NCBI RefSeq assembly: GCF_028368995.1
Contig: NZ_JAQNDL010000003.1
Location: 2,240,001-2,304,000 of the forward strand
Reading direction: 5' to 3'
Origin: Nannocystis bainbridge
GTDB taxonomy: Bacteria; Myxococcota_A; Polyangia; Nannocystales; Nannocystaceae
DNA length: 64,000 nt
Shown: positions 1 to 64,000 of the stretch, piece by piece
Layout: every line of letters starts with the position of its first letter
How positions within the stretch are numbered: the first letter of the stretch is position 1
Program-made: the position numbers and the translations under genes
Notes under the pieces: model-generated
The model's input: only the letters and a program-made list of their open reading frames with translations
What the model was told of the DNA's origin: nothing
The model's database searches: none

Positions 1-1547
1 CCTGGCGCGAACTCGCGGACGATCCGCGCCCCGCGGCTCATCGCCCCGAGCTGCAGCCCCAGGTGCGAGAACCCGCCCAGGCTGCGGAAGTAGATCGACG
101 CCGCCTCGCCCGTCCGGCCCGCGCGCAGCGTGTGCAGCAGCAGCGCCTCGTACGTCTCGAGCCGCTCGTCCGCGTGCGGCCCCGGGCGATGCACATCGAG
201 CCGCGCGATCAAGTGCGCGCGCTCCACCTCGTGGATCGCCGCCGGCGGCGCGCCCAGCAGCGAGCGAAAATACTCCGCCACGAACGGGTGCGCCGTGTAG
301 CGCCCCGGCCCCGCCCGGGCCACCAACCCCAACCGCTCCAGCCGCGCCACAATCGGCCCGATCGCCGCCGCGTCGCGCCCTGCCAGCGCCCCCGCGACCG
401 CCCCGCCTGCGCTCGCCAGGCGCGCCAGCAGTTCCACGTCCGCCCCCGCCGGGAACAGCGCCAGACGAGCCACCAGATCGCGCTCCTCGGGGCCCAGCGC
501 CGCGGCGTAGGCCGCCAGCACCGCCAGCAAGCGCCGCGCCTGCACATCGTCGCGCGCCGCCGGCTCGAGCGCGATCGCCTGCGCTCGCTCGCCGTCGCCG
601 CCGAGGAACATCCCCGCGTACGACCCCAGCATCGCCACCGACAGCGCGTGCCCGCCGACCCGATCGACCAGCGGCCGCAGCGGCGTCTTCGCGCTCAGCC
701 CCCAGTGCTCGAGCAGCGTCGAGCCCTCTGCCGGCGACAGCCCGCCCAGGCGCAGCGTCGTCAACCCGGCCCCGTCCCACGCCTGCAGGTCCGTCGGCTC
801 GAACCGCGAAGTCAGCACCACCCGCGCCGCCCCCAGCCCGCGCGCCGCGCTCATCAGCAGCCGTCGCAGCGACCCGTCGGCGATCCGTCCGTACGTCGAG
901 TCCTCGCGCCCGCTGCCCTGCAGCACCTCGATCCCGTCGATCACCAGCACGTGCGGCGGCCCCGAGGCCAGCGCCTCTTGCAGCCGCTGCGGCCGCTCTC
1001 CCGCCGGCACCTCCGCGCCCTCCGCGAAGTAGCGCGTCGCCGCCGCGAAGAACGCCTCCACCCGCGTGTCGTCATAAAAACTCCACACCAGCAGCCCGCC
1101 CGCGTGCGGCCCCTCGCCCAGCTCCGCGATCATGCGCTCGACCAGCGCCGTCTTGCCCGCCCCGCCGATCGCCACCACCGCGATCACGCCCCGCGTCGGC
1201 GCGCGCAGCAGCGCCAGCGCCTCCTCGCGACCGACGAAGTGGCGCGCTCGCGGCAGCGTGTGCGCGTGGCACGGCCGCCAGCCCGCGGGCGCCGGCGCCG
1301 GCTCCGTCGCCCGCGCCTCGATCACCAGCTCGCTCTCCGCGATCCCCAGCTCGCGGCTCAGCGCCGCCAGCAGCCGGCGCCGGCTGGCGTTACGGACCAC
1401 GAAGCCCTCCGCCGCCTCGTTGACCGCCCCCGACTCGTAGCGCCGGTACGTCCGCACATCGACCCCGACCGCCGCCGCGGCTGCCTCTTGGGTCAGGTTC
1501 AGCTCGGTGCGGACCCGCGCGAGCAGCTCGTGATGGAAACGGAGCAC
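1..1547 (-). CDS. XRE-family HTH fused to STAND/NB-ARC-like P-loop NTPase (3' end runs off window)
   Basis: Hand translation from GTG at 1547 (absent from ORF track because truncated): VLRFHHELLARVRTELNLTQEAAAAAVGVDVRTYRRYESG (HTH_XRE), FVGREEAL, Walker A AIGGAGKT, Walker B VLVIDGIE, VVLTSR, GGHALSV (GxP-like), winged-helix-like YTAHPFV. Confidence 0.85.
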   Translation of the reverse strand, partial: MLRFHHELLARVRTELNLTQEAAAAAVGVDVRTYRRYESGAVNEAAEGFVVRNASRRRLLAALSRELGIAESELVIEARATEPAPAPAGWRPCHAHTLPRARHFVGREEALALLRAPTRGVIAVVAIGGAGKTALVERMIAELGEGPHAGGLLVWSFYDDTRVEAFFAAATRYFAEGAEVPAGERPQRLQEALASGPPHVLVIDGIEVLQGSGREDSTYGRIADGSLRRLLMSAARGLGAARVVLTSRFEPTDLQAWDGAGLTTLRLGGLSPAEGSTLLEHWGLSAKTPLRPLVDRVGGHALSVAMLGSYAGMFLGGDGERAQAIALEPAARDDVQARRLLAVLAAYAAALGPEERDLVARLALFPAGADVELLARLASAGGAVAGALAGRDAAAIGPIVARLERLGLVARAGPGRYTAHPFVAEYFRSLLGAPPAAIHEVERAHLIARLDVHRPGPHADERLETYEALLLHTLRAGRTGEAASIYFRSLGGFSHLGLQLGAMSRGARIVREFAP

Positions 1548-1634
1548 GGCCGGAGCGCCATCCTAGCCGGTCTTGCCCGGTTCTGCCCGGCCGCGATCCT
1601 CGTCCTGCGGGCCTCGCGGGCGCACCGTCTCGAC

Positions 1635-2210
1635 ATGAGCACGCCGAGCAAGACCCCGATCCTCGCCGACAACGTCTTCACCGTCCGCGATTTCTGCACT
1701 CCTGACGAGTGCGCCGCCTGGCTCCGGCTCGCGCACGACGTCGGCTTCGCGGAGGCCCCGATCACCACCGCGCGCGGCTTCGTGATGGCCCCGGAGATCC
1801 GCAACAACACCCGGGTGATCCGCGACGACCTCGAGCTCGCGCATGGGCTGTGGCAGCGGCTGGCCCCGTTCGTGCCCGCGCGCCGCCACGGCTGGCAGGC
1901 CGTCGGCCTCAACGAGCGGCTCCGCTTCTACCGCTACGAGCCCGGCCAGTACTTCCGCTGGCACCACGACGGCGCCTTCCACCGCAGCCTCCACGAGCAG
2001 AGCCTCCTCACCGTCATGCTCTACCTCGACGCCGAGTTCACCGGCGGCAGCACCGAGTTCGAACACGCCGGCGAGGTCGTCCGCGTCGCCCCCGAGCGCG
2101 GCATGGTCCTCGTGTTCGACCACCCCCTCTGCCACCAGGGCGCCCCGGTGCGCAGCGGCGTCAAGCACGTCCTCCGCACCGACGTCATGTACCGCCGCGA
2201 CGATGCATGA
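1635..2210 (+). CDS. 2OG-Fe(II) oxygenase (prolyl 4-hydroxylase-like)
   Basis: MSTPSK start; RFYRYEPGQYFRWHHDG (HxD), TVMLYL, GGST.F, HQGAPV..G.K..LRTDVMY. Confidence 0.9.
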   Translation: MSTPSKTPILADNVFTVRDFCTPDECAAWLRLAHDVGFAEAPITTARGFVMAPEIRNNTRVIRDDLELAHGLWQRLAPFVPARRHGWQAVGLNERLRFYRYEPGQYFRWHHDGAFHRSLHEQSLLTVMLYLDAEFTGGSTEFEHAGEVVRVAPERGMVLVFDHPLCHQGAPVRSGVKHVLRTDVMYRRDDA

Positions 2211-2277
2211 CCCGAAGGACATGCCCAACAGGCCATGTCCAATACAACATGCCCTAAACGACATGTCCCCGAGTTCA
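2208..2277. repeat. Phased array of five 14-bp TGTC-N6-GACA-like units
   Basis: TGACCCGAAGGACA|TGCCCAACAGGCCA|TGTCCAATACAACA|TGCCCTAAACGACA|TGTCCCCGAGTTCA; begins at the upstream stop codon. Confidence 0.8.
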
Positions 2278-2446
2278 TCCCCCGGACCTCCGCCCATCGA
2301 ACAAACCGCCCGAGCCGTTCGCCCCGGCGGCTCTGTTTTCGAATCAACGCCGGACACGGATGCCTGCCCCTCGGCGAACATCGGCCCTGCTTCGATCGCT
2401 TCACCGCGCCCGCGGGCGAGCCTCGGCCGCGCCCGTCAGCGGAAGC

Positions 2447-4219
2447 TCACCGCGGTCGCTGGCGCGCGTCGGCGTCGAACAGCCGCTCGAGGTCCGCGCT
2501 GAACTTCTTCGCCGACGCGATCAGGGCCGCCTCGTCGTGGCGGATCGCGTACTGCTCGTTCAGCACCTGCTCGTCGTGCTCGCGGAACGTCTTCACGTAC
2601 TCGCGGGCGTCGCTCGGCGTCACCCCCAGCTCCTCGAGCGAGCGGTGCGCCGCGTCCAGGCTCGAAAGGAACATCTCGCGCACGATCACGTGGGCCCCGT
2701 GGGCCCTCAGGCGGAACGCGTGCGACCGGTTGCGCGCGCGGGCCACGATCCGCAGCTCCGGGAAGTTGCGGCGGACCGTCTCGACCGTGCGCATCGACGC
2801 CTCGACGTCGTCGATCGCCACCACGATGAGGCGCGCCTTGTCGGCCTTGGCCGCGCGCAGCAGGTCGATGCGGGCCGCGTCGCCGTAGTAGATCTCGTTG
2901 CCGAACCGGCGCAGGAAGTCCACCTGCGTCGTATCGATCTCGAGCGCCGTGAACGGGACCCGCGTCATTCGCAGCACTCGCCCGACGATCTGGCCGAAGC
3001 GGCCGAAGCCCGCGATGATGACCGGGTTCTCCTCGTCGATCGCGTCGAACTCGCGCCGGTTCTGGGCCGCGCGGCGCGCGGAGATCCGGTCGCGGGCGAT
3101 CAGCAGCAGCGGCGTCACCATCATCGACATCGTCACTGCCACCACCAGCAGATCGATCACCTCCGGCGCCACCAGCCCGGCCGGCCCCGCCACTCCGAAC
3201 AGCACGAACGCGAACTCGCCGCCCTGCGACAGCGCGATCGCCAGGCTCGAAGCTGACCCGAAGGACATCTTCGCCACCCGCCCGATCACCAGCAGCGCCA
3301 GCCCCTTGACCCCCACCAGCCCGAGCACGATCGCCAGCACCGCCAGCGGCTGCGCCGCGATGATCCCGAGGTCGGCCGACATCCCCACCGCCACGAAGAA
3401 CAGCCCGAGCAGCAGCCCCTTGAACGGCTCGATGTCGGCCTCGAGCTCGTGGCGGTACTCGCTGTCGGCCAGCAGCACCCCGGCGAGGAACGCCCCCAGC
3501 GCCGCCTCGAGGTGGACCAGCTCCATCAGCAGCGCCGTCCCGATCACCACCAGCAGCGCCCACGCCGACGACAGCTCGTTGCTGCGCGTCGAGAGCACCC
3601 AGCGGAACAGCGGCCGTAGCAGCATGCGCCCGCCCAGCACCAGCCCGGCGATCACCGCCGCCGCGATCGCCAGCGACATCCATGGCCCTTGCGTCGCGTC
3701 CGACCCCTCGCCGCTGCTCGTCAGCAGCGGAATCGCCGCCAGCACCGGGATCGCCGCCAGATCCTGGAACAGCAGGATCTTGAACGACGCCCGCCCGTGC
3801 GGCGCCGTCAGCTCGAGCCGCTCGCCCAGCACCTGCAGCACGAACGCCGTCGACGACAGCGACAGCGCGAACCCGACCACCAGCGCCCCGGCCGGCGGCA
3901 GCCCCAGCAGCCACCCCCCCAGCGCCAGCAGCAGCGACGTCACCATCACCTGCGCCGACCCGAGCCCGAACACCCCCGCCCGCATCTCCCACAGCCGCTT
4001 CGGCTGCAGCTCGAGCCCGATCACGAACAGCAGCAGCACCACCCCGAATTCCGCCACGTGGAGCGTGTCCTCGACGTGCTCCACCAGCCCCAGCCCGGAC
4101 GGCCCGATCGCCGCCCCTGCCGCCAGGTAGCCCAGCACCGAGCCGAGCCCGAGGCGCTTGAACAGCGGGACCACCACCACCGCGGCGGCCAGAAAAATCG
4201 CAGATTGAGCGAGCTGCAC
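2447..4219 (-). CDS. kefC: Glutathione-regulated K+ efflux antiporter KefB/KefC (CPA2 + TrkA-N)
   Basis: LGSVLGYL, LSLSSTAF, LLFQDLA, YRHELEADIEPFKGLLLGLFF, LSQGGEFAFV, IIAGFGRFGQ, YYGDA; GTG start at 4219; kefB vs kefC not resolvable. Confidence 0.92.
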   Translation of the reverse strand: MQLAQSAIFLAAAVVVVPLFKRLGLGSVLGYLAAGAAIGPSGLGLVEHVEDTLHVAEFGVVLLLFVIGLELQPKRLWEMRAGVFGLGSAQVMVTSLLLALGGWLLGLPPAGALVVGFALSLSSTAFVLQVLGERLELTAPHGRASFKILLFQDLAAIPVLAAIPLLTSSGEGSDATQGPWMSLAIAAAVIAGLVLGGRMLLRPLFRWVLSTRSNELSSAWALLVVIGTALLMELVHLEAALGAFLAGVLLADSEYRHELEADIEPFKGLLLGLFFVAVGMSADLGIIAAQPLAVLAIVLGLVGVKGLALLVIGRVAKMSFGSASSLAIALSQGGEFAFVLFGVAGPAGLVAPEVIDLLVVAVTMSMMVTPLLLIARDRISARRAAQNRREFDAIDEENPVIIAGFGRFGQIVGRVLRMTRVPFTALEIDTTQVDFLRRFGNEIYYGDAARIDLLRAAKADKARLIVVAIDDVEASMRTVETVRRNFPELRIVARARNRSHAFRLRAHGAHVIVREMFLSSLDAAHRSLEELGVTPSDAREYVKTFREHDEQVLNEQYAIRHDEAALIASAKKFSADLERLFDADARQRPR

Positions 4220-4484
4220 CGGCCCCGAACATACCCTGCGACGGGCCTCCGCTGACGCCCGCTTTTCGGCCGCACCGCCCGCCGACCCCGCCCCCGCGGT
4301 CACCCGCTCGAACGAAGCGCCCGGAGCTCTCCCCTCGGCCCTTTCGAATCTCTCGTCACCGGTCCCTCGCGAGCGAGTGACTCGCCCGACCTACCGCATC
4401 CCTCACTCGCGCGCGTCCGGAGCACCCCATGGCTCGAGCATCCTCCCCCGCGGCGACCCGTCAGCAAACGCGGCCATGCTTTCA

Positions 4485-4892
4485 CTACGAGTCGTGGTCG
4501 GTGCCCACGCACCCGCAGTCCCATCGACAGACCTCGTCCTTCTTGGGACCGCACTCTCCATCGATGTTCTCGACCAGATCGTGCAGGACCCAGTACTGGT
4601 CGCAGTTCTCGGCCTTGTTGCCGCAGGCAAAGAAGTCCAGCAAGGCGGGGGCGCACTCGGGAGCTTCCCACTTCGCCAGCCGGATCTCCTGAGCGCGCAC
4701 GCACGCGTCCACCCCCGCATAGTCCGGTCCGTAGTTACACTCGCTCAGCAGCTCGCAGCGCCTCCGGAGGATCTCATCCGCATCGCCCGTGGTCGATCCG
4801 GTGCTCGAGGTCCCCGAGTCCGTCTCCTGGCCGACAGGGCGATCGGTACAGGCAAGCAGGCAGGCGGCGAGCAACGGCAGAGTACGGAACAT
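4485..4892 (-). CDS. Small Cys-rich lipoprotein
   Basis: Lipobox LLAC, Ser/Thr linker, many Cys. Confidence 0.75.
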   Translation of the reverse strand: MFRTLPLLAACLLACTDRPVGQETDSGTSSTGSTTGDADEILRRRCELLSECNYGPDYAGVDACVRAQEIRLAKWEAPECAPALLDFFACGNKAENCDQYWVLHDLVENIDGECGPKKDEVCRWDCGCVGTDHDS

Positions 4893-4957
4893 GGGGGTCT
4901 CTTGCGAGGGTATGCGCGAGAGAATAGCACCACCGAAAGATCTGAACCTCCCGCTGC

Positions 4958-5062
4958 ATCGGCTCCGACTCAGAACCGGCCGCTCAGCACCAGCCCGCCG
5001 AGGCTCGGCGCCACGCGCACCAGCGCCTCCCGCGTCCGGCCCTCACCTCACGTGCACCGGTA
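4958..5062 (-). pseudogene. Diverged duplicate of the 3' end of gene 11040-11903 (direct repeat of 11028-11139)
   Basis: 4958-5021 matches 11028-11091 at 62/64 nt (VRVAPSLGGLVLSG[R/Q]F-stop plus downstream bases); similarity continues to 5062/11139 across a 7-nt deletion (GAGCTCC). Confidence 0.9.
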
Positions 5063-5063
5063 T

Positions 5064-5102
5064 CGACGCGACCGCCCTGCCGAGGTCCGGGCGGTCGCGT
5101 CG
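5064..5102. terminator. 14-bp-stem hairpin abutting the direct repeat
   Basis: CGACGCGACCGCCC-11 nt-GGGCGGTCGCGTCG perfect inverted repeat downstream of gene 5192-6157; no U-tract, so function uncertain. Confidence 0.45.
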
Positions 5103-5191
5103 GCGTCGAACGCTTCATGAGCGCGCTTCAAGCCGTTTCTGGTTCAGCACCAGTCGTCACGGGAGCAGCGCCTAATCCTATAGCAACACTC

Positions 5192-6157
5192 TCACTCGGA
5201 GATGAGAGGCTCGTATGAAATCGTAAGATAGTTCACACCCCGCAGGATGTATACGTCAAACATCGTCTCGCTCTCCCCCCACAGCTCGCTGAGCGCGGCC
5301 CACGCGTCTGCAGCCGTTTCGAGGGGCATTCCGTTGATGCCCAGCGGGATGTCGCCGTCTCGGAACCCGAGCAGGTAGAAGAGCTCGCCGCTGTTCGCAT
5401 TGTCGACCTGGAATCCGGGTCCGTTCACGACAGGTTCGAAGTATGCGTCGTCACATACGAGGAGTGGAGCCGGGTTGCTGATCAGGGCGGACAAAAATGA
5501 CCAATTGTAGTAGTATACACCACTAATCAAAGTGACATTATCGCTCGGATCCCAACCTGCGCAGTTGTAAGGAATCGGCCCGCCAGTCGGATCGCCAGTC
5601 GGATCGCCAGTCGGATCGCCGCCAGTCGTCGGATCACCGCCAGTCGTCGGCTCGGGCAGCACACCCGAACAGTCCAACCATCCGATGTTGGAGTCGATGG
5701 CTCCCCCATCAAAGCAAGCCGCGGCACAGTCGGTTTCGACCTTGTTGCTTGTATAGCTCAAGTCCTGGTTACACCAATCATTCCAAATGTCATCTGACCA
5801 TGACTCGTCCCATCCCTGACAATAGCAGGAGTACTCGATCCCGCCAGGACAATCCCAGCAGAAGGGATTTCCCAGGCTGGTGGCACCCGTGATGCTCGTG
5901 GTGGGGAGGGTGTCGGTGCCTGTCTCAGTGCCGGTGCCTGTCTCAGTGCCGCTCCCTGTCTCAGTGCCGCTCCCTGTCTCAGTGCCGGTGCCTGTCTCAG
6001 TGCCGCTCTCTGTCTCAGTGCCGCTCCCTGTCTCAGTGCCGCTCCCTGTGCTAGCGGTGTCGGTGGCGTTATCAGGCTCCTGCTTGCACTGGATGGATGT
6101 CGAAGCCAGGATAGCGACCACGTATGCACTCCGACCGTTCAAGCTCAAATTTTTCAT
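5192..6157 (-). CDS. Lipoprotein with GTETGS repeats, Cys-rich domain and C-terminal PDZ-like domain
   Basis: Signal ending SIQC; (GTETGS)n and (GDPT)n linkers; GFQV..ANSGELFYLLGFRDGDIPLGINGMPL resembles the GspC-type PDZ signature. Confidence 0.75.
   Translation of the reverse strand: MKNLSLNGRSAYVVAILASTSIQCKQEPDNATDTASTGSGTETGSGTETESGTETGTGTETGSGTETGSGTETGTGTETGTDTLPTTSITGATSLGNPFCWDCPGGIEYSCYCQGWDESWSDDIWNDWCNQDLSYTSNKVETDCAAACFDGGAIDSNIGWLDCSGVLPEPTTGGDPTTGGDPTGDPTGDPTGGPIPYNCAGWDPSDNVTLISGVYYYNWSFLSALISNPAPLLVCDDAYFEPVVNGPGFQVDNANSGELFYLLGFRDGDIPLGINGMPLETAADAWAALSELWGESETMFDVYILRGVNYLTISYEPLISE
5921..6046. repeat. Seven 18-bp coding tandem repeats
   Basis: (TGTCTCAGTGCCGCTCCC / TGTCTCAGTGCCGGTGCC)x7 encoding GTETGS/GTETGT on the minus strand. 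Confidence 0.95.
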
Positions 6158-6452
6158 GCCTACGAATCTCCTGGTTCAGACCCTAAGAGATCATTCGCGG
6201 CAAGTCAAGAAGGAAGACACCATTTGAGGGACGGCTTCCTCCAAACTGGGCAAACCAGGAAAAGGTATTAGTCCAGTGCAGAGACGAGACTTAGGGACGC
6301 AGCGTGGGTCGAGACCTTAGCGATAGCCTAGGGCCTATCCCAGATCGCAAAGTCCGACTTCGATACCACTGTGGCGCAGTCTACGACAAGGTACTCGGAG
6401 ACATGACTTGTACCTCCGCTCATCAATGTACTCGAGTCGCGGAGGGTCGTGC

Positions 6453-7571
6453 CTACGTCCCGGCCATTTTGGGATCCATCGCACTGGACGGATCGTCGAC
6501 GCGAAGAAGCTGAAAACCAATGATCGTCGACGCGTTGGCAGGTCCGTGGAGTCGGAGTGAGTAGCGCCCGGGGTCGAGCCAGCCAATTTGCGGGACATCT
6601 ATCGCTCCAGCGACGAGTTGGCGAAGCAGACATGGATTGTCGCAGGCGTACATCGAGACGATGTGCGTCATTCCAGAGGGGACATCATCCTCTTCTCCGA
6701 GAACGCGAAGTTCGTAGAGCCCCCCCTCCCCGATGTCGATCGTGTGGAGGACGAGGGTGCTGTCCCCCGCAAAAGGCCCGATAGCGTCCAGATCCTCGCA
6801 AGACAGAGTCCGCGTCATCTGTAGTGCCCGCCCGTCCCAGGCCAGCGTGGGGGCGTTGCACTCCATAAGCTTGGCGTCGTACGCCTCGTGGGCGCAAGAC
6901 GGCCCTGCTTCGAATTCCGCGATCGAATCGTCCAAGCTCGTGCCGAATTGCTGACGGAAACCGACATCGAGCTCTAACTCACCCGCGCCAGCGTCCAGAG
7001 ATGTATAGAGCCGCAGAAAAGCCTCGATGCCATGACGCGAGATGAGGAAGGCGGTGAATTTCCCTGCTAACGGGTAAAGATCGTACTCCACGAGTTCCGC
7101 ATTCGTCGCGGTGAGCGCTTCGCGAACATCGGCACTACTATCACCGACGTTGCTGTACGGTCGCCCATCGAGGCCCTGATAGACGACCGCCAAGCCCTCG
7201 GCAAAGAACACAGGAGGGCTACCGAGCGCGAAAGTCAGATTGTGCACGAGCTCATGATTATGCGGCGCGGTGCGCGAAAACGTCTCATTACCTCGCGCGC
7301 ATCCTACCAGTCGCGCGCCACACTCGGAGCGGTCAGTAAAGTCTTGGGAATCGAGCCAATAGAAGAGAATGCGTTCTTCCCCAACTGGCGCGGAGATCGA
7401 GAACTCATTCGAGACACGTTCGACGAATTCGTCCATGAACGCCAGTGAGCCTCCGCAGAGCGGCTGACCGGTAGCGGCGTCGACGACGACATGTTTCCCT
7501 TCAAGGGATGCGTCGCCCAGCGGACGGCAAGCCGCCCACAAGAAGACGGCACATTGAAAATACCGCTTCAT
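6453..7571 (-). CDS. Lipoprotein with gluzincin-like metallopeptidase motif
   Basis: Lipobox WAAC; HELVH followed by FFAEGLA (HExxH..E); 4-nt overlap with the upstream FG-GAP gene. Confidence 0.75.
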   Translation of the reverse strand: MKRYFQCAVFLWAACRPLGDASLEGKHVVVDAATGQPLCGGSLAFMDEFVERVSNEFSISAPVGEERILFYWLDSQDFTDRSECGARLVGCARGNETFSRTAPHNHELVHNLTFALGSPPVFFAEGLAVVYQGLDGRPYSNVGDSSADVREALTATNAELVEYDLYPLAGKFTAFLISRHGIEAFLRLYTSLDAGAGELELDVGFRQQFGTSLDDSIAEFEAGPSCAHEAYDAKLMECNAPTLAWDGRALQMTRTLSCEDLDAIGPFAGDSTLVLHTIDIGEGGLYELRVLGEEDDVPSGMTHIVSMYACDNPCLLRQLVAGAIDVPQIGWLDPGRYSLRLHGPANASTIIGFQLLRVDDPSSAMDPKMAGT

Positions 7572-10500
7572 GGGACCTGCTTCATGACCGTCACGCCCAC
7601 GTCATCGGTGAGGATGATGTCAAAGTTCGCGTCCCCGTCGACATCGGCGAGGTGGATCGCCTGGACAAATCGCGAAGGTAGGATGTACTCCGAGAACTGG
7701 GGCATTGCGCTCGCCATATGACGCCCTACGAGCAGGGCCACGATTGGTCCAGAAAGTCTCCCTGGGCCGGTCGTGGCGAGCAGTTCGGGCTGGCCGTCAG
7801 CGTCCAAGTCAGCGATTGCAACATTCGACACGTCCGCGAGTAGCGGCCCGGACTCCTCGGCTCCGCGCAGGACCGAGAGGGTCTGTTGGCGCAGCAGGAC
7901 GAGTTCAGTCAAACCGTCGGCGTCCAGGTCGGCGGGTAGGAGGTCGTCGGCGAGCACCGGGCTATAAACTTCAACCGGCTCGAAAACGCCGCGCCCTCGT
8001 CCCCGTAACCAGAGCACTCCCGCCGCGCTCGCACCGACGAGATCGATCTGGCCATCTCCGTCGAGATCATAAAATCGCGGACGTGCGACCGGCGCCGGCG
8101 CAGCGAGGAGGGTCGTGCGCGGAGGCTCGACGCCGCCTTCCGCGAGACCCAAAAACACATGAACTTCGGACTCCGGATTCGTGGATAACGCTGCAAGATC
8201 GACCACTCCGTCATCGTCGAGGTCGTGCGAGTACAACTGAATGCCGCTAGCCGGCAGCGACGCGAGGTGCTGAGCATTGGCCACACCTTCTGCGAAGGTG
8301 ACGATATATATCTGCGAGCCCGGCGCCTCATCGGTCGCAACGATGATGGCTTCGTCGGCTTCGCCGCTCGACTCGACGAGGACGACGTCCGAGATCGGCA
8401 CTTCCGCGAGCGAGCCGGTGACGATCGGCTGATGAAGAGGTCCGAAGCTACCGCGCCCGTCCGCGAGCGCCAGCGACAGCTTTGCACCAATACCGACGAG
8501 GTCCGCGGCCCCGTCACCGTCGACGTCGCCGACACGAAACCGACGCGGAGTGTCGATCGCCACGACATTCGCCGCCACGAGCGCGGGCCCTAAGACGACA
8601 CGACGCGCCTCCGTCGGGCGCTCCTTCTGGATGATCACGAGGTCGGATATCCCATCATCGTCCATCTGGGCGAAGGAGAACGACGAGGCATAACCCACGC
8701 TATGGCTGCCAAGCGCCGTCCAACCCTGGTCCCCCTGCAGCCAGGGCGTGAGCAAGCTACGGACTTGCACGGGCTGAATGGCCACGTCAGTGCGCCCCAC
8801 GACGTCGAAGAAGCCGTCTGCATCGAGGTCATCCAAGTGCAGACCACTGCACGCGATATCACTCAGAATTTCGAAGTCCGCGGGCTCTTGCTCCAGGACG
8901 TTCCGGAAGGCGCGCAAGCCCTGCGGGCCGCAAGTAACGACGTCAAGATCCCCGTCACCTTCGAGGTCGGCGTAGGCCGCGGCTTGAATACTATGACCCT
9001 CGGCGAACGCGAGCTCGCGTGGCGGCGCAGTCACGTCTTGAAGGTAATGAACCCGACCTTCCCCGTCGCTTATCATCAGGTCGGCCCGCAGGTCGCCCGC
9101 GCCCGCGACAGCATCTAGTGATATCGCGTCGAAGCCGAGTGGGACCTCCCCCCCGAGTTGCAACGCGCCATTGGGATCGGAGGCGAACCAGTACAACTGG
9201 CTGGCGGTCTCTCGTTCGGCGAGAACTAGGAGGTCGAGACGACCATCGCCGTCGCCGTCTCCAAGCGCGACGTCGGTGATCCTCTCGCCGACAGTCATCG
9301 GTGGCCCGGGGCTGTACAGGTCGACGCCATCGCGTTGCAGCACGGCCACTTGCCGTCTGTCCCAGACAACGATCTCGCGCGAGGCATCTCCCGTCACCTC
9401 GCCGGCGTCAACGGACCAGACCGCTGCGAGACCCGTATCGAGCTCGACCGGCAAACCCGGCCCGCCACGCCACAGCTTGAGCGGTCCCGCCAGCTTCTCG
9501 CTGAGAATGAGCTCATCAATGCCGTCATCATCGAGGTCGACCGCCCATCCCCGCGTCATCGCCGGCCCCTGCCACAAGGTCGTGAGTTGCAGGCCGGTCC
9601 CTGGTTCGAGCCGCCCGATGCGGTTGTTCATCGCGCTCGCGTAGTGCAGAAAACCGCCCGCCCCAGACACGATGGCGCTCGCCCACGAAGTCGTCGCACC
9701 AGCAAGCGTCTCCCCGTTCAAGGGATCGAGCCGTTGCACTGTCGAGGTCGCCACGGACAGGACTCCCAGCGCGGGCGGACCGCCCTCGGAGTTCACGACC
9801 ACCAGGTCGCTTGCTTGCGGGATGCAAGCCCACGTCTCCTGCGCGCGCAAATTTCCCTTGTTGTCACCGTGGAAGACACTAACCGCTTCCTCGAACTCGC
9901 TCAATGAGGCGAGATCGAGCGCACCATCCACGTCGAAATCGGCAACAACAACGGCTTGCGGGGCCCCCTCGACCAAGTGTCGAGGCCCGAGCGAGAGCCG
10001 GCCGTGGCCATCATTGAGGAGCAACTGCAACGCGTCGGCCTCGGGAAGCGCGACCACCAGATCGACGTCGTCGTCACCGTCGAGGTCACCGGTCGCCAAG
10101 CCGCTCGGACCAGGCCCGACCGCGACGTGCGTCACGTCCGTGAGGCCCCGCAGGATGCTGATGCTGCCGTCGCCAACATTGCCTGTGACAAGTTCCGGCG
10201 GGCCCGCGGCGTCGAGATTCGCTGCTACGATCGAGCGAGGCGCGGCACCGACTGCGTGGTGCTGCAGTTTCGGAAAAGAGCGTCCACCTCCACCAAGGTG
10301 AACACCGATTTTGTCTTCTGCCGGCAGCGCGGTGGCTAGATCGAGATACCCATCGTCATTGAAGTCTGCGACCACTACGCCCGAGATCTGACTCGCCACG
10401 GGCAAGAGAGTCGTCTCTGCGCCCATTTCGGTGTCTGAGCCCCATAGAACGCTAAATGTACCGGGCTCATGGTTCGCGGCTATCAAATCGCCGGCACCAT

Positions 10501-10684
10501 CACCATCGAGATCGGCGTATACGAGCGTGCGCGGCCCAAAGGCGACAGCGAAACGAGAAACCTCCAAGCACAAGGACCCGTTCGAGATACCAGGACACGA
10601 CTCGGTGCGTGCGCAAGCAACAAGGATCGAAACCGAAAGTACGAGGGCACAGAGTTTAGGAGAGAGCCGGAGATGTTGCATCAT
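7568..10684 (-). CDS. FG-GAP/VCBS repeat lipoprotein (beta-propeller adhesin-like)
   Basis: Lipobox LVAC; many DxDGDGxxDL repeats; ATG at 10684. Confidence 0.88.
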   Translation of the reverse strand: MMQHLRLSPKLCALVLSVSILVACARTESCPGISNGSLCLEVSRFAVAFGPRTLVYADLDGDGAGDLIAANHEPGTFSVLWGSDTEMGAETTLLPVASQISGVVVADFNDDGYLDLATALPAEDKIGVHLGGGGRSFPKLQHHAVGAAPRSIVAANLDAAGPPELVTGNVGDGSISILRGLTDVTHVAVGPGPSGLATGDLDGDDDVDLVVALPEADALQLLLNDGHGRLSLGPRHLVEGAPQAVVVADFDVDGALDLASLSEFEEAVSVFHGDNKGNLRAQETWACIPQASDLVVVNSEGGPPALGVLSVATSTVQRLDPLNGETLAGATTSWASAIVSGAGGFLHYASAMNNRIGRLEPGTGLQLTTLWQGPAMTRGWAVDLDDDGIDELILSEKLAGPLKLWRGGPGLPVELDTGLAAVWSVDAGEVTGDASREIVVWDRRQVAVLQRDGVDLYSPGPPMTVGERITDVALGDGDGDGRLDLLVLAERETASQLYWFASDPNGALQLGGEVPLGFDAISLDAVAGAGDLRADLMISDGEGRVHYLQDVTAPPRELAFAEGHSIQAAAYADLEGDGDLDVVTCGPQGLRAFRNVLEQEPADFEILSDIACSGLHLDDLDADGFFDVVGRTDVAIQPVQVRSLLTPWLQGDQGWTALGSHSVGYASSFSFAQMDDDGISDLVIIQKERPTEARRVVLGPALVAANVVAIDTPRRFRVGDVDGDGAADLVGIGAKLSLALADGRGSFGPLHQPIVTGSLAEVPISDVVLVESSGEADEAIIVATDEAPGSQIYIVTFAEGVANAQHLASLPASGIQLYSHDLDDDGVVDLAALSTNPESEVHVFLGLAEGGVEPPRTTLLAAPAPVARPRFYDLDGDGQIDLVGASAAGVLWLRGRGRGVFEPVEVYSPVLADDLLPADLDADGLTELVLLRQQTLSVLRGAEESGPLLADVSNVAIADLDADGQPELLATTGPGRLSGPIVALLVGRHMASAMPQFSEYILPSRFVQAIHLADVDGDANFDIILTDDVGVTVMKQVP

Positions 10685-11039
10685 AGGCTTCCTCGACGCG
10701 AAGGATGCGAAAAGCCTACCACGCTTGAAATGGAGAAGACATGGCAGCGACAGGGGCTCTTGTACCGTGACGCAGCACACGCCTCGGCGTGGCAGCCCGA
10801 CGCTCTTGCTCAATCCTGACGAACTGCAGATCGCGCAGTCGCCGGCGGCGGGGTTCGCACGCAGTCGAGCGGTTGCGACGTTGCGGGCTCCGAATCAACT
10901 GTCAGGGAAAATCTGAGACCATGAACCCTTAACACTCAGTTCGCGCCGCTCATCTTAATGGCGCGATACCGTGGTGCCGCAACTTCACACATGCGAGCGC
11001 GATTCCGTGCTCGTGGTGGTAACCTCGATCGGCTCCGAC

Positions 11040-11903
11040 TCAGAACTGTCCGCTCAGCACCAGCCCGCCGAGGCTCGGCGCCACGCGCACCGAGCTCCAG
11101 CGCCCACCGCGACCGGCCCGCACGTCACGCGCACCCGTAGCCATCAACGTCGCCCCGAGCACCGCCCCGAACACCGCGGTCACCGCTCCGGCCGCCAGCA
11201 TCGACTCGCCGCGGGCGTGCTGGGCCCGCAGCGGCGCCAGCGCCTCGTCCGAGTAACCTGTCCCGCGGGACAGCTCGTTCGCCGAGAAGCGCTGCACATA
11301 CCAGCCGCTCACCGTCACCCCGAGCCCCACCACTCCGATGCCGAGGAACGCCGCACCCGCGAACATCTGCGCTCGCCCGCGACGCCACCGCGCCGGATCT
11401 CCGTCGCTGCCGACATCGAGCTCGCAGCGCGCCTCCGCGGCGCCCTCGACCTCCGCAGCCTCCTTCGCAGCCGCGCCCGTCGCAATCACATCACCACCAC
11501 GCGAAGCATCTCCCGCCGCGGCCGCACCCGACTCGCTCTCCCCCTCGCCTGTCACGCCACGCGAATCCTCCGCAGCCTCGCCCGCAGCGCGCGCCATCAC
11601 CACGCTCAGCACCGCCCCGGACCCGGTCACCTTCCCCACGCTCGCCCCCTCGGCGCGCGCATCCTCCATCGCTACCTCCGACATCACCGCCGCGGGCGCC
11701 GCCTCGTCCTCATTCCCCGCCCGTGCGGCCTCGACTCGTCGGACCTTCTTCCGCACCGCCTTCGGCTTCACCGCCACCGGCGCCGCCGCCTCGCTCGCCG
11801 CCACCTTCGCAGCCTTCGGAGCCCGCCACTCATGCGCTGGCAGCTCCACCGGGCTCTGCGCCAGCACGCTCACCAAACATGTCCCAAAGACCAGCATCAT
11901 CAT
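11040..11903 (-). CDS. Exported protein with hydrophobic hairpin and terminal aromatic beta-strand (..GGLVLSGQF)
   Basis: Signal peptide, Ala/Glu-rich linker, two Gly-rich hydrophobic segments, C-terminal Phe. Confidence 0.7.
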   Translation of the reverse strand: MMMLVFGTCLVSVLAQSPVELPAHEWRAPKAAKVAASEAAAPVAVKPKAVRKKVRRVEAARAGNEDEAAPAAVMSEVAMEDARAEGASVGKVTGSGAVLSVVMARAAGEAAEDSRGVTGEGESESGAAAAGDASRGGDVIATGAAAKEAAEVEGAAEARCELDVGSDGDPARWRRGRAQMFAGAAFLGIGVVGLGVTVSGWYVQRFSANELSRGTGYSDEALAPLRAQHARGESMLAAGAVTAVFGAVLGATLMATGARDVRAGRGGRWSSVRVAPSLGGLVLSGQF

Positions 11904-11922
11904 GTCCCCTCGACGCGGATTG

Positions 11923-13071
11923 CTAATTAAATTCCGCCCCCGAGAGGATCCACCGCAAGATCACCTGCGCCTCCGCGGCTGCGATCGGCGGCCCTCCGAA
12001 CGGCATCCGCCCGCCCACCGCCGGCGCCGTCAGCACCAGCTTGTGCATCAGGTAGCTGTTCGTCGGCGCGTTCGCATCCACCCGCGGCATGTTCACCTGC
12101 TCCGCCTCGTCCTCGACCAGCTCTTCCCACAGCTTGTCCGGGTCGCGATCGAAGCGCAGGTCGCCCGGCTCCACCCCGTCCACATGGCAGCCCGCCGTCG
12201 CGCAGCGCACGTCCGTGATCGCCAGCACCTGCGTGAACGTGGCCGCTGGTGGGTCGTGCTCGACCACCTCCACCATCACCGCCGCGCTCGTCACCCCGCC
12301 CGCGCTCGCCGTCAGCAGGGCCGTCCCTGGCGACACCCCGAGCAGCACTCCTTGCCCGTCGACGTACAGCTTCAGCTCCTCGCTGCTCTTCCACGTCAGC
12401 GCCGCCTCGATCGGATCGCCCTCCGGGTCCTTCACGATCGCGCTCACCGGCAGCGTCTCGCCGACCTGCACCTGCAGCGGCCCATCGACATCGAGCTCCA
12501 CCTCGCCGACGTCCCCGGCCTCCTGCCCTGGCGCGCACGCGAACACCTCCGCCTCCGGCGCCCCCGCGGCGATCCACGCCGTGATCGTCGCCACCTGTCC
12601 CTCGGACAAGCTGCCACCGATCGGCATCTGCTGCCCCACTGACGGCGCCGGCAGGATCTTCTCGAGCAGGAAGCTGCCCTCCGGATCGCCCGGCGCCACC
12701 CGCAGCACCCCTGGCGCCTGGCTGCTGTCGATCCCGACCAGCGCCGCGTACGCCTCGCCCGCCGCCAGCGACAGCCCTGCCGCCGGCTGACCGCCCGCGT
12801 GGCAGCTGCAGCTCGCCGTGAAGATCGGCTGGACCGCCCCCGGGAAATCACAATCGCCCGGCACCCCGCCGGACGGATCGCCGGGCCCCGTCGTCGGCGC
12901 CCCGCCGGTCGTCGGCACCTCGCCCGACGTCGCGTCCGCCGTCGTGCCGCCCGTGTCCGTCGACCCGCCGTCGGTCTCGGCCCCCGGCAGCGACACCAGG
13001 TTGCAAGCAGAGGAGAGCGCGCCACTCACCAGCAACGCGGAACACGATCGGACCAGACGACGAAGAGTCAT
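11923..13071 (-). CDS. Lipoprotein with two cytochrome-c-like domains flanking an Ig-like domain
   Basis: Lipobox SSAC; VQPIF..SCSCH...PGDPEGSFLL..I...QMP...I.AWIAAGA and RCATAGCH...SYL.HKL...RMP...ILRWILSGA; central Ig-like LTWKSS segment. Confidence 0.8.
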   Translation of the reverse strand: MTLRRLVRSCSALLVSGALSSACNLVSLPGAETDGGSTDTGGTTADATSGEVPTTGGAPTTGPGDPSGGVPGDCDFPGAVQPIFTASCSCHAGGQPAAGLSLAAGEAYAALVGIDSSQAPGVLRVAPGDPEGSFLLEKILPAPSVGQQMPIGGSLSEGQVATITAWIAAGAPEAEVFACAPGQEAGDVGEVELDVDGPLQVQVGETLPVSAIVKDPEGDPIEAALTWKSSEELKLYVDGQGVLLGVSPGTALLTASAGGVTSAAVMVEVVEHDPPAATFTQVLAITDVRCATAGCHVDGVEPGDLRFDRDPDKLWEELVEDEAEQVNMPRVDANAPTNSYLMHKLVLTAPAVGGRMPFGGPPIAAAEAQVILRWILSGAEFN

Positions 13072-13122
13072 TGCTCGCACCTCGAGTGCCCGTTCATCGG
13101 CGGGCGTTACAAATAAAATTTC

Positions 13123-13140
13123 ATTGAGAAGTTTCTCAAT
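13123..13140. promoter_or_regulatory. Palindromic operator ATTGAGAA-GT-TTCTCAAT
   Basis: Perfect 8-2-8 inverted repeat in an AT-rich patch about 50 bp upstream of the cytochrome-like gene. Confidence 0.55.
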
Positions 13141-13234
13141 CTCGCCCGCGCCTCCGCTCTCCTGCTCACCCACACGCCGCCTGTCTCCAGACCTCGACTT
13201 CGCGGCGCCGCCCCCGCCGATCCCATCCATTGCA

Positions 13235-13340
13235 TGTCTCTCGGGACAGGACGCTCGCCCCGCAGCGCCGCGGGCGCATGTCCCAAACAACATGCCCTCA
13301 AGGACAGCAACGACCTCACCGCAACCTGTCCCGAAGACCA
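13235..13340. repeat. Cluster of TGTC-N6-GACA-like units
   Basis: TGTCTCTCGGGACA 13235; TGTCCCAAACAACA|TGCCCTCAAGGACA 13279-13306; TGTCCCGAAGACCA 13327. Confidence 0.75.
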
Positions 13341-13477
13341 TCTCATCCATCACCACGGAGACGTCCGCCTCGCTCGCGCGGCCCCGCGCCTCTGCGCACC
13401 CGCGCCCTCGCCTCTGCCCGCGATCGCGCCCCACGGCCCCCGGTGCGGCGCCCGGAGCCTTTCGCTACTCTGGCGCC

Positions 13478-15331
13478 ATGACATCTCGCCTCTGTCGCCC
13501 CGCGGCCCTCCTCGCGCTCCTCGCTGCCTGCGGCGACGACGGCAATCGCGACACGGCTGCCACTGGCAATCAGCCGTCGACCGCCCCGACCTCGCTCACC
13601 GAGGCCACCACCGGCCCGACCACTGGCGACCTGCCCACCGGTACCACCCAGACCACCGACTCTGGCGCTGCCAGTGAGGCTTCGGCCACCGGCCCCGGCA
13701 CCACCGACGCTCCCGGTACTACCACCGACGCTCCCGGCACCACCACCGACGTCCCTGGCACCACCACCGGCGGCGACGACTGCCTCCCGCCCGACGCCCT
13801 CATCCTCCTCGATCGTACCCAATCGATGCACCGCACCCCCGACGGTCAGACCCCCGTCGACGCCCCCGCCTACGCCAGCAGCAAGTGGTCCCTGGCGATC
13901 GGCGCCATCGAGTCGCTCACCGCCGCGCCGCAGGACGACACCGTGCGCTTCGGCCTCGAGCTGTGGCCGCGCGATCCGGGCGGAGGCGCCTGCGTCACCC
14001 TCGCCGAGCGCATCGAACAGAACAAGACTGCCACCAATCCGCACTGCGAGGCCGGCGAGGTCGTCCTCCCGTCCGCGCTCGGCAACGGCGCCGCGATCGC
14101 CAGCACCCTCGACCCCACCACCACCCTGCTCTGCAACACCACCCCCACCGGCGCCGCCCTCATCACCGCCGGCGAGCACTTCGCCGCCAACAAGGAGCCC
14201 GGCCGCGAGCAGTACGCGATCCTCGTCACCGACGGCGCCGACTGGGACCTCAGCTGCCCCGACCCCTCGCCGCTGACCGCCGTGCAGGACCTCGCCGAGC
14301 AGGGCATCAAGACCTTCATCGTCGGCTTCAACGGCGAAGAGGCGCAGCTGGGCGCCACCGCCTACCTCAACGACCTCGCCTGCGCCGGCCGCACCGCCAA
14401 GGGCTTCCCGGGCCCGTGTGTGCCCACCGCCGACGGCTTCGTCGCCGTCGACGGCGCCAACATCCCGGTGTACCTGCAAGCCGACGACGCCGTCGACCTC
14501 GAGGCCGCCCTGCAGTCGGTCGCCGGCCAGCTCTGTTGCGGCTGCGAGAAGACCTGCGACGCCCCCGAGGTGCTGTTCGCCCTCGACCGCACGCTCAGCA
14601 TGCACCGCACCCCCGACGGCGAGACTCCGGTCGACGCCCCGGCCTACGCCAGCAGCAAGTGGTCGCAGGCGATCGGCGCCATCGAGCAAGTCGTCGGCGG
14701 CGGCCTCGACACCGACCTGCGCTTCGGCCTCGAGCTGTGGCCGCGCGATCCGGGCGGCGGCCAGTGCATCACCCTCGCCGAGCGGATCCTCGACACCAAG
14801 CAGGCCACCAACCCCGCCTGCCAGGACGCCGAGATCCTCGTCCCGCCCGCGCTCGCCAGCGGCGCCGCGATCGCCGACGCCGTCGACCCGCTGACCACCC
14901 TGATCTGCACCACCACCCCGACCGGCACCGCGCTCGAGACCGCCTCGACCTGGCTCGTCGACCACGCCGTGCCCGGCCGCCAGCAATACGTCGTCCTCGT
15001 CACCGACGGCGCTGACTGGGACCTGAGCTGCCCCGACCCGTCCCCGCTGCTCGTCACCCAGAAGCTCGCCGCCGCCGGCATCCGCACCTACGTGGTCGGC
15101 TTCTTCGGCGCCGAGGCCCAGGCCGGCGCGGTCCAGTTCCTCAACGACGTCGCCTGCGCCGGCCAGACCGCCAAGGACTTTGATATTAACTGCAAGCAGA
15201 TGGGCAGCGGCTACCAGGCCCAGGACCCGAACAGCCTGGTCCCGCTGTACCTGCAAGCCGGCAACGGCGAGCTGCCGCAGACGCTGACGACGGTCGCCGA
15301 CGAGATCCTGCAGTTCTGCATCCCCGGCTGA
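13478..15331 (+). CDS. Lipoprotein with Thr-rich linker and two tandem vWA domains
   Basis: Lipobox LAAC; MIDAS-like LDRTQSM / LDRTLSM, TPTG, LVTDG duplicated; HRTPDG.TPVDAPAYASSKWS occurs twice. Confidence 0.88.
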   Translation: MTSRLCRPAALLALLAACGDDGNRDTAATGNQPSTAPTSLTEATTGPTTGDLPTGTTQTTDSGAASEASATGPGTTDAPGTTTDAPGTTTDVPGTTTGGDDCLPPDALILLDRTQSMHRTPDGQTPVDAPAYASSKWSLAIGAIESLTAAPQDDTVRFGLELWPRDPGGGACVTLAERIEQNKTATNPHCEAGEVVLPSALGNGAAIASTLDPTTTLLCNTTPTGAALITAGEHFAANKEPGREQYAILVTDGADWDLSCPDPSPLTAVQDLAEQGIKTFIVGFNGEEAQLGATAYLNDLACAGRTAKGFPGPCVPTADGFVAVDGANIPVYLQADDAVDLEAALQSVAGQLCCGCEKTCDAPEVLFALDRTLSMHRTPDGETPVDAPAYASSKWSQAIGAIEQVVGGGLDTDLRFGLELWPRDPGGGQCITLAERILDTKQATNPACQDAEILVPPALASGAAIADAVDPLTTLICTTTPTGTALETASTWLVDHAVPGRQQYVVLVTDGADWDLSCPDPSPLLVTQKLAAAGIRTYVVGFFGAEAQAGAVQFLNDVACAGQTAKDFDINCKQMGSGYQAQDPNSLVPLYLQAGNGELPQTLTTVADEILQFCIPG

Positions 15332-15335
15332 ACAA

Positions 15336-15377
15336 TGTTTCAAAGGACATGTCCCCCTGGACATGTCCTTCAAATAT
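15336..15377. repeat. Phased 14-bp TGTC-N6-GACA array (3 units)
   Basis: TGTTTCAAAGGACA|TGTCCCCCTGGACA|TGTCCTTCAAATAT. Confidence 0.8.
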
Positions 15378-15434
15378 CGCCATCGAGCTCACCGGCTTGC
15401 GGCCGCCGAGCCGACCGGCCTATGCTCGGCCAGC

Positions 15435-15797
15435 ATGAACGTCTATCTCGCTGGACTCGGAGGCCTGCTGGCCTTCCTCCTCGTATGCCTGCTCTTGAAC
15501 GCCCGCCGCGTCGGCCTGTTCGGCTGGATATTCCTGGGGGCTCTCATGGTGACCTGCGCGATCACCAACCCCGACAAGGAGCGGCACACGGGCGCCGTCA
15601 AGGACGCGCTCGTCTCCCACGAGAAGACCGCCGCCGGTCGACTGATGCTCAACGCTTTCGCGGGCGGCATCGTCGGATCGTCGCTCGACTACAGTAACTT
15701 CGTCTTCTTCTCGATCACGGGCGCCAATGGCCAGGCCGTGAGCCTGGGCCTGCTCACCCAGGTCGTCGTGTTCCCGTTCAAGACCGAGGAGCGCTGA
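15435..15797 (+). CDS. Small membrane protein, DUF4359-like
   Basis: Two N-terminal TM segments, TNPDKERH, YSNFVFFS, LGLLTQV. Confidence 0.65.
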   Translation: MNVYLAGLGGLLAFLLVCLLLNARRVGLFGWIFLGALMVTCAITNPDKERHTGAVKDALVSHEKTAAGRLMLNAFAGGIVGSSLDYSNFVFFSITGANGQAVSLGLLTQVVVFPFKTEER

Positions 15798-16923
15798 AGC
15801 GCCGCCGCCGGCGCAGGCCGGCGAGCATCACCAGCGCGAGCAGCCCCGGCCCCCCGGCCACGCTGCAACCCTCGCCGCCGCCCGATTGCGCCGGCGCGCC
15901 GGTCTCCGTCGCTTCCGCCTCCGGCTCCTCGTCCGGCGGCGCCACCGGAGCCGGATAGACCTGTCCCTCGGGCCATGTCACGCATTGCTCGGCGTCCCAC
16001 CGGTCCCCGCCCTCGCACACGTACGCCGGGCCCGCACACGACCCGGCCAGCGCCGCGGCCGGGTCGACCTCGAGCGGACCGAGCGCCACGTCGTCGCCGA
16101 AGCAGCGCTCGTCGACGAAGACCTGCTCGCGCGCCAGGTCGATCGTCTCGAGCTGCAGGCAGGCCGGCGCCGACAGGCTCGCCTCGGTCCCGACCCACTG
16201 CAGCTCGCCGCTCGGCAGCAGCCGGCTGACGAAGTTGCTGCGCGCCGCAGCCGTCAGCAGCGCCTCGTCGTACGTGTATGCGACCGCGAGCCGCCCGTGC
16301 TCGCGCAGGTGCGTGCAGAACCCCGCCTCGTACTCCAGCCGCTCGCCGTCGAAGCCGGGGCAGTGGCCCTGGTTCTCCTGCAGCCGCGGATATGCGCCGT
16401 CGCAACAGACCAGATCTGCCGGCGCCTCGCGCTGCACGACCTGGTGCTCGCTCGTCACCACCAGCGGCGGCGCGGCCACCGGCGGCAGCGGCTCGGCTGC
16501 GACCTTCACCGTCGCCTCCCGCTCGTACGTCACGCACGCCCCCGGCTGCGCCCCGTACTCGGCGGTCGCCCACGCGGCAGTGTCGACGTGGGTGACCACC
16601 GTGTACGTCGCCCCCGCGAGCCACGGCTGCGCCGGCCGCCACACGAACACCGAGAATTCTTCGTGCACCTCGAAGCTGCCCGCGACCTCCTCGCCCATCG
16701 CGTCGAGCACCTTCAACGTGAAGAACTCGAGCGCTCGCTCGGCCCGCCGGTAGCCCGGGCTGAACGTCAGCACCCCGTCGACCGCCACCTCCAACCCCGT
16801 CGGCGCCAGGAACATCGGCAGCGGGTTCCAGCACTCGTCGCCGCAATGGGCCCGGGCCGTCCCCGCCGCCGACCCGCACAGCCCCGCCGGCAGCACCCAC
16901 CGCAACCAGACCAGGCCTCGCAT
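15778..16923 (-). CDS. MYXO-CTERM-sorted Cys-rich surface protein
   Basis: Signal ending ARA; C-terminus GGEGCSVAGGPGLLALVMLAGLRRRRR. Confidence 0.85.
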   Translation of the reverse strand: MRGLVWLRWVLPAGLCGSAAGTARAHCGDECWNPLPMFLAPTGLEVAVDGVLTFSPGYRRAERALEFFTLKVLDAMGEEVAGSFEVHEEFSVFVWRPAQPWLAGATYTVVTHVDTAAWATAEYGAQPGACVTYEREATVKVAAEPLPPVAAPPLVVTSEHQVVQREAPADLVCCDGAYPRLQENQGHCPGFDGERLEYEAGFCTHLREHGRLAVAYTYDEALLTAAARSNFVSRLLPSGELQWVGTEASLSAPACLQLETIDLAREQVFVDERCFGDDVALGPLEVDPAAALAGSCAGPAYVCEGGDRWDAEQCVTWPEGQVYPAPVAPPDEEPEAEATETGAPAQSGGGEGCSVAGGPGLLALVMLAGLRRRRRFSAPRS

Positions 16924-16995
16924 CCAACCATCCTAGCCCAGGTCGCCCGCGGCGAACAGCCGGACCGCCGTCGACTTGCACCAGCCTCCACGAGG

Positions 16996-17131
16996 TGTCT
17001 CGACAAACATGTCCTCTTAGACATGTCCAAGAGGACACACGAAAATCACCGCGACCGGCCGGCCGAACAGCCCCGACCACCCGGCAGAGCTCGACCTCTG
17101 CCATGTCCCTTCGGACATGCTTTTTAGAGCA
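16996..17131. repeat. Two phased TGTC-N6-GACA arrays
   Basis: TGTCTCGACAAACA|TGTCCTCTTAGACA|TGTCCAAGAGGACA (16996-17037); TGTCCCTTCGGACA|TGCTTTTTAGAGCA (17104-17131). Confidence 0.85.
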
Positions 17132-17360
17132 TGTCGCGCTCGCCTCGCCGGCCGGCCGCTCTGGCCGCCCTGTCGGCCGCCGCGGGCGCCGAACCGCGAT
17201 TTGCCGGGCGCCGCCGCCCTCGCAGGCGCGTCCGCTGCCCGCCTGGGCAGATCTCGCGCCTCGCGGCTTGAACTCGCGCGGCCGGCTTCTACCCTCGACT
17301 TGCGCTCGCGTGTCCGACGAGCCTCGGCGTCGCGGGCACGGCGGCCACGAGGATCCCCGG

Positions 17361-20027
17361 ATGGTCCGTCCCATCGAACACGCCCGCGCCAGCAAAGCTC
17401 GCCGTTACTGGTTCGCCGTCGGCGTCACCGCCGTCGCGGCCGGGCTGCGCCTGCTCGGCCACACCCTCGAGCCGCAGCCGCCGGTCCTCGTGCTCTTCAC
17501 CGGCGCCGCCAGCCTCTCCGCCTGGTACGGCGGGCTCGGCCCGGCGATGCTCACCATCGCCCTCTCGGTCTTCCTCGACTTCTGGTTCTTCGACCCGCAC
17601 CTCGCCTTCGCCCTCGATCGCTGGACCGACCTGATCGACCTCGGCATCTTCGCCCTGGTCGCCTTCGCCGTCGCCTGGCTGTGTGAATCGCTGCACGCCG
17701 CCCGGCGCGTGATGGAGGTCCGCGCGCGCGAGCTGGCGCTGGTGTCGGCCAACGAGCGGGCCTGGAAGGACCGCTACGAGGCCGCGGTGCGGGCCAGCGG
17801 TCACATCCTCTACGACGACGACCGCGCCGGCGGGCGCATCGTCTTCAGCGGCGCCTGTCTGCCGATCCTCGGCTATGGCGCCGAGGAGCTGGGCGACAGC
17901 CTCGACTGGAGCGCCCTCGTCCACCCCGAGGACCTGGCGCGCTTCTGCCTCTCGCGCCGCGCCGGCGACGGCCTCGAGGTCGAGTACCGCGTCCGTCACC
18001 GCGGCGGGCGATGGATCACCCTCCACGATGTCGGCCAGAAGCTCGTCGACGCCGAGGGCCGCGTCATCCGCGTCGTCGGCTTCCTCAAGGACGTCACCGC
18101 CCAGCGCCGCGCCGAGGCGGCCGTGCGCGCCAGCGAGGAGCGCCTCCGCCTCGCCGTCGAGGCCACCGGTCTCGGCGTCACCTCCACCGTGTTCGAAGCG
18201 GACGGCACTGTCCGCTTCGAGTGGACCCGCGAGGCCCGGCTCGCCTTCGGCGTCGAGGGCGACGGCGAGCTCACGCTCCCCGACCTGCTCGCGCGCGTGC
18301 ACCCCTGCGACGTCGCGGCCGTGCAGGCGGCCGTGCGGGCCGCGCTCGACCCCGCCGGCGACGGCACCGACAACCTCGAGTTCCGCGTCGTCCACCCCGA
18401 CGGCGGCGTGCGCTGGCTCGGCTGTCAGGGCCGCACCACGTTCGACCTCGCCGCCAGCCCGCCGCGACCGCTGCGCAACCTCGGCATCGTCCGCGACGTC
18501 ACCGAGCGGAGGACCACCGCCGAGCAGCTGGCCGAGAGCTTCGCCCTCATCGACGCCCTGGTCTTCAAGGCCCCGATCGGCATGGCCTTCATCGACCGCG
18601 GCTACCGCTTCGTCCGCGTCAACGAGAAGCTGGCCGAGTTCAACGGCATCGCCGCCGCCGAGCACATCGGCCGCACCGTCGCCGACGTCTTGCCCGACCT
18701 GTGGCCGCGGCTCGAGCCGGTCCTGCGCGACGGCCTGCGCGACGGTCGCGAGCGCGTCAACACCGAGGTCGAGGGCCCCACCGCGGCCCAGCCGGGCCGA
18801 CGCCACTGGCTCGTGAGCCAGTACCCGATCCGCGCCGGCGACCGCCTGCTCGGCATCGGCGTCACCGTCGTCGAGACCACCGACCAGAAGCGCATCGAGG
18901 CCTCCTTGCGCGAGGCCGACCAGCGCAAGGACACCTTCATCGCCACCCTCGCCCACGAGCTGCGCAACCCGCTGGCGCCGATCCGCAACGCCCTCGCGCT
19001 GCTCGGCGTCGCCCGCGACGCGCCCGAGCGGGCCGCCAGCCTCGCCGTCATCGGCCGCCAGGTCGAGCAGATGGCCCACCTCCTCGACGACCTGCTCGAC
19101 GTCTCTCGCATCACCCGCGGCCGCCTCACCCTGCGCCGCGAACTGGTCACCCTCGACGCGATCATGGCCCGCGCCGCCGAGACCGCCAACCCGTGGATCG
19201 TCGCGCGCCGCCACAGCTTCGCCGTCGACATCCCGGACGCCCCCGTCCTCCTCGACGCCGACCCGATCCGCCTCGCGCAGGTGTTCTCCAACCTCTTCAC
19301 CAACGCCGCCAAGTACACCGATCCCGGCGGCACCATTCGCGTCACCGCCAGGGTCCACGGCGAGCGCGTGCAGATCGGCGTCGCCGACACCGGGGTGGGG
19401 ATCGCCGCCCAGCACCTGCCGCGCGTGTTCGAGATGTTCTCGCAGGTCGGCCCCTGCTCGAGCCGCGGGGACGGCGGCCTCGGCATCGGCCTCGCGCTGG
19501 CCCGCGGCCTCATCGAGATGCACGGCGGCGCGATCACGGCCCACAGCCCCGGTCCCGGCCGCGGCAGCGAATTCATGGTCGAGCTGCCGCTCGCCGCCCA
19601 GGCCCACGCCAGCGGTCCCCACGCGCCGCTCGGCCCCGCGCGCGAGGGGCCGTCGACCGGCCGGCGGATCGTCGTCGCCGACGACAACGTCGACAACGCC
19701 GACACCCTGGCGATGCTGCTCGAGGCGCTCGGCCACGAGGTCTTCACCGTCTACGACGGCGAGGCGGCCGTGCGCGCGTGCGCCGAGGTCCGCCCCGACG
19801 TCGTCTTCCTCGACATCGGCATGCCGCGGCGCGACGGCTACGAGGTCTGTCGGTGGATCCGCCAGCAGCCGTGGGGCGGCGCCACGCTGGTCATCGCCCA
19901 GACCGGCTGGGGTCAGGACGAAGATCGCCGGCGCGCCGCCGCGGCCGGCTTCGATCATCACCTCACCAAGCCCGCCGACCCCGACCGGCTGCTCGCCCTG
20001 CTGGACGCGCAGCCGACGGCCGCGTGA
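17361..20027 (+). CDS. Hybrid sensor histidine kinase (DUF4118-like TM, 3 PAS, HisKA, HATPase, REC)
   Basis: LAHELRNPL, NLFTNAAKYT, DTGVGI, GLGIGL, REC VADDN..FLDIGMP..HLTKP. Confidence 0.93.
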   Translation: MVRPIEHARASKARRYWFAVGVTAVAAGLRLLGHTLEPQPPVLVLFTGAASLSAWYGGLGPAMLTIALSVFLDFWFFDPHLAFALDRWTDLIDLGIFALVAFAVAWLCESLHAARRVMEVRARELALVSANERAWKDRYEAAVRASGHILYDDDRAGGRIVFSGACLPILGYGAEELGDSLDWSALVHPEDLARFCLSRRAGDGLEVEYRVRHRGGRWITLHDVGQKLVDAEGRVIRVVGFLKDVTAQRRAEAAVRASEERLRLAVEATGLGVTSTVFEADGTVRFEWTREARLAFGVEGDGELTLPDLLARVHPCDVAAVQAAVRAALDPAGDGTDNLEFRVVHPDGGVRWLGCQGRTTFDLAASPPRPLRNLGIVRDVTERRTTAEQLAESFALIDALVFKAPIGMAFIDRGYRFVRVNEKLAEFNGIAAAEHIGRTVADVLPDLWPRLEPVLRDGLRDGRERVNTEVEGPTAAQPGRRHWLVSQYPIRAGDRLLGIGVTVVETTDQKRIEASLREADQRKDTFIATLAHELRNPLAPIRNALALLGVARDAPERAASLAVIGRQVEQMAHLLDDLLDVSRITRGRLTLRRELVTLDAIMARAAETANPWIVARRHSFAVDIPDAPVLLDADPIRLAQVFSNLFTNAAKYTDPGGTIRVTARVHGERVQIGVADTGVGIAAQHLPRVFEMFSQVGPCSSRGDGGLGIGLALARGLIEMHGGAITAHSPGPGRGSEFMVELPLAAQAHASGPHAPLGPAREGPSTGRRIVVADDNVDNADTLAMLLEALGHEVFTVYDGEAAVRACAEVRPDVVFLDIGMPRRDGYEVCRWIRQQPWGGATLVIAQTGWGQDEDRRRAAAAGFDHHLTKPADPDRLLALLDAQPTAA

Positions 20028-20066
20028 TGACATGTCCCGAAGGACATATCATCAATCACCGCCGCC

Positions 20067-20732
20067 TCAGAAGCGGCCGCCGAGCATGAACGTCCCGCCG
20101 TCGAGGAACGGCGTCGGCGCCATGTTGGCGCGCAGGCGGGTGCGGCCGAGCCTGAAGCCGTCGACGTCGGCCACGCGCTGGGCCTTGCCGTCGTTGACGA
20201 ACATGATCGTGCCGGCGATGCCCATCGCCAGGCCGGCGATCTGGACCAGGCCCGGCAGGGCCATGAACACCTTGGGCGTGATCGCCTCGGTGCGCAGGTA
20301 CGGGATCGTCATGAACGGCCCGATCAGCGGGATCAGCGAGAAGCCGGCCGCGCGCCGACAGTTGGGCGCGTCGGCGATGCTGCAGGTGTCGTGAATGATG
20401 CCGGCGACCAGCGCCGTGAACAGGTACGACGAGCCGAACATGGTCCAGCCGGCGATCATCAGCGCCTTGCGGCGCTTGGGCGGCGGCTGCGGCGGCGGAG
20501 CGTACATGGTGCCGGCGGCCGGCCCCTCGGGCGCCGGCGCGGTCGCGCTGGGATCGGCGTAGGGTTGCGGCGCCGCGGCGGGATCCTCGGCCGATGCGGC
20601 CTCGGGCGCGGCCGGATCTTGCGCCGTGGCTGACCAGGAGGCCAGGGTCGAACGGACAGGCGCGGCCGCGGCCTCGGGACATACGAGCGACGCGGCGACG
20701 ACGACGGCGAGGGGCAGGGCGGTGCGGTGCAT
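20067..20732 (-). CDS. Exported protein with hydrophobic segments and terminal ..GGTFMLGGRF strand
   Basis: Signal peptide, Pro/Ala linker, hydrophobic helices, C-terminal Phe as in gene 11040-11903. Confidence 0.75.
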   Translation of the reverse strand: MHRTALPLAVVVAASLVCPEAAAAPVRSTLASWSATAQDPAAPEAASAEDPAAAPQPYADPSATAPAPEGPAAGTMYAPPPQPPPKRRKALMIAGWTMFGSSYLFTALVAGIIHDTCSIADAPNCRRAAGFSLIPLIGPFMTIPYLRTEAITPKVFMALPGLVQIAGLAMGIAGTIMFVNDGKAQRVADVDGFRLGRTRLRANMAPTPFLDGGTFMLGGRF

Positions 20733-21122
20733 TCGGGTTCCTGTGGTCTGCAGCCTAAAGCCCGCCCCGGCAAGGCGTAAACGCGAATCGACCTGCGCAG
20801 TGCGCGGGGCCCCGGCTTCGTCGCACTTTCGCACTGTTCATAATCCTCCCCTGCGCCCCGGGCCGGCGTCCATTCCCTGTCCCAAGGGCCAGGTATCCGA
20901 ATGACGTTCTCCCCGCTGAGGTCGCCGCCGCGGCCGCGACCGAACGACTCTGCGCGGATCTGCGGGAGACCTCCTGCGCGCCCTCGCACGGCCCAGCGCG
21001 CCAGCGCAAGACGCGCGGAACTCCACTTCCGAGGTTCATGGGCCGCGCTTGGAATCGCCGTACTCGCGACCTGCTCTCGCGGGGGGCTGTGACCCGAGCG
21101 AGCGGAGGCGTAGCATCGTGCG

Positions 21123-21737
21123 ATGCGCTGCGCGTGCTCCTTGCTGGCCCTCTTCCTTGCATCCGGCTGCAGCGACGACGGTGGGGGCACCACCTCGCAG
21201 ACCTCGCAGTCCACCGTTGCGAGCGCCACCACCTCCACATCGAACGACGCGACTTCGGGCGGCATGCCGACCAGCACCGGCGGCACGACCGGCACCACGG
21301 CCGAGCCCGGTAGTACGGGTTCTAGCGGCGTCAGCAGCGAGATCTCCTCGACCTCCGCCGCTTCCACCACCACCGGCCCCGGCGCCACCACCGACGATCC
21401 CGCCTGTCCCCCGGTCAAGGGCGAGTACAACGATTGCACCGACCCGCGCGGCGACATCGACAACAAGGCGTGCAAATGGATGGGTGACGGCGAGAACGGC
21501 TTCATCACTTGTCTGAACGCGGCAGGCATGACGGGCGCCTCCACCTGTTCGCTCATCAACTGCGAGCTCGACTGTCACTGCTTCGACGCCCCCGCGACTG
21601 GCACCGCGACCAGCATTTGCAAGCCGAACGCCACCGACAAGGGTGACAGCGCCTGCGTGCTCGACTGCTCGGACGGCGCCACCTGCCCTGACGGCATGGT
21701 CTGCGACAACGACACCTGCTTCTGGCCGGCCCCGTGA
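21123..21737 (+). CDS. Ser/Thr-rich, Cys-rich lipoprotein
   Basis: Lipobox ASGC; C-terminal CVLDCSDGATCPDGMVC. Confidence 0.85.
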   Translation: MRCACSLLALFLASGCSDDGGGTTSQTSQSTVASATTSTSNDATSGGMPTSTGGTTGTTAEPGSTGSSGVSSEISSTSAASTTTGPGATTDDPACPPVKGEYNDCTDPRGDIDNKACKWMGDGENGFITCLNAAGMTGASTCSLINCELDCHCFDAPATGTATSICKPNATDKGDSACVLDCSDGATCPDGMVCDNDTCFWPAP

Positions 21738-22171
21738 TCGCCGTGCGTCGCCCGCTGCTCCTCCTCGCGTTCGCTCTCGGCTGCCCGCATCTGGTCCCGC
21801 CTGCCGCGCCGAAGGAGAACGGTCTACCGGCCGTCGACCCCCGCGAGCAGCCGCTCCCCGAGCCCGTGCGGGTCGCCTCGGCCCGGGCCCACGGTGGTTG
21901 CGACACCGGGGCCCAGTGCGTCGAGCACCTCGACCCCGACCATTCGGCCGACGACGGCCGTCGCACCTGCGAGCAGGACGGCGCTCGCTGGCTCACCGGC
22001 GCCTGCCCGCACCGCCGGGCCCACAGCGCCTGCATCACCACCTATTTCCTCGTGTTCGACTACGGCAAGCTGCGCGCCGACGAGTTCGGCAACCCGCTCC
22101 ACCGCGACCTCGCCGGCGCCCGTGAGGCCTGCTTGCGCGAGCAGGGCGAGTTCTACGAGCTCACCCCGTGA
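21734..22171 (+). CDS. Small Cys-containing lipoprotein
   Basis: Lipobox ALGC; GTGA overlap with the upstream stop. Confidence 0.75.
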   Translation: MIAVRRPLLLLAFALGCPHLVPPAAPKENGLPAVDPREQPLPEPVRVASARAHGGCDTGAQCVEHLDPDHSADDGRRTCEQDGARWLTGACPHRRAHSACITTYFLVFDYGKLRADEFGNPLHRDLAGAREACLREQGEFYELTP

Positions 22172-22187
22172 GCGCTCGAGCATGAAT

Positions 22188-22233
22188 GACATGTCCCTCA
22201 CGACATGTCCTTCATGACATGTCCCCGTCGCCA
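22188..22233. repeat. Phased 14-bp TGTC-N6-GACA array (3 units)
   Basis: GACA|TGTCCCTCACGACA|TGTCCTTCATGACA|TGTCCCCGTCGCCA. Confidence 0.85.
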
Positions 22234-22425
22234 TCTCGCTGTCCGCATCGGCCACCTCGTGCGCCCCGGGTCTCGCACGCGCCGATGACCCGTCCCGCGA
22301 GACAGCCCCCGTCACCTCCCGGAGCCCCTGCCGCGACCGGCCGCCGCCCGGCCCGACTCCGGCATGCGCGGTCCCGCTTGACGCGCGGCTGCGCTCATTG
22401 TAGACCACTGAACGGAAGATCAGCC

Positions 22426-22869
22426 ATGCACGACAGCGACCTCGCCGATCCCGTCTCCCCCGCGCTTCTCGACCTCCTGGCCCTCTTCGAGGGCCCGCTC
22501 GCCGACGTTCAGTTCCCCGGCGTCGACCAGGGCACGCTCCGGGGCCTCGTCGATCAGGTGCGCGGACACGCGCAGGAGCTCGACCAGATGCGGGCCCAGC
22601 TCGACGCCCTCCACAACCACCTCGCCGAGGCCCGCCTGCGCCTGCTCCGCACCGCCGAGCAGGGCCTGGCGTACGCCCGGGTGTTCGCCGCCGACGACCC
22701 GGAGCTCGAGTCGAGGTTGGCCGACATCAACCTCGGCGGCAAGCCCGAGCCGCGCCGGCGCAAGCTCGAAGTCGCGGCCGCCGATTCCGGCAACAACGAG
22801 CCCCTGCGTTTGCCGCCGCGCCGCGGTCGCAAGCCCCGCGCCGCCGAGGAGGCCCCGACTGGTTCGTGA
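22426..22869 (+). CDS. Hypothetical coiled-coil protein with basic RRGRKPR tail
   Basis: Normal GC3 bias; LADVQFPGVD, heptad region, GLAYARVFA, AT-hook-like tail. Confidence 0.7.
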   Translation: MHDSDLADPVSPALLDLLALFEGPLADVQFPGVDQGTLRGLVDQVRGHAQELDQMRAQLDALHNHLAEARLRLLRTAEQGLAYARVFAADDPELESRLADINLGGKPEPRRRKLEVAAADSGNNEPLRLPPRRGRKPRAAEEAPTGS

Positions 22870-22907
22870 TGGCCCGCGGCCATCGTCCGGATGGTAGAAC
22901 CCCGCCC

Positions 22908-24092
22908 GTGACCTACGCCGAGCTGCGCGCCGCACTCCGCCACGAGCACCTCCCGCTCGCCTACTGCGACCTCGACCTGCTCGAGGCCAACGCCCGCAGC
23001 CTCGTCGAGCGCGCCGGCAGCTTGCCGATCCGCCTCGCCTCCAAGTCGGTCCGCTGCCGCGACATCCTCCGCCGCGTGCAGGCGCTGAGCCCCGTGTTCC
23101 AGGGCATCCTCTGCTACAGCGCCGCCGAGGCCGCCCACCTGGCCGCCGACGACTTCAAAGATCTGGTCGTCGCCTACCCGACGGTCGATCGCCACGACCT
23201 CGACCTCGCCTGCACGGCGATCGCCGGCGGCGCGGAGATCTGTCTGATGGTCGACGACCCGCTGCAGCTGCCGTTCCTGTCCGAGGCGGCCACCCGGGCC
23301 GAGGTCACGCTGCCGGTGGCGATCGACCTCGACATGTCCTCGACCTTGCCCGGCATCCACTTCGGCGTGCGGCGCTCGCCGGTGACGGAGGTCGACACCG
23401 CGGTGGCCCTCGCCGACGCCATCGCCGGCACCCCGAACCTCCGCCTCGACGGCCTGATGGGCTACGAGGCCCAGCTGGCCGGCCTGCAGGATCTGCTGCC
23501 GGGCCAGCGGCTCAAGAGCGCCGCCGTGCGGGCGCTGAAGCGCCGCTCGCAGCCGGAGGTGTTCGCCCGTCGGGCCGCCGTCGTCGCCGCCATCAAGGCC
23601 CGCGGCCACGAGCTGCGGTTCGTCAACGGCGGCGGCACTGGCAGCCTCGAGCAGACCCGCACCGACGCCGCGGTCACCGAGCTCGCGGCCGGCTCCGGCC
23701 TGTACGGCCCGACCCTGTTCGACGGCTACGACAGCTTTCGGCCGCAACCGGCCGCCGGCTTCGCGTTGCCGATCGTGCGGCGGCCGACCCCGAACATCTA
23801 CACCTGCTTCGGCGGCGGTTACATCGCCTCCGGCAGCCCCGGCCGCGATCGGCAACCGACCCCCTTCTTGCCGCCCGGCGCCGGCCTGCTCGCCAACGAG
23901 GGCTGCGGCGAGGTCCAGACCCCCGTGACCTACCCCGGCCCCGAGCTGCTGGCGCTCGGCGACCCGATCTTCTTCCGCCACGCCAAGGCCGGCGAGCTGT
24001 GCGAGCACTTCCCCGAGCTGGTGCTGCTCGCCGGCGCCGCTGTGGTCGGCCGCGCCCCCACCTATCGCGGCGACGGCAAGAGCTTCGTCTGA
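22908..24092 (+). CDS. PLP-dependent fold-III enzyme (DSD1/alanine racemase-like amino-acid deaminase/aldolase)
   Basis: IRLASKSVRC (PLP Lys), GLMGYEAQ, VNGGGTGS, GEVQTP, FRHAKAGELCEHF. Confidence 0.9.
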   Translation: MTYAELRAALRHEHLPLAYCDLDLLEANARSLVERAGSLPIRLASKSVRCRDILRRVQALSPVFQGILCYSAAEAAHLAADDFKDLVVAYPTVDRHDLDLACTAIAGGAEICLMVDDPLQLPFLSEAATRAEVTLPVAIDLDMSSTLPGIHFGVRRSPVTEVDTAVALADAIAGTPNLRLDGLMGYEAQLAGLQDLLPGQRLKSAAVRALKRRSQPEVFARRAAVVAAIKARGHELRFVNGGGTGSLEQTRTDAAVTELAAGSGLYGPTLFDGYDSFRPQPAAGFALPIVRRPTPNIYTCFGGGYIASGSPGRDRQPTPFLPPGAGLLANEGCGEVQTPVTYPGPELLALGDPIFFRHAKAGELCEHFPELVLLAGAAVVGRAPTYRGDGKSFV

Positions 24093-24529
24093 CCCGGTAG
24101 CGACCGCCGCGAGACGAGGCCAGGTCGCTCAGGCGAGCACCCGTTCAAGCCGGCCGACCCTCCCGTCGCCCCGACGATTCCCGCCGCGAAGCCGCCGGAT
24201 CGCCCGACCGCGGCAAGGCGAGCGCTCGCCTGACCCGGCCGACTCTCCTGTCGGCCCGACGACTCCCACCACGAGGCCGCCGGGTCGCCCGCACCGAGGC
24301 GAGCCTGTGTCCAACCCGGCCGAGCTCTCGTCGCGCGATGTTTCACGCCGCAAGGGCCGCAGCGTCCGAGCCCTCCGACGCCTGCGCCGCGCAAGCAACT
24401 CGAGGCGTCCTCAGGCTGCTCCGCTTCGCCGCAGCGACTGCGTCCCGCGGGACCGGTGATTGTCTCAGTTTCGTCGGCGCGCCCCCGCGGCTTCGTCCGC
24501 GTCGGCCCGCCTGATATCATCCGCTGGCG

Positions 24530-25831
24530 ATGTTCGGGCGCAAGCAATGGTCCAATTGGTCGGGCGGCGTCACCTGTCGTCCGGGCCAGTTCGTGGTCCC
24601 GAGCACCGTCGAAGCCCTCAGCGACCTGGTCCGAGAGACAGCCGGCGCCAACGGCAAGCTGCGGGTCGTCGGCGCCGGCCACTCCTTCAGCCCGGTCGTC
24701 GCCACCGAGCACACCCTCGTCTCGCTGGCGCGGATCCGCGGCCTCGCCGAGGTCGACCGCGAAGCCGGCGCCGCCACCGTGCTGGCCGGCACCACGATCC
24801 GCGACCTCGGCGGCCTGCTCGGCAAGCACGGCCTCGCGCTCGAGAACCAGGGCGACATCGACAGCCAGGCGATCGCCGGGGCCGTCAGCACCGGCACCCA
24901 CGGCACCGGCATCGCCTTCGGCAGCATCAGCACCCAGGTCCGCGCCCTCACCCTCGTGCTCGCGACCGGCGAGCTGCTGCCTTGCTCGCCGACGCAGGAG
25001 CCCGAGATCTTCAAGGCCGCCCAGGTCGCTCTCGGCAGCCTCGGGGTGCTGGCGCGGGTCCGCCTGCAGTGCGTGCCGAGCTACGTGCTCCGCGACGTCC
25101 GCAAGAACGTCGACCTCGCGCAGTGCCTGGCCGACTTCGAGGACAGCTGCCGGCGCCACCGCCACTTCGAGTTCTGGTGGTTCCCCTACAGCGACCGCGC
25201 CGCCACCAAGGCGCTCGACATCGTCGCCACCCCGAAGCCGCGCTCCGTCGTCAAGCGCGTGCTCGCCGACAAGCTGCTCGAGACCGGCGTGTTCTGGGCC
25301 GCCTCCGAGGCCGTGCGGCTGTTCCCCGGCCTCTCGCGCCCGGTCGCCCGCTTCGCCGCGCGGGCCATCTCCGAGGCCGACCACGCCGACCACAGCCACC
25401 GCGTGTTCCCCAGCCCCCGCGACGTCCGCTTCAACGAGATGGAGTACGCGGTCCCGGTCGAGCGCGGCCCCGACTGCCTGCGCGAGCTCAAGGCGTACAT
25501 CGAGCGCGACCGCGTCAATGTCCACTTCCCCGTCGAGTACCGCGTGGTCGCCGGCGACGACATCTGGCTGAGCCCGTTCTACCGCCGCGACAGCGCCGTG
25601 ATCTCGGTGCACATGTACGCCGGCATGCCGTACGCCGACTACTTCGCCGGCTGCGAGGCGATCTTCCGCAACCACCGCGGCCGCCCGCACTGGGGCAAGC
25701 TCCACGGCCTGACCGCACATGAACTTCAGGACATGTACCCGGAATGGCACCGCTTCCACGCCGTCCGCCGCCGCCTCGACCCCCGCGGCGTGTTCATGAA
25801 CGACCATTTGACGAGGATCTTCGGCGCCTGA
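24530..25831 (+). CDS. FAD-linked oxidase, D-arabinono-1,4-lactone/L-gulonolactone oxidase family
   Basis: WSNWSG, VGAGHSFS, STGTHGTG, FNEMEYAVP, FPVEYR, GRPHWGK. Confidence 0.92.
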   Translation: MFGRKQWSNWSGGVTCRPGQFVVPSTVEALSDLVRETAGANGKLRVVGAGHSFSPVVATEHTLVSLARIRGLAEVDREAGAATVLAGTTIRDLGGLLGKHGLALENQGDIDSQAIAGAVSTGTHGTGIAFGSISTQVRALTLVLATGELLPCSPTQEPEIFKAAQVALGSLGVLARVRLQCVPSYVLRDVRKNVDLAQCLADFEDSCRRHRHFEFWWFPYSDRAATKALDIVATPKPRSVVKRVLADKLLETGVFWAASEAVRLFPGLSRPVARFAARAISEADHADHSHRVFPSPRDVRFNEMEYAVPVERGPDCLRELKAYIERDRVNVHFPVEYRVVAGDDIWLSPFYRRDSAVISVHMYAGMPYADYFAGCEAIFRNHRGRPHWGKLHGLTAHELQDMYPEWHRFHAVRRRLDPRGVFMNDHLTRIFGA

Positions 25832-25854
25832 TTTGCCCGGCACGGCGAATCCGC

Positions 25855-25975
25855 GACATGTCCTGAAGGCCAGATTACCAGCCTTTTCGCTTGGACATGT
25901 CCCGAGCGACATGTCACCCGAAGGCCAGCTCACCGGCCTCGCCTGCCCGCATAGACATGTCCCAAAAGCCATGTC
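25855..25975. repeat. Cluster of TGTC-N6-GACA-like units
   Basis: TGTCCTGAAGGCCA 25859; TGTCCCGAGCGACA 25898; TGTCCCAAAAGCCA 25958; each preceded by GACA. Confidence 0.8.
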
Positions 25976-26062
25976 ACCGCCTCATCACATCCGCCCCTGC
26001 GCGCCCTCGCGCCATGCGCTCGCGCCCTTGATCTCGCCTCCGCCTGCGGCGACCATGATCGG

Positions 26063-26755
26063 GTGAAGCTCGTCTGGTCGCTCATCGCCGGCCTCGGCGG
26101 CCTGTTCTTCGCGGTCGGCCTCACCCTGCTGATCGTCAACCAGCGGTTCTACGGCAGCGCGCGGCGGACCGACGGCGAGGTCGTCCACCTCCGCTTCAGC
26201 AACAAGGGCAGCGCTGCGCCCGACGTGGCCTACACCGACCACCTGGGCCGCGAGCACCTCCACAGCTCCAACGTCTACTCCAAGCCCGCGTATCGGGTCG
26301 GCGAGCCCGTCACGATCGCCTTCGACCCCGACGACCCCGGCGACGCCGCGATCGACAGCCTCACCCAGCGCTGGCTGTTGCCCGGCATCTTCGGGTGCAT
26401 CGGCCTCGTCCACCTCGGCATCGGCTCGACCTTCCTGCTGCTCCGCTCCCGCCGCAAGCGCGAGATCGCCAGGCTCTTGCGCGAGGGCCAGCGCGTCGAC
26501 GCCCCCATCGTCGAGATTGCCCACAACACCAGCATCCGCGTCAATCGCAGGAGCCCGTGGGTCATCCGCTGCGAGGTCACCTTGCCCGGCGAAGCGACCG
26601 CCCGTCGCTTCGTCAGCCGGCGCTTCTGGAACGACCCTCGCCCGCACCTGCGCGGGCGCAGCCTGCCCGTCTGTTACGACCCCCGCGATCCTTCACGCCA
26701 CGTCGTCGACACCGGCGACCTCGATCCGGGCCGCGCCTTCGAGCGCCGCGGCTGA
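26063..26755 (+). CDS. DUF3592-family membrane protein
   Basis: TM-OB-like-TM layout; YRVGEPVTIAFDPDDP; second module VCYDPRDP. Confidence 0.8.
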   Translation: MKLVWSLIAGLGGLFFAVGLTLLIVNQRFYGSARRTDGEVVHLRFSNKGSAAPDVAYTDHLGREHLHSSNVYSKPAYRVGEPVTIAFDPDDPGDAAIDSLTQRWLLPGIFGCIGLVHLGIGSTFLLLRSRRKREIARLLREGQRVDAPIVEIAHNTSIRVNRRSPWVIRCEVTLPGEATARRFVSRRFWNDPRPHLRGRSLPVCYDPRDPSRHVVDTGDLDPGRAFERRG

Positions 26756-26921
26756 CAGCAGCCACGCGAGCGGACGGCGCTGGCCGCCTCGGCCGGTGCG
26801 ACGCGTCACCCATCCGCCGAGCCACGCGCGGCCTCGACCTCGTGCACGCGCATGCGGCCCGACGCCGCACCTCCCGCCGCCCCGCGTTGACGCCGGCCCG
26901 GGTGCGGCGCACGCTCCCTGC

Positions 26922-28271
26922 GTGTCGACTCGCAGCGCGCTCCCGCCTGGCTCCCGGCGCACCCTCCTGCAGACCTATCGCTACACCCGCGACCCGTACC
27001 GCTTCTTCGTCGAGATGGCCGAGGAGTACGGCGACCCGTTCACCATCCACGCCGTCAACGGCAGCGTCGCCATGACCGGCAATCCTGCCGGCGCCCAGCA
27101 GATCTTCGCCGCCGACCCCGACGCCTTTGTCCCCTTCGGCGCCGAGGTCTCGCGCCCGCTGCTCGGCGACAGCTCGATGCTGCTGCTCTCCGGCGAGCGT
27201 CACCGCAAGGAGCGCAAGCTGCTCATGCCCGCCTTCCACGGCGAACGCATGCGCGCCTACGGCGAAACGATCCGCGCCGCCGCCCACGCCGCCGCCTCGA
27301 CCTGGCTCAAGGGACAGACCTTCGTCTTCCAGGACAGCTCGCAGTGGATCTCGCTCGAGGTCATCATCCGCGCCGTGTTCGGGGTCGTTGACCCGGCCCG
27401 CGTCGAGGCGGTCCGCCAGGCCATCCTCGAGTTCGTCGCCGCCACCGTCCCGAGCTTCATGTTCTTCCCGTTCCTGCAGCGCGATTTCCTCGGCATGGGC
27501 CCGTGGGCGCGGTTTCAGCGGGCTCGCCGGCGGATCGGCTTCCTCATCGCCGCCGAGCTGGCCGCCCGTCGCAGCCGGCCCGAGGAGCTCGGCGACGACA
27601 TCCTGAGCCGCATGCTCGCCGCCCGTCACGACGACGGCAGCGGCATGAGCGACAGCGAGATCCACGACGAGCTCCTCACCCTGTTGTTCGCCGGCCACGA
27701 GACCTCCGGCATCGCCCTCGCCTGGTCGATCTACTGGCTGCACCGCAACCCCGACCGCCTCGAAAAATTGCTCGCCGAGCTCGACACTGCCGGCGAGCGG
27801 CCCGAGCCCGAGGTCGTCGCTCGCCTGCCGTACCTCGAGGCCGTCGTGCACGAGACCTTGCGCCTCTATCCGATCGCCCCGGACGCCCCGCGCATGCTCG
27901 CCCGCCCGCTCGAGCTCCTCGGCTACACCTTGCCCGCCGGCGCTGGCGTGGCCGTCGCCACCGGCCTCCTGCACATCCGCCCCGACCTCTACCCCGAGCC
28001 GCACGCCTTCCGCCCCGAGCGCTTCCTCCACAAGAAATTCAGCCCCTTCGAGTACACCCCGTTCGGCGGCGGTCATCGCCGCTGCCTCGGCGCCGCCTTC
28101 GCCACCTACGAGATGAAGCTCGTGCTCGCCGCGCTGCTGCGAAACTACCGCCTGAAGCTCGCCGAGCCGCGCGAGGTCAAGCCGGGCCGCCGCAACGTCG
28201 TGCTCGGCCCTGCCACTGGCGTGCGCGTCACCTACCTGGGCCCGCGCCGCGCCGGCGACCTGCCCGCCTGA
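26922..28271 (+). CDS. Cytochrome P450 (bacterial CYP110/135-like)
   Basis: AGHETS, ETLR, FRPERF, PFGGGHRRCLG. Confidence 0.95.
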   Translation: MSTRSALPPGSRRTLLQTYRYTRDPYRFFVEMAEEYGDPFTIHAVNGSVAMTGNPAGAQQIFAADPDAFVPFGAEVSRPLLGDSSMLLLSGERHRKERKLLMPAFHGERMRAYGETIRAAAHAAASTWLKGQTFVFQDSSQWISLEVIIRAVFGVVDPARVEAVRQAILEFVAATVPSFMFFPFLQRDFLGMGPWARFQRARRRIGFLIAAELAARRSRPEELGDDILSRMLAARHDDGSGMSDSEIHDELLTLLFAGHETSGIALAWSIYWLHRNPDRLEKLLAELDTAGERPEPEVVARLPYLEAVVHETLRLYPIAPDAPRMLARPLELLGYTLPAGAGVAVATGLLHIRPDLYPEPHAFRPERFLHKKFSPFEYTPFGGGHRRCLGAAFATYEMKLVLAALLRNYRLKLAEPREVKPGRRNVVLGPATGVRVTYLGPRRAGDLPA

Positions 28272-28341
28272 AGTTGCCCGTCGCGCAGCCTCGGCGCTGC
28301 GCGAGAACTTCGCAGTACCCCGATTCGGGGACACCTTCGCT

Positions 28342-29109
28342 TCACGGGTCGCCGACCGCGATCGTCGGCGTCTCCTCCACGAACGCCGGCGCGCCTGCGA
28401 CTTGCCAGCGGATCAGCAGCTTCTCCGCGCGGTAGCCTTGCGCCATCGTCGTCACGCTGCGGACCAGCCCGAGCCCGCGCACATAATAGTTGTCCTCGTG
28501 TTGCACGTGCTCGACCGGCGGCACCGCGAAGCCCGTCTTCAACGTCGTGATCATGCGCGTCTGCGTCTCGCAGCGCACGTGCACCGCCGTCTGTCCGCGG
28601 AAGCCGTCCTCGCCGACCACCGCGCAGCGGCCGAACACCGCCATCGACGACACCGGCGTGTCGAGCTCCTGCCGCCATTCCCAGCGCATCCCTGGCGACA
28701 GCTCGCGCGGCAGGTACACCCCCTCTGCCACCCGCGTCGTCACCTCCCCGGCCGCGCTCGTCATCGAACCGATCTCCGGCGTCACTCCGAGCTGCGAGAT
28801 CACCATGTCGCGCTCGCTCGTCCCGCCCTGAAAATCGCTGCGCACGCGCGCCACCAGTCGTTCGCCGCGCCGCTCGGCCGCGACGATGCGGTCGGTCGAT
28901 CGCGTCGTCGGCACCTGCACCGCCGGGTGTGACTGCGGCATCGCGTACTCCCACACGTCGCCCACGCTCGCCGGCGCGTACGGGTGCTCCGTCGAAGGCG
29001 GCGGCGCCGACTGCACATCGCAGCCGACGAACACCAGCGCCCCCGTCACGATCAACTGCCAGCCCGGGCCTGGCTCGATCTCCGTCGTCGTGCTGCGGCG
29101 CTGGGCCAT
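28342..29109 (-). CDS. Putative beta-rich lipoprotein
   Basis: Lipobox FVGC; YLPRELSPGMRW, YYVRGLGLVRS. Confidence 0.7.
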   Translation of the reverse strand: MAQRRSTTTEIEPGPGWQLIVTGALVFVGCDVQSAPPPSTEHPYAPASVGDVWEYAMPQSHPAVQVPTTRSTDRIVAAERRGERLVARVRSDFQGGTSERDMVISQLGVTPEIGSMTSAAGEVTTRVAEGVYLPRELSPGMRWEWRQELDTPVSSMAVFGRCAVVGEDGFRGQTAVHVRCETQTRMITTLKTGFAVPPVEHVQHEDNYYVRGLGLVRSVTTMAQGYRAEKLLIRWQVAGAPAFVEETPTIAVGDP

Positions 29110-29196
29110 GCCGCATCGTCCCCGGCCCGCCCGCGCCTCGCAAGGCCCGGTCCGCCGCGATCTCGCGCGCGCCCGCGAGCGCGGGCGAAAATCACA

Positions 29197-29224
29197 TGTC
29201 CCGCAGGACATGTCCTCTTCGCCA
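29197..29224. repeat. Two phased TGTC-N6-GACA units
   Basis: TGTCCCGCAGGACA|TGTCCTCTTCGCCA. Confidence 0.8.
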
Positions 29225-29321
29225 GCTCGCCGTCGACCCTTGGAGTCGTTTTAAACGACAATGCGAACGGCCGTACGAGACGGCCGCTCGCGGGTCACGA
29301 GCGAGGCTCGCGACGTGAATC

Positions 29322-29765
29322 CTAGTGGTCCTGCTCGCCCTCGTCGCGGCCGCTGGGCGACATCGTCTCGCTGCGCGGCATCTCGGAGCGGTTCTCCGGG
29401 GTCGACGACGAAGTCGAAGCCTCGCGCTCCTCGAGCTCCGTGTTCAGCTCGTCGGACACGCCGGTCATGCCCTGCCCGCTGCGCTGGCCGCGGTTGCGGT
29501 CGCGGCTGGAGTTGGCGCGGTTGCTGTGCGACGCGTGGCCGCCCTTCGCCCCGATCTCCGCCATGTGCTCGCGGTTCTGGCTCACGACCTCGCCGCCCTT
29601 GCGGCCGGCCGCGCGGGCCTCGTCGGAGTCGAACTCGTGCGCCGTGCCCTTCTCGTGGGCCGCCCGGCCGCCCTTGCGCGCGATCTCCCGCTGCTTCTCC
29701 GCGTCCATCCCCGCAAAACCGCGGCCTCCGCGGCGCTCCCCTGAATTCCCGGTGCTGTTCGGCAT
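29322..29765 (-). CDS. KGG-repeat general stress protein (GsiB/YciG-like)
   Basis: GRGFAGMD.EKQREIARKGG, EARAAGRKGG, HMAEIGAKGG. Confidence 0.9.
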   Translation of the reverse strand: MPNSTGNSGERRGGRGFAGMDAEKQREIARKGGRAAHEKGTAHEFDSDEARAAGRKGGEVVSQNREHMAEIGAKGGHASHSNRANSSRDRNRGQRSGQGMTGVSDELNTELEEREASTSSSTPENRSEMPRSETMSPSGRDEGEQDH

Positions 29766-30132
29766 GTTGGTACCTCTGTCGCGGACGCTCTGGATCCGCG
29801 TCGTGCTGGGTTCTTTGAATCGGTGTCTTCGTGGCCGTAGCGCTGTCTGCGCAGGCCGAAGAGGTTCGAGGCAACCATGGTCGACTGCGTCACCTCGGCA
29901 AGGTGGAGCTCGGCGCGCGCAGAGGTCTACGACCCCCATTCGGATCGGCGATCCTGCCGCCGGGGCCGCTGGGACGGGCGCCGCGCCGCTGAGCCCGCTC
30001 GGAGAATCAGGGAATTCCCGACCCAAGATCATGTTTACCGCTTGCAATTTTTCCTCAGCGCAGCGCGCGAATCTGCGCCGCGACCGCGATCGCGTTGACA
30101 CCGCACTCTGCCGGGGGGACGCTGTGGTCACG

Positions 30133-30399
30133 ATGACCCGCAATTTCCTCGTGTATGCCGTGAGCGCGTGCCTCGCCGGCCTGTTCGGATTTGCCTGCAA
30201 GAGCGGCGGCGGTGGTGGTGGCTCGCACGCGCCGGGGACCGTCACGGCCATCGAGGGTTCGTCGTCGTGTCCGCGGTCGGTGCCGGCGCGCGGGGCGTCC
30301 TGCCCGCGGGGCGAGTCCGAGTTTTGCGTCTACCGCACCACCGGCGGCGACTTCGCCTGTGTCTGCGGCGGCGGCAAGTGGGGCTGCGGCTCCAAGTAG
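30133..30399 (+). CDS. Small Cys-rich lipoprotein
   Basis: Lipobox GFAC; CP...P..GASC......C.Y......CVC....WGC. Confidence 0.7.
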   Translation: MTRNFLVYAVSACLAGLFGFACKSGGGGGGSHAPGTVTAIEGSSSCPRSVPARGASCPRGESEFCVYRTTGGDFACVCGGGKWGCGSK

Positions 30400-30539
30400 G
30401 AGGAGACCGGCCGGCCGGTCCCGCCTCCCCGCGCGGAGGAACCCGCGGTCCGTGAACGCGGGGCCGCGCCTGCGTCGGCAGGCGGTCGTGGCTCCGCGCC
30501 CGCTTTTCGTGCGGCGCGCGGCTGCGATACCCTCCGACG

Positions 30540-31382
30540 ATGCTCCCTTATCTCGTTCGTGCCCGCTGGACCGCGTTCACCCTGCTCCTCGGCTGCAGCT
30601 TCGACGGCAGCGGCTTGGTCAGCGCAGGCCCGCCGAGCACGACCAGCACGACCGGCGATCTCTCCACCTCGACCGGTCCGGGGACCACCACTCTGCCGAC
30701 CACCCTCGATACGGAGGGCAGCGACAGCGGCAGCGCGACGACGAGCACGACCACCCCCGTCGACCCGACTACCTCGACCACCACGACCACCACCGATACG
30801 TCGACCACCGGACCGGACACCACGACCTCGACCGGTCCTGACACCACGACCTCGAGCACTACCAGCACCGATACCAGCACCTCGACCGGCCCCGACACCA
30901 CCACCGATCCCGAGCCGGTTTGCATGGACCCGGGCCCCGAGCCGAACGAGGACGAGGCCGGTTCGATCGACCTCGGCAATCAACACTGCAAGGCCCAGGC
31001 GAAGAGCTTCATGGGCATCCTCGACGGCGACACCGACGTCGACTGGTTCCGCTTCCACGGCGACTTCAGCGGTCAGTGTGGCGACCTCAGCCCCGACCCG
31101 CGGGCCAAGATCGTCGTCACCACCCCGGGCCCGCTCGAGGTGTGCATGTTCGCCGACTGCGACGCCCAGGGCAGCACCAACTTCGACTGTCCCAACGGCA
31201 CCTCGGAGACCGACTCGCCCGACGGCCGCGACGGCTGCTGCGGCTCCGGAAACATGGAGTACGTCGTCAACTGCCAGAGCAGCGGCAACGAGAGCGCGGT
31301 GATCTATGTCCGCCTGCAAAAGGCCGAGGTCGACGCCTGCCTCGAGTACAAGGTCGACTACAGCTATTTGAGCGGCAACTGA
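30540..31382 (+). CDS. Thr-rich lipoprotein with Cys-rich PPC-like domain
   Basis: Lipobox LLGC; TTTSTGPD repeats; EPNE..., DVDWFRF. Confidence 0.82.
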   Translation: MLPYLVRARWTAFTLLLGCSFDGSGLVSAGPPSTTSTTGDLSTSTGPGTTTLPTTLDTEGSDSGSATTSTTTPVDPTTSTTTTTTDTSTTGPDTTTSTGPDTTTSSTTSTDTSTSTGPDTTTDPEPVCMDPGPEPNEDEAGSIDLGNQHCKAQAKSFMGILDGDTDVDWFRFHGDFSGQCGDLSPDPRAKIVVTTPGPLEVCMFADCDAQGSTNFDCPNGTSETDSPDGRDGCCGSGNMEYVVNCQSSGNESAVIYVRLQKAEVDACLEYKVDYSYLSGN

Positions 31383-31441
31383 CGCTCACGCGTGAAGCCG
31401 GCGCGCACCGATGATTGCGCGCCCCGGCCGGGCTCCCGCCC

Positions 31442-33682
31442 TCACCCGCGCGAGCGAGCCGCCAGGTACTGCGGCGGCCACGTCACCCCCGGGCCGCGGT
31501 AGTTCTGCTCGGCCGCGGCGCGCAGCGTGAAGTGCGGGTCGAACAGGTGCGGCCGCGCCAGCGCGCACAGGTCGGCGCGGCCCGACGCGATGATCGTGTT
31601 GACCTGGTCCCAGTCCTGGATCGCCCCGACCGCCATCGTCGTCACCCCCGCCTCGTGGCGGATCCGGTCGCTCAGGTGCGTCTGGAACATGCGCCCGTAG
31701 ATCTCGGGTCGCGACTGCGGCGTCGTCTGTCCGGCCGACACGTCGACAAGGTCGCAGCCGTGGGCCTTGAGCAGACGCGCGATCTCGACGGCGTCCTCCT
31801 CGTCGAGGCCGTCGGGGATCCAATCCGTCGCCGAGATGCGCACCGACACCGGCTTGTGCGCCGGCACGGCCGCTCGCACCGCGCTCAGCACCTGCAGCGG
31901 GAAGCGCATGCGGTCCGCCAGCGACCCGCCGTACTCGTCGGTGCGCACGTTCGTCAGCGGCGAGATGAACGACGCCAGCAGGTAGCCGTGCGCCATGTGG
32001 ACCTCGACCAGGTCGAAGCCCGCCTGCTCGGCCAGCTCGGCCGCCCGCCGGAATTGCTCGATCACCGCCGCCATGTCCTCCGCCGTCATCGGCCGCGGCG
32101 CCGCGAACCCGGGCGCGTACGGCACCGGCGACGGGCCGAGCAATTCCCAGCCGTCTTCGAGCCCCGTGTCAGCGCCCTCCCACGGGTGCACCGCCGAGCC
32201 CTTGCGCCCCGCGTGGCCCAGCTGCACCCCGATCTTCGCCGTCGAGTGGGTGTGCACGAACTCGACCACCCGGCGCCACGCGCTCGCGTGCGCCTCCGAC
32301 CACAGCCCCGCGCAGCCGCGGGTGATCCGGCCCTCGGGCGCCACATTGGTCATTTCGGTCATCACCAGCCCGGCCCCGCCGACGGCGCAGCCGCCGAGGT
32401 GGACCAGGTGCCATTCGTTCGGCAGCCCGTCCTCCGCCGAATACTGGCACATCGGCGACACCACCACCCGGTTCTGCAGCGTCAGCGCGCGCAATCGCAG
32501 CGGCGTGAACATCGGCGGCGGCGGTGGGTCGTGCGATTCGAGGCCTGAAGTCCCGGCGAACCATCGGTCGAGCCCGCCGACGTACTCGCGGTCGCGCACG
32601 CGCAGGTTCTCGTACGTCACCCGCTTCGAGCGCGTCATCATGCTGAGCACGAACTGCTGCGGCGGCAGGTCCTTGTAGCGGCGGACCTCCTCGAACCACG
32701 TCTGGCTGACCCTGGCCGCGCGCTGCAGCTTGGCCACGTCGAGCCAGCGGGCCTCGTGGTAGGCCGCCAGCGCCGCCGGCACCGACGACTCGCACAGCAG
32801 CGCCTCGCACAGCGAGATCGAGTCCTCCATCGCCAGCTTGGTCCCCGAGCCGATCGAGAAGTGCGCCGTGTGAGCGGCGTCGCCGATCAGCACCACGTTG
32901 CCCGACCACCAGCGGCCGCACTTGACCTCGCGGAACGACAGCCAGCTCGACTTGTTGCTCATCAGCCGGTGGCCAGCCAGCTCCTCGGCGAACAGCCGCT
33001 CGCAGTAGGCCACGCTGTCGTCGGGCGTCATCGCGTCGAGCCCGGCGCGGCGCCACGTCTCGGCGTCGGTCTCGACGATGAACGTGCTGGTGTCGCGGTC
33101 GAACGGATAGGCGTGGACCATGAACAGCCCGTGCTCGTTCTCGCGGACGTAGAACGTGAACGCCGTCAGGTGCTTGGTCGTGCCGAGCCAGATGTACTTG
33201 GCCTTGCCCTCGACGATCGTCGGCTCGATCACCTCGGCCAGCTGCGCCCGCACCTTGCTGTTGATCCCGTCGGCCGCCACCACCAGGTCGGCGCCCGCGG
33301 CGTGCGGCGACGCCAGCCCGTCGTGCTCCGTCTCGAACGCGATCGTCACGCCCAGGGCGAGCGCCCGGTCTTGCAGGATCTCGAGCAGGCGCACCCGCGC
33401 GATCCCGCAGAACCCGTGGCCGCCCGATCGAATCACCTGTCCTTTGATGCAGGTGTCGATATCGTCCCAGTGGATGAACGCGTCGGTGATCGCCGCGTAC
33501 GTCTCCGGATCGGCACGGCGGAAATTGCCGAGCGTGCCGTCGGAGAACACCACACCCCAGCCGAACGTGTCCTTGCGCCGGTTGCGCTCGACGACCACGA
33601 CATCGCAGTCGGGTCGCGCCTTTTTCATGAGCACGCTGAAATACAGGCCAGCCGGGCCACCGCCGAGGACCGCGATCTTCAC
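31442..33682 (-). CDS. Bifunctional salicylyl-CoA 5-hydroxylase / anthraniloyl-CoA monooxygenase-reductase
   Basis: GGGPAG, TFGWGVVFSD, GDAAHTAHFSIGSGTKLAMED fused to an OYE domain (SPMCQYSA, HMAHGYLL, RTDEYGGS). Confidence 0.92.
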   Translation of the reverse strand: MKIAVLGGGPAGLYFSVLMKKARPDCDVVVVERNRRKDTFGWGVVFSDGTLGNFRRADPETYAAITDAFIHWDDIDTCIKGQVIRSGGHGFCGIARVRLLEILQDRALALGVTIAFETEHDGLASPHAAGADLVVAADGINSKVRAQLAEVIEPTIVEGKAKYIWLGTTKHLTAFTFYVRENEHGLFMVHAYPFDRDTSTFIVETDAETWRRAGLDAMTPDDSVAYCERLFAEELAGHRLMSNKSSWLSFREVKCGRWWSGNVVLIGDAAHTAHFSIGSGTKLAMEDSISLCEALLCESSVPAALAAYHEARWLDVAKLQRAARVSQTWFEEVRRYKDLPPQQFVLSMMTRSKRVTYENLRVRDREYVGGLDRWFAGTSGLESHDPPPPPMFTPLRLRALTLQNRVVVSPMCQYSAEDGLPNEWHLVHLGGCAVGGAGLVMTEMTNVAPEGRITRGCAGLWSEAHASAWRRVVEFVHTHSTAKIGVQLGHAGRKGSAVHPWEGADTGLEDGWELLGPSPVPYAPGFAAPRPMTAEDMAAVIEQFRRAAELAEQAGFDLVEVHMAHGYLLASFISPLTNVRTDEYGGSLADRMRFPLQVLSAVRAAVPAHKPVSVRISATDWIPDGLDEEDAVEIARLLKAHGCDLVDVSAGQTTPQSRPEIYGRMFQTHLSDRIRHEAGVTTMAVGAIQDWDQVNTIIASGRADLCALARPHLFDPHFTLRAAAEQNYRGPGVTWPPQYLAARSRG

Positions 33683-33797
33683 CGCGCAATGCTAACCCGC
33701 CGCTCGGCGGCCGCCCAAGTGAGAAGCCTCGCGGTGCGACGAGCCAACGACGTCGCGTCCGCGCCGGGTCGGGTGCCGCCGTGTATGCTCACGCGGC

Positions 33798-36764
33798 ATG
33801 TCAGCAACGACCGGCCCGCGCGACGGCCTCCTGCTGCTCGCGGCGTTCGCCTCGGGCGCGGCGGCCCTCGCCTACGAGATGCTGTGGACGCGCATGTTGG
33901 CGCTGTCGCTCGGCAGCGAGACCGTCGGCGTGCTCGCGGCGCTGGCCGGCTACTTCGCCGGGCTCGCGCTCGGGGCCGGGCTGCTGCACGACCGGACCCA
34001 CCGCGCCGCCGACCCGGTGCGCCTGTTCGTCCTGCTCGAGCTGGTCGCCGCCGGCTTCGCCGTGGCCTCGCCGCACCTCCTGCAGTGGCTCGCGCGCGTG
34101 CTGCCGGGCTGGCTCGGGCCCGTCGCTGCCGCCGGTGGGGCCGCGGCGCTGGCCGCCTCCACGGCGGTCGCCGCCGCCGTGCTCGCCCTCGGCGCCGCCC
34201 CGCTCGGCGCCTCGCTGGCGGCCCTGGTCGAGGCCCGCCGCCGCACCTGTCCCTCGGACCAGGACGGCCGCGGCCTCGGCCGGATCTACGGCGCCAACAC
34301 CCTCGGCGCCGCCCTCGCCGCCCTCGTCAGCGTCCACCTGGTGTTCCCCGCCCTCGGCTACGGCCTCGGCGCCGCCCTCGCCGCCCTCGCCGGCGCCGGC
34401 GCTGCCCTCGCCGCCCGGGCCTGGGGCGCCCGCGCTTCAGGACATGTCCCGCCGAGCATGTCCCCCGCGACAGTTTTGAAAGGACATGTCCCCGGAGACA
34501 TGTCCTCCGCGCCAGCCTCGCCGGCCGCCGAGATTGCGCCCGCCTCTCGGGACGCTGGCGCCGACGTCAATCCTCGAGTCACCGACGCGGGCGCCGACGT
34601 CGGTTCTCGCGTCACCATCGACGTCCCACCTGCCGCTCGAGACACCTCCGCGTCTCGCTTCACCTCGCCCTCCTCTCGGCACACCACCCCCGCCCCGCCT
34701 TCCGTCATCGACGCCTCGCGCGACCCCGACCCCGACCTGCTGCGCGAGCCGTGGCTGCTCGGCCTCGTGTCCTTCGGGACAGGTCTGACCGGCATCGGCC
34801 TCCAGGTCGTCGGCATCCGGGTGCTCGGCCAGCACCTCGAGAACACCATCTACACCTTCGCCCACATCCTCGCCGCCTACCTGCTGGCGACCGGCCTCGG
34901 CGCGCTCGTCTACCAGCGCTTCGCCGCGCGGGCGGTCGCCGGCCGGCCCGGCGGCGTCATCGCGGCGCTGCTGTGGCTGCTCGGCATCCTCGTCGTCCCG
35001 GCGGCCATGGTCCTCGCGCAGGGGCCCGCGCTGTTGCAGGCGCTCGCGCCCGAGGCGGCCGGGCTCGCGCGCGCCGGCCTGGCCGAGCTCGCGGTCGCGG
35101 CCCTGGTGTTCGCGCCGACCGCCGTGGTCCTCGGCGCCCTGCTCAGCCACGTCATCGGCCTGGTCGCGGCCACCGGTCGCGGCGTCGGCCGGACCTACGC
35201 CTACAACGCGCTCGGCTGCGCCGCCGCCCCGTTCGTGTTCGGCCTCGTCGCCATCCCGCGGCTCGGCTACGCCGACGCCTTTTACGCCGTGCTCTACGCC
35301 TACCTGGCGCTGTTCGCCGTGTTCGGGTGGTTCCGCCGGTTCTCGCCGATCATGCTCATCGGCGGCGTCCTCGCCGGCGTGGCCTTCACCGCCGCCGGCC
35401 CGCGCTCGCTGGCCCTCGTCAGCGACAGCGACGGGTGGGTCCGCCGCGAAGAGCGCCAGACCCTGCACGGCCTCGTCGCCGTCAGCGAGCGCCCCGGCCC
35501 CGGCGGCGCCCCGCTGCGCCGGCTGCAGATAGGCAAGCGCTTCCGCATGGGCGGCGCCGCCGGCTTCGGCGAGCAGCGCATGGGCCAGCTCTGTTCGCTC
35601 CTGTCCCATGCGTCAGGTCCCGAAGGACCGATCGCAAAGGCCCTGTACCTCGGCCTGGGTACCGGCTCGACCATGGGCGGCGCGCTGGCGGTCCCGCACG
35701 CCGCGGCCGAGGGCGTCGAGCTGGTGCCGGAGATCGTCGAGCTGCTGCCGCACTTCGCCGACATCAACCACGACCTGGCAAAGCGCCCCGAAGCCACCCT
35801 GCTCGCCGCCGACGCCCGCCGCTACCTCGCCGCCGCGCCCGACCGCTACGACCTGATCGTCGCCGACCTGTTCCACCCCGGCCAGGCCGGCGCCAGCAGC
35901 CTGTTCGCGCGCGAGCACTTCGCCGCCGCCGCCAGCCACCTGCGCCCCGGCGGCCTGATGTGCCAGTGGCTGCCGCTCTACCAGCTCGACGAGGCCGACG
36001 TGCGCACGATCGTCCGCACCTTCCTCGACGTGTTCCCCGAGTCCTACGGCTTCCTGGGCATCTACAACGCCCAGAACCCCGCGCTCGCGCTCGTCGGCCG
36101 CGCCCCCGACCCGGCCGCGGCCCAGCTCCACCTCGACGTCGCGCGCCTGCAGGCCGACACCGCCAAGCTGCAGAACATCGTCGACCCGCGCGACCTGCTG
36201 GCCTCCTACGTGATGGGCCCCGGCGAGCTGACCGCGTGGGCCGGCGACGGCCCGCGCAACACCGACCTCGCGCCCGAGATCGCGTTCCAGGCCGCGCGCG
36301 TGGCCTACCGCGACGACCGCAGCCTCGGCGCCCACAACCTCGGGGCGGTGCTCCAGCGCGCCGCCCCGGCCCCGGCCGCCCTCCTGACAGGCAGCGGCGC
36401 CGAGGCCCTCGCCGCCGCCAGCGCGCCGTTCACCGCCGCCGCCCGCCACTACCTGACCGGCGAGATCGCCCGCGGCGACCTCGCTGACCTTTCGGGGATG
36501 TCCTGGGAGACAGCCGAGAACTTCGTCCGCGCCTATGAGGCCGACCCCGAGTTCGCGCCCGCCCGCGGCGCCCTCTACACCATCGCGCGCAAGAACTCGG
36601 CCCTGGCCGCGAAGCTCCTCCCGCGCATGCTGGCCCGCACCCCCGACGAACCCCGCGTCTACGAGGCCTTTTTAAATCACCTGCGCCTGACCGGCGATCA
36701 GACCGCCTACCAGCAATTGCGCGACGAGGCCGCCGCCAAGTTCCCGGACGCCACCCTGCCGTGA
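33798..36764 (+). CDS. Multi-TM spermidine-synthase-like SAM-dependent protein
   Basis: SGAAALAYEMLWTR, YGANTLGA, LYLGLGTG, VELVPEI, DARRYL, YDLIVADLFHP, QWLPLYQL. Confidence 0.88.
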   Translation: MSATTGPRDGLLLLAAFASGAAALAYEMLWTRMLALSLGSETVGVLAALAGYFAGLALGAGLLHDRTHRAADPVRLFVLLELVAAGFAVASPHLLQWLARVLPGWLGPVAAAGGAAALAASTAVAAAVLALGAAPLGASLAALVEARRRTCPSDQDGRGLGRIYGANTLGAALAALVSVHLVFPALGYGLGAALAALAGAGAALAARAWGARASGHVPPSMSPATVLKGHVPGDMSSAPASPAAEIAPASRDAGADVNPRVTDAGADVGSRVTIDVPPAARDTSASRFTSPSSRHTTPAPPSVIDASRDPDPDLLREPWLLGLVSFGTGLTGIGLQVVGIRVLGQHLENTIYTFAHILAAYLLATGLGALVYQRFAARAVAGRPGGVIAALLWLLGILVVPAAMVLAQGPALLQALAPEAAGLARAGLAELAVAALVFAPTAVVLGALLSHVIGLVAATGRGVGRTYAYNALGCAAAPFVFGLVAIPRLGYADAFYAVLYAYLALFAVFGWFRRFSPIMLIGGVLAGVAFTAAGPRSLALVSDSDGWVRREERQTLHGLVAVSERPGPGGAPLRRLQIGKRFRMGGAAGFGEQRMGQLCSLLSHASGPEGPIAKALYLGLGTGSTMGGALAVPHAAAEGVELVPEIVELLPHFADINHDLAKRPEATLLAADARRYLAAAPDRYDLIVADLFHPGQAGASSLFAREHFAAAASHLRPGGLMCQWLPLYQLDEADVRTIVRTFLDVFPESYGFLGIYNAQNPALALVGRAPDPAAAQLHLDVARLQADTAKLQNIVDPRDLLASYVMGPGELTAWAGDGPRNTDLAPEIAFQAARVAYRDDRSLGAHNLGAVLQRAAPAPAALLTGSGAEALAAASAPFTAAARHYLTGEIARGDLADLSGMSWETAENFVRAYEADPEFAPARGALYTIARKNSALAAKLLPRMLARTPDEPRVYEAFLNHLRLTGDQTAYQQLRDEAAAKFPDATLP
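34431..34514. repeat. Six phased 14-bp TGTC-N6-GACA-like units inside a CDS (84 bp, in frame)
   Basis: CGCGCTTCAGGACA|TGTCCCGCCGAGCA|TGTCCCCCGCGACA|GTTTTGAAAGGACA|TGTCCCCGGAGACA|TGTCCTCCGCGCCA. Confidence 0.85.
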
Positions 36765-36772
36765 ATGCCGCG

Positions 36773-36977
36773 AGCTGTCCCGAGGGACAGCTTGTCACCG
36801 ACCTGCGCGCGGCTGTCTCGAGGGACAGCCACTCGCCGCAAGCGAGCTGTCCACGGGACATGTTGTCGCCACCCTGCCCGGAGCTGTCCCGAGGGACATA
36901 TTATTGCCGACCTGTACGCGGCTGTCTCGAGGGACAGCCCTTCGCCGACCTTCGCGCGGCTGTCCCTCGGGACAGCC
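36773..36977. repeat. Six ~38-bp tandem units, each with the palindrome GCTGTCyCGAGGGACAG, between convergent genes
   Basis: Cores at 36776, 36814, 36848 (N5), 36885, 36923, 36961; intervening sequences related to each other (..CCGACCT.CGCGGC). Confidence 0.9.
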
Positions 36978-36991
36978 GCCAAATTCTCAGC

Positions 36992-38032
36992 TCACAGCCG
37001 CGACGCGTCGTAGCGCGGGCTCGCCAGCGACCACTCGATGTTGCCGCGCTGCCACTCGAGCAGCCCCTGCAGATACGTGTGCGCCTCGTGCCCCTCCGGG
37101 TACGCCGCCCCGGCCTCGCGCACGCTCGCCGCCAGCGCTTGCGCCTCGGCGTTGACCAGCTCCGTCGCCTCGCGGAGGGCCGACTCGAGCGAGCAGCCGC
37201 GCTCGCACATCAGCACGTGGACCAGGTTGTTGGGGTTCTTGTGGCGCAGCACCTCTTTGGGGAACGACACGATGTCGTTGAAGTAGCCGACCGTGCGGCT
37301 CGCCGCCCGGCGGGCTCGCACCATCGCCGGGCTGTCGCGCACTGTCGGCGCCAGGTGCAGCGCCCCCGCCAGCTCGATCAGGTCGAGCGCCGTCAGCACC
37401 CCGCTGTCGTGCTCGCGCTGGCTCAGGTACTCGCGCAGCGGCGGCGTGCGCGACGTGCCCCAGTTGCGCACCGCCGGCAGCACCCCGAGCGACATGTGAT
37501 CGGCGGTCACGCACCACAGCCGATCGAGCCAGGCCCCGCCGATCTGCGCCAGCGCCCCGCGGCGGAACTCGAGCAGCAGGCGGTCGAGCGGCTCGGCCTC
37601 GCCCGTCGGCTGACGCGCTCCTGACAGCAGCGCCAGCGCGTGATCGATCTGTCGCCGCACCCGGCTCTGGTCGTCGCGGCTGCGCAGCTCCTCGTCGTGC
37701 ATGTCGTCGAAGAAGAACAACCAGTTGCACCACGTCGCGCACAGCACCCCGCGCTCGACCGTGGCCGTCGGATACACGTGGCGACCCAGCGAGTTGAAGG
37801 CGTCGAAGCGGGCCCGGTTGCCCGCGTGGACCAGCCCGACCGCCTCTGCCAGCGCCAGCGCCCCGGCCTCGATCTCGTCCGCGCGCGGGTTCTGGCGCCG
37901 CGGCGCCAGGGTCACGAAATCGTCGATCGCCAGGCCGACCGGCTGCGCGCGCACGTCGGGCGCCAGCGGTTCGGGGCGAGAGATCACGAGCACATCGTTC
38001 ATCGCGTCCGATACGGGCGAGAGAGTCGTCAT
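36992..38032 (-). CDS. Class I terpene synthase
   Basis: WLFFFDDMHDE (DDxxD), YLSQR..DSG, NDIVSFPKE (NSE/DTE), NLVHVL, WSLASPRY. Confidence 0.92.
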   Translation of the reverse strand: MTTLSPVSDAMNDVLVISRPEPLAPDVRAQPVGLAIDDFVTLAPRRQNPRADEIEAGALALAEAVGLVHAGNRARFDAFNSLGRHVYPTATVERGVLCATWCNWLFFFDDMHDEELRSRDDQSRVRRQIDHALALLSGARQPTGEAEPLDRLLLEFRRGALAQIGGAWLDRLWCVTADHMSLGVLPAVRNWGTSRTPPLREYLSQREHDSGVLTALDLIELAGALHLAPTVRDSPAMVRARRAASRTVGYFNDIVSFPKEVLRHKNPNNLVHVLMCERGCSLESALREATELVNAEAQALAASVREAGAAYPEGHEAHTYLQGLLEWQRGNIEWSLASPRYDASRL

Positions 38033-38297
38033 GGGGGGGTAGGTCTTGTTGTCCGAGGGTCGCTGAGCCGGCAACTACATCCGCCGTGCTCACCGCGCCG
38101 GAGGCGGGGCGGCGCGCATCATGAGCGGCGCGGGGCGCCCGAATGGATCTCGGCGTCGTGAGGCTGAATTCGGGCGCCGCTCGCCGACTGCGCGTCGGAC
38201 GCCAAGCCGCTTCGCAACCGGCGCACGCGGCGGCGGGTCCGCGGCGCCGCCCGCTGCGGGGCGGCGTGCGTGGCAGCCGGTCGATGCATCTTCGCCG

Positions 38298-39446
38298 CTA
38301 CTTCTTCGCCGCCGCCGCCGTCGTCGTCGGCTTGCGCTGGCTCATCTGCACGATGCAGAACTTGAGCGCGTCGCGGAGCTTGGCGAACACTGCCACGCGC
38401 GCGAGGTCGACCCCGAGCGCGACGATCGTCTGGGCGATGGTCGGATGGATGCCGGTCAAGATGCCCTCGGCGCCGAGCAGACGGATCGCCTGGATCATCC
38501 CGATCAGGTGGCCGGCCGTGCCGGTGTCGACGACCTCGACCCCGGTGAGGTCGAGGATCGCGTAGCGGGCCCGCGTGGTCGCCACCGAAGTCAGCAGGTT
38601 GTCCATGATCTCCGCCGTGCGGACGCTGTCGACCAGGCCGATGATCGGCAGCGTCAGCACCCCGTCCCACACCTCGATGATCGGCGTCGAAAGCTCGCGG
38701 ATCACCTCTTGCTGGCGCTCGATCAGCTCGAGCTTGGTGCGCAGCTCGATCTCGCTGCGGCGCGCCTCGGTCACGTCGAGCGTGATGCCCACCACCGCCG
38801 CGTCGGCGGCGTTCTCTTGCATCGGGATGTACCAGGTCTGCCAGTGCATCCCGTGCACCTCGGCCGGCAGCGCCGAGATCGCCTCGCCCTTCAGGGCCCG
38901 GCGCACGCCGTCGAGGTCACCGCCCTCGCGATAGGCCTCGAAGATGTTCTGGCCGACGAACTGATGCGGCTGCATCCCCGTCGCGCGCACGCCCTTGCCG
39001 TCCTGATACAGGAACGTGCCCTGGCCATCGACCGCCCACAGCGCGATGTCGAGGTGCTCCTTGATCGCCTGCAGCATCGCCGACTCGAGCACCGCGCGGC
39101 GCTCGACGGTGACGCGGGACGTCGCGTCGTGGCCGAACAGCCTCGCCCCCCGCGGCGAGCCGTCCTCACCGCGGTCGACTTGCCACCACGCCTCGAACAG
39201 CAGCGGCTGGTCCCCCGCGCCGCGCAGCTCCCAGACGCGCGATTCCGCGCCGTTTTCGAAGAGGGACGTCCATTTGTCCGCCGCCCCGTGCAGCGGCAGC
39301 AGCTCCTCGAGCTTGCGCCCGAGCGCCGCCTCCTGCGAGGTCTTGAAGGTCTGCTCCGCCCGCCGATTCCAGCCGGACACGCGAAGTGCCGGGTCGACGT
39401 CGATGACGACGAGGGGCGCGTCCTGCAGCAAGGTCCGTTCGTCCAC
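38298..39446 (-). CDS. PAS-PAS-STAS protein (RsbR-like)
   Basis: WNRRAEQTF PAS; IRELSTPIIEVWDGVLTLPIIGLVDS.R, ILDLTGVEVVDT, RLLGAEGILTGI.P. Confidence 0.9.
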   Translation of the reverse strand: MDERTLLQDAPLVVIDVDPALRVSGWNRRAEQTFKTSQEAALGRKLEELLPLHGAADKWTSLFENGAESRVWELRGAGDQPLLFEAWWQVDRGEDGSPRGARLFGHDATSRVTVERRAVLESAMLQAIKEHLDIALWAVDGQGTFLYQDGKGVRATGMQPHQFVGQNIFEAYREGGDLDGVRRALKGEAISALPAEVHGMHWQTWYIPMQENAADAAVVGITLDVTEARRSEIELRTKLELIERQQEVIRELSTPIIEVWDGVLTLPIIGLVDSVRTAEIMDNLLTSVATTRARYAILDLTGVEVVDTGTAGHLIGMIQAIRLLGAEGILTGIHPTIAQTIVALGVDLARVAVFAKLRDALKFCIVQMSQRKPTTTAAAAKK

Positions 39447-39545
39447 GCATCCTTTGTACCGTGTCCGCGGACAGCTGTCCGCATCTTCTCGTGCGGACCG
39501 CACGCGCGATCTTGAACCTGCCCCGGAGCCGCGCGCTATCGCCGA

Positions 39546-40655
39546 TCAGGCTCTGTGAGCGGCGCGGAGGCAGTGTTTGAGGGCGTCGCGCAGCTTGGCG
39601 TGCACCGTGACGTGCGACAGGTCGACGCCGAGCGCGACGATTGTTTGAGCGATCGACGGGTGGATGCCGGTGAGGATCCCTTCCGCCCCGAGCAGCCGGA
39701 GCGCCTGGATCATCTTGATAAGGTGACTTGCAGTGCCGGTATCGACGACCTCGACGCCGGTGAGGTCGAGGATCGCGAAGCGGGCTCGCGTCTGCGTCAC
39801 GGCTTGCAGCAGGCTGTCCATGATCTCGGCCGTGCGCGCCGTGTCGACGAGGCCGACGATCGGCATCGTCAGCACCCCGTCCCACACCTCGATGATCGGC
39901 GTGGCGAGCTCGCGGATCACCTGTTGTTGGCGCTCGATCAGCTCGATCTTGCGGCGCATCTCGAGCTCGACCCGCTTGGCCTCCGTGACGTTGAGCGTCA
40001 CCCCGATCAGCCGCGGCTCGCCTGGCTGCCCGGTCACCGGGATGTAATACGTGTCGAGGAACATCCCGTGGCTCTCCGCACCGTACGTGCGCGCCGGCTC
40101 GCCGGCCAGCGCCCGCTCGATCAACGGGTTGTTGCCGAGGTCCTTGTACATCTCGAGCATGTTGAGGCCGACGAACTGGTGCGGCGCGATCCCGGCGTCG
40201 CGGATCGCCTTGCCGTCCTGGTAGACGAACACCCCGTGCTCGTCGACCGCCCACACCGCGATGTCGAGGTTGTCCTTGATCGCCCTCAGCATCGTCGTCT
40301 CGAGCGCCGCGGTCCGCTCGGCCGTCACGCGGGCGCCGACGTCGTGGCCGTAGATGCGCACCCCGGGCGGGCGGCCCTCGCCGTCGCCGAGCGTCTGCGT
40401 CCACGCCTCGATGGACCAGCTCGCGTCGCCGCGGCGGACCGTCAGCACCCGCGGCGCCGCGTCGCTGTCCGCCAGCGACTCGCCCCAGCTCGCGCCGACC
40501 AGCGGCAGCAGCTCGGCCAGGCCGCGGCCGACGGCCTCCGATGGACCTGTCCCGAAGACCAGATGAGCGCGGCGGTTCCAGGCGGTGACGACGAGCCCGG
40601 CGTCCGCCTCGATCACGATCAGGGGGGCGCCCTCCAAACTGCTGGTATCGCTCAC
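39546..40655 (-). CDS. PAS-PAS-STAS protein (RsbR-like), tandem paralog
   Basis: Same architecture; IRELATPIIEVWDGVLTMPIVGLVDTAR. Confidence 0.9.
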   Translation of the reverse strand: MSDTSSLEGAPLIVIEADAGLVVTAWNRRAHLVFGTGPSEAVGRGLAELLPLVGASWGESLADSDAAPRVLTVRRGDASWSIEAWTQTLGDGEGRPPGVRIYGHDVGARVTAERTAALETTMLRAIKDNLDIAVWAVDEHGVFVYQDGKAIRDAGIAPHQFVGLNMLEMYKDLGNNPLIERALAGEPARTYGAESHGMFLDTYYIPVTGQPGEPRLIGVTLNVTEAKRVELEMRRKIELIERQQQVIRELATPIIEVWDGVLTMPIVGLVDTARTAEIMDSLLQAVTQTRARFAILDLTGVEVVDTGTASHLIKMIQALRLLGAEGILTGIHPSIAQTIVALGVDLSHVTVHAKLRDALKHCLRAAHRA

Positions 40656-40802
40656 GGCACCCTGTGTATCGCAAGGCGAGGTCCGCTGTCCGCAGCGACG
40701 TGAATGGCGACCGCGCGCCGGCTCACGGCTCGCCCGTGAGCTGTCTCTTCGACCATGTCATCGGAACTCCCAGACCGGGCCGGAGATCCACTAAGCTGCG
40801 TC

Positions 40803-41696
40803 ATGCCTCGCCTTCGACCGCAGATCGGGCTCGCGATCGCGCTTGTGTGCCTGCCGCAGCCGGCTCACGCCGACAGCTTCCGGCCGCCCGAGGACAAGCT
40901 TCCGGTCGAGGTCACCATCGCCGTCGAAAACCTCGACGCGCACCCGGAGTACATCTTCGTGCTGTGGCCCGACGCCTGTCTGCGCAACGACGGCAACATG
41001 GGCACCTACACCGTGCTCAATTGGCAGGAGGACGACGGCCGGCCCGACCTCTTCGAGGAGGGCTGCTCCCGCCAGCGACTGTTCGCCTACCCGCGCGACA
41101 CCTACTCCGAGGACGAGGGCGTCCTGTCCGAGAACGCCCGCCAGCAGCTCGGCGACGACCCGCCGAGCGACCCGCGGGTGCTCGTGCAGACGATCACCGC
41201 CGAGGAGATATGGTGGGTGCCCGACGAGGTCGATGTCTCTGGCATCGAGGACGTGTACCGCGTCGGCATCGACAGCACCGGCCTCTCGCTGACCCCGACC
41301 CGCGTCCGCTTCAGGTTCTCCGGCGGAGCTATCTTCGAGCGCCTCTTTTACAAGGGCCGACGCCCACGGCTGCCGCGTGTCTCCGACACCCCGCCCAAGC
41401 CGCCGCCGGCGCCCGCCGCTCCCGCCGCCGAGCCCGCCCCCGCAGCCGCCGACACGCCGGCCCCCGACGCGAGCGCTACCCCCGACACGAAGGCCGAACC
41501 ACCGACCCCCGACGCGAAGGCCGAACCACCGGCCCCCGTGATCACGCCTGCGCCTCCCGCCTCGGAGCCGGAGCCGGCTACCTCCGAGGAGATCTCGCAA
41601 CGACCCTGGCTGCCTCCGCCGCTGATGTACGGCGGCGCCTGCCTGCTGGTCGCGATCGCGGCCGGGCTCGCGCTGCGGCGCCGCCCCGGCGCGTGA
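40803..41696 (+). CDS. Exported protein with Pro/Ala linker and C-terminal TM anchor
   Basis: Signal ending AHA-D; C-terminal hydrophobic helix plus LRRRP. Confidence 0.75.
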   Translation: MPRLRPQIGLAIALVCLPQPAHADSFRPPEDKLPVEVTIAVENLDAHPEYIFVLWPDACLRNDGNMGTYTVLNWQEDDGRPDLFEEGCSRQRLFAYPRDTYSEDEGVLSENARQQLGDDPPSDPRVLVQTITAEEIWWVPDEVDVSGIEDVYRVGIDSTGLSLTPTRVRFRFSGGAIFERLFYKGRRPRLPRVSDTPPKPPPAPAAPAAEPAPAAADTPAPDASATPDTKAEPPTPDAKAEPPAPVITPAPPASEPEPATSEEISQRPWLPPPLMYGGACLLVAIAAGLALRRRPGA

Positions 41697-41721
41697 CCTT
41701 CGAGACATGTCCTTCGGGACA
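41694..41721. repeat. Two phased TGTC-N6-GACA units filling a convergent intergenic gap
   Basis: TGACCTTCGAGACA|TGTCCTTCGGGACA; starts on the stop codon. Confidence 0.8.
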
Positions 41722-41729
41722 GCTTATTT

Positions 41730-42926
41730 TCACGTCACCCGCTCGACGCGGAACCGGCACACCGGATCGCCGCAGGCGATGCACGCCTCCTCGACCGCGT
41801 GGAACGCCCCGAACCGCTCGCTCAGCGGGCCCTCGCCGTAGACCAGCGCGAAGATCCCCGCCGCCGCACCCTTGTGCCCGTTGCACTGCGGCGCGGCGGT
41901 CCGGCCGACGTACTCGAGGGCGCCGAGCGCCTCGTAGCCGTTGACCGACTCGACGACCATCCACTGCCCCGGACAGAGCCCGGCGACGTGCCACTGGCCG
42001 TAGCCGAGCGCGTTGCAGAACGTCATGGTCGCGAACAGCACGTCGTCGGGCCCGCGCAGCATCGGCGCCACCAGCCCGTCCCACTCCGGCGAGTGGAGCA
42101 CCCCGTGATACGTGTTGAGCGCGCAGTACTCGGCCTCGGCCGCCAGCAGCCGCTCCGCCGGCGCCCCGCGGCCGACCCGTCGCATCTCCGCCAGGAAGCC
42201 GAGGCACACGCGATTGTAGAAGTCCGCGGGCATGCACGCGAGGTACACCCCGAACGCCGGCACCAGCCCGTCCTCGCCGCCCGCCACCGGCATCGCCGCC
42301 ACCGCCTCGACGATCGCCCGCTCGTCGACCGCCGGCGAGTGCAACCATTCGCCGCCGCGCGCCTGGAACACCAGCGGCCGCTTCACGTTGCGCGCGAGCG
42401 GCTCGGTCCGCCCGCCCGCGACCGCGAACCGACACGCCGGCGCGCCGAGGGCCATGCACTCGACCTCGCGCACCTCGACCAGCTCGCCCGCGACCGCGTG
42501 CACGGCCCCCTGCACGTAGCCCTCGGTGAAGCTGCAGACCCGCCGCTCGGGCCGCCCGAGCCCGGCGAACCAACCCTCGACGAAGTGCGACGCCGGGGCC
42601 AGGACCACGCCCTCGTGCACGCGCGACAGATCGATGCGCCCGAACCCGAGGTGCGCGTACAGCCGCTCGGCCACCGCCCAGCGGTTCGCCAGGCTGTCCC
42701 CCTCGCGCAGCGCCAGCCCGACGTGCTCGGCGAACACCGTCTCGGCGGCGCCGACGATCAGCCGCTTGCCCTCGACGAGGTCGGCCGACTCCACCGTCCG
42801 CTGCAGCCGTGCATTGTAATGGTGGCAATGCAGCAGCACCTCCTTGCCGGCGATCGTTCGCCGACCGCTCGCCGCGTCGTAGCGCAGGGCCAACCGCTCC
42901 GCGAGCGGAGAGATCTCCGAGACCAT
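41730..42926 (-). CDS. Stand-alone tandem V4R-domain protein
   Basis: Two halves each with LG[FY]G, a C...G..G segment and E.(E/A)C.A.G.P.CRF; N-terminal HCHHY. Confidence 0.82.
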   Translation of the reverse strand: MVSEISPLAERLALRYDAASGRRTIAGKEVLLHCHHYNARLQRTVESADLVEGKRLIVGAAETVFAEHVGLALREGDSLANRWAVAERLYAHLGFGRIDLSRVHEGVVLAPASHFVEGWFAGLGRPERRVCSFTEGYVQGAVHAVAGELVEVREVECMALGAPACRFAVAGGRTEPLARNVKRPLVFQARGGEWLHSPAVDERAIVEAVAAMPVAGGEDGLVPAFGVYLACMPADFYNRVCLGFLAEMRRVGRGAPAERLLAAEAEYCALNTYHGVLHSPEWDGLVAPMLRGPDDVLFATMTFCNALGYGQWHVAGLCPGQWMVVESVNGYEALGALEYVGRTAAPQCNGHKGAAAGIFALVYGEGPLSERFGAFHAVEEACIACGDPVCRFRVERVT

Positions 42927-43007
42927 GGCGCCTCCTGTCTCGCACTATGCCACGGTTGCCCGGGCGTTGCCCTGTCGGCCTGGCCCGCTCGCTCGTACCA
43001 TGAGGGC

Positions 43008-43739
43008 ATGGCTCGTCTGCTCGTCCTCGTCCACGGCGTCGTCGCCTACATCGTCTTCCTCGCCGTCTTCACGTACTTCGTCGGCTTCGTCGCCGACATC
43101 GGCGTGCCGCGGGCGATCGACGACGGCCCGGTGGTCCCGTGGCCGCGCGCGCTGGCGATCGACCTGGCGCTCATCGCCGGCTTCGCGGTGCAACACAGCG
43201 TGATGGCGCGACCGTGGTTCAAGCGCATGTGGACGGTGTTCGTCCCCGAGCCGGCCGAGCGCTCGACCTACGTGCTGCTGGCCGCGCTGCAGCTGGCGCT
43301 GACGATGGGGGCCTGGCACCCGCTGCCGGCCACGCTGTGGCAGCTCGGCGACGGCCGCCTCGCCGGCCTCGTCCACCTGGTCGCCGCGCTCGGCTGGGGG
43401 CTCGTCCTGGTGTCCACCTTCGCCATCGATCACTTCCACCTGTTCGGCCTGCGCCAGGCCGTCTGCCACTGGCTCGGTCGCCCGGCGCGCGAGCCGGAGT
43501 TCCGCGTGCGCGGCCCCTATCGCCTGGTGCGTCACCCGCTCATGCTCGGCTTCTTGCTCGCGTTCTGGGCCGCGCCGACGATGAGCGTCGGTCACCTCGT
43601 GTTCGCGCTGGCGATGACGCTCTACATCTTCGTCGCGCTCGAGCTCGAGGAGCGCGACCTCCGCGCGCAACACGGGGCGCACTACGCCGGCTACTCGACC
43701 AAGATCCCGCGCCTGAACCCCTTCGCGCGCCGCCGCTGA
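43008..43739 (+). CDS. mddA: Methanethiol S-methyltransferase / nurim-like membrane methyltransferase
   Basis: FAVQHSVMARPWFKRMW...PAERSTYVL, IDHFHLFGLRQ, YRLVRHPLMLGF, WAAPTMSVGHL, EERDL. Confidence 0.78.
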   Translation: MARLLVLVHGVVAYIVFLAVFTYFVGFVADIGVPRAIDDGPVVPWPRALAIDLALIAGFAVQHSVMARPWFKRMWTVFVPEPAERSTYVLLAALQLALTMGAWHPLPATLWQLGDGRLAGLVHLVAALGWGLVLVSTFAIDHFHLFGLRQAVCHWLGRPAREPEFRVRGPYRLVRHPLMLGFLLAFWAAPTMSVGHLVFALAMTLYIFVALELEERDLRAQHGAHYAGYSTKIPRLNPFARRR

Positions 43740-43781
43740 ACCCCTTCGCGCGCCGCCGCTGAACCCGTTCGCGCGCCGCCG
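43713..43781 (+). repeat. 23-bp tandem repeat x3 spanning the mddA-like stop codon
   Basis: CTGAACCCCTTCGCGCGCCGCCG at 43713 and 43736, one-mismatch copy at 43759. Confidence 0.92.
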
Positions 43782-43838
43782 CTGAGCCACTTGCGCCGCG
43801 CGCACGCGTGGCCCCAAACTCGCGGCCTGGAGCCTCGC

Positions 43839-45479
<1,641 letters not shown>

Positions 45480-45726
45480 TCCGCTCGCATCCCGCAGCTA
45501 TCATCGTCGAGTGCGCCGGCGTATCGCCGACGGCACTCTCGCCTGCTCGCGGGACGACCTGCGCGGCTTCGTCGTTGCACCGACGCGGACCCCCACTCTG
45601 ATGAATCCGCGCATCCTCGTCGACCGGGCGTCGCGCGGGCCGAGGTCGTGCCGTGAGCGGGGGCATCAGCCCAATGCCCCGTCGGCGGCGCGCCCGGGCC
45701 CGCGCGACGCACGGTCGCGCTGGTGC

Positions 45727-46161
45727 TCACGCGCGGGCGCGGGCCAGCCGCGGGGCCGCCTGCTCGCTGGCGACCGGGCGCGCGTTCGGGTTCAGCACCC
45801 CGGCGAAGCTGTCGCGGTAGGCCCACGCCAGGTACGCCTCGAGCCCGACGATGAACGCCAGCAGCCCGTAACCACCTGGCGCGAGGGCCAGGTGGAACGC
45901 GACGATGTGCACGATCACCGGCGCCAGCAGCACCAGCGCGAACGGCACGAGCCGGCCCGACAGCAGCAGCGCGCCGCCGACCACCTCCGTGCCCTTGATC
46001 AGCGGGAACATGTAGCCGCTGGCGGCCAGCGCCCCGAGGAACTCGCCCGCGCGGGCCGGGACCGGCGGCGTCGGCATGAAGTTGAGGAAGCCGTTGAGGC
46101 CGAACACGAGGAACAGGAGGCCCAGGAGGGTGCGCGCGACGGTCGGGAGCAGGCGGGACAT
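45727..46161 (-). CDS. DoxX-family membrane protein
   Basis: ARTLLGLLFLVFGLNGF, EVVGGALLL, four TM segments. Confidence 0.85.
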   Translation of the reverse strand: MSRLLPTVARTLLGLLFLVFGLNGFLNFMPTPPVPARAGEFLGALAASGYMFPLIKGTEVVGGALLLSGRLVPFALVLLAPVIVHIVAFHLALAPGGYGLLAFIVGLEAYLAWAYRDSFAGVLNPNARPVASEQAAPRLARARA

Positions 46162-46227
46162 GCAGCCGAGCTTAGGCCTTGCGCCGGCCGCTACCAGATG
46201 GGATAGTCACAACTCATCGTTGCTCCC

Positions 46228-47151
46228 ATGACAACAATCGATCCGGTCAAGGTTGCCGCGTTCGTGCGCGTGGTCGAGGCGGAGAGCTTCACCGCCGCCG
46301 CGCAGCTGCTGGGCCTGCCCAAGTCGTCGGTCAGCCGCAGCGTCTCCCGCCTCGAGGAGGACCTCGGCGTGCGGCTGCTGCAGCGTACCACGCGGCGCCT
46401 GCACCTCACCGACGCCGGCAGCGCCTTCTATCAAAAGGCCCGCGGCGCCCTGTCGGCGCTCGAGGAGGCCGCGCTGACCGCCGCCGACCTCGGGCACGAG
46501 CCGCGCGGCACCGTGCGCATCACCGCCCCGGTCGACCTCGGCGAGTTCCTCGCCGAGCCGCTGACCCGGTTCGTGCGCGAGCACCCGCAGATCCAGGTCG
46601 ACCTGGTGCTGACGGCGCGGATCGTCGACATGGTCCGCGAGGGCTTCGACCTGGCCCTTCGGGCATCTCGCCTCAAGGACTCGAGCCTGATCGCGCGCAA
46701 GCTCGGCAGCTTCGCCGACGGCCTTTACGCCGCGCCGGGCTACCTCAAGCGCAGCGGCACGCCGACCAGCCTGGCCGAGCTGGCCCACCACGAGTGCGTG
46801 CTGTTCCGCGCCCGCGGCGGCCGCAGCACCTGGACGCTGCGCGGGCCCAAGGGCGAAGAGCACGTCGAGGTCACCGGCTCGATCAACGTCGACGACCTCT
46901 CCTTCGTCGTCCACGCCGCCGAGGCCGGGGCCGGCGTCGCCTACCTGCCGCACGTGATCGCGGCCCGCTCGGTCGCCGCCAAGCGCCTCGTGCGGGTCCT
47001 GCCCGAGCACTGCTGGACCCACGCCGACCTGTCGCTGGTCCTGCCCTCGGGCCGCCATGTCCCCACGCGCGTGGCCCTGCTGCGCGATTTCCTGGCCGAG
47101 TCGCTCAAGGCGACGCTCGGCGCCCACCGCCACACCAAGCCGTCGGCGTGA
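46228..47151 (+). CDS. LysR-family regulator (CrgA/DmlR-like), divergent from doxX
   Basis: FVRVVEAESFTAAA..LG.PKSSVSR.V..LE..LGVRLLQRTTR, GTVRITAP, EGFDLALR. Confidence 0.95.
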   Translation: MTTIDPVKVAAFVRVVEAESFTAAAQLLGLPKSSVSRSVSRLEEDLGVRLLQRTTRRLHLTDAGSAFYQKARGALSALEEAALTAADLGHEPRGTVRITAPVDLGEFLAEPLTRFVREHPQIQVDLVLTARIVDMVREGFDLALRASRLKDSSLIARKLGSFADGLYAAPGYLKRSGTPTSLAELAHHECVLFRARGGRSTWTLRGPKGEEHVEVTGSINVDDLSFVVHAAEAGAGVAYLPHVIAARSVAAKRLVRVLPEHCWTHADLSLVLPSGRHVPTRVALLRDFLAESLKATLGAHRHTKPSA

Positions 47152-47165
47152 CGCGGAGCAAGACC

Positions 47166-48551
47166 ATGCGATGGGTGAGGCTCGGCCTGGCGACGCTCGC
47201 CACCGGTTGTTTTTATCACCCGACGGGCACCCCGGCCGCGGAGACGACTTCGACCACGACGTCGCCGACCACGGCCGTCGAGCCCGGCTCGTGCGGTGAT
47301 TTCGTCAAGGACGACGGCGAGGCGTGCGACGGCGGGCCGGCCGGCGACGGCGTGTGCACGCCGTCCTGCACGTACGACGTGTGCGGCGACGGTTACGTCG
47401 GCAAGGGCGAGGGCTGCGACGGCGGCGAGAATTGCGTCGACTGCGAGCTTGTCACCTGCGGCGACGGCATCATCGACCCGGGCGAGGCGTGCGACGACGG
47501 CGACGCCGACGACACCGACGATTGCCTCGCCACCTGCAAGAGCGCCGGCTGCGGCGACGGCTTCGTGCACGCCGGCGCCGAGCAGTGCGACGACGGCAAC
47601 GACCTCGACACCGACGCCTGCGTCACCGGTTGCAAGCAGGCGACCTGCGGCGACGGCTTCGTGCTCGAGGGCAGCGAGTTCTGCGACGACGGCAACGACC
47701 TCGACGACGACGACTGCCCCAACAGCTGCGCTGCGCCCGGGTGCGGCGACGGCGTCGTCTCGCCGGGCGAGGCGTGCGACGACGGCAACACCGACGAGAC
47801 CGACGCCTGCCTCAACACCTGCGGGCCCAACGTGTGCGGCGACGGCAAGCTGCACATGGGCGTCGAGGCGTGCGACGACGGCAACCTCGACCCGTTCGAC
47901 GCCTGCCGCGAGGACTGCACCTTCAACATCTGCGGCGACGGCTACCTCGACCCCGAGAGCGAGCTCTGCGACCACGGCCCGCGCAACGGCGACGACCCCG
48001 CCAAGGCCACGTGCCGCACCAATTGCACGCGCAGCGGCTTCCTCGTGTTCGTCAGCTCGCAGCTGCTCGCCCCGGGGGCCGACTTCGAAGCGATCTCCGG
48101 CGGCGACGAGCGCTGCGGCGAGCTGGCGGCCGCGGGCGAGCTCGACATCCGCGGCGGCCGGTGGAAGGCGTGGCTCGGCGACGGCAGCGTCGGCCCCGTC
48201 GAAAACTTTCACAAGAGCGCGATCCCCTATTACACCCTGCACGGCGGCGCGACCGCCAAGGTCGCCGACAACTGGAGCGACCTGGCCGACGGCACCCTCG
48301 ACAACCCGATCGACGTCACCGACCTCGATCAGCAGTTCGCCGCGGGCGTCGCCTGCGACCAATTGCGCGCGGTCTGGACCGGCGTCCGCAGCAACAACAC
48401 CTACGGGGGCAACTGCGCGAAGTGGAGCTGGAACGGCCCGGCCGTCCAGGCCCTCACCGGCGACCTGACCCGCAAGGACGCCGCCTGGACCGAAGCCTGC
48501 TCGCTCGGCTGCACCGAGACGGCGCGCCTCTATTGCTTCGAGCAGCCGTGA
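47166..48551 (+). CDS. Lipoprotein with Myxococcus Cys-rich repeats and DUF1554-like C-terminal domain
   Basis: Lipobox ATGC; repeated CGDG...E.CDDGN; VFVSS..., WKAWL, RLYCFEQ. Confidence 0.88.
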   Translation: MRWVRLGLATLATGCFYHPTGTPAAETTSTTTSPTTAVEPGSCGDFVKDDGEACDGGPAGDGVCTPSCTYDVCGDGYVGKGEGCDGGENCVDCELVTCGDGIIDPGEACDDGDADDTDDCLATCKSAGCGDGFVHAGAEQCDDGNDLDTDACVTGCKQATCGDGFVLEGSEFCDDGNDLDDDDCPNSCAAPGCGDGVVSPGEACDDGNTDETDACLNTCGPNVCGDGKLHMGVEACDDGNLDPFDACREDCTFNICGDGYLDPESELCDHGPRNGDDPAKATCRTNCTRSGFLVFVSSQLLAPGADFEAISGGDERCGELAAAGELDIRGGRWKAWLGDGSVGPVENFHKSAIPYYTLHGGATAKVADNWSDLADGTLDNPIDVTDLDQQFAAGVACDQLRAVWTGVRSNNTYGGNCAKWSWNGPAVQALTGDLTRKDAAWTEACSLGCTETARLYCFEQP

Positions 48552-48609
48552 GGCGGCGCCGTCGATCGGCGCGATGCACCTCGCGCGCGCGAGAGCCTGG
48601 GACGGACGG

Positions 48610-49746
48610 TCACTTCCGCGACCCGGCCATCGCGCGGATGCAGTGCGCGAGCGCCTCGCGGAGCGTCGCGCGGACGGTCAGCCCTGTCGTCTCGAGGCCG
48701 AGGTCCACGATCGTCTGGGCGATGTTCGGGTGGATGCCGGTGACCACGCTCTCGGAGCCGAGCAGGCGGACTGCGCCGACCAGGTCGAGGAGGTGGCCCG
48801 CGGTGCCGGTGTCGACCTCCTCGACGCCCGTGAGGTCGAGGATGGCGAAGCGGGCGCGGGTCTTGGTCACCGCCTGCAGCAGGTTGTCCATCAGCTCGGA
48901 CGCGCGGTTGCTGTCGATCGCGCCGATGATCGGCACAGTCAGCACCCGGTCCCACACCTCGATGATCGGCGTCGAAAGCTGCCGGATCATCTGTTGTTGC
49001 TGCTCGATCTGCAGCAGCTTCTCCCGCAGCGCCTTCTCGCCCTCGCGCTGCTCCGTCACGTTGAGCGACAGCGCCACGATCAGCTCGATCGCCCCGTCGT
49101 CGCCGCGCACCGGGATCATCCAATTTTCGAAGCTCGCCCCGTGCACCTCGGTCGAGGTGTGTTGCAGCGCCCCGTCCAGGGCGGCGTCGAGCGGCTCCGG
49201 CTCGAGGTTCTTGTAGAGCTCGCGGATGTTGCGCCCGACCAGGGCGTGCTGGGGCATGCCGATGCTCTCGAGCCCCTTGCCCCGGTGGTATGTACATAGC
49301 CCGTCGTGCTGCATCGTCCACACGATGATGTTCATGTTCTCGATGATCGCCCGCAGCATCGCCCCCTCGAGGCGGAGCGTCGTGTCGCGGGTGAACCGCT
49401 CGCTGATGTCCTGGCCGTAGCAGGCGGCGGAGACCACCGCGCCGGCGGCGTCGCGCTCGAGCTGGCAGGTCCATTCGCAATGGACCTGAACCCCGTCCTT
49501 GCGCGTGTGCGTGGCCGTCTGCGGGCCGTCCTCGGCGAGGCTGGCCCAGAAGTCGCCCTCGGTCGGCAGCAGCTGCTCGATCGCGGCCCCGAGCGCCTCG
49601 GCGGCCGGCACCGCGAACACCCGGGCGGCGGCGCCGTTCCACACAGTGATCCGCCGCTGGGCGTCGAGCTCGACGGCGATGAACGGCGCACCACGCAGAA
49701 GTCGGGCCTCCCGCGCCTCGGCGGCGGGATCGGAGGAGCTTGCCAT
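48610..49746 (-). CDS. PAS-PAS-STAS protein (RsbR-like), third paralog
   Basis: WNGAAARVF, RKDG..V.CEW, IRQLSTPIIEVWD, ILDLTGVEEVDT. Confidence 0.9.
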   Translation of the reverse strand: MASSSDPAAEAREARLLRGAPFIAVELDAQRRITVWNGAAARVFAVPAAEALGAAIEQLLPTEGDFWASLAEDGPQTATHTRKDGVQVHCEWTCQLERDAAGAVVSAACYGQDISERFTRDTTLRLEGAMLRAIIENMNIIVWTMQHDGLCTYHRGKGLESIGMPQHALVGRNIRELYKNLEPEPLDAALDGALQHTSTEVHGASFENWMIPVRGDDGAIELIVALSLNVTEQREGEKALREKLLQIEQQQQMIRQLSTPIIEVWDRVLTVPIIGAIDSNRASELMDNLLQAVTKTRARFAILDLTGVEEVDTGTAGHLLDLVGAVRLLGSESVVTGIHPNIAQTIVDLGLETTGLTVRATLREALAHCIRAMAGSRK

Positions 49747-49997
49747 TTCATGAGTCAAACACACGCGCGCGCCAACTGTCCACGCGCAAACCATGTGCGG
49801 ACGCCGTCCCGCGCGCCGAGCGAGCGGCCAGATCCGCGCGTCCTGGCGCGAGTGCGGGGTGCAATCATACGACCTGGAATGCGCGCACCGCCCGCCGCCT
49901 ATGTACATTCCCCCATCGCCCGCCGCCTGACGGTCTAATATAAAGAGCGCGCGGTCCGGGGACCGCGCGCTCACGATATCGCCGAAGTCGGCTTCGC

Positions 49998-51548
49998 CTA
50001 CTCGGTGGGCCGCTTGGTCGGCTGCGCGTCCGCGTCGAGCACGACCACGCCGCCGCCGCCGAACAGCTTCTCGGTGGCGATCGCGTCGAGGTCGCCGAGC
50101 ACCTTGCTCGCGTCACCGACGACCAGGACCACGAAGTCCTTGGCGCGCAGGTGCTTCTCGGCCGCCTTGCGGACCGCGGCGATGTCGACCGCGCGCAGGC
50201 GCTTTTGGTAGCCGTCGTACCAGTCGAGCGGCAGGCCGAAGAACTTCAGCTGGCGGAACGCCACCAGCGTCGAGGTCGGCGTGTCGAACTCGGCCGGCAG
50301 CGCCAGCAGGGCGCCTTCTTGCACGCGGAACAGCTCGTCCGCCTTGGCGTCGCTGGTGCGCATCGTAGCGAGCTCCTTGGCGATCTCGCGCAGCGACGGG
50401 CCGGTCGCGTCGGTGCGGACCTGGCTGCTGGCGGCGAACGTGCTGCCGGCGCGGCGATAGCCGAAGCCGGCGCGGCCGCCGTAGGTGTAGCCCTTGTCCT
50501 CGCGCAGGTTCATGTTGATCCGGCTGGAGAACGAGCCGCCGAGGATCTCCGCCATCATGTCGGTCGCCTCGTAGTCGGTCGCGTTGCGCTTGGGCCCCGC
50601 GTGGCCGACGTACACCGACGACTGCGGCGCGTCCTTGACGTGGACGAAGAACACCGAGCCGAGCCGCGGCTTGGCGGCCGCGACGGCGGTCTTGGCCGGC
50701 GCCTTGCCCTTCCACTCCGGCATGCGCGACGCCAGCTCTTGCTTGATCTCGTCCTGGGAGATCTGGCCGACCACCCACAGGCGAGCGCCGCCGGGCTTCA
50801 GCTTGCCGACGACCTTGGCGCAGTCCTTGAGCTGGACCGCGTCGATCGTCTTGTCGGTCTCGAGCCGGCCGTACGGGTGATCGGCGCCCCACAGCAGCGG
50901 CGAGATCACGCGGCCGGCGATCGAGCCCGGGTTGCCCTTGGCCTGCGCGATCGAGGCCTTGCGGCGGTCCTTGAGCCGCTGGAAGTCGGCCTCGCGCATG
51001 CCCGGGTCGCGCAGCATCTCGGCCAGCAGGTCGAGCGCGGCCGGCAGCTCGCGCTTGAGCGAGCGGACGTTGAGGTTCGACGTGTCGGAGCCGGCGCCGG
51101 CGCTGACGCTGACCGCGTGGTCGGCCTGCTTCTCCTCCCACGCGACCTTGTCGAGGTTCTTGGTGCCCTCGTCGAGCAGGTCGAGGCAGATCGAGTGCAG
51201 GCCGATCTGGTTCTTGGGGTCGCTGACGCTGCCGAAATCGAACTCGAAGTTCATGTACACCGTCGGCAGCTTGTCGTTGCGGACGAGGTAGACCTCGAGG
51301 CCGTTGTCGAGCTTGAAGGTCTCGACCTGCGGCAGCTTGAGCTCGGCGACCTGGCCCGGGGTCGGGCGGGTGGCGCGGTACGGCTCGTCGGGCCAGTCGG
51401 CCGGCGGCGGCGCGGCCTCGGTCTGGGACGGCGCGGTCGCTACCGGCGTCGTCGGCTGCTCGGCGGGCGGCTGGCTGGCGGGCTGGGGTTTGCACGCGGC
51501 GACGGCGGCCGACAGTGCGAGGAGGCTCAGCGTAATCGTGGTCTTCAT
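49998..51548 (-). CDS. M16B peptidase, non-catalytic subunit (lipoprotein)
   Basis: Lipobox VAAC; LDNGL, HPYGR, ILGGSFSSRINMNLREDKGYTYG; lacks HxxEH. Confidence 0.9.
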   Translation of the reverse strand: MKTTITLSLLALSAAVAACKPQPASQPPAEQPTTPVATAPSQTEAAPPPADWPDEPYRATRPTPGQVAELKLPQVETFKLDNGLEVYLVRNDKLPTVYMNFEFDFGSVSDPKNQIGLHSICLDLLDEGTKNLDKVAWEEKQADHAVSVSAGAGSDTSNLNVRSLKRELPAALDLLAEMLRDPGMREADFQRLKDRRKASIAQAKGNPGSIAGRVISPLLWGADHPYGRLETDKTIDAVQLKDCAKVVGKLKPGGARLWVVGQISQDEIKQELASRMPEWKGKAPAKTAVAAAKPRLGSVFFVHVKDAPQSSVYVGHAGPKRNATDYEATDMMAEILGGSFSSRINMNLREDKGYTYGGRAGFGYRRAGSTFAASSQVRTDATGPSLREIAKELATMRTSDAKADELFRVQEGALLALPAEFDTPTSTLVAFRQLKFFGLPLDWYDGYQKRLRAVDIAAVRKAAEKHLRAKDFVVLVVGDASKVLGDLDAIATEKLFGGGGVVVLDADAQPTKRPTE

Positions 51549-51549
51549 G

Positions 51550-53109
51550 TCAGCCCTCCTTCGCGGCGGCGGCGGCGTCCGCCGGCTTGTCCGTGGCTGC
51601 GGGCTTCTTCGGCTTCGGCGCCGGCTTGGCCCCCGCGTCGGCCCCGGCGGCGTCCGGCTTGGCGGCGGCCGGCTTCTTCGCGGCTGTCCCTTCGGACTTG
51701 ACCGAAGCGCCAGGTCCCTTCGGACCTGTCCCTTCGGGCGGGCCCGCGGCCGGCGCGGCCGGCTTCGAAAGGATCTCCGCGTGCGGCTTGACCAGCCACT
51801 GGTTCGCCACCTCGCGCACCCGCTGCGGCGTGACCGCGCGCAGCCGCTGCAGGTAGGTGTTGGCGTAGCCGGGGTCGCGGGCGTAGTGGTTGAAGTACTG
51901 CAGCCGCTCGACGCGGCCCATCACGTCCTCGAGGCCCCACACGAACGCCGACTCGGTGCCGATGACGACGCGCTTGAGCTCGGCGTCGCTGACCGGCTCG
52001 CGGAGGACCCGCTCGAGCTCGCGGCGGATCGTCAGCTCGGCCTTGACCGGGTCCTGGCCCGGCTTGAGGTCGACGATCACGTGGAACGTGCCGGAGTGCC
52101 CGGCGCCGCCCTGGTAGGCCGACACCGACTGGGCGCTCTTGTCCTCGAGCACCAGCGCCTTGTAGAGGCGACCCCAGCCGGGCGAGCCGAGCACGTCGGC
52201 CAGCACCTCGAGCTCGATGTCACCGCCGCCGAGGCGGGGCGGGCTGTGCCACGCGTAGTGGATGCGGTACAGGCGGGCGAACGGGTCGTCGAGCTCGCGG
52301 CGGACCGTCTGCGTCAGCGCCGGCGCGGCGACCTTCGGGTGGGCCGGCACCGGCAGCGTCGGGAAGCTGCCGAACCACTTCTGGACCAGCGCCTTGGCCT
52401 GCTCCGGCTCGAAGTCGCCGGCGATCGTCAGGGTCGCGTTGCTCGGCACGTACCACTTGCGGAAGAAGCCCTGCACGTCGGCGACGCTGGCGGCCTCGAG
52501 GTCCTCGTGGCGACCGATCGTCAGATAGCGGTACGGGTGGCCTTCGGGGTACAGCGCCTCGGCGACGGCGAACCGCTCGCGGCCGTAGGGCACGTTGTCG
52601 TAGCGCTGGCGCCGCTCGTTGCGGACCACGTCGCGCTGGTTGGCCAGGCTCTTCTCGTCGAGCAGGTCGAGCATGTAGCCCATGCGATCCGACTCGAGCC
52701 ACAGCGCCGTCTCGAGCTGGTGGCTGGGCACCACCTCGAAGTAATTGGTGCGATCCGAATTGGTGGTACCGTTGATTCCGGTGCCGCCGATCTCCTGCAG
52801 GATCTTGAAGTGCACGTCGTTGCCGATGTGCTTGGCGCCCTGGAACATCATGTGTTCGAACAGGTGGGCAAAGCCGCTCTTGCCGGGCGTCTCGTCGCCG
52901 CTGCCGACGTGGTACCAGAGATTGGCGACCACCAGCGGCGCAGCGGAGTCGCGGTGCAAGATCACCTCGAGGCCGTTGGGCAGGACGTAGCGTTCATAGG
53001 GGATGTCGACCCCTGGCGAATCCGCGGCGGGCTTCGCAGGCGCCGCCTGGACGGGGGCCGCAGCCGCAAGAAGCAGCGCGAGCGGCAAGAGCAGGTGCCG
53101 TGTGGCCAT
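51550..53109 (-). CDS. M16B zinc peptidase, catalytic subunit
   Basis: LPNGL, GFAHLFEHMMF (HxxEH), LESDRM, VVRNERR, HPY. Confidence 0.93.
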   Translation of the reverse strand: MATRHLLLPLALLLAAAAPVQAAPAKPAADSPGVDIPYERYVLPNGLEVILHRDSAAPLVVANLWYHVGSGDETPGKSGFAHLFEHMMFQGAKHIGNDVHFKILQEIGGTGINGTTNSDRTNYFEVVPSHQLETALWLESDRMGYMLDLLDEKSLANQRDVVRNERRQRYDNVPYGRERFAVAEALYPEGHPYRYLTIGRHEDLEAASVADVQGFFRKWYVPSNATLTIAGDFEPEQAKALVQKWFGSFPTLPVPAHPKVAAPALTQTVRRELDDPFARLYRIHYAWHSPPRLGGGDIELEVLADVLGSPGWGRLYKALVLEDKSAQSVSAYQGGAGHSGTFHVIVDLKPGQDPVKAELTIRRELERVLREPVSDAELKRVVIGTESAFVWGLEDVMGRVERLQYFNHYARDPGYANTYLQRLRAVTPQRVREVANQWLVKPHAEILSKPAAPAAGPPEGTGPKGPGASVKSEGTAAKKPAAAKPDAAGADAGAKPAPKPKKPAATDKPADAAAAAKEG

Positions 53110-53342
53110 TTTTTCTCCTCATAAGCCTTTTCGCGCATCGCCCGGCCGACCGCAAGAGCAAACGCGGCTCACGGGCGGCGCGGCCGCGGCGACCTTCCTC
53201 GCGCCGGGCCGGCGAAACCACCGTGACGCCGGCGCTGCGGCAGCGGCCGATCTCGTGCCAGGCGCGGCGCCTCGCCAATCGTACGTTGTTACGCTCGCGG
53301 GTCGGACTCGGGCCGCCGGTCCGCGCGTAGTGGCTTTCCGAC

Positions 53343-53921
53343 ATGCGCCGTCGTCCCTTGCTCGCCGCAGCCTGCAGCTTCTTGGTCCCGACCCGCGCGC
53401 TGGCGCGGCCGCCCGCGGTCGACGTCGCGGCCAGCAACGCCGAGCTGTTCGCGCGCCTTCGCGCCCCCGGCGCCCCGCTGCGGGACTGGCAGTGGATCGT
53501 CGTGCATCACACCGCGGCCGAGTGGGCGACGCTCGAGGGCATCGACCGCTACCACCGCAAGCGCTTCGGCGACCCGCTCGGCGCCGAGTATCACTTCGTG
53601 ATCCACAACGGCAAGAAGCGGCCCGCGGGGCTCGTCGAGGCCGCGCGCTGGCGCTACCAGGAGCCCGCCGCCCACCTCTTCAAGCCCGAGAACGCCCCCG
53701 CCTCGATCGCCGTGTGCCTGATCGGCAACTTCGAGGAGCGGCCGCTGCCCGCGCCCATGCTCGGCGCCCTCGTCGACCTCACCGTCGCCCTCATGCGCGA
53801 CTGCTCCATCCCCGCAGAGCGCGTCAGCACCCACCGCGTCGTCGACGACAAGCTGACCCAGTGCCCTGGCAAGCAGTTCCCGCGGGCCGAGTATTTGCGG
53901 CGGATCGGCGCAGGGACATGA
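53343..53921 (+). CDS. N-acetylmuramoyl-L-alanine amidase (Amidase_2/PGRP-like)
   Basis: IVVHHTA, YHFVI, AVCLIGNF, HR.V....T.CPG. Confidence 0.88.
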   Translation: MRRRPLLAAACSFLVPTRALARPPAVDVAASNAELFARLRAPGAPLRDWQWIVVHHTAAEWATLEGIDRYHRKRFGDPLGAEYHFVIHNGKKRPAGLVEAARWRYQEPAAHLFKPENAPASIAVCLIGNFEERPLPAPMLGALVDLTVALMRDCSIPAERVSTHRVVDDKLTQCPGKQFPRAEYLRRIGAGT

Positions 53922-53958
53922 CCCTTCGGACAGGTCACCGTCGAGCCGCGTTCGCCCC

Positions 53959-55368
53959 GTGATACAGTCCGCGGCGATGCTCGGATCGCTCCGCACCGCC
54001 CTCGTCCGCGCCACCGATCGCGCCGCCATTCGTATGACCGGCGGGGTGCGGCGGCCGGGCGAGCCGCCGATCGTGCGCGCGCGGCTGCCCTTCCTCGGCC
54101 ACGCGCTGGCGATGGGGCGCGACCTCACCGCCCTCCTGCGCGCGTGTCAGCGCCAGCACGGCGATGTCTTCACCCTGCTGGTCGCGGGTCAGCGCATGCA
54201 CTTCGTGCTCGACCCGCTGAGCTTCCCGCTGGTGCTCAAGGCGCAGGACAACCTGACCTTCCACGAGATCGGCCAGGAGATCGGCACACGCGCGTTCGGC
54301 TACACCTCGCCGCCGCCCGGCCGCGATTACGACGAGCTCGAGAGCTACTACGGCGAGCACCTCAAGAACGCCGCGCTCGGCCCGCTGACCGCGCGCATGG
54401 AGGAGCGGCTGCGGATCGCCTTCGACCGCTTCACCGGCGACGACTGGCGCGAGGAGGGGCTGTTCGACTTCAGCGCCCGGGTGATCTTCGCCGCCGGCAT
54501 GGAGACCCTTTACGGCGAGGGCATCGCCGACGACGCCGCCGTCCGCGACTTCCAGCGCATCGACAAGTGGTTCCCGCTGCTGGCTGCCGGCGCGCCCGCG
54601 GCCGCGTTCCCCGGCCTCCTGCGCGCGCGTGGACGGCTGCTCGTGCGCGTCGATCGCATGCGCCCCGACGCCAGCCCCTTCATCCGCGCCCGCGACCTCT
54701 TGTTGGGAAAGATCACCACCCCGCGCAATCGCCGGCACCTGCAGGCCGCGATGGTCTGGGCCTCGCAGGCCAACACCTTGCCGGCGGCATTCTGGGCTCT
54801 GGCCCATCTGCTCACCGATCCGCCCGGCCGCGCCGCCGTGGTCGCCGAGGTCGAGCAGCGCGGCTTCTCCGACCTCAAGCGCCTGCCCCAATTGTTCAGC
54901 AGCATCTGCGAGACGCTGCGGCTGTGCAGCGAATCCTTGACGATCCGGCTGGTCCACCGCGACTGCGAGCTGACTCTGGCCGACGGCAGCAGCATCACCC
55001 TGCGCGCCGGCGACCGGGTCGCGCTGTGCCCGCAAGTGGCCCACCGCGATCCGGAGATCTTCGCCGACCCGGAGCGCTTCCAATTCGACCGTTTCCTGTC
55101 CGACACCGGCGGCCCGCGGCAATTTTTGAAGGGTGGCCAGCGTGTACCGATCCCCCTGATGCCCTACGGCGGCGGCGTCAGCATGTGTCCTGGCCGCTTC
55201 CTCGCCAACAACGAGGTCATGCAATTCGCCGGGCTCGCGCTCACGCAACTCGACATCGAGCTGCTCGAGCAGGAGTTGCCCCCGGTCGACAAGACCCGCG
55301 CCGGCCTCGGCGTGCTGTCCCCGACCCGCGATGTGCGCTGCCGGATCCGCCGCCGCCCGCGCGCCTGA
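53959..55368 (+). CDS. Cytochrome P450 resembling eukaryotic CYP7/CYP8 clan
   Basis: RRPGEPP, WASQANTLPAAFW (I-helix), ETLR, DPEIFADPERFQFDRF, MPYGGGVSMCPGRF, RAGLGVL.P; start could be 53977. Confidence 0.9.
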   Translation: MIQSAAMLGSLRTALVRATDRAAIRMTGGVRRPGEPPIVRARLPFLGHALAMGRDLTALLRACQRQHGDVFTLLVAGQRMHFVLDPLSFPLVLKAQDNLTFHEIGQEIGTRAFGYTSPPPGRDYDELESYYGEHLKNAALGPLTARMEERLRIAFDRFTGDDWREEGLFDFSARVIFAAGMETLYGEGIADDAAVRDFQRIDKWFPLLAAGAPAAAFPGLLRARGRLLVRVDRMRPDASPFIRARDLLLGKITTPRNRRHLQAAMVWASQANTLPAAFWALAHLLTDPPGRAAVVAEVEQRGFSDLKRLPQLFSSICETLRLCSESLTIRLVHRDCELTLADGSSITLRAGDRVALCPQVAHRDPEIFADPERFQFDRFLSDTGGPRQFLKGGQRVPIPLMPYGGGVSMCPGRFLANNEVMQFAGLALTQLDIELLEQELPPVDKTRAGLGVLSPTRDVRCRIRRRPRA

Positions 55369-55571
55369 TCCTCATTTCTTGACCTCGATGGTTCGCGGCT
55401 TCATTTCTGCTGGCACGACCCGACCCGAGTTTTTTAAATCTGTCCTCAAGGACATCTCATGACAATCGCGCCGACTGAACGTCAGCGACCCTGACCGGGG
55501 CGAGGGGTTATTCGCCGGGCCAGGGTCTCGACAGGACTTTCAAGGCGGACGCTCTCGATCTGCCACGGCGA

Positions 55572-56165
55572 TCACGTGCCGGGCTTGGCGGCCAGGGCCG
55601 ACGGCGGCGGCTCAGTCTTGACGCGGGCGACCTGGGCGCAGTTGAGCTCGCAGGTGGCCTGGTCGGTGGCGCGCACGCTCTTGTGGTTGTGACACTGCTT
55701 GACGCACGTCTCGAGCTGCGTGAACACCTTGTCGGGCAGCGGCGACGAAGTCTGCGCTGCCATCGTCTTGCACGAGCTGTTGCACGCGGCGTCGTCGCTG
55801 CCCGAGCAGCGGCCGAGGCACTCGGTGGCCTGGGCGATCTCGTCGCGGTCTTCGGCGGTCACGGCGCCGCGGGCCTCTGCGCCGTAAGCCGTCTCGCAGT
55901 TGAGGCTGCAGGTCTTTTGGTCGGTCTTCGCATTCACGTCGTCGCACGAGGTAAGACACTCGGAGAGGCTGGAGAACGTGCGGCCGCTGCTGCTCGCCGC
56001 GGCGAAGTCGGGCGCCACGACCACCGGCGTGGTCGCCAGCTTGCGTTCGGGCGCGGCCCGATCCTTGGCCGTGGGGGCGGCCACGACCTCCTTCTTGAGG
56101 AACTCCTGCTGGTCGCAACCGACGGCCAGCGCGAGGACGATGAGGAGCTTGGTCGCGTGATTCAT
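55572..56165 (-). CDS. Helical lipoprotein with six CxxxC motifs
   Basis: Lipobox AVGC; CLTSC, CSLNC, CLGRC, CNSSC, CVKQC, CELNC. Confidence 0.8.
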   Translation of the reverse strand: MNHATKLLIVLALAVGCDQQEFLKKEVVAAPTAKDRAAPERKLATTPVVVAPDFAAASSSGRTFSSLSECLTSCDDVNAKTDQKTCSLNCETAYGAEARGAVTAEDRDEIAQATECLGRCSGSDDAACNSSCKTMAAQTSSPLPDKVFTQLETCVKQCHNHKSVRATDQATCELNCAQVARVKTEPPPSALAAKPGT

Positions 56166-56695
56166 GGCGTTCGTTCCTTTCGAAGCCCTCCATCGACGGG
56201 GGGTGCTCAAACCCTGTGCGAGGCGGCGACTGTCGACCTGTGGCGGCCCTGCAACCCCACCACGACCACGAATCGCGCCCTGCCGATTGATCACACCAGC
56301 GAGCCGCGCAAATTGCGCATCGACGAATATCCCACTCTCTCGTCAATCACAGCAGATCGTACTCCCTGCGCCCGCGCCCGGCCGAGCCCGCCGCCCGCAT
56401 CGCATCCATGTCTCCCGGCACATGGCCTTTTCACCAGGTCACGACCAACTGCGACTGCCCTCAATCGCCGAGCGACCTGGACCGTGCGCGGGTCCTTCTG
56501 CGATCGCGCAATGACTCCAGGAGTCGACGTCGAACCGCGACCGGCAGCGCCTGATTCGATCGTGCATGCGCCGCCCGATACGCCGCCTCGGCGGCCACGC
56601 CGACGACGAGCCCGGCGCAGACTCGACGATCTCTCCGCCGTGCGGAGGGCTTCAGCCTTCGCCGCTGCGCCGACGCCCCGGAGCCGCGATTCGCC

Positions 56696-58141
56696 TCACC
56701 CGCCGCCGGGCGCGCCCGCGGCGGCCTTGCCCGCACCTGTCTTTGCGGACATCTGACTGCGCAGGTCGAGCAGCGCCGTGCGCAGGCCCTCCTCTACCAC
56801 CGGGTGGTAGAACGGCAGGCGCAGCGCCTGCTCGACCGTCAGCGAGCTCTGGATCGCCCACGCCAGCAGGTGCGCCAGGTGTTCGCCGGCGGGCCCCGCC
56901 AATTCGGCCCCGAGCAGCGCCCCGGTCGCGTCCGAGCCGTACACGCGCAGCAGCCCGTGGTTCTTGCCCATCACCCGCGCGCGGCCCTGGTCGCCGAAGT
57001 CGACCTGGCCGATCGAGCAGGTCGCCAGGTCGAGCGAATTGAACCGGCGGCCGACGAACGCCACCTGCGGGTCGGTGAACACGATCCCGAGCGGCGTGCG
57101 GCGCTCGCCCGGCAGCACCGTCGGGAACGACGCCGCGTTGCGCCCGGCGATCTGGCCGTCGTCGATCGCCTCGTGCAGCAGCGGGTGCAGCCCGGTCGCG
57201 TCGCCGGCCAGGAACACCGGCGCCTCGCCGCACTGCAGCGTGGTCGCGTCGAGCTCGCGCGGCCGGCCCTTGTCGTCGAGCTCGACGCCCGCGCGCTCCA
57301 GCTCGAGCCCTTTCAGCCGCGGCTCGCGGCCGGTCGCCGCCAGCACCATCGGCCATGTCCCTTCGGACACCTCGCCGTCCTCGCCGCGAAACCTGACCCA
57401 CACCCCGTCGACCCGCGCCTCGGCCGCCTCGAGCTTCGAGCGGGTGTGCAGCGTCATCTCGCGCGCCAGCCCGGACTTGGCCGCCGCCAGCACCGCCGGG
57501 TCGCGGATGCCGGCCACCTTGCCGTCGGCGCAAATCACCGTCACGCGCGCCCCGAGCCGCGCCAGCGCCTGCCCGAGCTCGACCCCGATCGGCCCCGCGC
57601 CGACCACCAGCAGGCGCTCGGGGATCGCCTCGAGCTCGAACACCTGGTCCGAGTCGATCACCCGCGGCGACTCCAGCTTCGCCAGCAGCGGCGGCACCTT
57701 CACCACCGACCCCGTCGCCACCACCACCGCCTTGCGCGCCTTGACCCGCAGGTCATCGCCGACCGCGAGCTCGTTCGTCGCCACGAAGCGGGCTCGACCG
57801 TCGATGAGCAGCCCGTTCGCGGCGAGCCGACGGACCTCCTTCAACTGATACTCGACGAAGCGGTCGCGCTCGCGGCGGACGCGGCCCATCACCTCGCCGG
57901 GGACCACGCGCGGCTCGCCCGCGTGCACGCCGAAGCGCTTGGCCTCGCGGACCGCGTGCGCCGCCTCGCCGGCCGCGATCAGCAGCTTCGAGGGCATGCA
58001 GCCGACCCGCGCGCACAGGGTCCCGAGCGGCCCCGGATCGATCGCCACCGCCTGCGCCCCCGCCTTCTCCGCCGCTCGCCGGGCGTTGAGCCCCGCCGTC
58101 CCCACGCCGATCACCGCGACATCGACCGTCTGCTCGCGCAT
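56696..58141 (-). CDS. Pyridine nucleotide-disulfide oxidoreductase (dihydrolipoyl dehydrogenase-like)
   Basis: GVGTAG, CARVGCMPSK, GAGPIGVE, FTDPQ, FYHPVVEEG. Confidence 0.92.
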   Translation of the reverse strand: MREQTVDVAVIGVGTAGLNARRAAEKAGAQAVAIDPGPLGTLCARVGCMPSKLLIAAGEAAHAVREAKRFGVHAGEPRVVPGEVMGRVRRERDRFVEYQLKEVRRLAANGLLIDGRARFVATNELAVGDDLRVKARKAVVVATGSVVKVPPLLAKLESPRVIDSDQVFELEAIPERLLVVGAGPIGVELGQALARLGARVTVICADGKVAGIRDPAVLAAAKSGLAREMTLHTRSKLEAAEARVDGVWVRFRGEDGEVSEGTWPMVLAATGREPRLKGLELERAGVELDDKGRPRELDATTLQCGEAPVFLAGDATGLHPLLHEAIDDGQIAGRNAASFPTVLPGERRTPLGIVFTDPQVAFVGRRFNSLDLATCSIGQVDFGDQGRARVMGKNHGLLRVYGSDATGALLGAELAGPAGEHLAHLLAWAIQSSLTVEQALRLPFYHPVVEEGLRTALLDLRSQMSAKTGAGKAAAGAPGGG

Positions 58142-58199
58142 GGCGGAACTATAGCCAAGACTTGCCGCGGGGCGCGTCCGCGCGATTGTGCGCCACGGC

Positions 58200-59006
58200 T
58201 CAGCCCGGATGCACCCCGCGTCCGCCGGCGCGCCTGACCTTTTCGACCTGTGTCTTCGGACCTGTCTCTTGGATCATGTCGCTCAGCGGACACGCGCCGA
58301 GCCTGGCCAGGTCGGCCGCGGCCGCCTCGGCCCAGCCGCTGTTGGCGAGCGGCGACGCCGGGCTCGGATGAAGGATCTTGCCGATCTTGGCCCGCGCGCC
58401 GACGACCTTCTGCGCCCGCTTCTCGGCCCACGCGCCGATGCCGACGACCCATGTCGGCTCGAGCAGCTCGACCAGGCGCAGCAGGTGGCGGTCGCACGCG
58501 GCCTCGAGCGGCGCGCGCTCGCCCGCGGGCAGCTTGTCGGGCGTGAAGTTCTTGCCGCTCGCCTCGATGAAGGTCAGCGGGCAGTAATTGGCGACGTAAT
58601 GGCGGTTGAAGAACCGCTCCGCGGCGCCCCATCGCTGGGCCACCGCGCCCCACAGGCGCGAGCCGCTGACCTCCGCGCGCGTGCACGCGAACCCTTGCAC
58701 CGGCCGCTCCGGGTGCTCGTGAGCGGGCCGCGACACCGGCGCCTCGATCTTCAAGAAGTCGCGCACCGCCTTGACCTCGCCGAACGGCACCCCCGTCTGC
58801 GTCATCCCGAACGGCCCCGGGTTCATGCCGAGGAACACGATGTCCTTGCGCCCGCGCCCGTACGCGGCGATGTACGCGGCGTGAGGCGCCCACGCGTAGT
58901 CGAGCGGGTGATACACGTGGGTGATCGGCTCGGCGAACGAGAGGCTGCGCACCTCGTCCGCGAGCCTTCTGGCTGCGGCCTGCAGCTCGGCGGCGATCGT
59001 CGTCAT
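58200..59006 (-). CDS. SMUG1-type (family 3) uracil-DNA glycosylase
   Basis: GMNPGPFGMTQTGVPFGEV, EVSG.RLW, NYCPL, LHPSPASP. Confidence 0.92.
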   Translation of the reverse strand: MTTIAAELQAAARRLADEVRSLSFAEPITHVYHPLDYAWAPHAAYIAAYGRGRKDIVFLGMNPGPFGMTQTGVPFGEVKAVRDFLKIEAPVSRPAHEHPERPVQGFACTRAEVSGSRLWGAVAQRWGAAERFFNRHYVANYCPLTFIEASGKNFTPDKLPAGERAPLEAACDRHLLRLVELLEPTWVVGIGAWAEKRAQKVVGARAKIGKILHPSPASPLANSGWAEAAAADLARLGACPLSDMIQETGPKTQVEKVRRAGGRGVHPG

Positions 59007-59939
59007 GACAGTGCCGCCATACGCCGAAACAGCGGTCCGCAGCAAGGGCCGAGCGTTCGCCATTTTTGTATGCTCGATCGCAAGAGTTTCACTGCGACGC
59101 AACGCTTTGAACCAAAGCCGCGACCCGCAAACCATGAAGTCCGTTGCATGCTGCTGCAACGACCCGCTGCGAACACGACCTCGGCCGTGACGCACGAGCG
59201 GCGCGGCCGCCATGCAGCGACACCGACCGGCGCTTCCTTCTCTTCGCGGATCCGCGTCGAGGCGTCCGGCCCATGCCCGGCTCGGCGCACGCCGTCGCGT
59301 CGCTCAGGTTCTTGCCGAGCCCGAGCTTGATCGCGAAATCTCCTCGCCAGCCCGGCGCTGCCCGGGTGAGCCGCTCGTGATCGATCTCCCGGCCTCCGCC
59401 CTGCTCAGGCATGTCGTCCCCGGCAGGCGCGCACGCACCGCCCCACCAATCCGTGCTGGTCGCATCGTTCAGCATCGCCAGGGCGGCGCTCCGAACCCAC
59501 GGACCCGCTCATCCGCGGCTTCGGTCCCGCGACCTGGCAGCGCGGTCATCTATACGTTCGATGCCTCGACACCTCCGCAGCGATACGACCTGGCACCGTA
59601 ACCTTTGAGCTTTTGTCGCGACACGGCCGCCCGCGAACGCGGACGCGAAGCGCCCAGGAGGCCGCCCGGGCCCTCCTGGCGGGCATCTGCGACATTTCCG
59701 CCGCGTCACGTGTCGCGCGTTATCGCCCGCCAATGGCGGCTGTTTCGCGCCGGCCGTCGGCTGCAGGGTGCTCACCCGACGGACCGGGCGGACCCGCCTC
59801 GCGGTTCGTACTACCAGCAATGACCCCCATTGGCGGCAGTCCAAGTCTGCGATCAACACCGGGTGCGCGGCCCGTTGCACCTGCATGGACCGGTTGCAGC
59901 GCGTTGCGCGGTCGCGCACCTCGCTGGTATCTTCATGGC

Positions 59940-62162
59940 ATGCGATGGTCCCCCCACCTCGTCGCCCTCCTGTTTGCGTCCGCGTGTGGTTTTGAAGAAG
60001 ACGGCTCGTCTGCCTCTCAGGGCGGCGGGAACGGCGATGGAACCACCACCACCACCACCACCGGCGAGCCGACCACCGGCGCCGAACTACCCCCGGGTTT
60101 TTGGCCTGGCGTCGCCTGCGCCCCTGCTGCCGAGGAGCAGGAGTCCGGGCCGAAGATCTATTTCGACCTCGACGCCGGCAAGCTCGCCGGCCGCGATTTT
60201 TTCCGCCTGCCGTTCCCGCTCGACGCGCGTCGGCGCGGCGGCGGCATCGACCTCACCGGCTTTCCGAGCCCGCCGCCCGAGCTCGACCCCGCCTTTGGCA
60301 ACGTCGTCGGCCGCTGGTTGACCATGCTGCGGTCCGACGCCGCCGGCTTCGCCGTCAACAGCGCCATCCTCTTTCGCAGCACCCACGGCCTCGGCTCGCC
60401 GCAGGGCATCTCGATCGTCAACATCGACCCGGGCCACCCCGACTACGGCAAGAAGCTCGAGGGCCTGTCGTACAGCGCCAAGAACGGCGACACCAGCGGC
60501 AACAACTATATCTGCCGCAACTGGCTCGCCGTCGAGACCATCGACGGCGTCCCGCTCGCGCCCGACACCACCTACGCGGTGCTGATCACCGACGACCTGC
60601 GCACCGTCGACGGCGAGCGGCTCAGCCCCGATGCTGACTTTTCGGCCATGCTCCAAGGGACAGCCCCGAGCAGCGGCGCGCGCAAGGCCGCGTGGGACAC
60701 CTTCGCCCCGCTGCGCCAGTTCCTCGGCAGCGCCGAGAACCAGGCCGGCGAGAACGTCCAGGCCGGCCGCCTGGTCGGCGGCAGCGTGTTCACCACCGCC
60801 GCCAACACCGAGGTCCTCGCCGGCGCCCGCGCGGCCGCGCGAGCCGCCCCGCTCTACGTCTCCGACCTCCACCTGTGCCAGGCCGCCGGCCCGAGCCCGT
60901 GCTCCGAGTTCGTCGGCCTGACCGCCGAGGAGCGAGCCGAGCGCGAGTGCGGCGCGCCGTCGCCCGATCATCTCGAGGTGCACGGCCGCGTGCGCCTGCC
61001 GATCTTCCAGGAGGGCATCCCGCCGTACGCCGAGATCGGCGGCCGCATCGACATCGAGGCCGGCGCGCCGGTCCAGCGCACCAGCGTCGACGCCTGCTTC
61101 AGCGTGACCCTCCCGGCCGGCCCGCCGCCCGAAGCCGGCTGGCCGGCGCTGGTCTACGCCCACGGCACCGGCGGCGGCTTCCGCAGCCCGCTGATCGACG
61201 GCACCGCCCGCGCCCTGGCCGGCCGCGGCTTCGCCACCATCGCCCTCGAGGGCGTGATGCACGGCGAGCGCCGCAACGACAGCGACGACGACGGCGAGGT
61301 CGAGGGCCTCGACGTCGATCAATTGGTGTTCAACGTCCGCAACCCCGAGTCCGCGCGCGACACGATCGTGCAGGGGGCGATCGATCAATTCACCGCGCTC
61401 CGCCTGGCGGAGGAGTGGCAAGACGAGACCCTGCTCGCCGGCCAGGTGCTGCGATTCGACGCGAGCGCGCTGTTCTTCATGGGCCACAGCCAGGGCGCCA
61501 ATTCAGGCGCGCTGTTCCTGCCGTTCGAGCCGCTGGTGCGCGCCGCGGTGCTGAGCGGCGGCGGGGCCAAGCTGCCGCGCACCCTGCTCGGCAAGGAGGA
61601 GCCCAAGGTCGAAAACCCGGTCAACGGCGACTGGCTGGCCCCGCGCGAGCTGCTGCAGCTGGCGTTCCAGGAGCGCCCCGACCGCCCGCTCGACACGCCG
61701 CACCCGATGCTCATCCTGCTCAACACCTACGTCAATCGCTCCGACGCCGACAACACCGCACCGCTGATTCGTCGCCGCCCGCTCGACGGCGTCCCGGCCA
61801 AGCACGTGCTCAATTACATCGGCCACGTCGACAGCTACAGCCCGCTGCGCGCCGCCGGCAACCTCGCCATGGGCATCGCCGCGCCGATCGGCGAGCACAA
61901 CCTGTTCCCGCCGCCCTGTGATGATTACACCGACGAGAACGAGCGCATCGCCTGCGGCTGGACCGCCGGCCAATGGCTGCCCGAGGTCGACCTCCCGGCC
62001 ACCGGCAACGCCAGCGGCGGCCAGCTCACCGCCGTCACCCGTATGCTGCCCGCGCCCGCCGGCAAGGACGGTCACTACGTCGCCTTCGAACCGGCCGAGA
62101 TGACCCGCATCGCCGACTTCTTCGAGTCCGCCCTCGGCGGCGAGGTCCCGACAGTAAAATGA
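59940..62162 (+). CDS. Large alpha/beta-hydrolase lipoprotein (lipase-like)
   Basis: Lipobox ASAC; FFRLPFPLD, YAHGTGG, HGER, GHSQG nucleophile, C-terminal DGH. Confidence 0.85.
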   Translation: MRWSPHLVALLFASACGFEEDGSSASQGGGNGDGTTTTTTTGEPTTGAELPPGFWPGVACAPAAEEQESGPKIYFDLDAGKLAGRDFFRLPFPLDARRRGGGIDLTGFPSPPPELDPAFGNVVGRWLTMLRSDAAGFAVNSAILFRSTHGLGSPQGISIVNIDPGHPDYGKKLEGLSYSAKNGDTSGNNYICRNWLAVETIDGVPLAPDTTYAVLITDDLRTVDGERLSPDADFSAMLQGTAPSSGARKAAWDTFAPLRQFLGSAENQAGENVQAGRLVGGSVFTTAANTEVLAGARAAARAAPLYVSDLHLCQAAGPSPCSEFVGLTAEERAERECGAPSPDHLEVHGRVRLPIFQEGIPPYAEIGGRIDIEAGAPVQRTSVDACFSVTLPAGPPPEAGWPALVYAHGTGGGFRSPLIDGTARALAGRGFATIALEGVMHGERRNDSDDDGEVEGLDVDQLVFNVRNPESARDTIVQGAIDQFTALRLAEEWQDETLLAGQVLRFDASALFFMGHSQGANSGALFLPFEPLVRAAVLSGGGAKLPRTLLGKEEPKVENPVNGDWLAPRELLQLAFQERPDRPLDTPHPMLILLNTYVNRSDADNTAPLIRRRPLDGVPAKHVLNYIGHVDSYSPLRAAGNLAMGIAAPIGEHNLFPPPCDDYTDENERIACGWTAGQWLPEVDLPATGNASGGQLTAVTRMLPAPAGKDGHYVAFEPAEMTRIADFFESALGGEVPTVK

Positions 62163-62239
62163 GCGATTCCGCGCGAAAATAACCTCACGCGCGTTAGTTT
62201 TTATACTTTTATTGTAAGTTTTGTCGTATTCTCGACGGC

Positions 62240-63229
62240 ATGGCTTCGACGCTTTGCCGCCGAGTCTTCTGCTTCACCCTCGCCTGCGCCTGCGGTCCCC
62301 AACCCGCCGACGAGACCACCGGCACCACCGATACGCCCGGCACCACCGATACGCCGGGCCTCACCACCGGCACGACGAGCACCACCGGCGACACCACCCT
62401 CGTCGAGACAACCTCGACGGTCACCGGCAATCCCACCACCGCGCATCCCACCACCACGAGTCCCACGCTCACGACGGACAGCGACGATTCGGGCGTGACC
62501 GGCGGCGACTTCGTCATCACCCCGGACGGCGGCGGCAGCATTTGTGACGATGCGGTACGCCTCTCGCAATGCGATCCGTGGAACCAGAATTGCCCCCGCG
62601 GTGAGAAGTGCTCGCCCTCGAACCGCGGCTGCGACGAGCTCGAGATGAACCGCTGCGACGAGCTCCCGCGCCAGCCCGTCCCGGTCGGCGGCGCCTGCAC
62701 CTCCGAGAATCATCCGCTCAGCGGCCGAAACGACTGTGACATCGGCGCCACCTGCTGGTTCGTCGATCCCGCAAGCCTGACCGGGACCTGCGTCAGCCTG
62801 TGCCACGGCTCGCCCGAAGCCCCCGACTGCACCCACGTGCCTGGCACCACCTGCGTGTTCGTCCACGACAACGATTACGCCCCGCTGTGCCTGCCGACCT
62901 GCGATCCGCTCGAGAAGACCTGTCCCGCAGGACATCATTGTCACCCGACCCCGCACGCCCCCGAGGCGTTCGCCTGCATCCCCGACACCTCGGCGCCGGT
63001 CGGCGCGGCCTTCGAACCGTGCAGCACTACCAACTGCGCCCCCGGCCTGCTCTGCGCCGAGCCCGAAGCCGCCGCCGTCGAATGTGCCCCCGACACCAAT
63101 TGCTGCACCCCCCTGTGCGACCTCGACGCCCCCGCCTGCCCCGGCGCCGGCCAGTCCTGCCTGCCCTACTACGAGATCGGCCAGGCCCCCGCCGGCCTCG
63201 AGAACGTCGGCCGCTGCGCCCTGCCGTGA
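62240..63229 (+). CDS. Thr-rich, Cys-rich lipoprotein
   Basis: Lipobox ACAC; CDPWNQNCPRGEKC, CLPTCDPL, CCTPLCDL. Confidence 0.85.
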   Translation: MASTLCRRVFCFTLACACGPQPADETTGTTDTPGTTDTPGLTTGTTSTTGDTTLVETTSTVTGNPTTAHPTTTSPTLTTDSDDSGVTGGDFVITPDGGGSICDDAVRLSQCDPWNQNCPRGEKCSPSNRGCDELEMNRCDELPRQPVPVGGACTSENHPLSGRNDCDIGATCWFVDPASLTGTCVSLCHGSPEAPDCTHVPGTTCVFVHDNDYAPLCLPTCDPLEKTCPAGHHCHPTPHAPEAFACIPDTSAPVGAAFEPCSTTNCAPGLLCAEPEAAAVECAPDTNCCTPLCDLDAPACPGAGQSCLPYYEIGQAPAGLENVGRCALP

Positions 63230-63454
63230 TTCGCCCACCCATGATTCAGGCTCGCCGGCGCGAATGCCCACATCCCCGCGAGCCCACGCTACCGAGCTCC
63301 GGGCTCTCGGTCCCCACCGTCGGCGGGGCCCTCGACCTCCTCCCGCAATGAAGGGCCGCGCCCCGGCGCGCAGGTCCGCGCGTCCGGGTGGTGCGCAGGT
63401 TTTTCCGCACCGCGCGAAGTTGACTGCCGCCGGCCGCTGACCGACGATCGGTGG

Positions 63455-64000
63455 GTGCATGGCCTGCTCCGCCTCGTCCCCTGTCTCGCCCTGACCGCGT
63501 GCATCGAGCGCGCGCCTGCCTCGGAAGACAGCGACAGCGGCGGCTCGACCACGTCCCCCGTCAGCACCACCGCCGCAACCGACGACTCGGCCTCCGGCGG
63601 CACCGACGACTCGGCCTCCGGCGGCACCGACGACGCGGCCACCGACGGCGTGTCGGGCGCGCACGCGGGCCCCTGCAAGCCGATCGAGGGCAACGACTGT
63701 CCCACGGGACATGTCTGCTGTTCCGACGATCCGGCGACCGTTCAGGGCCTCCTCCCCAATTATTTTAAAATGGGCGTGGTCGACGACCAGATCGGCACCC
63801 CATTGTTCTCCGACGCCAACAACGACCGCAGCTACTGGGGTTATTGCATCGACACGAGCGAGTTCGTCAGCCCGCTCGGGAACGGCTGCCCGGTCCCGTG
63901 CAATCCGACCTGGACGTCGGAGCAGAACTCGACGATCTGCGGCGGCTCCCGGTGCTGCCCGTTCACCGCCGTCGACCCGGCCAAGGACTGCGTCGTCGAC
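63455..64000 (+). CDS. Cys-rich lipoprotein (runs off window end)
   Basis: Hand translation from GTG at 63455: VHGLLRLVPCLALTACIER, (TDDSASGG)x2, DCPTGHVCCSDDP, GCPVPCNPTW; open to 64000. Confidence 0.8.
   Translation, partial: MHGLLRLVPCLALTACIERAPASEDSDSGGSTTSPVSTTAATDDSASGGTDDSASGGTDDAATDGVSGAHAGPCKPIEGNDCPTGHVCCSDDPATVQGLLPNYFKMGVVDDQIGTPLFSDANNDRSYWGYCIDTSEFVSPLGNGCPVPCNPTWTSEQNSTICGGSRCCPFTAVDPAKDCVVD

Follow-up and report, generated by a model that had tools for sequence, protein, structure and literature searches.

The window, the whole stretch of 64,000 nucleotides of Nannocystis bainbridge DNA analysed here, carries among its genes those for a histidine kinase (17361-20027, plus strand), a membrane protein with a spermine-synthase domain (33798-36764, plus strand) and a terpene synthase (36992-38002, minus strand), as well as a low-GC insertion at 4236-11787, and it is strewn with a 14-bp gapped palindrome of consensus TG[T/c]CC-N4-GG[A/g]CA (Table 1). 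Gene contexts here and throughout are our own rough calls, made with a crude GC3/codon-score gene caller. Every one of the 27 exact copies of TGTC-N6-GACA listed in an earlier sequence-only reading was recovered in place, as against a mean of 0.62 (sd 0.75, maximum 3) in 100 dinucleotide-preserving shuffles, none of which reached 27; with up to one mismatch the window holds 73 matches (the 27 exact and 46 others) against 19.8±4.2 in shuffles. Among the near-copies named in that reading, those at 2208, 2236, 2250, 3254, 20878, 51685, 53919 and 56409 lie within one mismatch, whereas those at 40548, 40742, 58235-58290 and 60635 exceed it and are more degenerate relatives. A literature search found no published description of the element, in keeping with the earlier impression that it was not a known one.

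Table 1. Units and arrays of the palindrome in the window, with gene context and state in related genomes
Positions	Strand	Units	Context	Relatives
2208..2277	.	degenerate phased array; 1-mismatch units 2208, 2236, 2250	convergent intergenic, between 1488-2210(+) and 2447-4180(-); first unit overlaps TGA stop of 1488-2210(+)
11259..11272	.	exact	inside weakly scored ORF 11040-11903(-), edge of low-GC insertion	retained in G005, spacer different
13235..13306	.	exact 13235; 1-mismatch 13279, 13293		1-5 units in orthologous gaps
15336..15363	.	two phased (1-mismatch + exact)	begin 5 nt past stop of 13478-15331(+)	exact unit 15350 retained in G005 and G007, other spacer
16996..17037	.	three head-to-tail (one 1-mismatch, two exact), GACATGTC junctions	called divergent, 15778-16923(-) / 17361-20027(+); exception to gene-end rule
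17104..17117	.	single exact, CATGTCC...GGACATG flavour	intergenic, 15778-16923(-) / 17361-20027(+)
20033..20046	.	exact	6 nt past stop of histidine-kinase gene 17361-20027(+); fills 39-bp convergent gap	half-sites retained in G005, G001, G007; spacers differ
22192..22233	.	three head-to-tail (two exact, one 1-mismatch)	21 nt past stop of 21734-22171(+)
25859..25971	.	cluster; exact 25898; 1-mismatch 25859, 25944, 25958	past stop of 24530-25831(+)	orthologous G007 gap 22 bp, without unit
29197..29224	.	two phased (exact + 1-mismatch)	downstream of 29322-29708(-)	unit in 0/4 orthologous gaps
34459..34514	.	34459, 34487 (exact), 34501 (1 mismatch)	inside CDS 33798-36764(+), linker of spermine-synthase-domain membrane protein; encoded peptides ...GHVP.. 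/ ..DMS..
34768..34781	.	exact	CDS 33798-36764(+)	present in G000 and G001; aligned place differs at 4/14 positions in G010 and G007, at 5 in G005; Ala>Ser, Ala>Thr
36499..36512	.	exact	CDS 33798-36764(+)	identical in 4/4
36776..36974	.	five exact + one near-unit, GCTGTCC...GGACAGC flavour, ~38 bp apart	convergent, 33798-36764(+) / terpene-synthase gene 36992-38002(-)	units in orthologous region: G007 0, G005 2, G010 2, G001 3
41694..41721	.	two phased (1-mismatch + exact)	fill 33-bp convergent gap, 40845-41696(+) / 41730-42926(-)
44312..44325	.	exact	CDS 43839-45479(+)	retained in 4/4
55441..55454	.	exact	convergent, past 53977-55368(+)	unit in 0/4 orthologous gaps
56738..56751	.	exact	near 3' end of CDS 56696-58141(-)	retained in 3/4
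57356..57369	.	exact	CDS 56696-58141(-)	identical in 4/4
62921..62934	.	exact	ORF of uncertain strand	half-sites in 3/4, spacer different in two
63698..63711	.	exact	overlaps ATG of ORF 62201-63712(-); context uncertain

Spacing, phasing and placement at gene ends

Across the host genome, which has 71% GC, exact TGTC-Nk-GACA occurs 3663 times at k=6 against 29-175 times at the remaining values of k within 0-19, and when one mismatch is allowed the N6 form reaches 11,671 units against 1,937 for N5 and 3,127 for N7; per 11-Mb genome this gives about 3,700 exact copies and about 9,000 with up to one mismatch above background. Within called CDSs there are 1351 exact k=6 copies against 50.8±7.5 in ten codon shuffles, a 27-fold excess, with other spacings near expectation (42 versus 16 at k=5), and the k=6-specific enrichment supposed in the sequence-only reading thus holds both genome-wide and against codon shuffles. 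The half-site alone is not enriched (TGTCC 1.16x) and becomes so only when paired or in CATG context. Weak flank preferences with consensus (G)ACA / TGT(C) stretch the 14-bp core to about 20 bp, and come in two flavours, cATGTcc..ggACATg and gCTGTcc..ggACAGc.

Units abut at CATG, which repeats with a 14-bp period in chains of up to 12 in phase. The distance from one exact unit to the next has genome-wide peaks at 14 bp (144 cases), 28 (88), 42 (61) and 56 (36). CATG-N10-CATG is found 3736 times, the median for other spacings being 136, and CATG spacings of 28, 42 and 56 bp number 2073, 1584 and 742. The window shows the head-to-tail stacking described earlier (strict 14-bp period, GACATGTC junctions, spacers that differ) at 16996-17037, 22192-22233, 15336-15363, 29197-29224 and 41694-41721, and such phased arrays are real and present genome-wide; the window arrays at 51685-51740 and 58235-58290 have CCTG, not CATG, at their junctions. 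In some places adjacent units of an array are identical, a sign of recent tandem duplication.

The exact copies fall into 2266 intergenic, 1351 CDS (37%) and 46 straddling ones, with densities per kb of 3.23 in convergent, 1.2-1.3 in tandem and 0.45 in divergent regions and 0.145 in CDSs, the intergenic density being 9-fold that of CDSs. An exact unit lies within 100 nt past the stop in 1461 of 7696 genes, with a peak at +2 to +30, and the share of all genes that the motif follows is about a fifth to a quarter. Of the sites in tandem regions, 833 are closer to the upstream stop and 313 closer to the downstream start. At least one unit with up to one mismatch is found in 64% of 1300 convergent regions (70-76% of those of 60-300 bp; control 5%), in 34% of 3672 tandem regions and in 6% of 309 divergent regions of 60-150 bp (control 4%). 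Arrays with at least five CATG are distributed similarly (164 convergent, 79 tandem, 4 divergent, 3 CDS and 10 straddling), and a few arrays fall in regions called divergent, such as 16996-17117 in the window. The sequence-only reading had the sites at convergent ends, upstream of genes and in CDSs alike; all these contexts are indeed occupied, but far from evenly, with a strong bias to gene 3' ends, and the element is primarily one of gene ends. The same reading's view that this is no ordinary regulon agrees with the occupancy of divergent regions of 60-150 bp, which hardly exceeds the control, and based on this and on a flat profile upstream of start codons we reject an operator of a transcription-factor regulon.

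Independent half-sites and a possible transcribed stem-loop

Units at +2 to +30 past stops and within convergent gaps might equally act in RNA, where each would be transcribed right behind the stop as a stem-loop (5-8 bp stem, 4-nt loop), serving as a bidirectional terminator that lacks a U-tract or as a signal that protects the 3' end or directs its processing, and perhaps recognised through its sequence by an RNA-binding protein or RNase. A palindrome would give the identical stem in transcripts from either strand; folding energies are -7 to -9.5 kcal/mol for single units (z -2.8 to -4.2) and -125.7 kcal/mol for the 227-nt array at 36765-36991 (z -8.4); and canonical hairpin-plus-T-run terminators are not enriched at positions 20001-40000 of the window (8 versus 5.2±2.9), so that some other signal may be needed. 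We nevertheless consider this RNA role unlikely, as the arms do not change together. At pair 3/12 the counts are T/A 1987, C/A 381, T/G 314 and C/G 146, the last being what independence plus chance background predicts; compensatory double changes are absent at every stem pair, flank pairs share at most 0.043 bits of mutual information, and in degenerate in-phase units CATG is retained whereas complementarity is not (2.003 versus 2.008 with shuffled partners). When tandem regions are oriented by transcription, single variants compatible with G.U pairing do not significantly outnumber their C.A mirrors (249 versus 216, p=0.14), a slight excess at pair 3/12 (97 versus 63) being opposed at pair 5/10 (100 versus 115), and the loops favour neither orientation with respect to transcription (CGAG 65 versus CTCG 63; CGAA 60 versus TTCG 51). 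A search for a T-run after the unit found none, an Rfam search of the window gave no match, and the 1351 CDS copies, which are conserved, also speak against this role. An intrinsic (Rho-independent) terminator, with neither compensatory change nor U-tract to its credit, is not supported.

These data agree with the earlier reading of half-sites in place of a hairpin, within-unit complementarity being what the consensus alone provides, and support the conclusion that the half-sites vary independently, as separately read sequence elements rather than hairpin arms. Independent decay of the arms is, however, equally expected of a merely copied, non-functional repeat, and an RNA hairpin under sequence-specific reading would show no compensatory change either.

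Clade range, conservation and turnover

Copies of TGTCC-N4-GGACA number 333-2090 in ten of ten Nannocystis genomes and 87-169 and 67-295 in two sister genera (nine of nine genomes), 10-20x fewer than in Nannocystis, as against 0-20 in the remaining 40 genomes of the order; controls give 0-10. The k=6 peak and the 14-bp phasing of G000 recur in the relatives G005 and G001. The motif is hence clade-specific, its copy number graded across three genera with a large expansion in one.

Between G000 and G005, CDS units (149 observations, ascertained in either genome, such that sites conserved in both are counted twice) are 95.8% identical over the eight core positions, 85.6% over the spacer and 82.8% over the distal flanks, whereas pseudo-sites with other spacers (n=34) have 87.1% in the core versus 89.5% in the distal flanks. 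The corresponding values for a small set of intergenic units (n=15) are 94.2%, 63.3% and 67.4%, although a small intergenic control (n=8) likewise has its core above its flank (92% versus 80%). A further comparison of aligned units gave a concordant picture. Half-sites are retained while the spacer changes, for instance at 20033, 15350 and 62921. In light of these patterns we propose that the half-sites, including those in CDSs, are held by selection or a sequence-specific drive.

Presence of units is concordant between orthologous intergenic regions; among tandem ones, a unit is found in both genomes in 19 cases against 5.6 expected and in 15 against 3.6. Copy number, by contrast, turns over between species at orthologous loci: of the regions with units in both genomes, just 6 of 21 convergent and 8 of 19 tandem ones have equal counts; one orthologous convergent region has 0, 2, 2, 3 and 5+1 units in five species with flanking genes about 90% identical; and most intergenic units lie in non-aligning DNA (60 of 87 versus G005, 72 of 87 versus G001). 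Such turnover, together with the runs of identical units, the clade-limited range and the expansion in one genus, would suit a selfish REP-like mini-repeat, spread or homogenised by a putative trans-acting enzyme or by tandem duplication with gene conversion, which would accumulate behind stops and between convergent genes only because insertion is harmless there, any cellular role being incidental. The distribution also resembles REP accounts, as far as the cited one describes them (PMC3733652). We hold this origin doubtful in view of several observations: a Y1 transposase (PF01797) search for a Y1/RAYT gene was negative in all 11 genomes of the genus, having been positive in 6 of 14 control genomes; GTAG and CGTC tags are absent; none of three IS110-family copies sits in a unit; and 14 bp with a free spacer fall short of the size of a conventional mobile element. 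Moreover, the core is conserved well above spacer and flanks, even in CDSs, while pseudo-sites are not, and one CDS unit is separated from its counterparts in three relatives by 4-5 substitutions, not by an insertion.

Known systems and a proposed boundary role

The sequence-only reading had set REP elements aside. Based on gene-end placement, convergent arrays and copy-number turnover, however, REP/BIME-type repeats appear closest, and REP/BIME-like gene-boundary site is probably the best label for the element. REP/BIMEs of Enterobacteria and Pseudomonas, with their RAYT transposases and REPINs, are likewise short, palindromic, high-copy and lineage-specific, lie at gene 3' ends and in convergent gaps, are nearly absent from promoter-only regions, and occur singly or in tandem clusters whose copy number varies between relatives. 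The cited account gives REPs a length of 20-40 bp, a terminal GTAG (or CGTC) tag, often a link to a RAYT gene, and proposed roles in supercoiling, termination and mRNA stability (PMC3733652). The Nannocystis unit shares with them its shortness, high copy number, palindromy, gene-end position and mostly extragenic distribution, but has a 14-bp core in place of that length, no tag, no Y1_Tnp gene in the 11 genomes, a free spacer, strict 14-bp abutment, and over a third of its exact copies in CDSs, where they are conserved. A second relative in form is dRS3/NIME of Neisseria (ATTCCC-N8-GGGAAT), for which the cited account gives hundreds of copies, intergenic arrays with strain-variable repeat number, 50-150-bp RS elements between units, proposed binding of a site-specific protein, and use as phage integration sites via a phage recombinase (PMC1797815). 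As far as that account goes, it too has inverted conserved half-sites around a variable core, in arrays; unlike it, the Nannocystis units abut directly (only 36776-36974 has spacers, of about 20 bp) and follow stops genome-wide. A dRS3-type recombinase target finds no support in the three IS110-family copies, the one family examined.

The excess in CDSs, confined to k=6, and the motif-specific conservation there raise the alternative of a self-mark of the HIP1 or DUS/USS kind, in which a recognition system, with uptake, recombination, repair bias, defence and an orphan methyltransferase as candidates, would favour the motif throughout native DNA, the gene-end clustering being secondary. DUS/USS are clade-specific, run to thousands of copies, and occur in CDSs and as inverted pairs behind genes, in all of which the Nannocystis motif is like them; its half-site, however, is not enriched singly, such that there is no over-represented single oriented word, and its spacing is fixed, with N4 between the 5-mers. 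HIP1 of cyanobacteria (GCGATCGC) is a similarly clade-specific, hyper-abundant palindrome, over-represented in CDSs, conserved between genomes and tied to methylases (PMC4390886, PMC5861425, PMC13756078), and the Nannocystis motif matches it in CDS over-representation beyond codon effects and in conservation within CDSs; yet HIP1 is an ungapped octamer that two methylases recognise, whereas the Nannocystis motif is gapped, gene-end biased and arrayed. A self-mark would also fit the clade-specificity of the motif, the 4-5 point changes in the CDS unit mentioned above, with two amino acids altered, and the rise of density from 0.21 per 5 kb at <64% GC to 2.60 at >=74% GC against a falling compositional expectation, the low-GC insertion of the window holding one unit only, at its edge. 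The 9-fold intergenic density and the extreme convergent/divergent bias are unlike an even mark, however, and a mark needs no 14-bp arrays. Furthermore, of the methylase genes, about nine N6_N4 ones and a single one of D12 class, the D12-class gene was compared across the order and turned up in 59 of 59 genomes, motif or not; in contrast to HIP1, the one methylase tested does not track the motif. The conserved CDS copies and the roughly 10-fold lower density in low-GC windows speak for the earlier self-mark idea, but no abundant chromosome-organising protein, methylase or uptake system was identified; on balance we judge a self-mark improbable.

Dimeric helix-turn-helix proteins bind operators of the form TGT-N8-ACA, such as ATGT-N8-ACAT for PadR and CTGT-N8-ACAG for LexA, and like these the Nannocystis unit has half-sites one helical turn apart, with both flank flavours fitting the scheme; unlike them, its sites number thousands, lie downstream of genes and not at promoters, and no such regulator is tied to them. 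Genes with units on both sides (10 tested) and genes adjoining the rare promoter-side arrays (10 tested) encode no DNA-binding or transposase domain. As units lie directly behind stops and fill most convergent gaps, punctuation of transcription units appears the most likely role. Our best explanation, tentative and somewhat short of an even chance, is a clade-specific dispersed DNA family at gene ends that would be read as duplex by a dimeric protein and would punctuate transcription units. A putative sequence-specific dimer would contact half-sites 10 bp apart centre to centre, one helical turn, and further dimers could align cooperatively on head-to-tail arrays sharing CATG junctions every 14 bp. 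The bound array might stop or insulate RNA polymerase, or handle supercoils at transcription ends, as has been proposed for REP/BIME; arrays would expand through tandem duplication and turn over in copy number while selection or sequence-specific drive holds the half-sites. Such a boundary or roadblock role leaves the 1351 CDS copies and their conservation unexplained. A bolder version, which we offer as speculation and deem fairly unlikely, is that in Nannocystis and its sister genera a dedicated protein polymerises on 14-bp-phased TGTCC-N4-GGACA arrays behind stops to form a genome-wide boundary (a roadblock terminator or supercoil insulator), replacing hairpin-plus-U-tract terminators that are scarce in this 71% GC genome, with the same protein-motif pair kept more sparsely inside genes.

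The element is unusually well defined, being a strictly phased 14-bp unit confined to a clade, with half-sites under measurable selection even in CDSs, and it bears both on how very GC-rich bacteria delimit their transcription units in the absence of classical terminators and on the role of REP-like repeats without RAYT. It is also a practical marker of native versus recently acquired DNA in these natural-product-rich genomes and a likely source of artefacts in assembly and annotation.

Abundance and phyletic range of a gapped palindrome

A search of the window for TGTC-N6-GACA returned precisely the 27 exact copies claimed by a sequence-only reading, against a mean of 0.62 and a maximum of 3 in 100 dinucleotide-preserving shuffles. 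With up to one mismatch there are 73 matches versus 19.8±4.2 expected; most near-copies listed in that reading fall within this limit, while those at 40548, 40742, 58235-58290 and 60635 are more degenerate relatives. The window is C2:2240001-2304000 of the source genome G000 (11.05 Mb, 5 contigs, GC ~71.5%), in which a spacer of k=6 yields 3663 copies versus 29-175 for any other k in 0-19, with k=20 (984 copies) being the footprint of two abutting units. The k=6-specific enrichment over shuffles, on which the reading had staked its case, extends into called CDSs, where 1351 copies compare with 50.8±7.5 in 10 codon shuffles and the remaining spacers lie near expectation. Units with at most one mismatch number 11,671 at N6 versus 1,937 at N5 and 3,127 at N7, an excess over background of roughly 9,000. 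Motif density is 12-fold higher in windows of at least 74% GC than in those below 64% GC, the opposite of the trend predicted by composition.

The element is a real, strong and genus-wide feature. Two relatives, G005 (1.2 Mb) and G001 (0.4 Mb), display the same k=6 peak and 14-bp CATG phasing, and the 18-mer CATGTCC-N4-GGACATG is found in 10/10 further Nannocystis genomes (2-266 copies), in 2/8 genomes of the family's other genera (5 and 2 copies) and in 0/12 genomes representing other families of the class. In a survey of the order (59 genomes, completeness of at least 80%), TGTCC-N4-GGACA occurs 333-2090 times in 10/10 Nannocystis genomes, 87-169 times in 4/4 of sister genus g2, 67-295 times in 5/5 of sister genus g4, 5-20 times in a further genus (g22) and 0-11 times in all other genera, with 0-10 copies of reversed-pattern controls. 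The 16 loci inspected in the two sister genera are single units, several directly after stop codons. Among the matches listed for a 22-mer pattern in public genomes, 80 loci comprise 66 from Nannocystis, 7 from Nannocystaceae, 2 from Myxococcales and 5 from other taxa.

Units, junctions and phased arrays

All 3663 aligned copies give the consensus (A/G)C(A/C)-TGTCC-N4-GGACA-(T/G)G(T/C), with two flank flavours, CATGTCC..GGACATG and GCTGTCC..GGACAGC. The deeper regularity of the element is a 14-bp recurrence of CATG: there are 3736 cases of CATG-N10-CATG versus a median of 136 across the other spacings, with harmonics at 28 bp (2073), 42 bp (1584) and 56 bp (742). In-phase chains of 2, 3, 4, 5, 6, 7, 8 and 9 CATG number 1265, 328, 213, 159, 75, 22, 2 and 1, and the longest, a single case, has 12; within chains the unit decays to TG[T/c]CC....GG[A/g]CA, with TG and CA retained. 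The self-sufficient entity is the unit, not the junction. Neither a preceding CA nor a following TG is present in 1357/3663 exact units, only 264/2237 GACATGTC junctions are without an in-phase partner half-site (at most one mismatch), and the lone half-site TGTCC, at 1.16x, is not enriched, with GACATGTC at 30x. The identity of some adjacent units points to recent tandem duplication, and the identical-unit arrays on contigs C3 and C4 (see the table) suggest that arrays expand in this way, with spacers diverging later.

Placement, turnover and conservation

As assigned by a crude codon-score gene caller (8186 genes, 84.6% coding), on which all gene contexts here rest, 2266 exact units are intergenic, 1351 are in CDSs and 46 straddle a boundary, at densities per kb of 3.23 in convergent, 1.2-1.3 in tandem and 0.45 in divergent intergenic regions and 0.145 in CDSs. 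In tandem regions 833 units are closer to the upstream stop versus 313 closer to the downstream start; an exact unit follows the stop within 100 nt in 1461/7696 genes and within 300 nt in 1901/7696, the post-stop profile peaking sharply at +2 to +30 and the pre-start profile being flat. When units with up to one mismatch are counted, 64% of the 1300 convergent regions contain at least one (70-76% at 60-300 bp; N7 control 5%), as do 34% of the 3672 tandem regions (11% where shorter than 60 bp) and, among the 309 divergent regions 60-150 bp long, 6% (control 4%). Arrays of at least five CATG are distributed as 164 convergent, 79 tandem, 4 divergent, 3 CDS and 10 straddling. The 27 exact units of the window lie behind a stop codon (13), in called ORFs (10) or in regions called divergent (4).

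Synteny with the window holds in four relatives, with aligned blocks 74-94% identical (mostly 85-94%). Units turn over between species: in the convergent gap behind the gene at 33798-36764 they number 0, 2, 2, 3 and 5+1 across five species. For 87 intergenic units of a 460-kb stretch, the surrounding DNA is unalignable around 60 versus G005 and 72 versus G001. Unit presence is concordant per orthologous region, copy numbers often being unequal; tandem orthologous regions with a unit in both genomes number 19 versus 5.6 expected and 15 versus 3.6 expected. Half-sites are kept and the spacer changed at 11259, 15350, 20033 and 62921. In CDS units (n=149 observations) identity is 95.8% at the core 8 positions, 85.6% in the spacer and 82.8% in distal flanks, versus 87.1% (core) and 89.5% (distal flanks) in CDS pseudo-sites with other spacers (n=34). 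Intergenic units (n=15) give 94.2%, 63.3% and 67.4%, respectively, a small sample whose control (n=8) likewise has core above flank (92% vs 80%). Sites exact in both genomes enter these counts twice, and one-way ascertainment gives the same picture. At CDS unit 34768 the aligned sequence differs at 4/14 positions in two relatives (G010, G007) and at 5/14 in G005, with two residues changed. Tandem duplication and unequal copy numbers are what a merely selfish repeat might display; given also the core conservation inside CDSs, we regard that explanation as rather unlikely.

The CDS copies lie in genuine coding sequence. GC3 around them is 0.90 versus 0.936 in control windows, only 7% are in windows with GC3 below 0.75, and two of the three reading frames are favoured (689, 557, 105). 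They tend to sit in stretches somewhat rich in Ser and Pro, an effect due in part to the motif, which encodes both residues.

Half-site independence, candidate partners and known repeats

Selection on pairing should leave an excess of compensated double changes, and no such excess was observed. For pair 3/12, T/A is seen 1987 times, C/A 381, T/G 314 and C/G 146; the last comprises ~86 predicted by independence and ~59 TGCCC-N4-GGGCA from base composition alone, and A/T (25) and G/C (78) also agree with independence. Mutual information of flank pairs is 0.043 (-1/14), 0.015 (-2/15) and 0.005 bits (-3/16), and complementarity in 2792 degenerate in-phase units is 2.003 pairs versus 2.008±0.018 with partners shuffled. 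These results bear on the proposal that the element functions as a sequence-specific 3' RNA stem-loop, which we consider unlikely. No T-run was found behind units and no orientation bias of loop sequences relative to transcription, single units have folding energies of only -7 to -9.5 kcal/mol, and a search of the window against Rfam gives 0 hits at the gathering score. Canonical terminators are not enriched in window positions 20001-40000 (8 vs 5.2±2.9 in shuffles). In transcription-oriented tandem regions, G.U-compatible single variants number 249 versus 216 mirror C.A variants (p=0.14), with 97 vs 63 at pair 3/12 and 100 vs 115 at pair 5/10; this test leans toward RNA, and such a role therefore retains a minor share of probability.

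We tentatively propose, with rather less than even confidence, that a dimeric protein specific to the clade reads the element as duplex DNA, through half-sites 10 bp apart; multimerised on 14-bp arrays, the element would act at transcription-unit boundaries. The skew of the central dinucleotide (CG 633, TC/GA 547/442 and TT/AA 365/318 vs GC 96 and AC/GT 49/36) may reflect a preferred DNA shape at the dyad of such a bound dimer. The selfish, RNA and self-mark explanations are compatible with this protein-site proposal and with one another.

A search for partners recovered no RAYT (PF01797) in the source genome or in any of 11/11 genomes of the genus. The reading of units as IS110 targets was rejected, as the insertion points of the three identical IS110-family copies found contain no unit. 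The single D12-class methylase gene of the genome, with a weak Dam-family NCBIfam match, has homologues in 59/59 genomes of the order and was dropped since it does not track the motif. N6_N4_Mtase yields twelve matches in about 9 genes. Ten genes with units on both sides encode ALK_LTK_GRD, thioredoxin-like or ABC-2 domains or no domain, and 10 beside the rare divergent-region arrays encode acetyltransferase, NUDIX, GFA, LCM, DUF808, cupin, Ldh_2 or none; no DNA-binding candidate was found in either set. Neither is a functional link of the motif to the terpene synthase or histidine kinase genes adjoining arrays in the window apparent. Also set aside were CRISPR (too short a period, and spacers that resemble one another), a resolvase res site (alike in the TGTC start, but the geometry is wrong), a Type I restriction-modification target (genomes avoid such sites and do not enrich them) and cruciform extrusion (regions in which negative supercoils accumulate lack the motif).

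In anatomy and distribution the element is, like REP/BIME, a gene-end repeat. However, it has neither the GTAG nor the CGTC tag given as a REP feature in PMC3733652, the RAYT often linked to REPs is lacking in the genus genomes searched, and the unit is smaller than the 20-40 bp of REPs. Its nearest structural analogue is Neisseria dRS3, ATTCCC-N8-GGGAAT in NIME arrays, proposed by the authors of PMC1797815 as recombinase binding sites, whereas the Nannocystis units abut directly and the IS110-family copies examined gave no recombinase link. A genome self-mark, the other role that the sequence-only reading had suggested, strikes us as quite improbable. Abundance and conservation in CDSs recall HIP1, but the gapped form, arrays and gene-end bias belong to the Nannocystis element only. 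No description of the motif was found in open-access literature on Nannocystis or myxobacterial palindromic repeats, and passages of PMC5658511 mention only large repetitive regions hindering assembly. Within the class of gene-end palindromic repeats, the strict 14-bp phasing, independent half-sites, lack of RAYT and selection inside CDSs are unusual, and make the element a good entry point to a putative DNA-protein system.

Features in and near the window (plain positions are window coordinates; C1-C4 are contigs of the source genome G000)
Location	Strand	Feature	Observation
4236-11787		Low-GC stretch, probably a recent insertion	~7.5 kb; GC 0.62-0.66 vs about 0.71; replaces 1.0-2.9 kb of four syntenic relatives, hence the assignment; two ORFs without Pfam match; one unit only, at the edge
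7568-10813	-	1081-aa FG-GAP-repeat protein	Encoded in the low-GC stretch
13235, 17010, 17024, 17104		Exact units	In regions called divergent
17361-20027	+	Hybrid PAS histidine kinase with receiver domain	Adjoins array
33798-36764	+	988-aa membrane protein	Weak spermine/spermidine-synthase domain (residues 658-747); four exact units
34440-34515		Ser/Pro-rich linker of that protein	Two of its exact units and a near-unit; fast-evolving between species, yet units present in all
36776-36974		Tandemly duplicated hairpin-plus-linker module	Units ~38 bp apart, not 14 bp; ~20-bp spacers alike (..gccgacct..gcgcgg); more BIME-/NIME-like than abutting arrays
36992-38002	-	Family-2 terpene synthase	Adjoins array
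51685-51740, 58235-58290		Degenerate arrays	Junction CCTG instead of CATG; spacers all TTCG-like; possibly a sub-family, or copies in decay
C2:2306632-2307279		Best N6_N4 DNA-methyltransferase match in genome	193 bits; ~2.6 kb beyond window end
C1:556343, C2:2315553, C3:876687		IS110-family copies	~1.4 kb, at least 99.6% identical; C2 copy ~11.5 kb past window end
C3:1085842, C4:434664		Arrays of repeated units	3-8 adjacent 14-bp units identical or nearly so; example TG[T/C]CCCTGAGGTCA, 8 times

Follow-up and report, generated by a model that had tools for sequence, protein, structure and literature searches.

What makes one and the same palindromic word recur inside unrelated protein-coding genes, spelled with rare codons, and again in arrays just behind stop codons? 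The question is raised by a stretch of 64,000 nucleotides (hereafter the window) of the 11-Mb, GC-rich genome of Nannocystis bainbridge, in which 23 exact copies of the consensus TGTCY-N4-RGACA are found against 0.11 expected, a number reached in 0 of 100 shuffles.

The motif and its abundance

The genome holds 2,982 copies of the motif in total. The strict 14-base palindrome, TGTCC-N4-GGACA, is present 1,987 times against 12.8 expected (a 155-fold excess); just 3-16 copies are found when the arms are separated by N2, N3, N5 or N6, and the TGTCC-N4-GGACA family is the sole hyper-abundant one among the 5-Nx-5 palindromes of this genome. The extended form of the motif is a 10-bp palindrome, GGACATGTCC, repeated at an interval of 14 bp. 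G2 and C13 are almost invariant, positions 3 and 12 are loose, and the pairs at positions 5/10 are distributed as CG (1987), CA (461), TG (407) and TA (127), with an odds ratio of about 1.3.

With gene boundaries taken from our own codon-likelihood gene caller, with no curated annotation behind them, the motif is nine times as dense outside genes as inside them, and coding sequences hold 39% of the copies. It is depleted in 50-kb segments of low GC content (r = 0.50) and occurs at 0.02 copies per kb in the four largest genes, a distribution that we take as a mark of native DNA. Motif loci are irregularly spaced along the genome (CV 1.17), so that an evenly spaced structural role is unsupported.

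Copies inside genes and codon choice

An earlier note on this DNA had placed ten exact copies inside coding sequences of the window, in different frames and on both strands. All ten do lie within called ORFs, in genes on either strand and at frame offsets 1, 1, 2, 1, 1, 2, 1, 1, 0 and 0; the looser form TGTC-N6-GACA is present at each of them, the tighter TGTCY-N4-RGACA at nine. The loose copy, TGTCCCCCGCGACA, starts at 34459 and is followed by an exact one at 34487 in an array-like stretch (34459..34500), which sits in a hypervariable linker of the 988-aa ORF 33798-36764(+) and is translated as ..GHVPPSMSPATVLKGHVPGDMSS... The linker has a local GC3 of 0.69 and is poorly alignable, with indels relative to relatives; the ORF is open across the array in five of the six genomes compared (the frame is changed in G007), and the relatives' linkers likewise bear GHVP/DMS peptides. 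Two further exact copies in this ORF encode V S F G T (34768..34781), where the motif is found in G000, G001 and G003 and TGGCC..GGC[GA]CC instead in G005, G007 and G010, and M S W E T (36499..36512), where it is invariant in 5/5 relatives while the bases immediately upstream are variable.

The remaining copies lie in genes of diverse kinds. The exact motif TGTCCCGCGGGACA at 11259..11272 (frame offset 1, L S R G T) belongs to ORF 11040-11903(-), which scores weakly as coding and lacks a Pfam match; the arms of the motif are kept in four relatives, with a variable spacer. An acyl-CoA ligase gene, 43839-45479(+), with a Pfam AMP-binding match, contains three phased 14-nt units (44284..44325) that match the arms at 8/10, 7/10 and 10/10 positions by hand count, the exact copy being 44312-44325. 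The run of atypical codons pointed out there, CAA ACG ACA TTG CCG AAC GCA CAT GTC TAT, is indeed present in a gene whose GC3 is 0.958, and six of its ten codons are rare; relative codon use across the genome is 0.08 for CAA, 0.022 for ACA, 0.042 for TTG, 0.021 for GCA, 0.10 for CAT and 0.12 for TAT. This stretch shows no indels against 12 distant homologues and is nearly invariant in five relatives. The pyridine nucleotide-disulphide oxidoreductase gene 56696-58141(-), assigned by Pfam, carries exact copies near its 3' end (56738..56751, M S A K T) and at 57356..57369 (V S E G T), the latter identical in 4/5 relatives. Two Cys-rich ORFs, 62240-63229(+) and 63455-64264(+), encode C P A G H as TGT CCC GCA GGA CAT (62921..62934) and C P T G H as TGT CCC ACG GGA CAT (63698..63711), which bears out the TGT CCC nnn GGA CAT spelling reported for both.

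The same distortion is seen throughout the genome, where the copies in predicted coding sequences, ~1,130 in number, are spelled with rare codons. Shuffling synonymous codons in the 7,672 coding sequences left 35.2 +/- 6.4 motifs against 1,128 observed, a 32-fold difference, and shuffling codon order left 7.2; from the comparison of the two shuffles, motif-compatible peptides are themselves enriched about 5-fold. Flanks are strongly coding on both sides for 527 of 1,162 copies assigned to coding sequence. Codon choice in the motif peptides is far from the genomic background: the TGT..GGA spelling is used in 65 of 150 CPxG[HQ] peptides (0.41 expected), TGT..GGA CAT in 18 of 32 CPxGH peptides (0.01 expected) and nTG TCC..nGG ACA in 287 of 621 [MVL]Sx[GRW]T peptides (0.35 expected), the tests overall lying 160- to 2,000-fold above expectation.

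Conservation and origin of the copies

Divergence was counted in alignments with two relatives, G001 and G010, at ~89% identity. Within the arms, 13/206 third positions differ from G001 and 11/146 from G010, or 6-7.5%, against 232/1080 and 164/780 (21%) in the flanking 30 nt on either side (Fisher p = 3.6e-8 and 4.8e-5). The difference is larger for A/T-ending third positions, of which 8/67 and 7/52 differ within arms (12-13.5%) against 3286/5534 and 2936/4804 (59-61%) in the remaining aligned coding sequence (p = 1.6e-15 and 2.1e-12). Arms are unchanged over their full ten positions in 36/56 and 25/40 sites, compared with 43-45% of control 14-mers, and the flanks of coding copies diverge 1.5-2 times as much as the genome average. 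Codon choice so far from background, together with this excess synonymous conservation of the arms, supports a force on the nucleic acid that overrides normal codon choice, on top of the protein code, as the earlier note had proposed.

The copies checked in coding sequences have arisen by substitution and not by insertion. Sites that are not conserved differ through substitutions, none of the 16 rows listed (10 distinct sites in two relatives) having inserted bases; one row has a 3-nt deletion. Between genes, conservation of the arms is only mild, with 14-20% of positions differing where flanks have 21-25% and spacers 43-48%; array copy number also varies among species, so that single intergenic copies are not each preserved.

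Intergenic arrays and stop codons

Between genes, the copies are organised as arrays of GGACATGTCC cores in 14-bp phase, close behind stop codons and chiefly where two genes converge. The phasing is strict: CATG-N10-CATG is found 3,736 times, whereas the N9 and N11 spacings are found 72 and 262 times. Copies peak 0-50 nt 3' of stops, and their density in intergenic regions is 2.47 per kb for convergent, 1.04 for tandem and 0.41 for divergent gene pairs, the last still ~240 times what chance would give. Some arrays overlap the stop codon itself. Three had been said to start exactly on a TGA stop, at 2208, 41694 and 53919, and at all three the TGA is the stop of an ORF and opens a TGACC-N4-RGACA variant unit; genome-wide, 80 of the 261 variant units within -100..+300 nt of a stop begin precisely on it. 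At 2208..2265, a degenerate phased array (period 14, 3.6 copies) in a convergent region, the first unit, TGACCCGAAGGACA, provides the TGA of ORF 1530-2210(+). The two-unit array at 41694..41721, likewise in a convergent region, has its TGACC variant on the stop of ORF 40845-41696(+), followed by an exact unit (41708-41721), with an RNA fold of -7.9 kcal/mol. The variant unit TGACCCTTCGGACA at 53919..53932 begins on the stop of ORF 53358-53921(+), which encodes an amidase domain.

Other arrays and copies of the window lie just past stops. A pair of GGACATGTCC cores at 15345..15373, 14 nt past the stop of ORF 13478-15331(+), folds at -19.5 kcal/mol (z -6.8); the motif at 20028..20046, immediately 3' of the stop of ORF 17361-20027(+), fills a 39-bp convergent spacer; and three GACATGTC cores (22188..22225; period 14, 2.7 copies) are found downstream of ORF 21734-22171(+). 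Between convergent ORFs, a tandem array with a 38-bp period (36769..36976) contains five exact copies within longer palindromes (GCTGTCCCGAGGGACAGC) and folds at -18.8 kcal/mol (z -6.4); its exact copies number 5, 3, 2, 0 and 2 in G000 and then four relatives. Divergent regions hold three exact copies at 17010..17117 (17010, 17024 and 17104) and a solitary one at 13235..13248, a tandem region holds an exact copy next to a half unit (29197..29215), and another solitary copy occupies a convergent region (55441..55454).

What acts on the motif

The observed abundance, codon distortion, synonymous arm conservation, bias towards gene 3' ends and stop-codon overlap are best explained, with a probability that we put at roughly one half, by a lineage-specific word on double-stranded DNA, comparable to HIP1 or uptake sequences and recognised by a putative sequence-specific reader. 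The reader would most simply be a symmetric dimer, aligning side by side along the phased arrays, and copies would be kept or continually restored where they do little harm: between genes, arrays would accumulate right after stops, especially those of convergent pairs; within genes, point substitutions would create copies, forcing the rare codons TGT, GGA, ACA, CAT and TCC and sometimes altering amino acids in poorly conserved protein segments. We infer a trans-acting reader of double-stranded DNA that works via selection, for example by structuring the chromosome or by forming a barrier or terminator where genes end, or via molecular drive, for example by preferential uptake or recombination of motif-bearing DNA; such processes have been proposed for HIP1 and DNA uptake sequences.

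An RNA element is possible, if rather unlikely. At the 3' ends of transcripts, adjacent GGACAUGUCC cores could form a stem of 10 bp closed by a 4-nt loop, which would terminate transcription (perhaps in both directions), stabilise the 3' end or be recognised by an RNA-binding protein or RNase, in-gene copies acting within mRNAs. The peak of copies just past stops, the maximal density between convergent genes and the strong hairpins of paired cores at 15345 and 36769 would fit, as would two of the interspecies double substitutions, in which a C-G pair at 5/10 has become T-A in a compensatory manner. Downstream of stops, pair 3/12 is also asymmetric between strands, and the bias points the way that G.U pairing in RNA would predict: the U.G-compatible variant is favoured 2:1 in the sense strand, by 91 to 51 in tandem regions and by 186 to 93 in convergent halves (p = 0.001 and 3e-8). 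Given this asymmetry and hairpins of about -19 kcal/mol, the intergenic arrays may act at least partly at the RNA level, although transcription-associated mutation bias could account for the asymmetry as well. In coding sequences, however, the sense strand does not prefer U.G over C.A (for pair 5/10, 147 against 176; for pair 3/12, 91 against 132, the reverse of the intergenic asymmetry), and copies fold weakly (-5.7 to -8.4 kcal/mol, z -1.3 to -1.9). Pairs 4/11 and 5/10 have no consistent wobble preference, general covariation is absent (odds ratio ~1.3 at pair 5/10), no T-run was found 3' of the arrays, and an Rfam search of the window gave 0 matches. The arm sequence is moreover fixed over thousands of loci, a constancy that a simple hairpin would not require, and divergent regions are enriched too. 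We read the near-invariance of G2 and C13 beside the loose positions 3 and 12, the 5/10 odds ratio, the lack of a U.G preference in coding sequences and the weak folds of coding copies as favouring half-site recognition over base pairing.

Neutral biased repair or conversion of the very-short-patch-repair type, turning near-motifs into motifs with abundance as a by-product, appears unlikely. Codon override would likewise be expected from it, and the excess conservation is predicted alike by selection and by neutral repair, the data fitting either; at 34768 the motif is separated from non-motif orthologues by five clustered changes in 17 nt with near-identical flanks, and arm differences have a small heavy tail (at least three at 4/56 sites). 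It leaves unexplained the 14-bp phasing, the post-stop placement and the convergent concentration, and the sites of known patch-repair systems are 4-6 bp long, unlike a gapped dyad of 14 bp. In the case of HIP1, conservation of this kind has been read as evidence for selection over biased repair (PMC5861425). A mobile or selfish palindrome (a REP/BIME with its RAYT, a MITE, an Ssn-associated hairpin repeat or an in-frame inserter of the Rickettsia RPE type) seems very improbable, even with its high copy number, its alternating-orientation arrays at gene 3' ends, their species-variable length and an arm consensus that has no stop in any frame and therefore makes arrays translatable through, as in the linker at 34459-34500. 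Against it, no Y1_Tnp (PF01797) or RAYT transposase match was found in the genome (90% complete), coding copies occupy orthologous positions without indels and derive from substitutions, and spacers are unlike within single arrays, which are thus not recent copies. Nor was an association of an Ssn-type nuclease with the motif found when the genome's sole small GIY-YIG protein was checked: it is of the UPF0213 type (PDB 1ZG2, 1YWL), its gene is without motif flanks (nearest copy 313 bp off), and it has homologues in motif-bearing and motif-less genera alike. As for a protein-level origin, with CPxGH, MSxGT and VxxDI as functional motifs, or a chance effect of composition, CPxG does recur as a peptide feature in the Cys-rich ORFs at 62240 and 63455, but copies span three frames, both strands and unrelated proteins, the excess lies at the codon level and the word is denser outside genes; this reading, refuted by the window shuffles, the synonymous shuffles and the peptide codon tests, retains practically no probability.

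Comparison with known systems and spread among genera

For HIP1 (Highly Iterated Palindrome 1, GCGATCGC), which like uptake sequences is comparable to the DNA word proposed here, a methyltransferase link is central. This cyanobacterial palindrome is over-represented 15- to 300-fold, within and between ORFs, and conserved across genomes above background; the same account mentions that a peptide or RNA role was not found and that its function long stayed unresolved (PMC5861425). [quoted passage not shown] The Nannocystis motif resembles it in its 155-fold excess, its presence in coding and intergenic DNA and its excess conservation. HIP1 is, however, a contiguous octamer from another phylum, whereas the Nannocystis motif is a gapped 5-N4-5 dyad of other sequence, in strictly phased arrays that abut stops, and with a ninefold higher density outside genes. 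DNA uptake sequences (USS of Pasteurellaceae, DUS of Neisseriaceae) lie for one third to two thirds in ORFs, make the peptides that they encode more frequent, favour genes and residues of low conservation, are absent from genes of recent acquisition and use reading frames in correlation with preferred codons (PMC2817400). With such sequences, present in hundreds to thousands of copies, the motif shares its lineage specificity, the divergent flanks of its coding copies, its low-GC depletion and its enriched peptides; unlike these asymmetric words, it is palindromic, forces rare codons and builds phased arrays.

REP elements sit at gene 3' ends. Like these abundant palindromic units, regularly spaced and of alternating orientation in composite BIME arrays (PMC2817692), the Nannocystis units are arrayed behind genes; unlike the extragenic REPs and their RAYT transposases, they are shorter (10-14 bp) and lie in part within coding sequences, and no Y1/RAYT gene was found in the genome. 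Hairpin repeats related to dRS3/NTS occur in many phyla, modulate transformation and usually flank ssn, the gene for GIY-YIG ssDNA nucleases (Ssn), being described there around genes and not inside coding sequence (PMC11893778); the small GIY-YIG gene of the present genome differs in its type, its lack of flanking motifs and its wider distribution. Rickettsia palindromic elements (RPEs) are palindromic repeats inside protein-coding genes, inserted as 100-150-bp segments that add peptide; the motif is similarly palindromic within genes, its checked coding copies being unlike RPEs in having arisen without insertion.

The motif is restricted to one clade. It is enriched in 3 of the 17 genera sampled within the family (Nannocystaceae), with 479-3,312 copies per genome in g1, 259-483 in g2 and 167-1,175 in g4; the remaining 14 genera have 2-37 copies, against 1-27 for reversed-pattern controls. 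Among the genera sampled, arrays are almost confined to the window's own genus.

Abundance and organization of the palindrome

The 14-bp palindrome TGTCY-N4-RGACA, in which two 5-nt arms enclose a 4-nt spacer, occurs 23 times in the window (70.4% G+C) against 0.11 expected, a number reached in 0 of 100 dinucleotide shuffles. In the whole N. bainbridge genome (G000, 11.05 Mb in five contigs), of which the window is positions 2240001-2304000 of contig C2, we counted 2,982 copies of this degenerate form and 1,987 of the strict form TGTCC-N4-GGACA, the latter against 12.8 expected (155-fold), with spacers of 2, 3, 5 or 6 nt giving only 3-16 copies. A scan of all 5-Nx-5 palindromes found the motif family to be the sole hyper-abundant one in this genome; the same scan returned ACATG-N10-CATGT 1,472 times (9.5 expected). 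CATG recurs at strictly 14 bp (3,736 copies of CATG-N10-CATG, against 72 with N9 and 262 with N11), which defines the extended unit as a 10-bp palindrome, GGACATGTCC (956 copies), followed by a free 4-nt spacer, the 14-mer being the junction between two such cores. Regular spacing of motif loci was not seen in G000 (dispersion CV 1.17).

Copies inside coding sequence

Genes were predicted with our own codon-likelihood ORF caller, trained on long ORFs of high GC3 (8,194 genes, 85% coding). By these predictions 9 of the 23 exact copies in the window are in coding sequence and 14 are intergenic, and in the genome 1,162 (39%) are in coding sequence, 1,790 are intergenic and 30 lie across a boundary (0.124 copies per kb in coding sequence, 1.07 in intergenic DNA). 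The earlier note had placed ten exact copies within genes, in different frames and on both strands (11259, 34459, 34487, 34768, 36499, 44312, 56738, 57356, 62921 and 63698); TGTC-N6-GACA was found at all ten, that at 34459 in the loose form only, and frames and strands agree with our predicted ORFs. Likewise present are the run of atypical codons at 44284-44325 in the ligase gene (43839-45479, AMP-binding by Pfam), the spelling TGT CCC nnn GGA CAT at both 62921 and 63698, and the three arrays starting on a TGA stop, each of which opens a TGACC-N4-RGACA unit. Pfam further identifies a pyridine nucleotide-disulphide oxidoreductase at 56696-58141 and a spermine-synthase-like C-terminal part in the 988-aa ORF at 33798-36764.

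Codon usage does not explain these copies. In confident genes (7,672 of the 8,194, with a score of 40 or more) there are 1,128 copies, distributed 96/452/580 over frames 0/1/2, while a within-gene shuffle of synonymous codons leaves 35.2 +/- 6.4 (ten replicates) and a shuffle of codon order 7.2. Strongly coding sequence flanks 527 of the 1,162 coding copies on both sides, and copies are spread along genes. The peptides compatible with the motif are spelled with codons that are uncommon in this genome (frequencies of 0.10 for TGT, 0.027 for GGA, 0.022 for ACA and 0.10 for CAT): CPxG[HQ] is coded TGT..GGA in 65 of 150 cases (0.41 expected), CPxGH is coded TGT..GGA CAT in 18 of 32 (0.01 expected), and [MVL]Sx[GRW]T, the MSxxT type of peptide, carries the motif in 287 of 621 (0.35 expected). 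What the earlier note had observed is thus confirmed, and its proposal that a force acts at the DNA level, be it selection or biased repair or conversion, is supported.

Copies 34459 and 34487 sit in a hypervariable, low-GC3 linker of the 988-aa ORF, whose frame is open throughout in G000 and four same-genus relatives and shifted in a further one, G007. Peptides translated from the array (GHVP.., DMS..) are also found in the linkers of the relatives, in differing numbers, and the linker appears to owe its varying length to the translated motif array (GAC ATG TCC reading D M S). In the relative G001, the linker orthologous to window positions 34440-34700 is lengthened into repeated ..SPAAASPGPADMS.. 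peptides. The G007 orthologue of 33798-36764 matches in three different frames, owing either to a frameshift in the gene or to errors of assembly.

Conservation and origin of the coding copies

Synteny with the window is seen in five other genomes of the genus, with a nucleotide identity of about 88-89%. These relatives have kept the arms largely intact at the ten sites and vary in the 4-nt spacer and in the bases adjoining the motif; at 34768 the motif is present in G000, G001 and G003, with TGGCC..GGC[GA]CC in the other three genomes. For counts of divergence, 480 kb of G001 and 480 kb of another relative, G010, were each aligned to G000, and sites were counted only if fully aligned from -30 to +44 nt (75 and 54 of 154, respectively); the table of codon positions required the whole window from -30 to +43 nt to lie inside a predicted gene (54 and 39 sites). 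The synonymous constraint that the earlier note had suggested looking for is evident: third positions in the arms differ at 13/206 and 11/146, compared with 232/1080 and 164/780 in the flanks (6-7.5% vs 21%; p = 3.6e-8 and 4.8e-5 over 56 and 40 coding sites). First and second codon positions show the same direction more weakly. Coding sites without a difference at any of the ten arm positions number 36/56 and 25/40, compared with 43-45% of control 14-mers in aligned coding sequence. The sharpest contrast between arms and background is that of A/T-ending third positions: overall, 3286/5534 and 2936/4804 of them differ, but in arms only 8/67 and 7/52 (59-61% vs 12-13.5%; p = 1.6e-15 and 2.1e-12). 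The flanks of coding copies differ at 16.5% and 13.6%, above the genome average of about 11%, indicating that these copies sit in fast-evolving protein segments.

Alignment of the ligase with 12 distant homologues has no indel over the motif run (HMP-QTTLPNAHVYEDIL vs, for example, HMPKE-EIPNLLCYEELV), so the array was written by substitutions, some of which changed amino acids; it adjoins a conserved HMP (CAC ATG CCC) that is already core-like. The variable coding sites listed, in 16 comparisons covering 10 distinct sites and two relatives, likewise differ by substitutions, none with inserted bases and one with a 3-nt deletion. An origin by insertion was rejected for the ligase and for these listed sites.

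Intergenic arrays and gene ends

Between genes, motif density in G000 is highest in convergent spacers (2.47 per kb), lower in tandem ones (1.04) and lowest in divergent ones (0.41). An exact copy is present in 33% of convergent spacers, and copies peak 0-50 nt downstream of stop codons. The stop codon of 80 genes is the exact start of a TGACC variant unit, and an exact motif supplies the start ATG of 23. The longest arrays have 7-8 cores, and arrays often take up a convergent spacer entirely. They are usually present in orthologous spacers with varying length and copy number, as at 36765-36991, where exact copies number 5, 3, 2, 0 and 2 in G000 and four relatives. Intergenic arms show only mild conservation, with differences at 43-48% in the spacers; the alignment register within arrays is uncertain. 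At 36769-36976, a tandem array repeating every 38 bp has the motif in every unit, embedded in a longer palindrome, and shows that whole motif-plus-spacer blocks can also duplicate.

Recognition as DNA or as RNA

G000 copies hardly ever deviate at G2 and C13, with positions 3 and 12 less strict. The arm pair 5/10 is CG in 1987 copies, CA in 461, TG in 407 and TA in 127, so that covariation is almost absent, and base-pair covariation between arms was rejected as weak or absent. On the sense strand, coding copies do not favour U.G over C.A, and they fold weakly in prediction; spacer sequences are orientation-symmetric, and a T-run looked for downstream of arrays was not found. The near-invariant G2 and C13, the scarce covariation, the strand symmetry and weak folds of coding copies and the missing T-run favour recognition of double-stranded DNA. 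A role of the intergenic arrays as RNA is in turn favoured by the strong predicted folds of paired intergenic cores (-19.5 and -18.8 kcal/mol) and by a U.G-compatible excess after stops, where TGTCC-N4-GGGCA outnumbers its mirror TGCCC-N4-GGACA on the sense strand (91:51 for tandem regions, 186:93 for convergent halves). This asymmetry could reflect either RNA pairing or a transcription-linked mutation bias; within coding sequence of G000 the ratio of the two forms is reversed (91 vs 132). Of the features of an intrinsic terminator, arrays have the GC-rich hairpin and the position just after the gene and lack the T-run. Known RNA families were rejected on an Rfam search with 0 matches within the 64-kb window.

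Distribution among genomes

All 10 other genomes of the genus have the array signature TGTCC-N4-GGACATGTCC, as does one of 20 genomes from other genera. Of the 17 genera sampled in the family, 3 are enriched for the plain 14-mer (g1, 479-3,312 copies per genome; g2, 259-483; g4, 167-1,175), the remaining genera having 2-37 copies per genome, near the 1-27 of a reversed-pattern control. In 400 kb of G013, from genus g4, 16 of 23 copies are in predicted genes, mostly solitary and of a CTGTC..GACAG flavour. Within G000, 50-kb windows of low GC are depleted of the motif (r = 0.50), and the four largest genes hold 0.02 copies per kb.

The idea that sister genera use motif 'dialects' was rejected: the G013 segment has the same motif without any other strong palindrome, and in 400 kb of G011, a sister-genus genome, the sole strong palindrome is a CRISPR repeat. 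Gene calls for G011 (codon model of 71% GC) were poor, with a coding fraction of 0.54, and were left out. Its long CRISPR-like array (L154-L155, contig C24, about 886,770-900,500) has dozens of units with a period of 69-76 nt; the repeat of about 36 nt contains TCCCCCGGTTT[GCT]GGGGGA, and its inner palindrome occurs in 86 copies.

Comparison with known systems and proposed mechanism

The closest systems are HIP1 (PMC5861425, PMC13756078) and the DNA uptake sequences, USS/DUS (PMC2817400). Like HIP1, the motif exceeds the palindrome criterion of at least 15-fold over-representation (155-fold in G000), occurs both within and between ORFs beyond what codon usage predicts (1,128 vs 35.2) and is conserved across genomes beyond background; however, HIP1 is GCGATCGC, with embedded targets of orphan methyltransferases, and with its different sequence the motif is a phenomenon of the same kind rather than HIP1 as such. 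HIP1 is further characterized by a periodic distribution at the 10-90 kb scale; the measure obtained for the motif is the dispersion of locus spacing given above. With uptake sequences, for which competent cells preferentially take up DNA, it shares restriction to a lineage (3/17 genera), hundreds to thousands of copies and depletion in foreign-type DNA (the low-GC windows, r = 0.50), but uptake words are asymmetric and lie in frames that favour preferred codons, whereas the motif is palindromic and uses rare ones.

The candidates REP/BIME and dRS3/NTS-Ssn (for the latter, PMC11893778) have an array or hairpin aspect in common with the motif and failed on their defining tests. REP elements are strictly extragenic, unlike the motif with its 39% of copies in predicted genes (527 strongly coding-flanked), and REP/RAYT was rejected since the Y1 transposase family PF01797 had 0 matches in G000 (90.5% complete), a control search matching 6 of 14 genomes. 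A GIY-YIG search of G000 gave two proteins, one of 795 aa, presumably UvrC-like, and one of 99 aa that matches UPF0213 structures, was assigned no family by NCBIfam and lies 313 bp from the closest motif copy. An Ssn/NTS system was rejected, as this small UPF0213-type protein is not flanked by the motif and its homologues occur across the family, including genera without the motif. A LexA box of the CTGT-N8-ACAG type was also rejected: the region upstream of lexA has a ..GTTCAG-type box, which we take to be the myxobacterial LexA box type, and is without TGTCC-N4-GGACA. In the main texts of a limited collection of literature we found no description of the motif in bacteria; gapped notations had no match, and matches to ACATGTCC were p53 sites or primers.

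The fixed arms at thousands of loci, free spacer and strict phasing, together with strand symmetry in coding sequence, constraint on synonymous sites, origin by substitution, restriction to a single clade and depletion in atypical DNA, point to a trans-acting reader of a symmetric double-stranded-DNA site, whose copies are kept by selection or drive; the intergenic arrays may additionally act as hairpins at transcript ends. More tentatively, with a probability of about 0.35, this Myxococcota clade would have its own recognition system, a counterpart of HIP1 or DNA uptake sequences, in which a dimeric double-stranded-DNA reader would bind cooperatively to GGACATGTCC cores every 14 bp. Some 1,100 coding sites would have been rewritten for it against codon preference, a third of convergent spacers filled and the stops of dozens of genes supplied, and the system would thereby serve both to mark DNA as native and to shape the ends of genes.

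The motif is a clear case of a second code over protein-coding DNA beyond cyanobacteria and the classical competent pathogens, and its effect is strong, 43-62% of compatible peptides being spelled with codons otherwise used at 2-10%. These genomes are large and rich in natural-product genes. If a reader protein were found, the purpose of hyper-abundant palindromes (the HIP1 question) could be put to the test in another, unrelated lineage, the motif would be a practical marker of native vs acquired DNA and of gene 3' ends, and genetic manipulation may improve. In cyanobacteria, HIP1 in transforming DNA is reported to have raised transformation efficiency (bioRxiv 10.1101/2024.09.10.611283). A caution for annotation is that arrays stay open in every frame and can be absorbed into ORFs.

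Other features of the window

A stretch of about 6.8 kb (4300-11000) resembles DNA that G000 acquired recently by insertion: it aligns to none of the five syntenic relatives, its ORFs have weak coding scores (18-81), and all 23 exact motif copies in the window lie outside it. At 5919-6049, in a stretch without a confident gene, is an 18-bp tandem repeat (unit CCTGTCTCAGTGCCGCTC, 7.3 copies, 92% matches). Repeats with periods of 96 and 189 nt at 47456-47942, within the ORF at 47148-48551, are rich in TGC, GAC and GGC codons and resemble what we take to be a cysteine-rich repeat common in secreted proteins of myxobacteria. The three neighbouring minus-strand ORFs at 38298-39446, 39546-40655 and 48610-49746 match one another's orthologues, with a DNA identity of 69-77%, and therefore form a local paralogue family.

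What the first reader, a model, noticed from the sequence alone, without database searches (positions are those of the whole stretch)
53959..55368. Bacterial P450 that looks like animal cholesterol 7-alpha-hydroxylase (CYP7 clan)
The I-helix reads WASQANTLPAAFW instead of the usual AGxET. From memory, vertebrate CYP7A1 has WASQANTIPATFW, with the Asn typical of CYP7/8. The similarity runs end to end: RRPGEPP..LPFLG.AL..G, HGDVFT...AG..MHF..DPLS, ETLRL.S.SL.IR, P...H.DPEIF.DP..F.FDRFL, F.KGG, MP.G.G.S.CPGRF.A.NE..QF and PP.D..RAGLG.L.P. The N-terminal membrane anchor is absent. Nannocystis-group myxobacteria are known sterol producers. Inference: a bacterial sterol/oxysterol hydroxylase, relevant to the origin or horizontal transfer of the CYP7 clan. 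Its codon usage looks native.
Basis: partly seen in the sequence, partly recalled or inferred. Interest (0 to 1): 0.8.

Follow-up and report, generated by a model that had tools for sequence, protein, structure and literature searches.

The report
Bacterial CYP7-type sterol P450 in Nannocystis
A sterol-making soil bacterium carries an intact, anchor-less relative of the animal bile-acid enzymes CYP7/CYP8; it is a good candidate for the unidentified enzyme that oxidises carbon 7 of this genus's unusual sterols.

Summary
ORF 53959-55368(+) encodes a complete P450, probably starting at the ATG at 53977. Its I-helix reads WASQANTLPAAFW. Its best solved relatives, aligned end to end, are human CYP7A1 (E 7e-70), CYP8B1 and prostacyclin synthase. 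CYP51 follows only at 1e-14.

It keeps the clan's Trp/Asn "low ceiling" and the Trp-Asp-Arg triad. It has no membrane anchor.

It is not a CYP7A1 orthologue. In a careful tree the animal CYP7/8 sequences form their own clade. All 19 labelled bacterial sequences, mostly Myxococcota, fall in a separate 36-row clade (support 81/94), and the backbone is unresolved. The I-helix motif occurs across the whole family, protists included.

The genome is a Nannocystis (85-86% identity to four Nannocystis genomes, three of them named species, with conserved synteny). It encodes OSC, CYP51, ERG24-type reductases and EBP. Published Nannocystis "nannosterols" carry a C-7 ketone whose P450 is unidentified (PMC10152446).

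Best reading, about 0.4: a soluble sterol 7-hydroxylase that tailors the cell's own sterols. Function is inferred, not shown. The gene sits in no sterol cluster, and a sister bacterial subclade occurs in genomes without OSC.

I found no paper describing bacterial clan-7 P450s.

The parts
53959..55368 (+). ORF of the clan-7 P450 (469 codons from the GTG). The probable CDS is 53977-55368, 463 aa from the ATG at Met7.
   Evidence: ORF; Pfam p450, 2.1e-30; CYP7A1, 7e-70; 463-aa form; start conserved in L007 and L009.
54757..54795 (+). I-helix motif WASQANTLPAAFW (residues 267-279). Trp267 is the 'low-ceiling' Trp. Asn272 replaces the usual acid. Thr273 is retained.
   Evidence: W267 and N272 are invariant in 20 bacterial homologues. 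They align with CYP8B1 W281 and N286, by my count on the alignment; their roles are described in PMC9463588.
54562..54564 (+). Asp202 in the F-helix, the middle member of the Trp-Asp-Arg triad.
   Evidence: Invariant in alignment A1. Aligns with CYP8B1 D210 in the alignment (my count). The triad is described in PMC9463588.
54910..54921 (+). ExxR motif (E318-T-L-R321) of the K-helix.
   Evidence: E318 and R321 are invariant in A1.
55165..55200 (+). Haem-binding loop YGGGVSMCPGRF with the thiolate ligand Cys410.
   Evidence: C410 is invariant. The loop is of the monooxygenase type (CPGRF, as in CYP7A1/8B1), not the prostacyclin-synthase type (C[LV]GR).
55297..55299 (+). Arg447, the surface member of the Trp-Asp-Arg triad.
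   Evidence: Invariant in A1. Aligns with CYP8B1 R479 in the alignment (my count).
53343..53921 (+). Upstream same-strand gene: an Amidase_2 (N-acetylmuramoyl-L-alanine amidase) protein of 192 aa, ending 37 bases before the ORF. This is context only; no functional link is evident.
   Evidence: Pfam, 7.8e-12. The gene order amidase-P450 is conserved in 5 of 5 close Nannocystis loci: L006-L009 and L019.

Best explanation
The gene encodes a soluble, catalytically intact P450 monooxygenase of the CYP7/CYP8/CYP39 group (clan 7). It belongs to a bacterial, mainly Myxococcota, branch of that group. In this Nannocystis it most likely hydroxylates the ring system of the cell's own cholesterol-pathway sterols. 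C-7 is the favoured position. The 7-hydroxysterol would then be oxidised by a dehydrogenase to the 7-ketone seen in nannosterols. Electrons would come from a ferredoxin or flavodoxin system encoded elsewhere, not from a eukaryote-type P450 reductase.

Shown: family membership, intact catalytic motifs, lack of an anchor, presence of a sterol pathway in the genome, and vertical inheritance within the genus.

Inferred: the substrate, the position attacked, the link to nannosterols and the redox partner.
For: 1. Family. The best solved relatives, aligned end to end, are CYP7A1 (7e-70), CYP8B1 (5e-64) and PGIS (5e-58), with CYP51 at 1e-14. The AF2 model (pLDDT 89.6) matches CYP7A1 3sn5 best (TM 0.86, E 1.6e-34); CYP51 follows at 1e-20.

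2. Clan signatures are kept and are invariant in 20 bacterial homologues: Trp267, Asn272, Asp202, Arg447, ExxR and Cys410 (roles from PMC9463588 passages). The haem loop is of the monooxygenase type (CPGRF), not the PGIS type.

3. All characterised clan members except PGIS are sterol 7-alpha or 12-alpha hydroxylases. This is established knowledge; for CYP7A1 and CYP8B1 it is stated in PMC9463588.

4. The genome has OSC (human lanosterol synthase 1.6e-116), CYP51 (8.6e-123), two ERG4/ERG24 reductases, two EBP genes, one beside CYP51, and a squalene-epoxidase-like gene.

5. Nannosterols A and B from Nannocystis have a C-7 ketone. Their authors propose a P450 7-hydroxylation followed by a dehydrogenase, state that the tailoring enzymes are unidentified, and say the genes are scattered (PMC10152446, section 6 part 1 and passages).

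6. Homologues occur in the proven sterol producers Enhygromyxa salina and Plesiocystis pacifica.

7. Co-occurrence with OSC. All 15 of 15 relatives carrying the gene also have OSC, against 45 of 61 overall. In the subclade holding the window's protein, 15 of 16 named non-Nannocystis genomes have OSC.

8. The gene is single-copy in this genome. It is syntenic in four Nannocystis genomes (three named species and strain RBIL2) at 85-86% identity.
Against: - No sterol gene, ferredoxin or dehydrogenase lies next to it, here or in the 12 other loci whose ORFs I listed. Pfam was run only on 10 neighbouring ORFs from 4 of those loci (L030, L035, L037, L041).
- The genome gives 34 PF00067 matches, roughly 30 P450 genes. 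There are therefore many candidates for the four or more nannosterol oxidations.
- Position cannot be read from homology. The clan contains both C-7 and C-12 hydroxylases and one isomerase.
- A sister bacterial subclade (Bradymonadia and Polyangiales MAGs) sits in genomes with no OSC hit: 0 of 4 named loci. The 4 distant Myxococcota genomes that carry a homologue also gave 0 of 4 OSC hits; I did not place those in a tree.
- Only 14 of 36 same-family genomes carry the gene, although 34 of 36 have OSC.
- I do not know whether this strain makes nannosterols.
- In the passages I read, 7-oxygenated sterols are not reported for E. salina. Only 25-hydroxycholesterol and unspecified oxysterols are mentioned.
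Confidence: 0.4

Rival explanations
1. It hydroxylates the cell's own sterols, but at a position other than C-7. Candidates are C-12, as for CYP8B1, or one of the other nannosterol positions (C-15, C-18, C-24/25).
For: The family and genome evidence is the same as for the best explanation. The clan includes a 12-alpha hydroxylase (PMC9463588). Nannosterols need hydroxylations at C-15, C-18 and C-24/25 whose enzymes are also unknown (PMC10152446). In the tree the protein is not nearer to the CYP7A/7B clade than to the CYP8 clade.
Against: Three of the four characterised sterol-acting clan members attack C-7: CYP7A1, CYP7B1 and CYP39A1 (recalled knowledge). C-12 oxygenation is not a feature of the nannosterols described. 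The published authors point to CYP106/109-type enzymes for C-15.
Confidence: 0.25
2. It acts on lipids the cell does not make itself. These could be sterols from prey or the environment (detoxification, signalling or catabolism), or non-sterol lipids such as oxylipins, where it might work as a PGIS- or CYP74-like rearranging enzyme.
For: Homologues exist in genomes without an OSC hit: 6 of 24 named-locus genomes and 4 of 4 distant Myxococcota. Myxococcota and Bradymonadia are predators (abstracts listed). No CPR is found and no partner gene is adjacent. An enzyme like PGIS needs no partner (PMC9463588). A metagenomic relative is fused to an MMPL/RND lipid-transporter domain (P0157).
Against: The OSC-less genomes placed in a tree (L033, L047, L048, L049) belong to a different subclade from the window's protein; one OSC-less genome (L043) does sit in the window's subclade. 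The haem loop and the retained I-helix Thr are of the monooxygenase type, unlike PGIS. The window's subclade tracks OSC almost perfectly, 15 of 16.
Confidence: 0.2
3. It is a recent capture of an animal CYP7A1 gene, or eukaryotic contamination of the assembly.
For: The top PDB hit is human CYP7A1. The I-helix is identical to that of some fish CYP7A1 sequences.
Against: The animal sequences form one clade, on one side of a branch in 100% of 200 bootstrap trees, and none of the labelled bacterial rows is in it. Identity to fish CYP7A1 is only 35-39%. The gene lies on a 3.03-Mb contig with native GC3 and conserved synteny in four Nannocystis genomes (three named species and strain RBIL2). It has no introns and no anchor.
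Confidence: 0.01

Closest known systems
Human CYP7A1, cholesterol 7-alpha-hydroxylase (PDB 3sn5, 3v8d, 3dax)
   Same: End-to-end alignment (E 7e-70). Best fold match (TM 0.86). The I-helix is the same apart from 2 of 13 residues. The CPGRF haem loop, ExxR and the Trp/Asn ceiling are shared.
   Different: Identity is about 34-39%. It is outside the animal CYP7/8 clade. It has no N-terminal membrane anchor. No CPR-type reductase is found in the genome (genome 90.5% complete). It lacks the roughly 20-residue insert after the I-helix that is visible as a gap in the alignment.
Human CYP8B1 (sterol 12-alpha-hydroxylase, 7lyx) and CYP8A1 (prostacyclin synthase, 2iag, 3b98)
   Same: Strong end-to-end similarity (5e-64 and 5e-58). 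Trp267, Asp202 and Arg447 align with the W281-D210-R479 triad, and Asn272 with N286.
   Different: The I-helix reads ANT rather than GNT or GNM. The haem loop is unlike the C[LV]GR loop of PGIS. It lies in a different clade.
Protist clan-7-like P450s (Bigelowiella natans, Salpingoeca urceolata, Luapelamoeba hula, Rhizophlyctis rosea, Balamuthia mandrillaris)
   Same: Same family and same I-helix signature. The Balamuthia sequence even falls inside the bacterial clade, as sister of a Myxococcota MAG (87/90).
   Different: They are about 500-540 aa long with hydrophobic N-termini. None has a function named in the records I saw, other than automatic labels.
Bacterial CYP51 (for example Methylococcus capsulatus, 6mcw) and this genome's own CYP51
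   Same: This is the precedent for a eukaryote-type sterol P450 living as a soluble enzyme in sterol-producing bacteria (PMC7947880, passages). Both genes are present in this genome.
   Different: It is a different P450 family (1e-14) with different chemistry, 14-alpha-demethylation. CYP51 is a core pathway enzyme, whereas the clan-7 gene is accessory (14 of 36 same-family genomes).
Myxobacterial steroid hydroxylases CYP260A1 and CYP260B1 of Sorangium cellulosum
   Same: They are soluble myxobacterial P450s that hydroxylate steroids. They are cited in the reference list of bioRxiv 10.1101/2024.11.01.621555.
   Different: They are ordinary bacterial CYP families, not clan 7. This is my recollection; I did not compare them here.

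Membership tests
P450 clan 7 (CYP7/CYP8/CYP39 group) | Full-length similarity to CYP7/CYP8 proteins, well above that to any other P450 family | tested here: met
   CYP7A1 7e-70, CYP8B1 5e-64, PGIS 5e-58; the next family, CYP51, scores 1.5e-14. One search gives the same order by fold.
P450 clan 7 (CYP7/CYP8/CYP39 group) | I-helix 'low-ceiling' Trp, and an Asn five residues later protruding into the active site in place of the usual acid | tested here: met
   W267 and N272. They align with CYP8B1 W281 and N286 (my count) and are invariant in A1. The feature is described in PMC9463588.
P450 clan 7 (CYP7/CYP8/CYP39 group) | Network of the I-helix Trp, an F-helix Asp/Asn and a surface Arg | tested here: met
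   By alignment only: D202 and R447 align with D210 and R479 and are invariant in A1. I did not measure contacts in the model.
P450 clan 7 (CYP7/CYP8/CYP39 group) | Branches with clan members when rooted on CYP51 | tested here: met
   it lies inside the 75-row ingroup (97/97), in a bacterial clade (81/94) that joins an unresolved polytomy with the animal clade, the protist clades and three single unlabelled rows.
P450 clan 7 (CYP7/CYP8/CYP39 group) | Microsomal form: N-terminal membrane anchor and dependence on a CPR reductase. This is typical of the animal members rather than defining for the clan. | tested here: not met
   No hydrophobic N-terminus. No PF00667 match in the genome, which is 90.5% complete.
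CYP7A1 orthologue (cholesterol 7-alpha-hydroxylase proper) | Falls within the CYP7A clade | tested here: not met
   the CYP7A1 sequences (fish, lamprey) lie inside an animal-only clade (90/99). The window's protein is in the bacterial clade.
CYP7A1 orthologue (cholesterol 7-alpha-hydroxylase proper) | At least about 40% identity, the usual threshold for one CYP family (nomenclature rule, recalled) | tested here: inconclusive
   35-39% by BLASTP to fish CYP7A1, 43% over phmmer-matched stretches and 34% in the structural alignment to human CYP7A1. The value is borderline and mostly below the threshold.
CYP7A1 orthologue (cholesterol 7-alpha-hydroxylase proper) | Catalyses 7-alpha-hydroxylation of cholesterol | not testable with these tools
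   Needs an enzyme assay.
Prostacyclin-synthase-type isomerase (CYP8A1) | Atypical haem loop (WG.G.N.C[LV]GR) and an I-helix GN[MA]G without the conserved Thr | tested here: not met
   the window has YGGGVSMCPGRF and ANT, like the monooxygenases. The PGIS-clade rows read WGAGHNQCLGRG / WGSGTNVCVGRF and GNMG / GNAG.

The most novel reading that the evidence does not exclude
Ring hydroxylation of sterols of the CYP7/8 type (oxysterol and bile-acid chemistry) is not an animal invention. A deep, diverse Myxococcota branch of the clan is as old as the eukaryotic branches. On this reading the clan was exchanged between Myxococcota and stem eukaryotes together with the rest of the sterol pathway, possibly from bacterium to eukaryote. 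The Nannocystis enzyme would then be a living bacterial sterol 7-hydroxylase that makes oxysterol-like metabolites.
Probability: 0.15. Interest if true: 0.85.

Novelty: new member of a known kind. Interest (0 to 1): 0.6.

Why it matters
- It gives a concrete, testable gene for an orphan step in bacterial sterol chemistry, the C-7 oxidation of nannosterols. The published work left the tailoring enzymes unidentified (PMC10152446).
- It shows that the P450 group behind animal bile-acid and oxysterol synthesis has a sizeable bacterial branch, concentrated in the very phylum proposed as a source of eukaryotic sterol synthesis (abstract of bioRxiv 10.1101/2024.11.01.621555). That adds a downstream, non-core sterol enzyme to the debate.
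- A naturally soluble CYP7-type enzyme could also serve as a tractable model or biocatalyst for regioselective sterol hydroxylation.

Tried and rejected
1. Conserved gene neighbourhood. I clustered ORFs from the window and 29 loci. The only neighbour family shared beyond the genus, in 9 loci, is a Ser/Thr kinase with TPR repeats. These are abundant in myxobacteria, so I treat it as coincidence. A FemAB/GNAT gene lies downstream in 2 loci only. I found no ferredoxin, reductase, dehydrogenase or sterol gene among the neighbours examined.

2. The quick tree put all protists and bacteria in one clade (SH-aLRT 100) with the animals paraphyletic at the root. The careful tree did not reproduce this, so I rely on the careful tree. 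The root sits on one very long CYP51 branch and is not trustworthy.

3. My first idea that the genome has only a few P450s, from 8 tblastn hits, was wrong. Pfam finds 34 matches.

4. CPR-type reductase: PF00667 gave no match in the genome.

5. Promoter and terminator scan of 52900-55800: 0 and 0 sites. This is uninformative at 70% G+C.

6. The downstream 240-aa ORF 55572-56294(-) has no Pfam match and no PDB match.

7. Expression: no RNA holder was listed.

8. Literature. Searches found no paper that names a bacterial or myxobacterial CYP7-type P450. One search found no open copy of the CYP7A1 structure paper, and a DOI look-up failed. I therefore did not compare substrate-contact residues of CYP7A1. 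The library lacks most subscription journals, so this is not proof that nothing is in print.

9. The supplements of PMC10152446 (Tables S2 and S3: producer strains, terpene clusters) are closed. They could bear on the link between gene and product.

10. Tools not used: complex prediction, the protein atlas, and the RNA tools.
Full report
**What is there**

The window is 70.4% G+C. ORF 53959-55368(+) is open for 469 codons from a GTG and has the codon-position G+C pattern of a real gene (0.71/0.51/0.90).

The more likely start is the ATG at 53977. The database copy of this protein has 463 aa (P0003). In two of four Nannocystis loci the frame can only open at the equivalent codon (L007, L009).

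Pfam sees only "p450", and only over the C-terminal half (2.1e-30). NCBIfam gives nothing above its cut-offs.

**Checking the observation**

A phmmer search of all PDB chains puts three proteins far ahead of everything else:
- human CYP7A1, 7.3e-70, query 30-463 against chain 9-482
- CYP8B1, 4.8e-64
- prostacyclin synthase, about 5e-58

The next family, CYP51, scores 1.5e-14. It confirms that the human I-helix reads WASQANTIPATFW against WASQANTLPAAFW here.

An AlphaFold2 model built from 20 bacterial homologues (pLDDT 89.6, pTM 0.89) gives the same ranking by fold. CYP7A1 3sn5 matches with TM 0.86 and E 1.6e-34, followed by PGIS and CYP8B1, and CYP51 only at about 1e-20.

The region before the PGEPP hinge is not hydrophobic. 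Its best 18-residue Kyte-Doolittle mean is 1.0, against 2.3-3.1 in fish and shark CYP7A1/8B. The membrane anchor is therefore missing.

**Catalytic and family signatures**

The following are all present and invariant across 20 bacterial homologues sharing 40-79% identity (alignment A1):
- ExxR (E318, R321)
- the haem loop YGGGVSMCPGRF with Cys410
- the I-helix Trp267 and Asn272
- Asp202 and Arg447

By my count on the alignment, W267, N272, D202 and R447 align with CYP8B1 W281, N286, D210 and R479. In the CYP8B1 structure paper these are the "low-ceiling" Trp, the Asn that protrudes into the active site, and a Trp-Asp-Arg network. That paper describes the network as shared by CYP7A1, CYP8A1, CYP7B1 and CYP39A1 (PMC9463588, passages).

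The haem loop and the retained Thr273 resemble the monooxygenases, not prostacyclin synthase.

**The I-helix is a family mark, not a CYP7A1 mark**

In 175 aligned family members, the pattern W-A-x-x-x-N-T-x-P-A-x-F-W recurs, with variations, in bacterial, protist and animal sequences alike. The exact string of the window also occurs in Bigelowiella natans and in some fish CYP7A1 sequences.

**How large the family is and who has it**

A full HMMER scan of 1.84 billion cluster representatives found 241 clusters at E <= 1e-30.

Named members include:
- fish and lamprey CYP7A1, frog CYP7B1, shark CYP8B1, rodent PGIS and a Ciona CYP7B1-like protein
- an annelid tandem P450
- protists and a chytrid: Bigelowiella, Salpingoeca, Luapelamoeba, Balamuthia, Rhizophlyctis

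In bacterial genomes I found 29 loci:
- Nannocystis exedens, N. pusilla, N. punicea and strain RBIL2, at 85-86% identity
- Enhygromyxa salina SWB005 (45%) and Plesiocystis pacifica SIR-1 (42%)
- other Nannocystaceae, and Polyangia, Polyangiales, Bradymonadia and Myxococcales MAGs
- two MAGs labelled Alphaproteobacteria and Proteobacteria

In sampled genomes the gene is patchy:
- 4 of 400 other Myxococcota at E <= 1e-40
- 14 of 36 genomes of the same family
- 6 of 10 of the same genus; the four without it are 64-88% complete

**Phylogeny**

A FastTree overview of 175 rows and a careful IQ-TREE analysis of 77 rows (LG+C20+F+G4 PMSF, UFBoot/SH-aLRT), rooted on this genome's own CYP51, agree on the main points.

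- The animal CYP7A, CYP7B, CYP8A, CYP8B and Ciona sequences form one clade in the careful tree (90/99). The animal label is one side of a branch in 100% of 200 bootstrap trees.
- All 19 labelled bacterial rows fall in one 36-row clade (81/94).
- That clade also contains Balamuthia, as sister of a Myxococcota MAG (87/90), and an unlabelled long-branched pair (P0167, P0099).
- The backbone is a polytomy of 12 lineages: the animal clade, the bacterial clade, seven clades of protist or unlabelled sequences, and three single unlabelled rows.

The protein is therefore a clan member but not a CYP7A1 orthologue. CYP7A1 tops the hit lists because its branch is short. The direction of any exchange between bacteria and eukaryotes cannot be read from this tree, because the root rests on one very long outgroup branch.

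The earlier quick tree suggested a protist-plus-bacteria clade. The careful search did not reproduce it.

**The host and its sterol pathway**

The window lies on a 3.03-Mb contig of an 11.05-Mb genome that is 90.5% complete. The genome encodes:
- an oxidosqualene cyclase, best PDB match human lanosterol synthase at 1.6e-116; squalene-hopene cyclase reaches only 3.7e-57
- CYP51 (8.6e-123)
- two ERG4/ERG24-family reductases
- two EBP-family genes, one directly beside CYP51
- a squalene-epoxidase-like gene

These genes are scattered, which is how the nannosterol paper describes N. pusilla.

The clan-7 gene is single-copy; the next tblastn hit scores 2.5e-11. The gene order amidase, P450, hypothetical, disulfide reductase, UDG-like is conserved in the four close Nannocystis genomes (three named species and strain RBIL2). 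There the P450 is 85-86% identical while its neighbours are 58-95% identical. GC3 is 0.917. The gene is native to the genus.

**Link to chemistry**

Nannosterols A and B from Nannocystis have a cholestanol core with a C-7 ketone, C-15 and C-18 hydroxyls and a C-24/25 diol. Their authors:
- report them only from Nannocystineae
- propose a cascade of P450 hydroxylations, including a 7-hydroxyl that a dehydrogenase then oxidises
- call the tailoring enzymes unidentified
- could not do genetics in the producers

(PMC10152446: abstract, section 6 part 1 and passages.)

E. salina makes cholesterol, 25-hydroxycholesterol and further unspecified oxysterols (PMC10202945, passages). Neither paper mentions a CYP7-type gene in the text I read. 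A clan whose characterised sterol enzymes attack C-7 or C-12 is the obvious candidate for the C-7 oxidation.

**Co-occurrence with sterol synthesis**

Among 61 relatives, 45 have an OSC-level hit at E <= 1e-60, which is stronger than the score between this OSC and a hopene cyclase. All 15 genomes that carry the P450 are among them.

Among 24 genomes reached through named loci, 18 have OSC, with every best hit at or below 4.6e-122. The six without OSC are L033, L043, L047, L048, L049 and L053.

Mapped on the trees:
- The subclade holding Nannocystis, Enhygromyxa and Plesiocystis is OSC-positive in 15 of 16 non-Nannocystis genomes. L043 is the exception.
- The sister subclade (Bradymonadia, Polyangiales STL-MYX24 and the "Proteobacteria" MAG) is OSC-positive in 0 of 4.
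- Four distant Myxococcota genomes with homologues also gave 0 of 4 OSC hits. I did not place these in a tree.

These counts overlap between samples, and related genomes are not independent. The pattern fits a sterol role in the window's subclade and a different or exogenous substrate in the sister subclade.

**What argues against the favoured reading**

- Nothing in the neighbourhood helps. Upstream lies a cell-wall amidase. Beyond it, on the other strand, lies a pair of M16 peptidases.
- Downstream lie an unannotatable 240-aa ORF and a class I disulfide reductase.
- No ferredoxin gene fits in the flanking gaps, and no CPR-type reductase was found in the genome.
- The genome has about 30 P450 genes (34 Pfam matches), so there are many other candidates for the nannosterol oxidations.
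- The position attacked cannot be inferred within a clan that holds both 7- and 12-hydroxylases and an isomerase.
- I could not compare substrate-contact residues with CYP7A1, because its structure paper was not available.

**Verdict**

Clan-7 membership is well supported, at roughly 0.97. A sterol ring hydroxylase acting on the cell's own sterols has a probability of about 0.65 over all positions, and C-7 hydroxylation feeding 7-keto nannosterols about 0.4.

I found no paper describing bacterial clan-7 P450s in seven searches. Automatic annotation already labels some relatives "cholesterol 7alpha-monooxygenase", and the library is incomplete.

I rate it a new member of a known kind, of solid specialist interest.

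Noticed in passing
window 26517-28271 (+), with 24530-25831 (+) and 36992-38074 (-): The window holds a second, ordinary P450 (Pfam 1.5e-72). Nearby are an ALO/FAD_binding_4 oxidase and, about 9 kb further on, a family-2 terpene synthase. This may be terpenoid tailoring chemistry unrelated to the finding.
   Followed up: partly
G000:C2:2941076-2944533 (-), outside the window (loci L002, L005): A squalene-epoxidase-like gene (PF08491, 9.5e-33) sits directly beside a second, atypical 644-aa cyclase-like gene (SQHop_cyclase_C, 2.1e-23). That gene lacks the OSC VSDCTAE motif seen in the C1 cyclase.
   Followed up: partly
G000:C2:232500-236381 (+), outside the window (locus L004): A P450 is followed by a 549-aa protein with a weak squalene-cyclase C-terminal domain match (1.2e-6). 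This could be a small terpenoid cluster.
   Followed up: no
protein P0157 (metagenome contig of 7.9 kb): A 1228-aa protein fuses an MMPL/RND transporter domain to a C-terminal clan-7-type P450. This hints at coupled lipid transport and oxidation.
   Followed up: partly
protein P0135 (Balamuthia mandrillaris, two assemblies, contigs of 467 kb and 63 kb): A free-living amoeba carries a clan-7 P450, auto-named sterol 12-alpha-hydroxylase. It branches inside the bacterial clade next to a Myxococcota MAG (87/90). This could reflect a transfer from bacterium to amoeba.
   Followed up: partly
G000:C1:644761-646726 (-), locus L054: An EBP-family (sterol 8,7-isomerase-like) gene lies immediately downstream of CYP51. 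It is one of the few sterol genes that are linked in this genome.
   Followed up: partly
loci L035, L041, L044 (Enhygromyxa, Plesiocystis, Nannocystaceae ST9): In this subclade the region before the hinge is hydrophobic (Kyte-Doolittle 1.6-2.2), unlike in Nannocystis (1.0). Some bacterial members may therefore be membrane-anchored. Their start codons were not verified.
   Followed up: no
window 38298-40655 (-) and 48610-49974 (-): Three PAS-STAS domain proteins lie within 12 kb, two of them adjacent. They look like anti-sigma-antagonist-type signalling paralogues.
   Followed up: no
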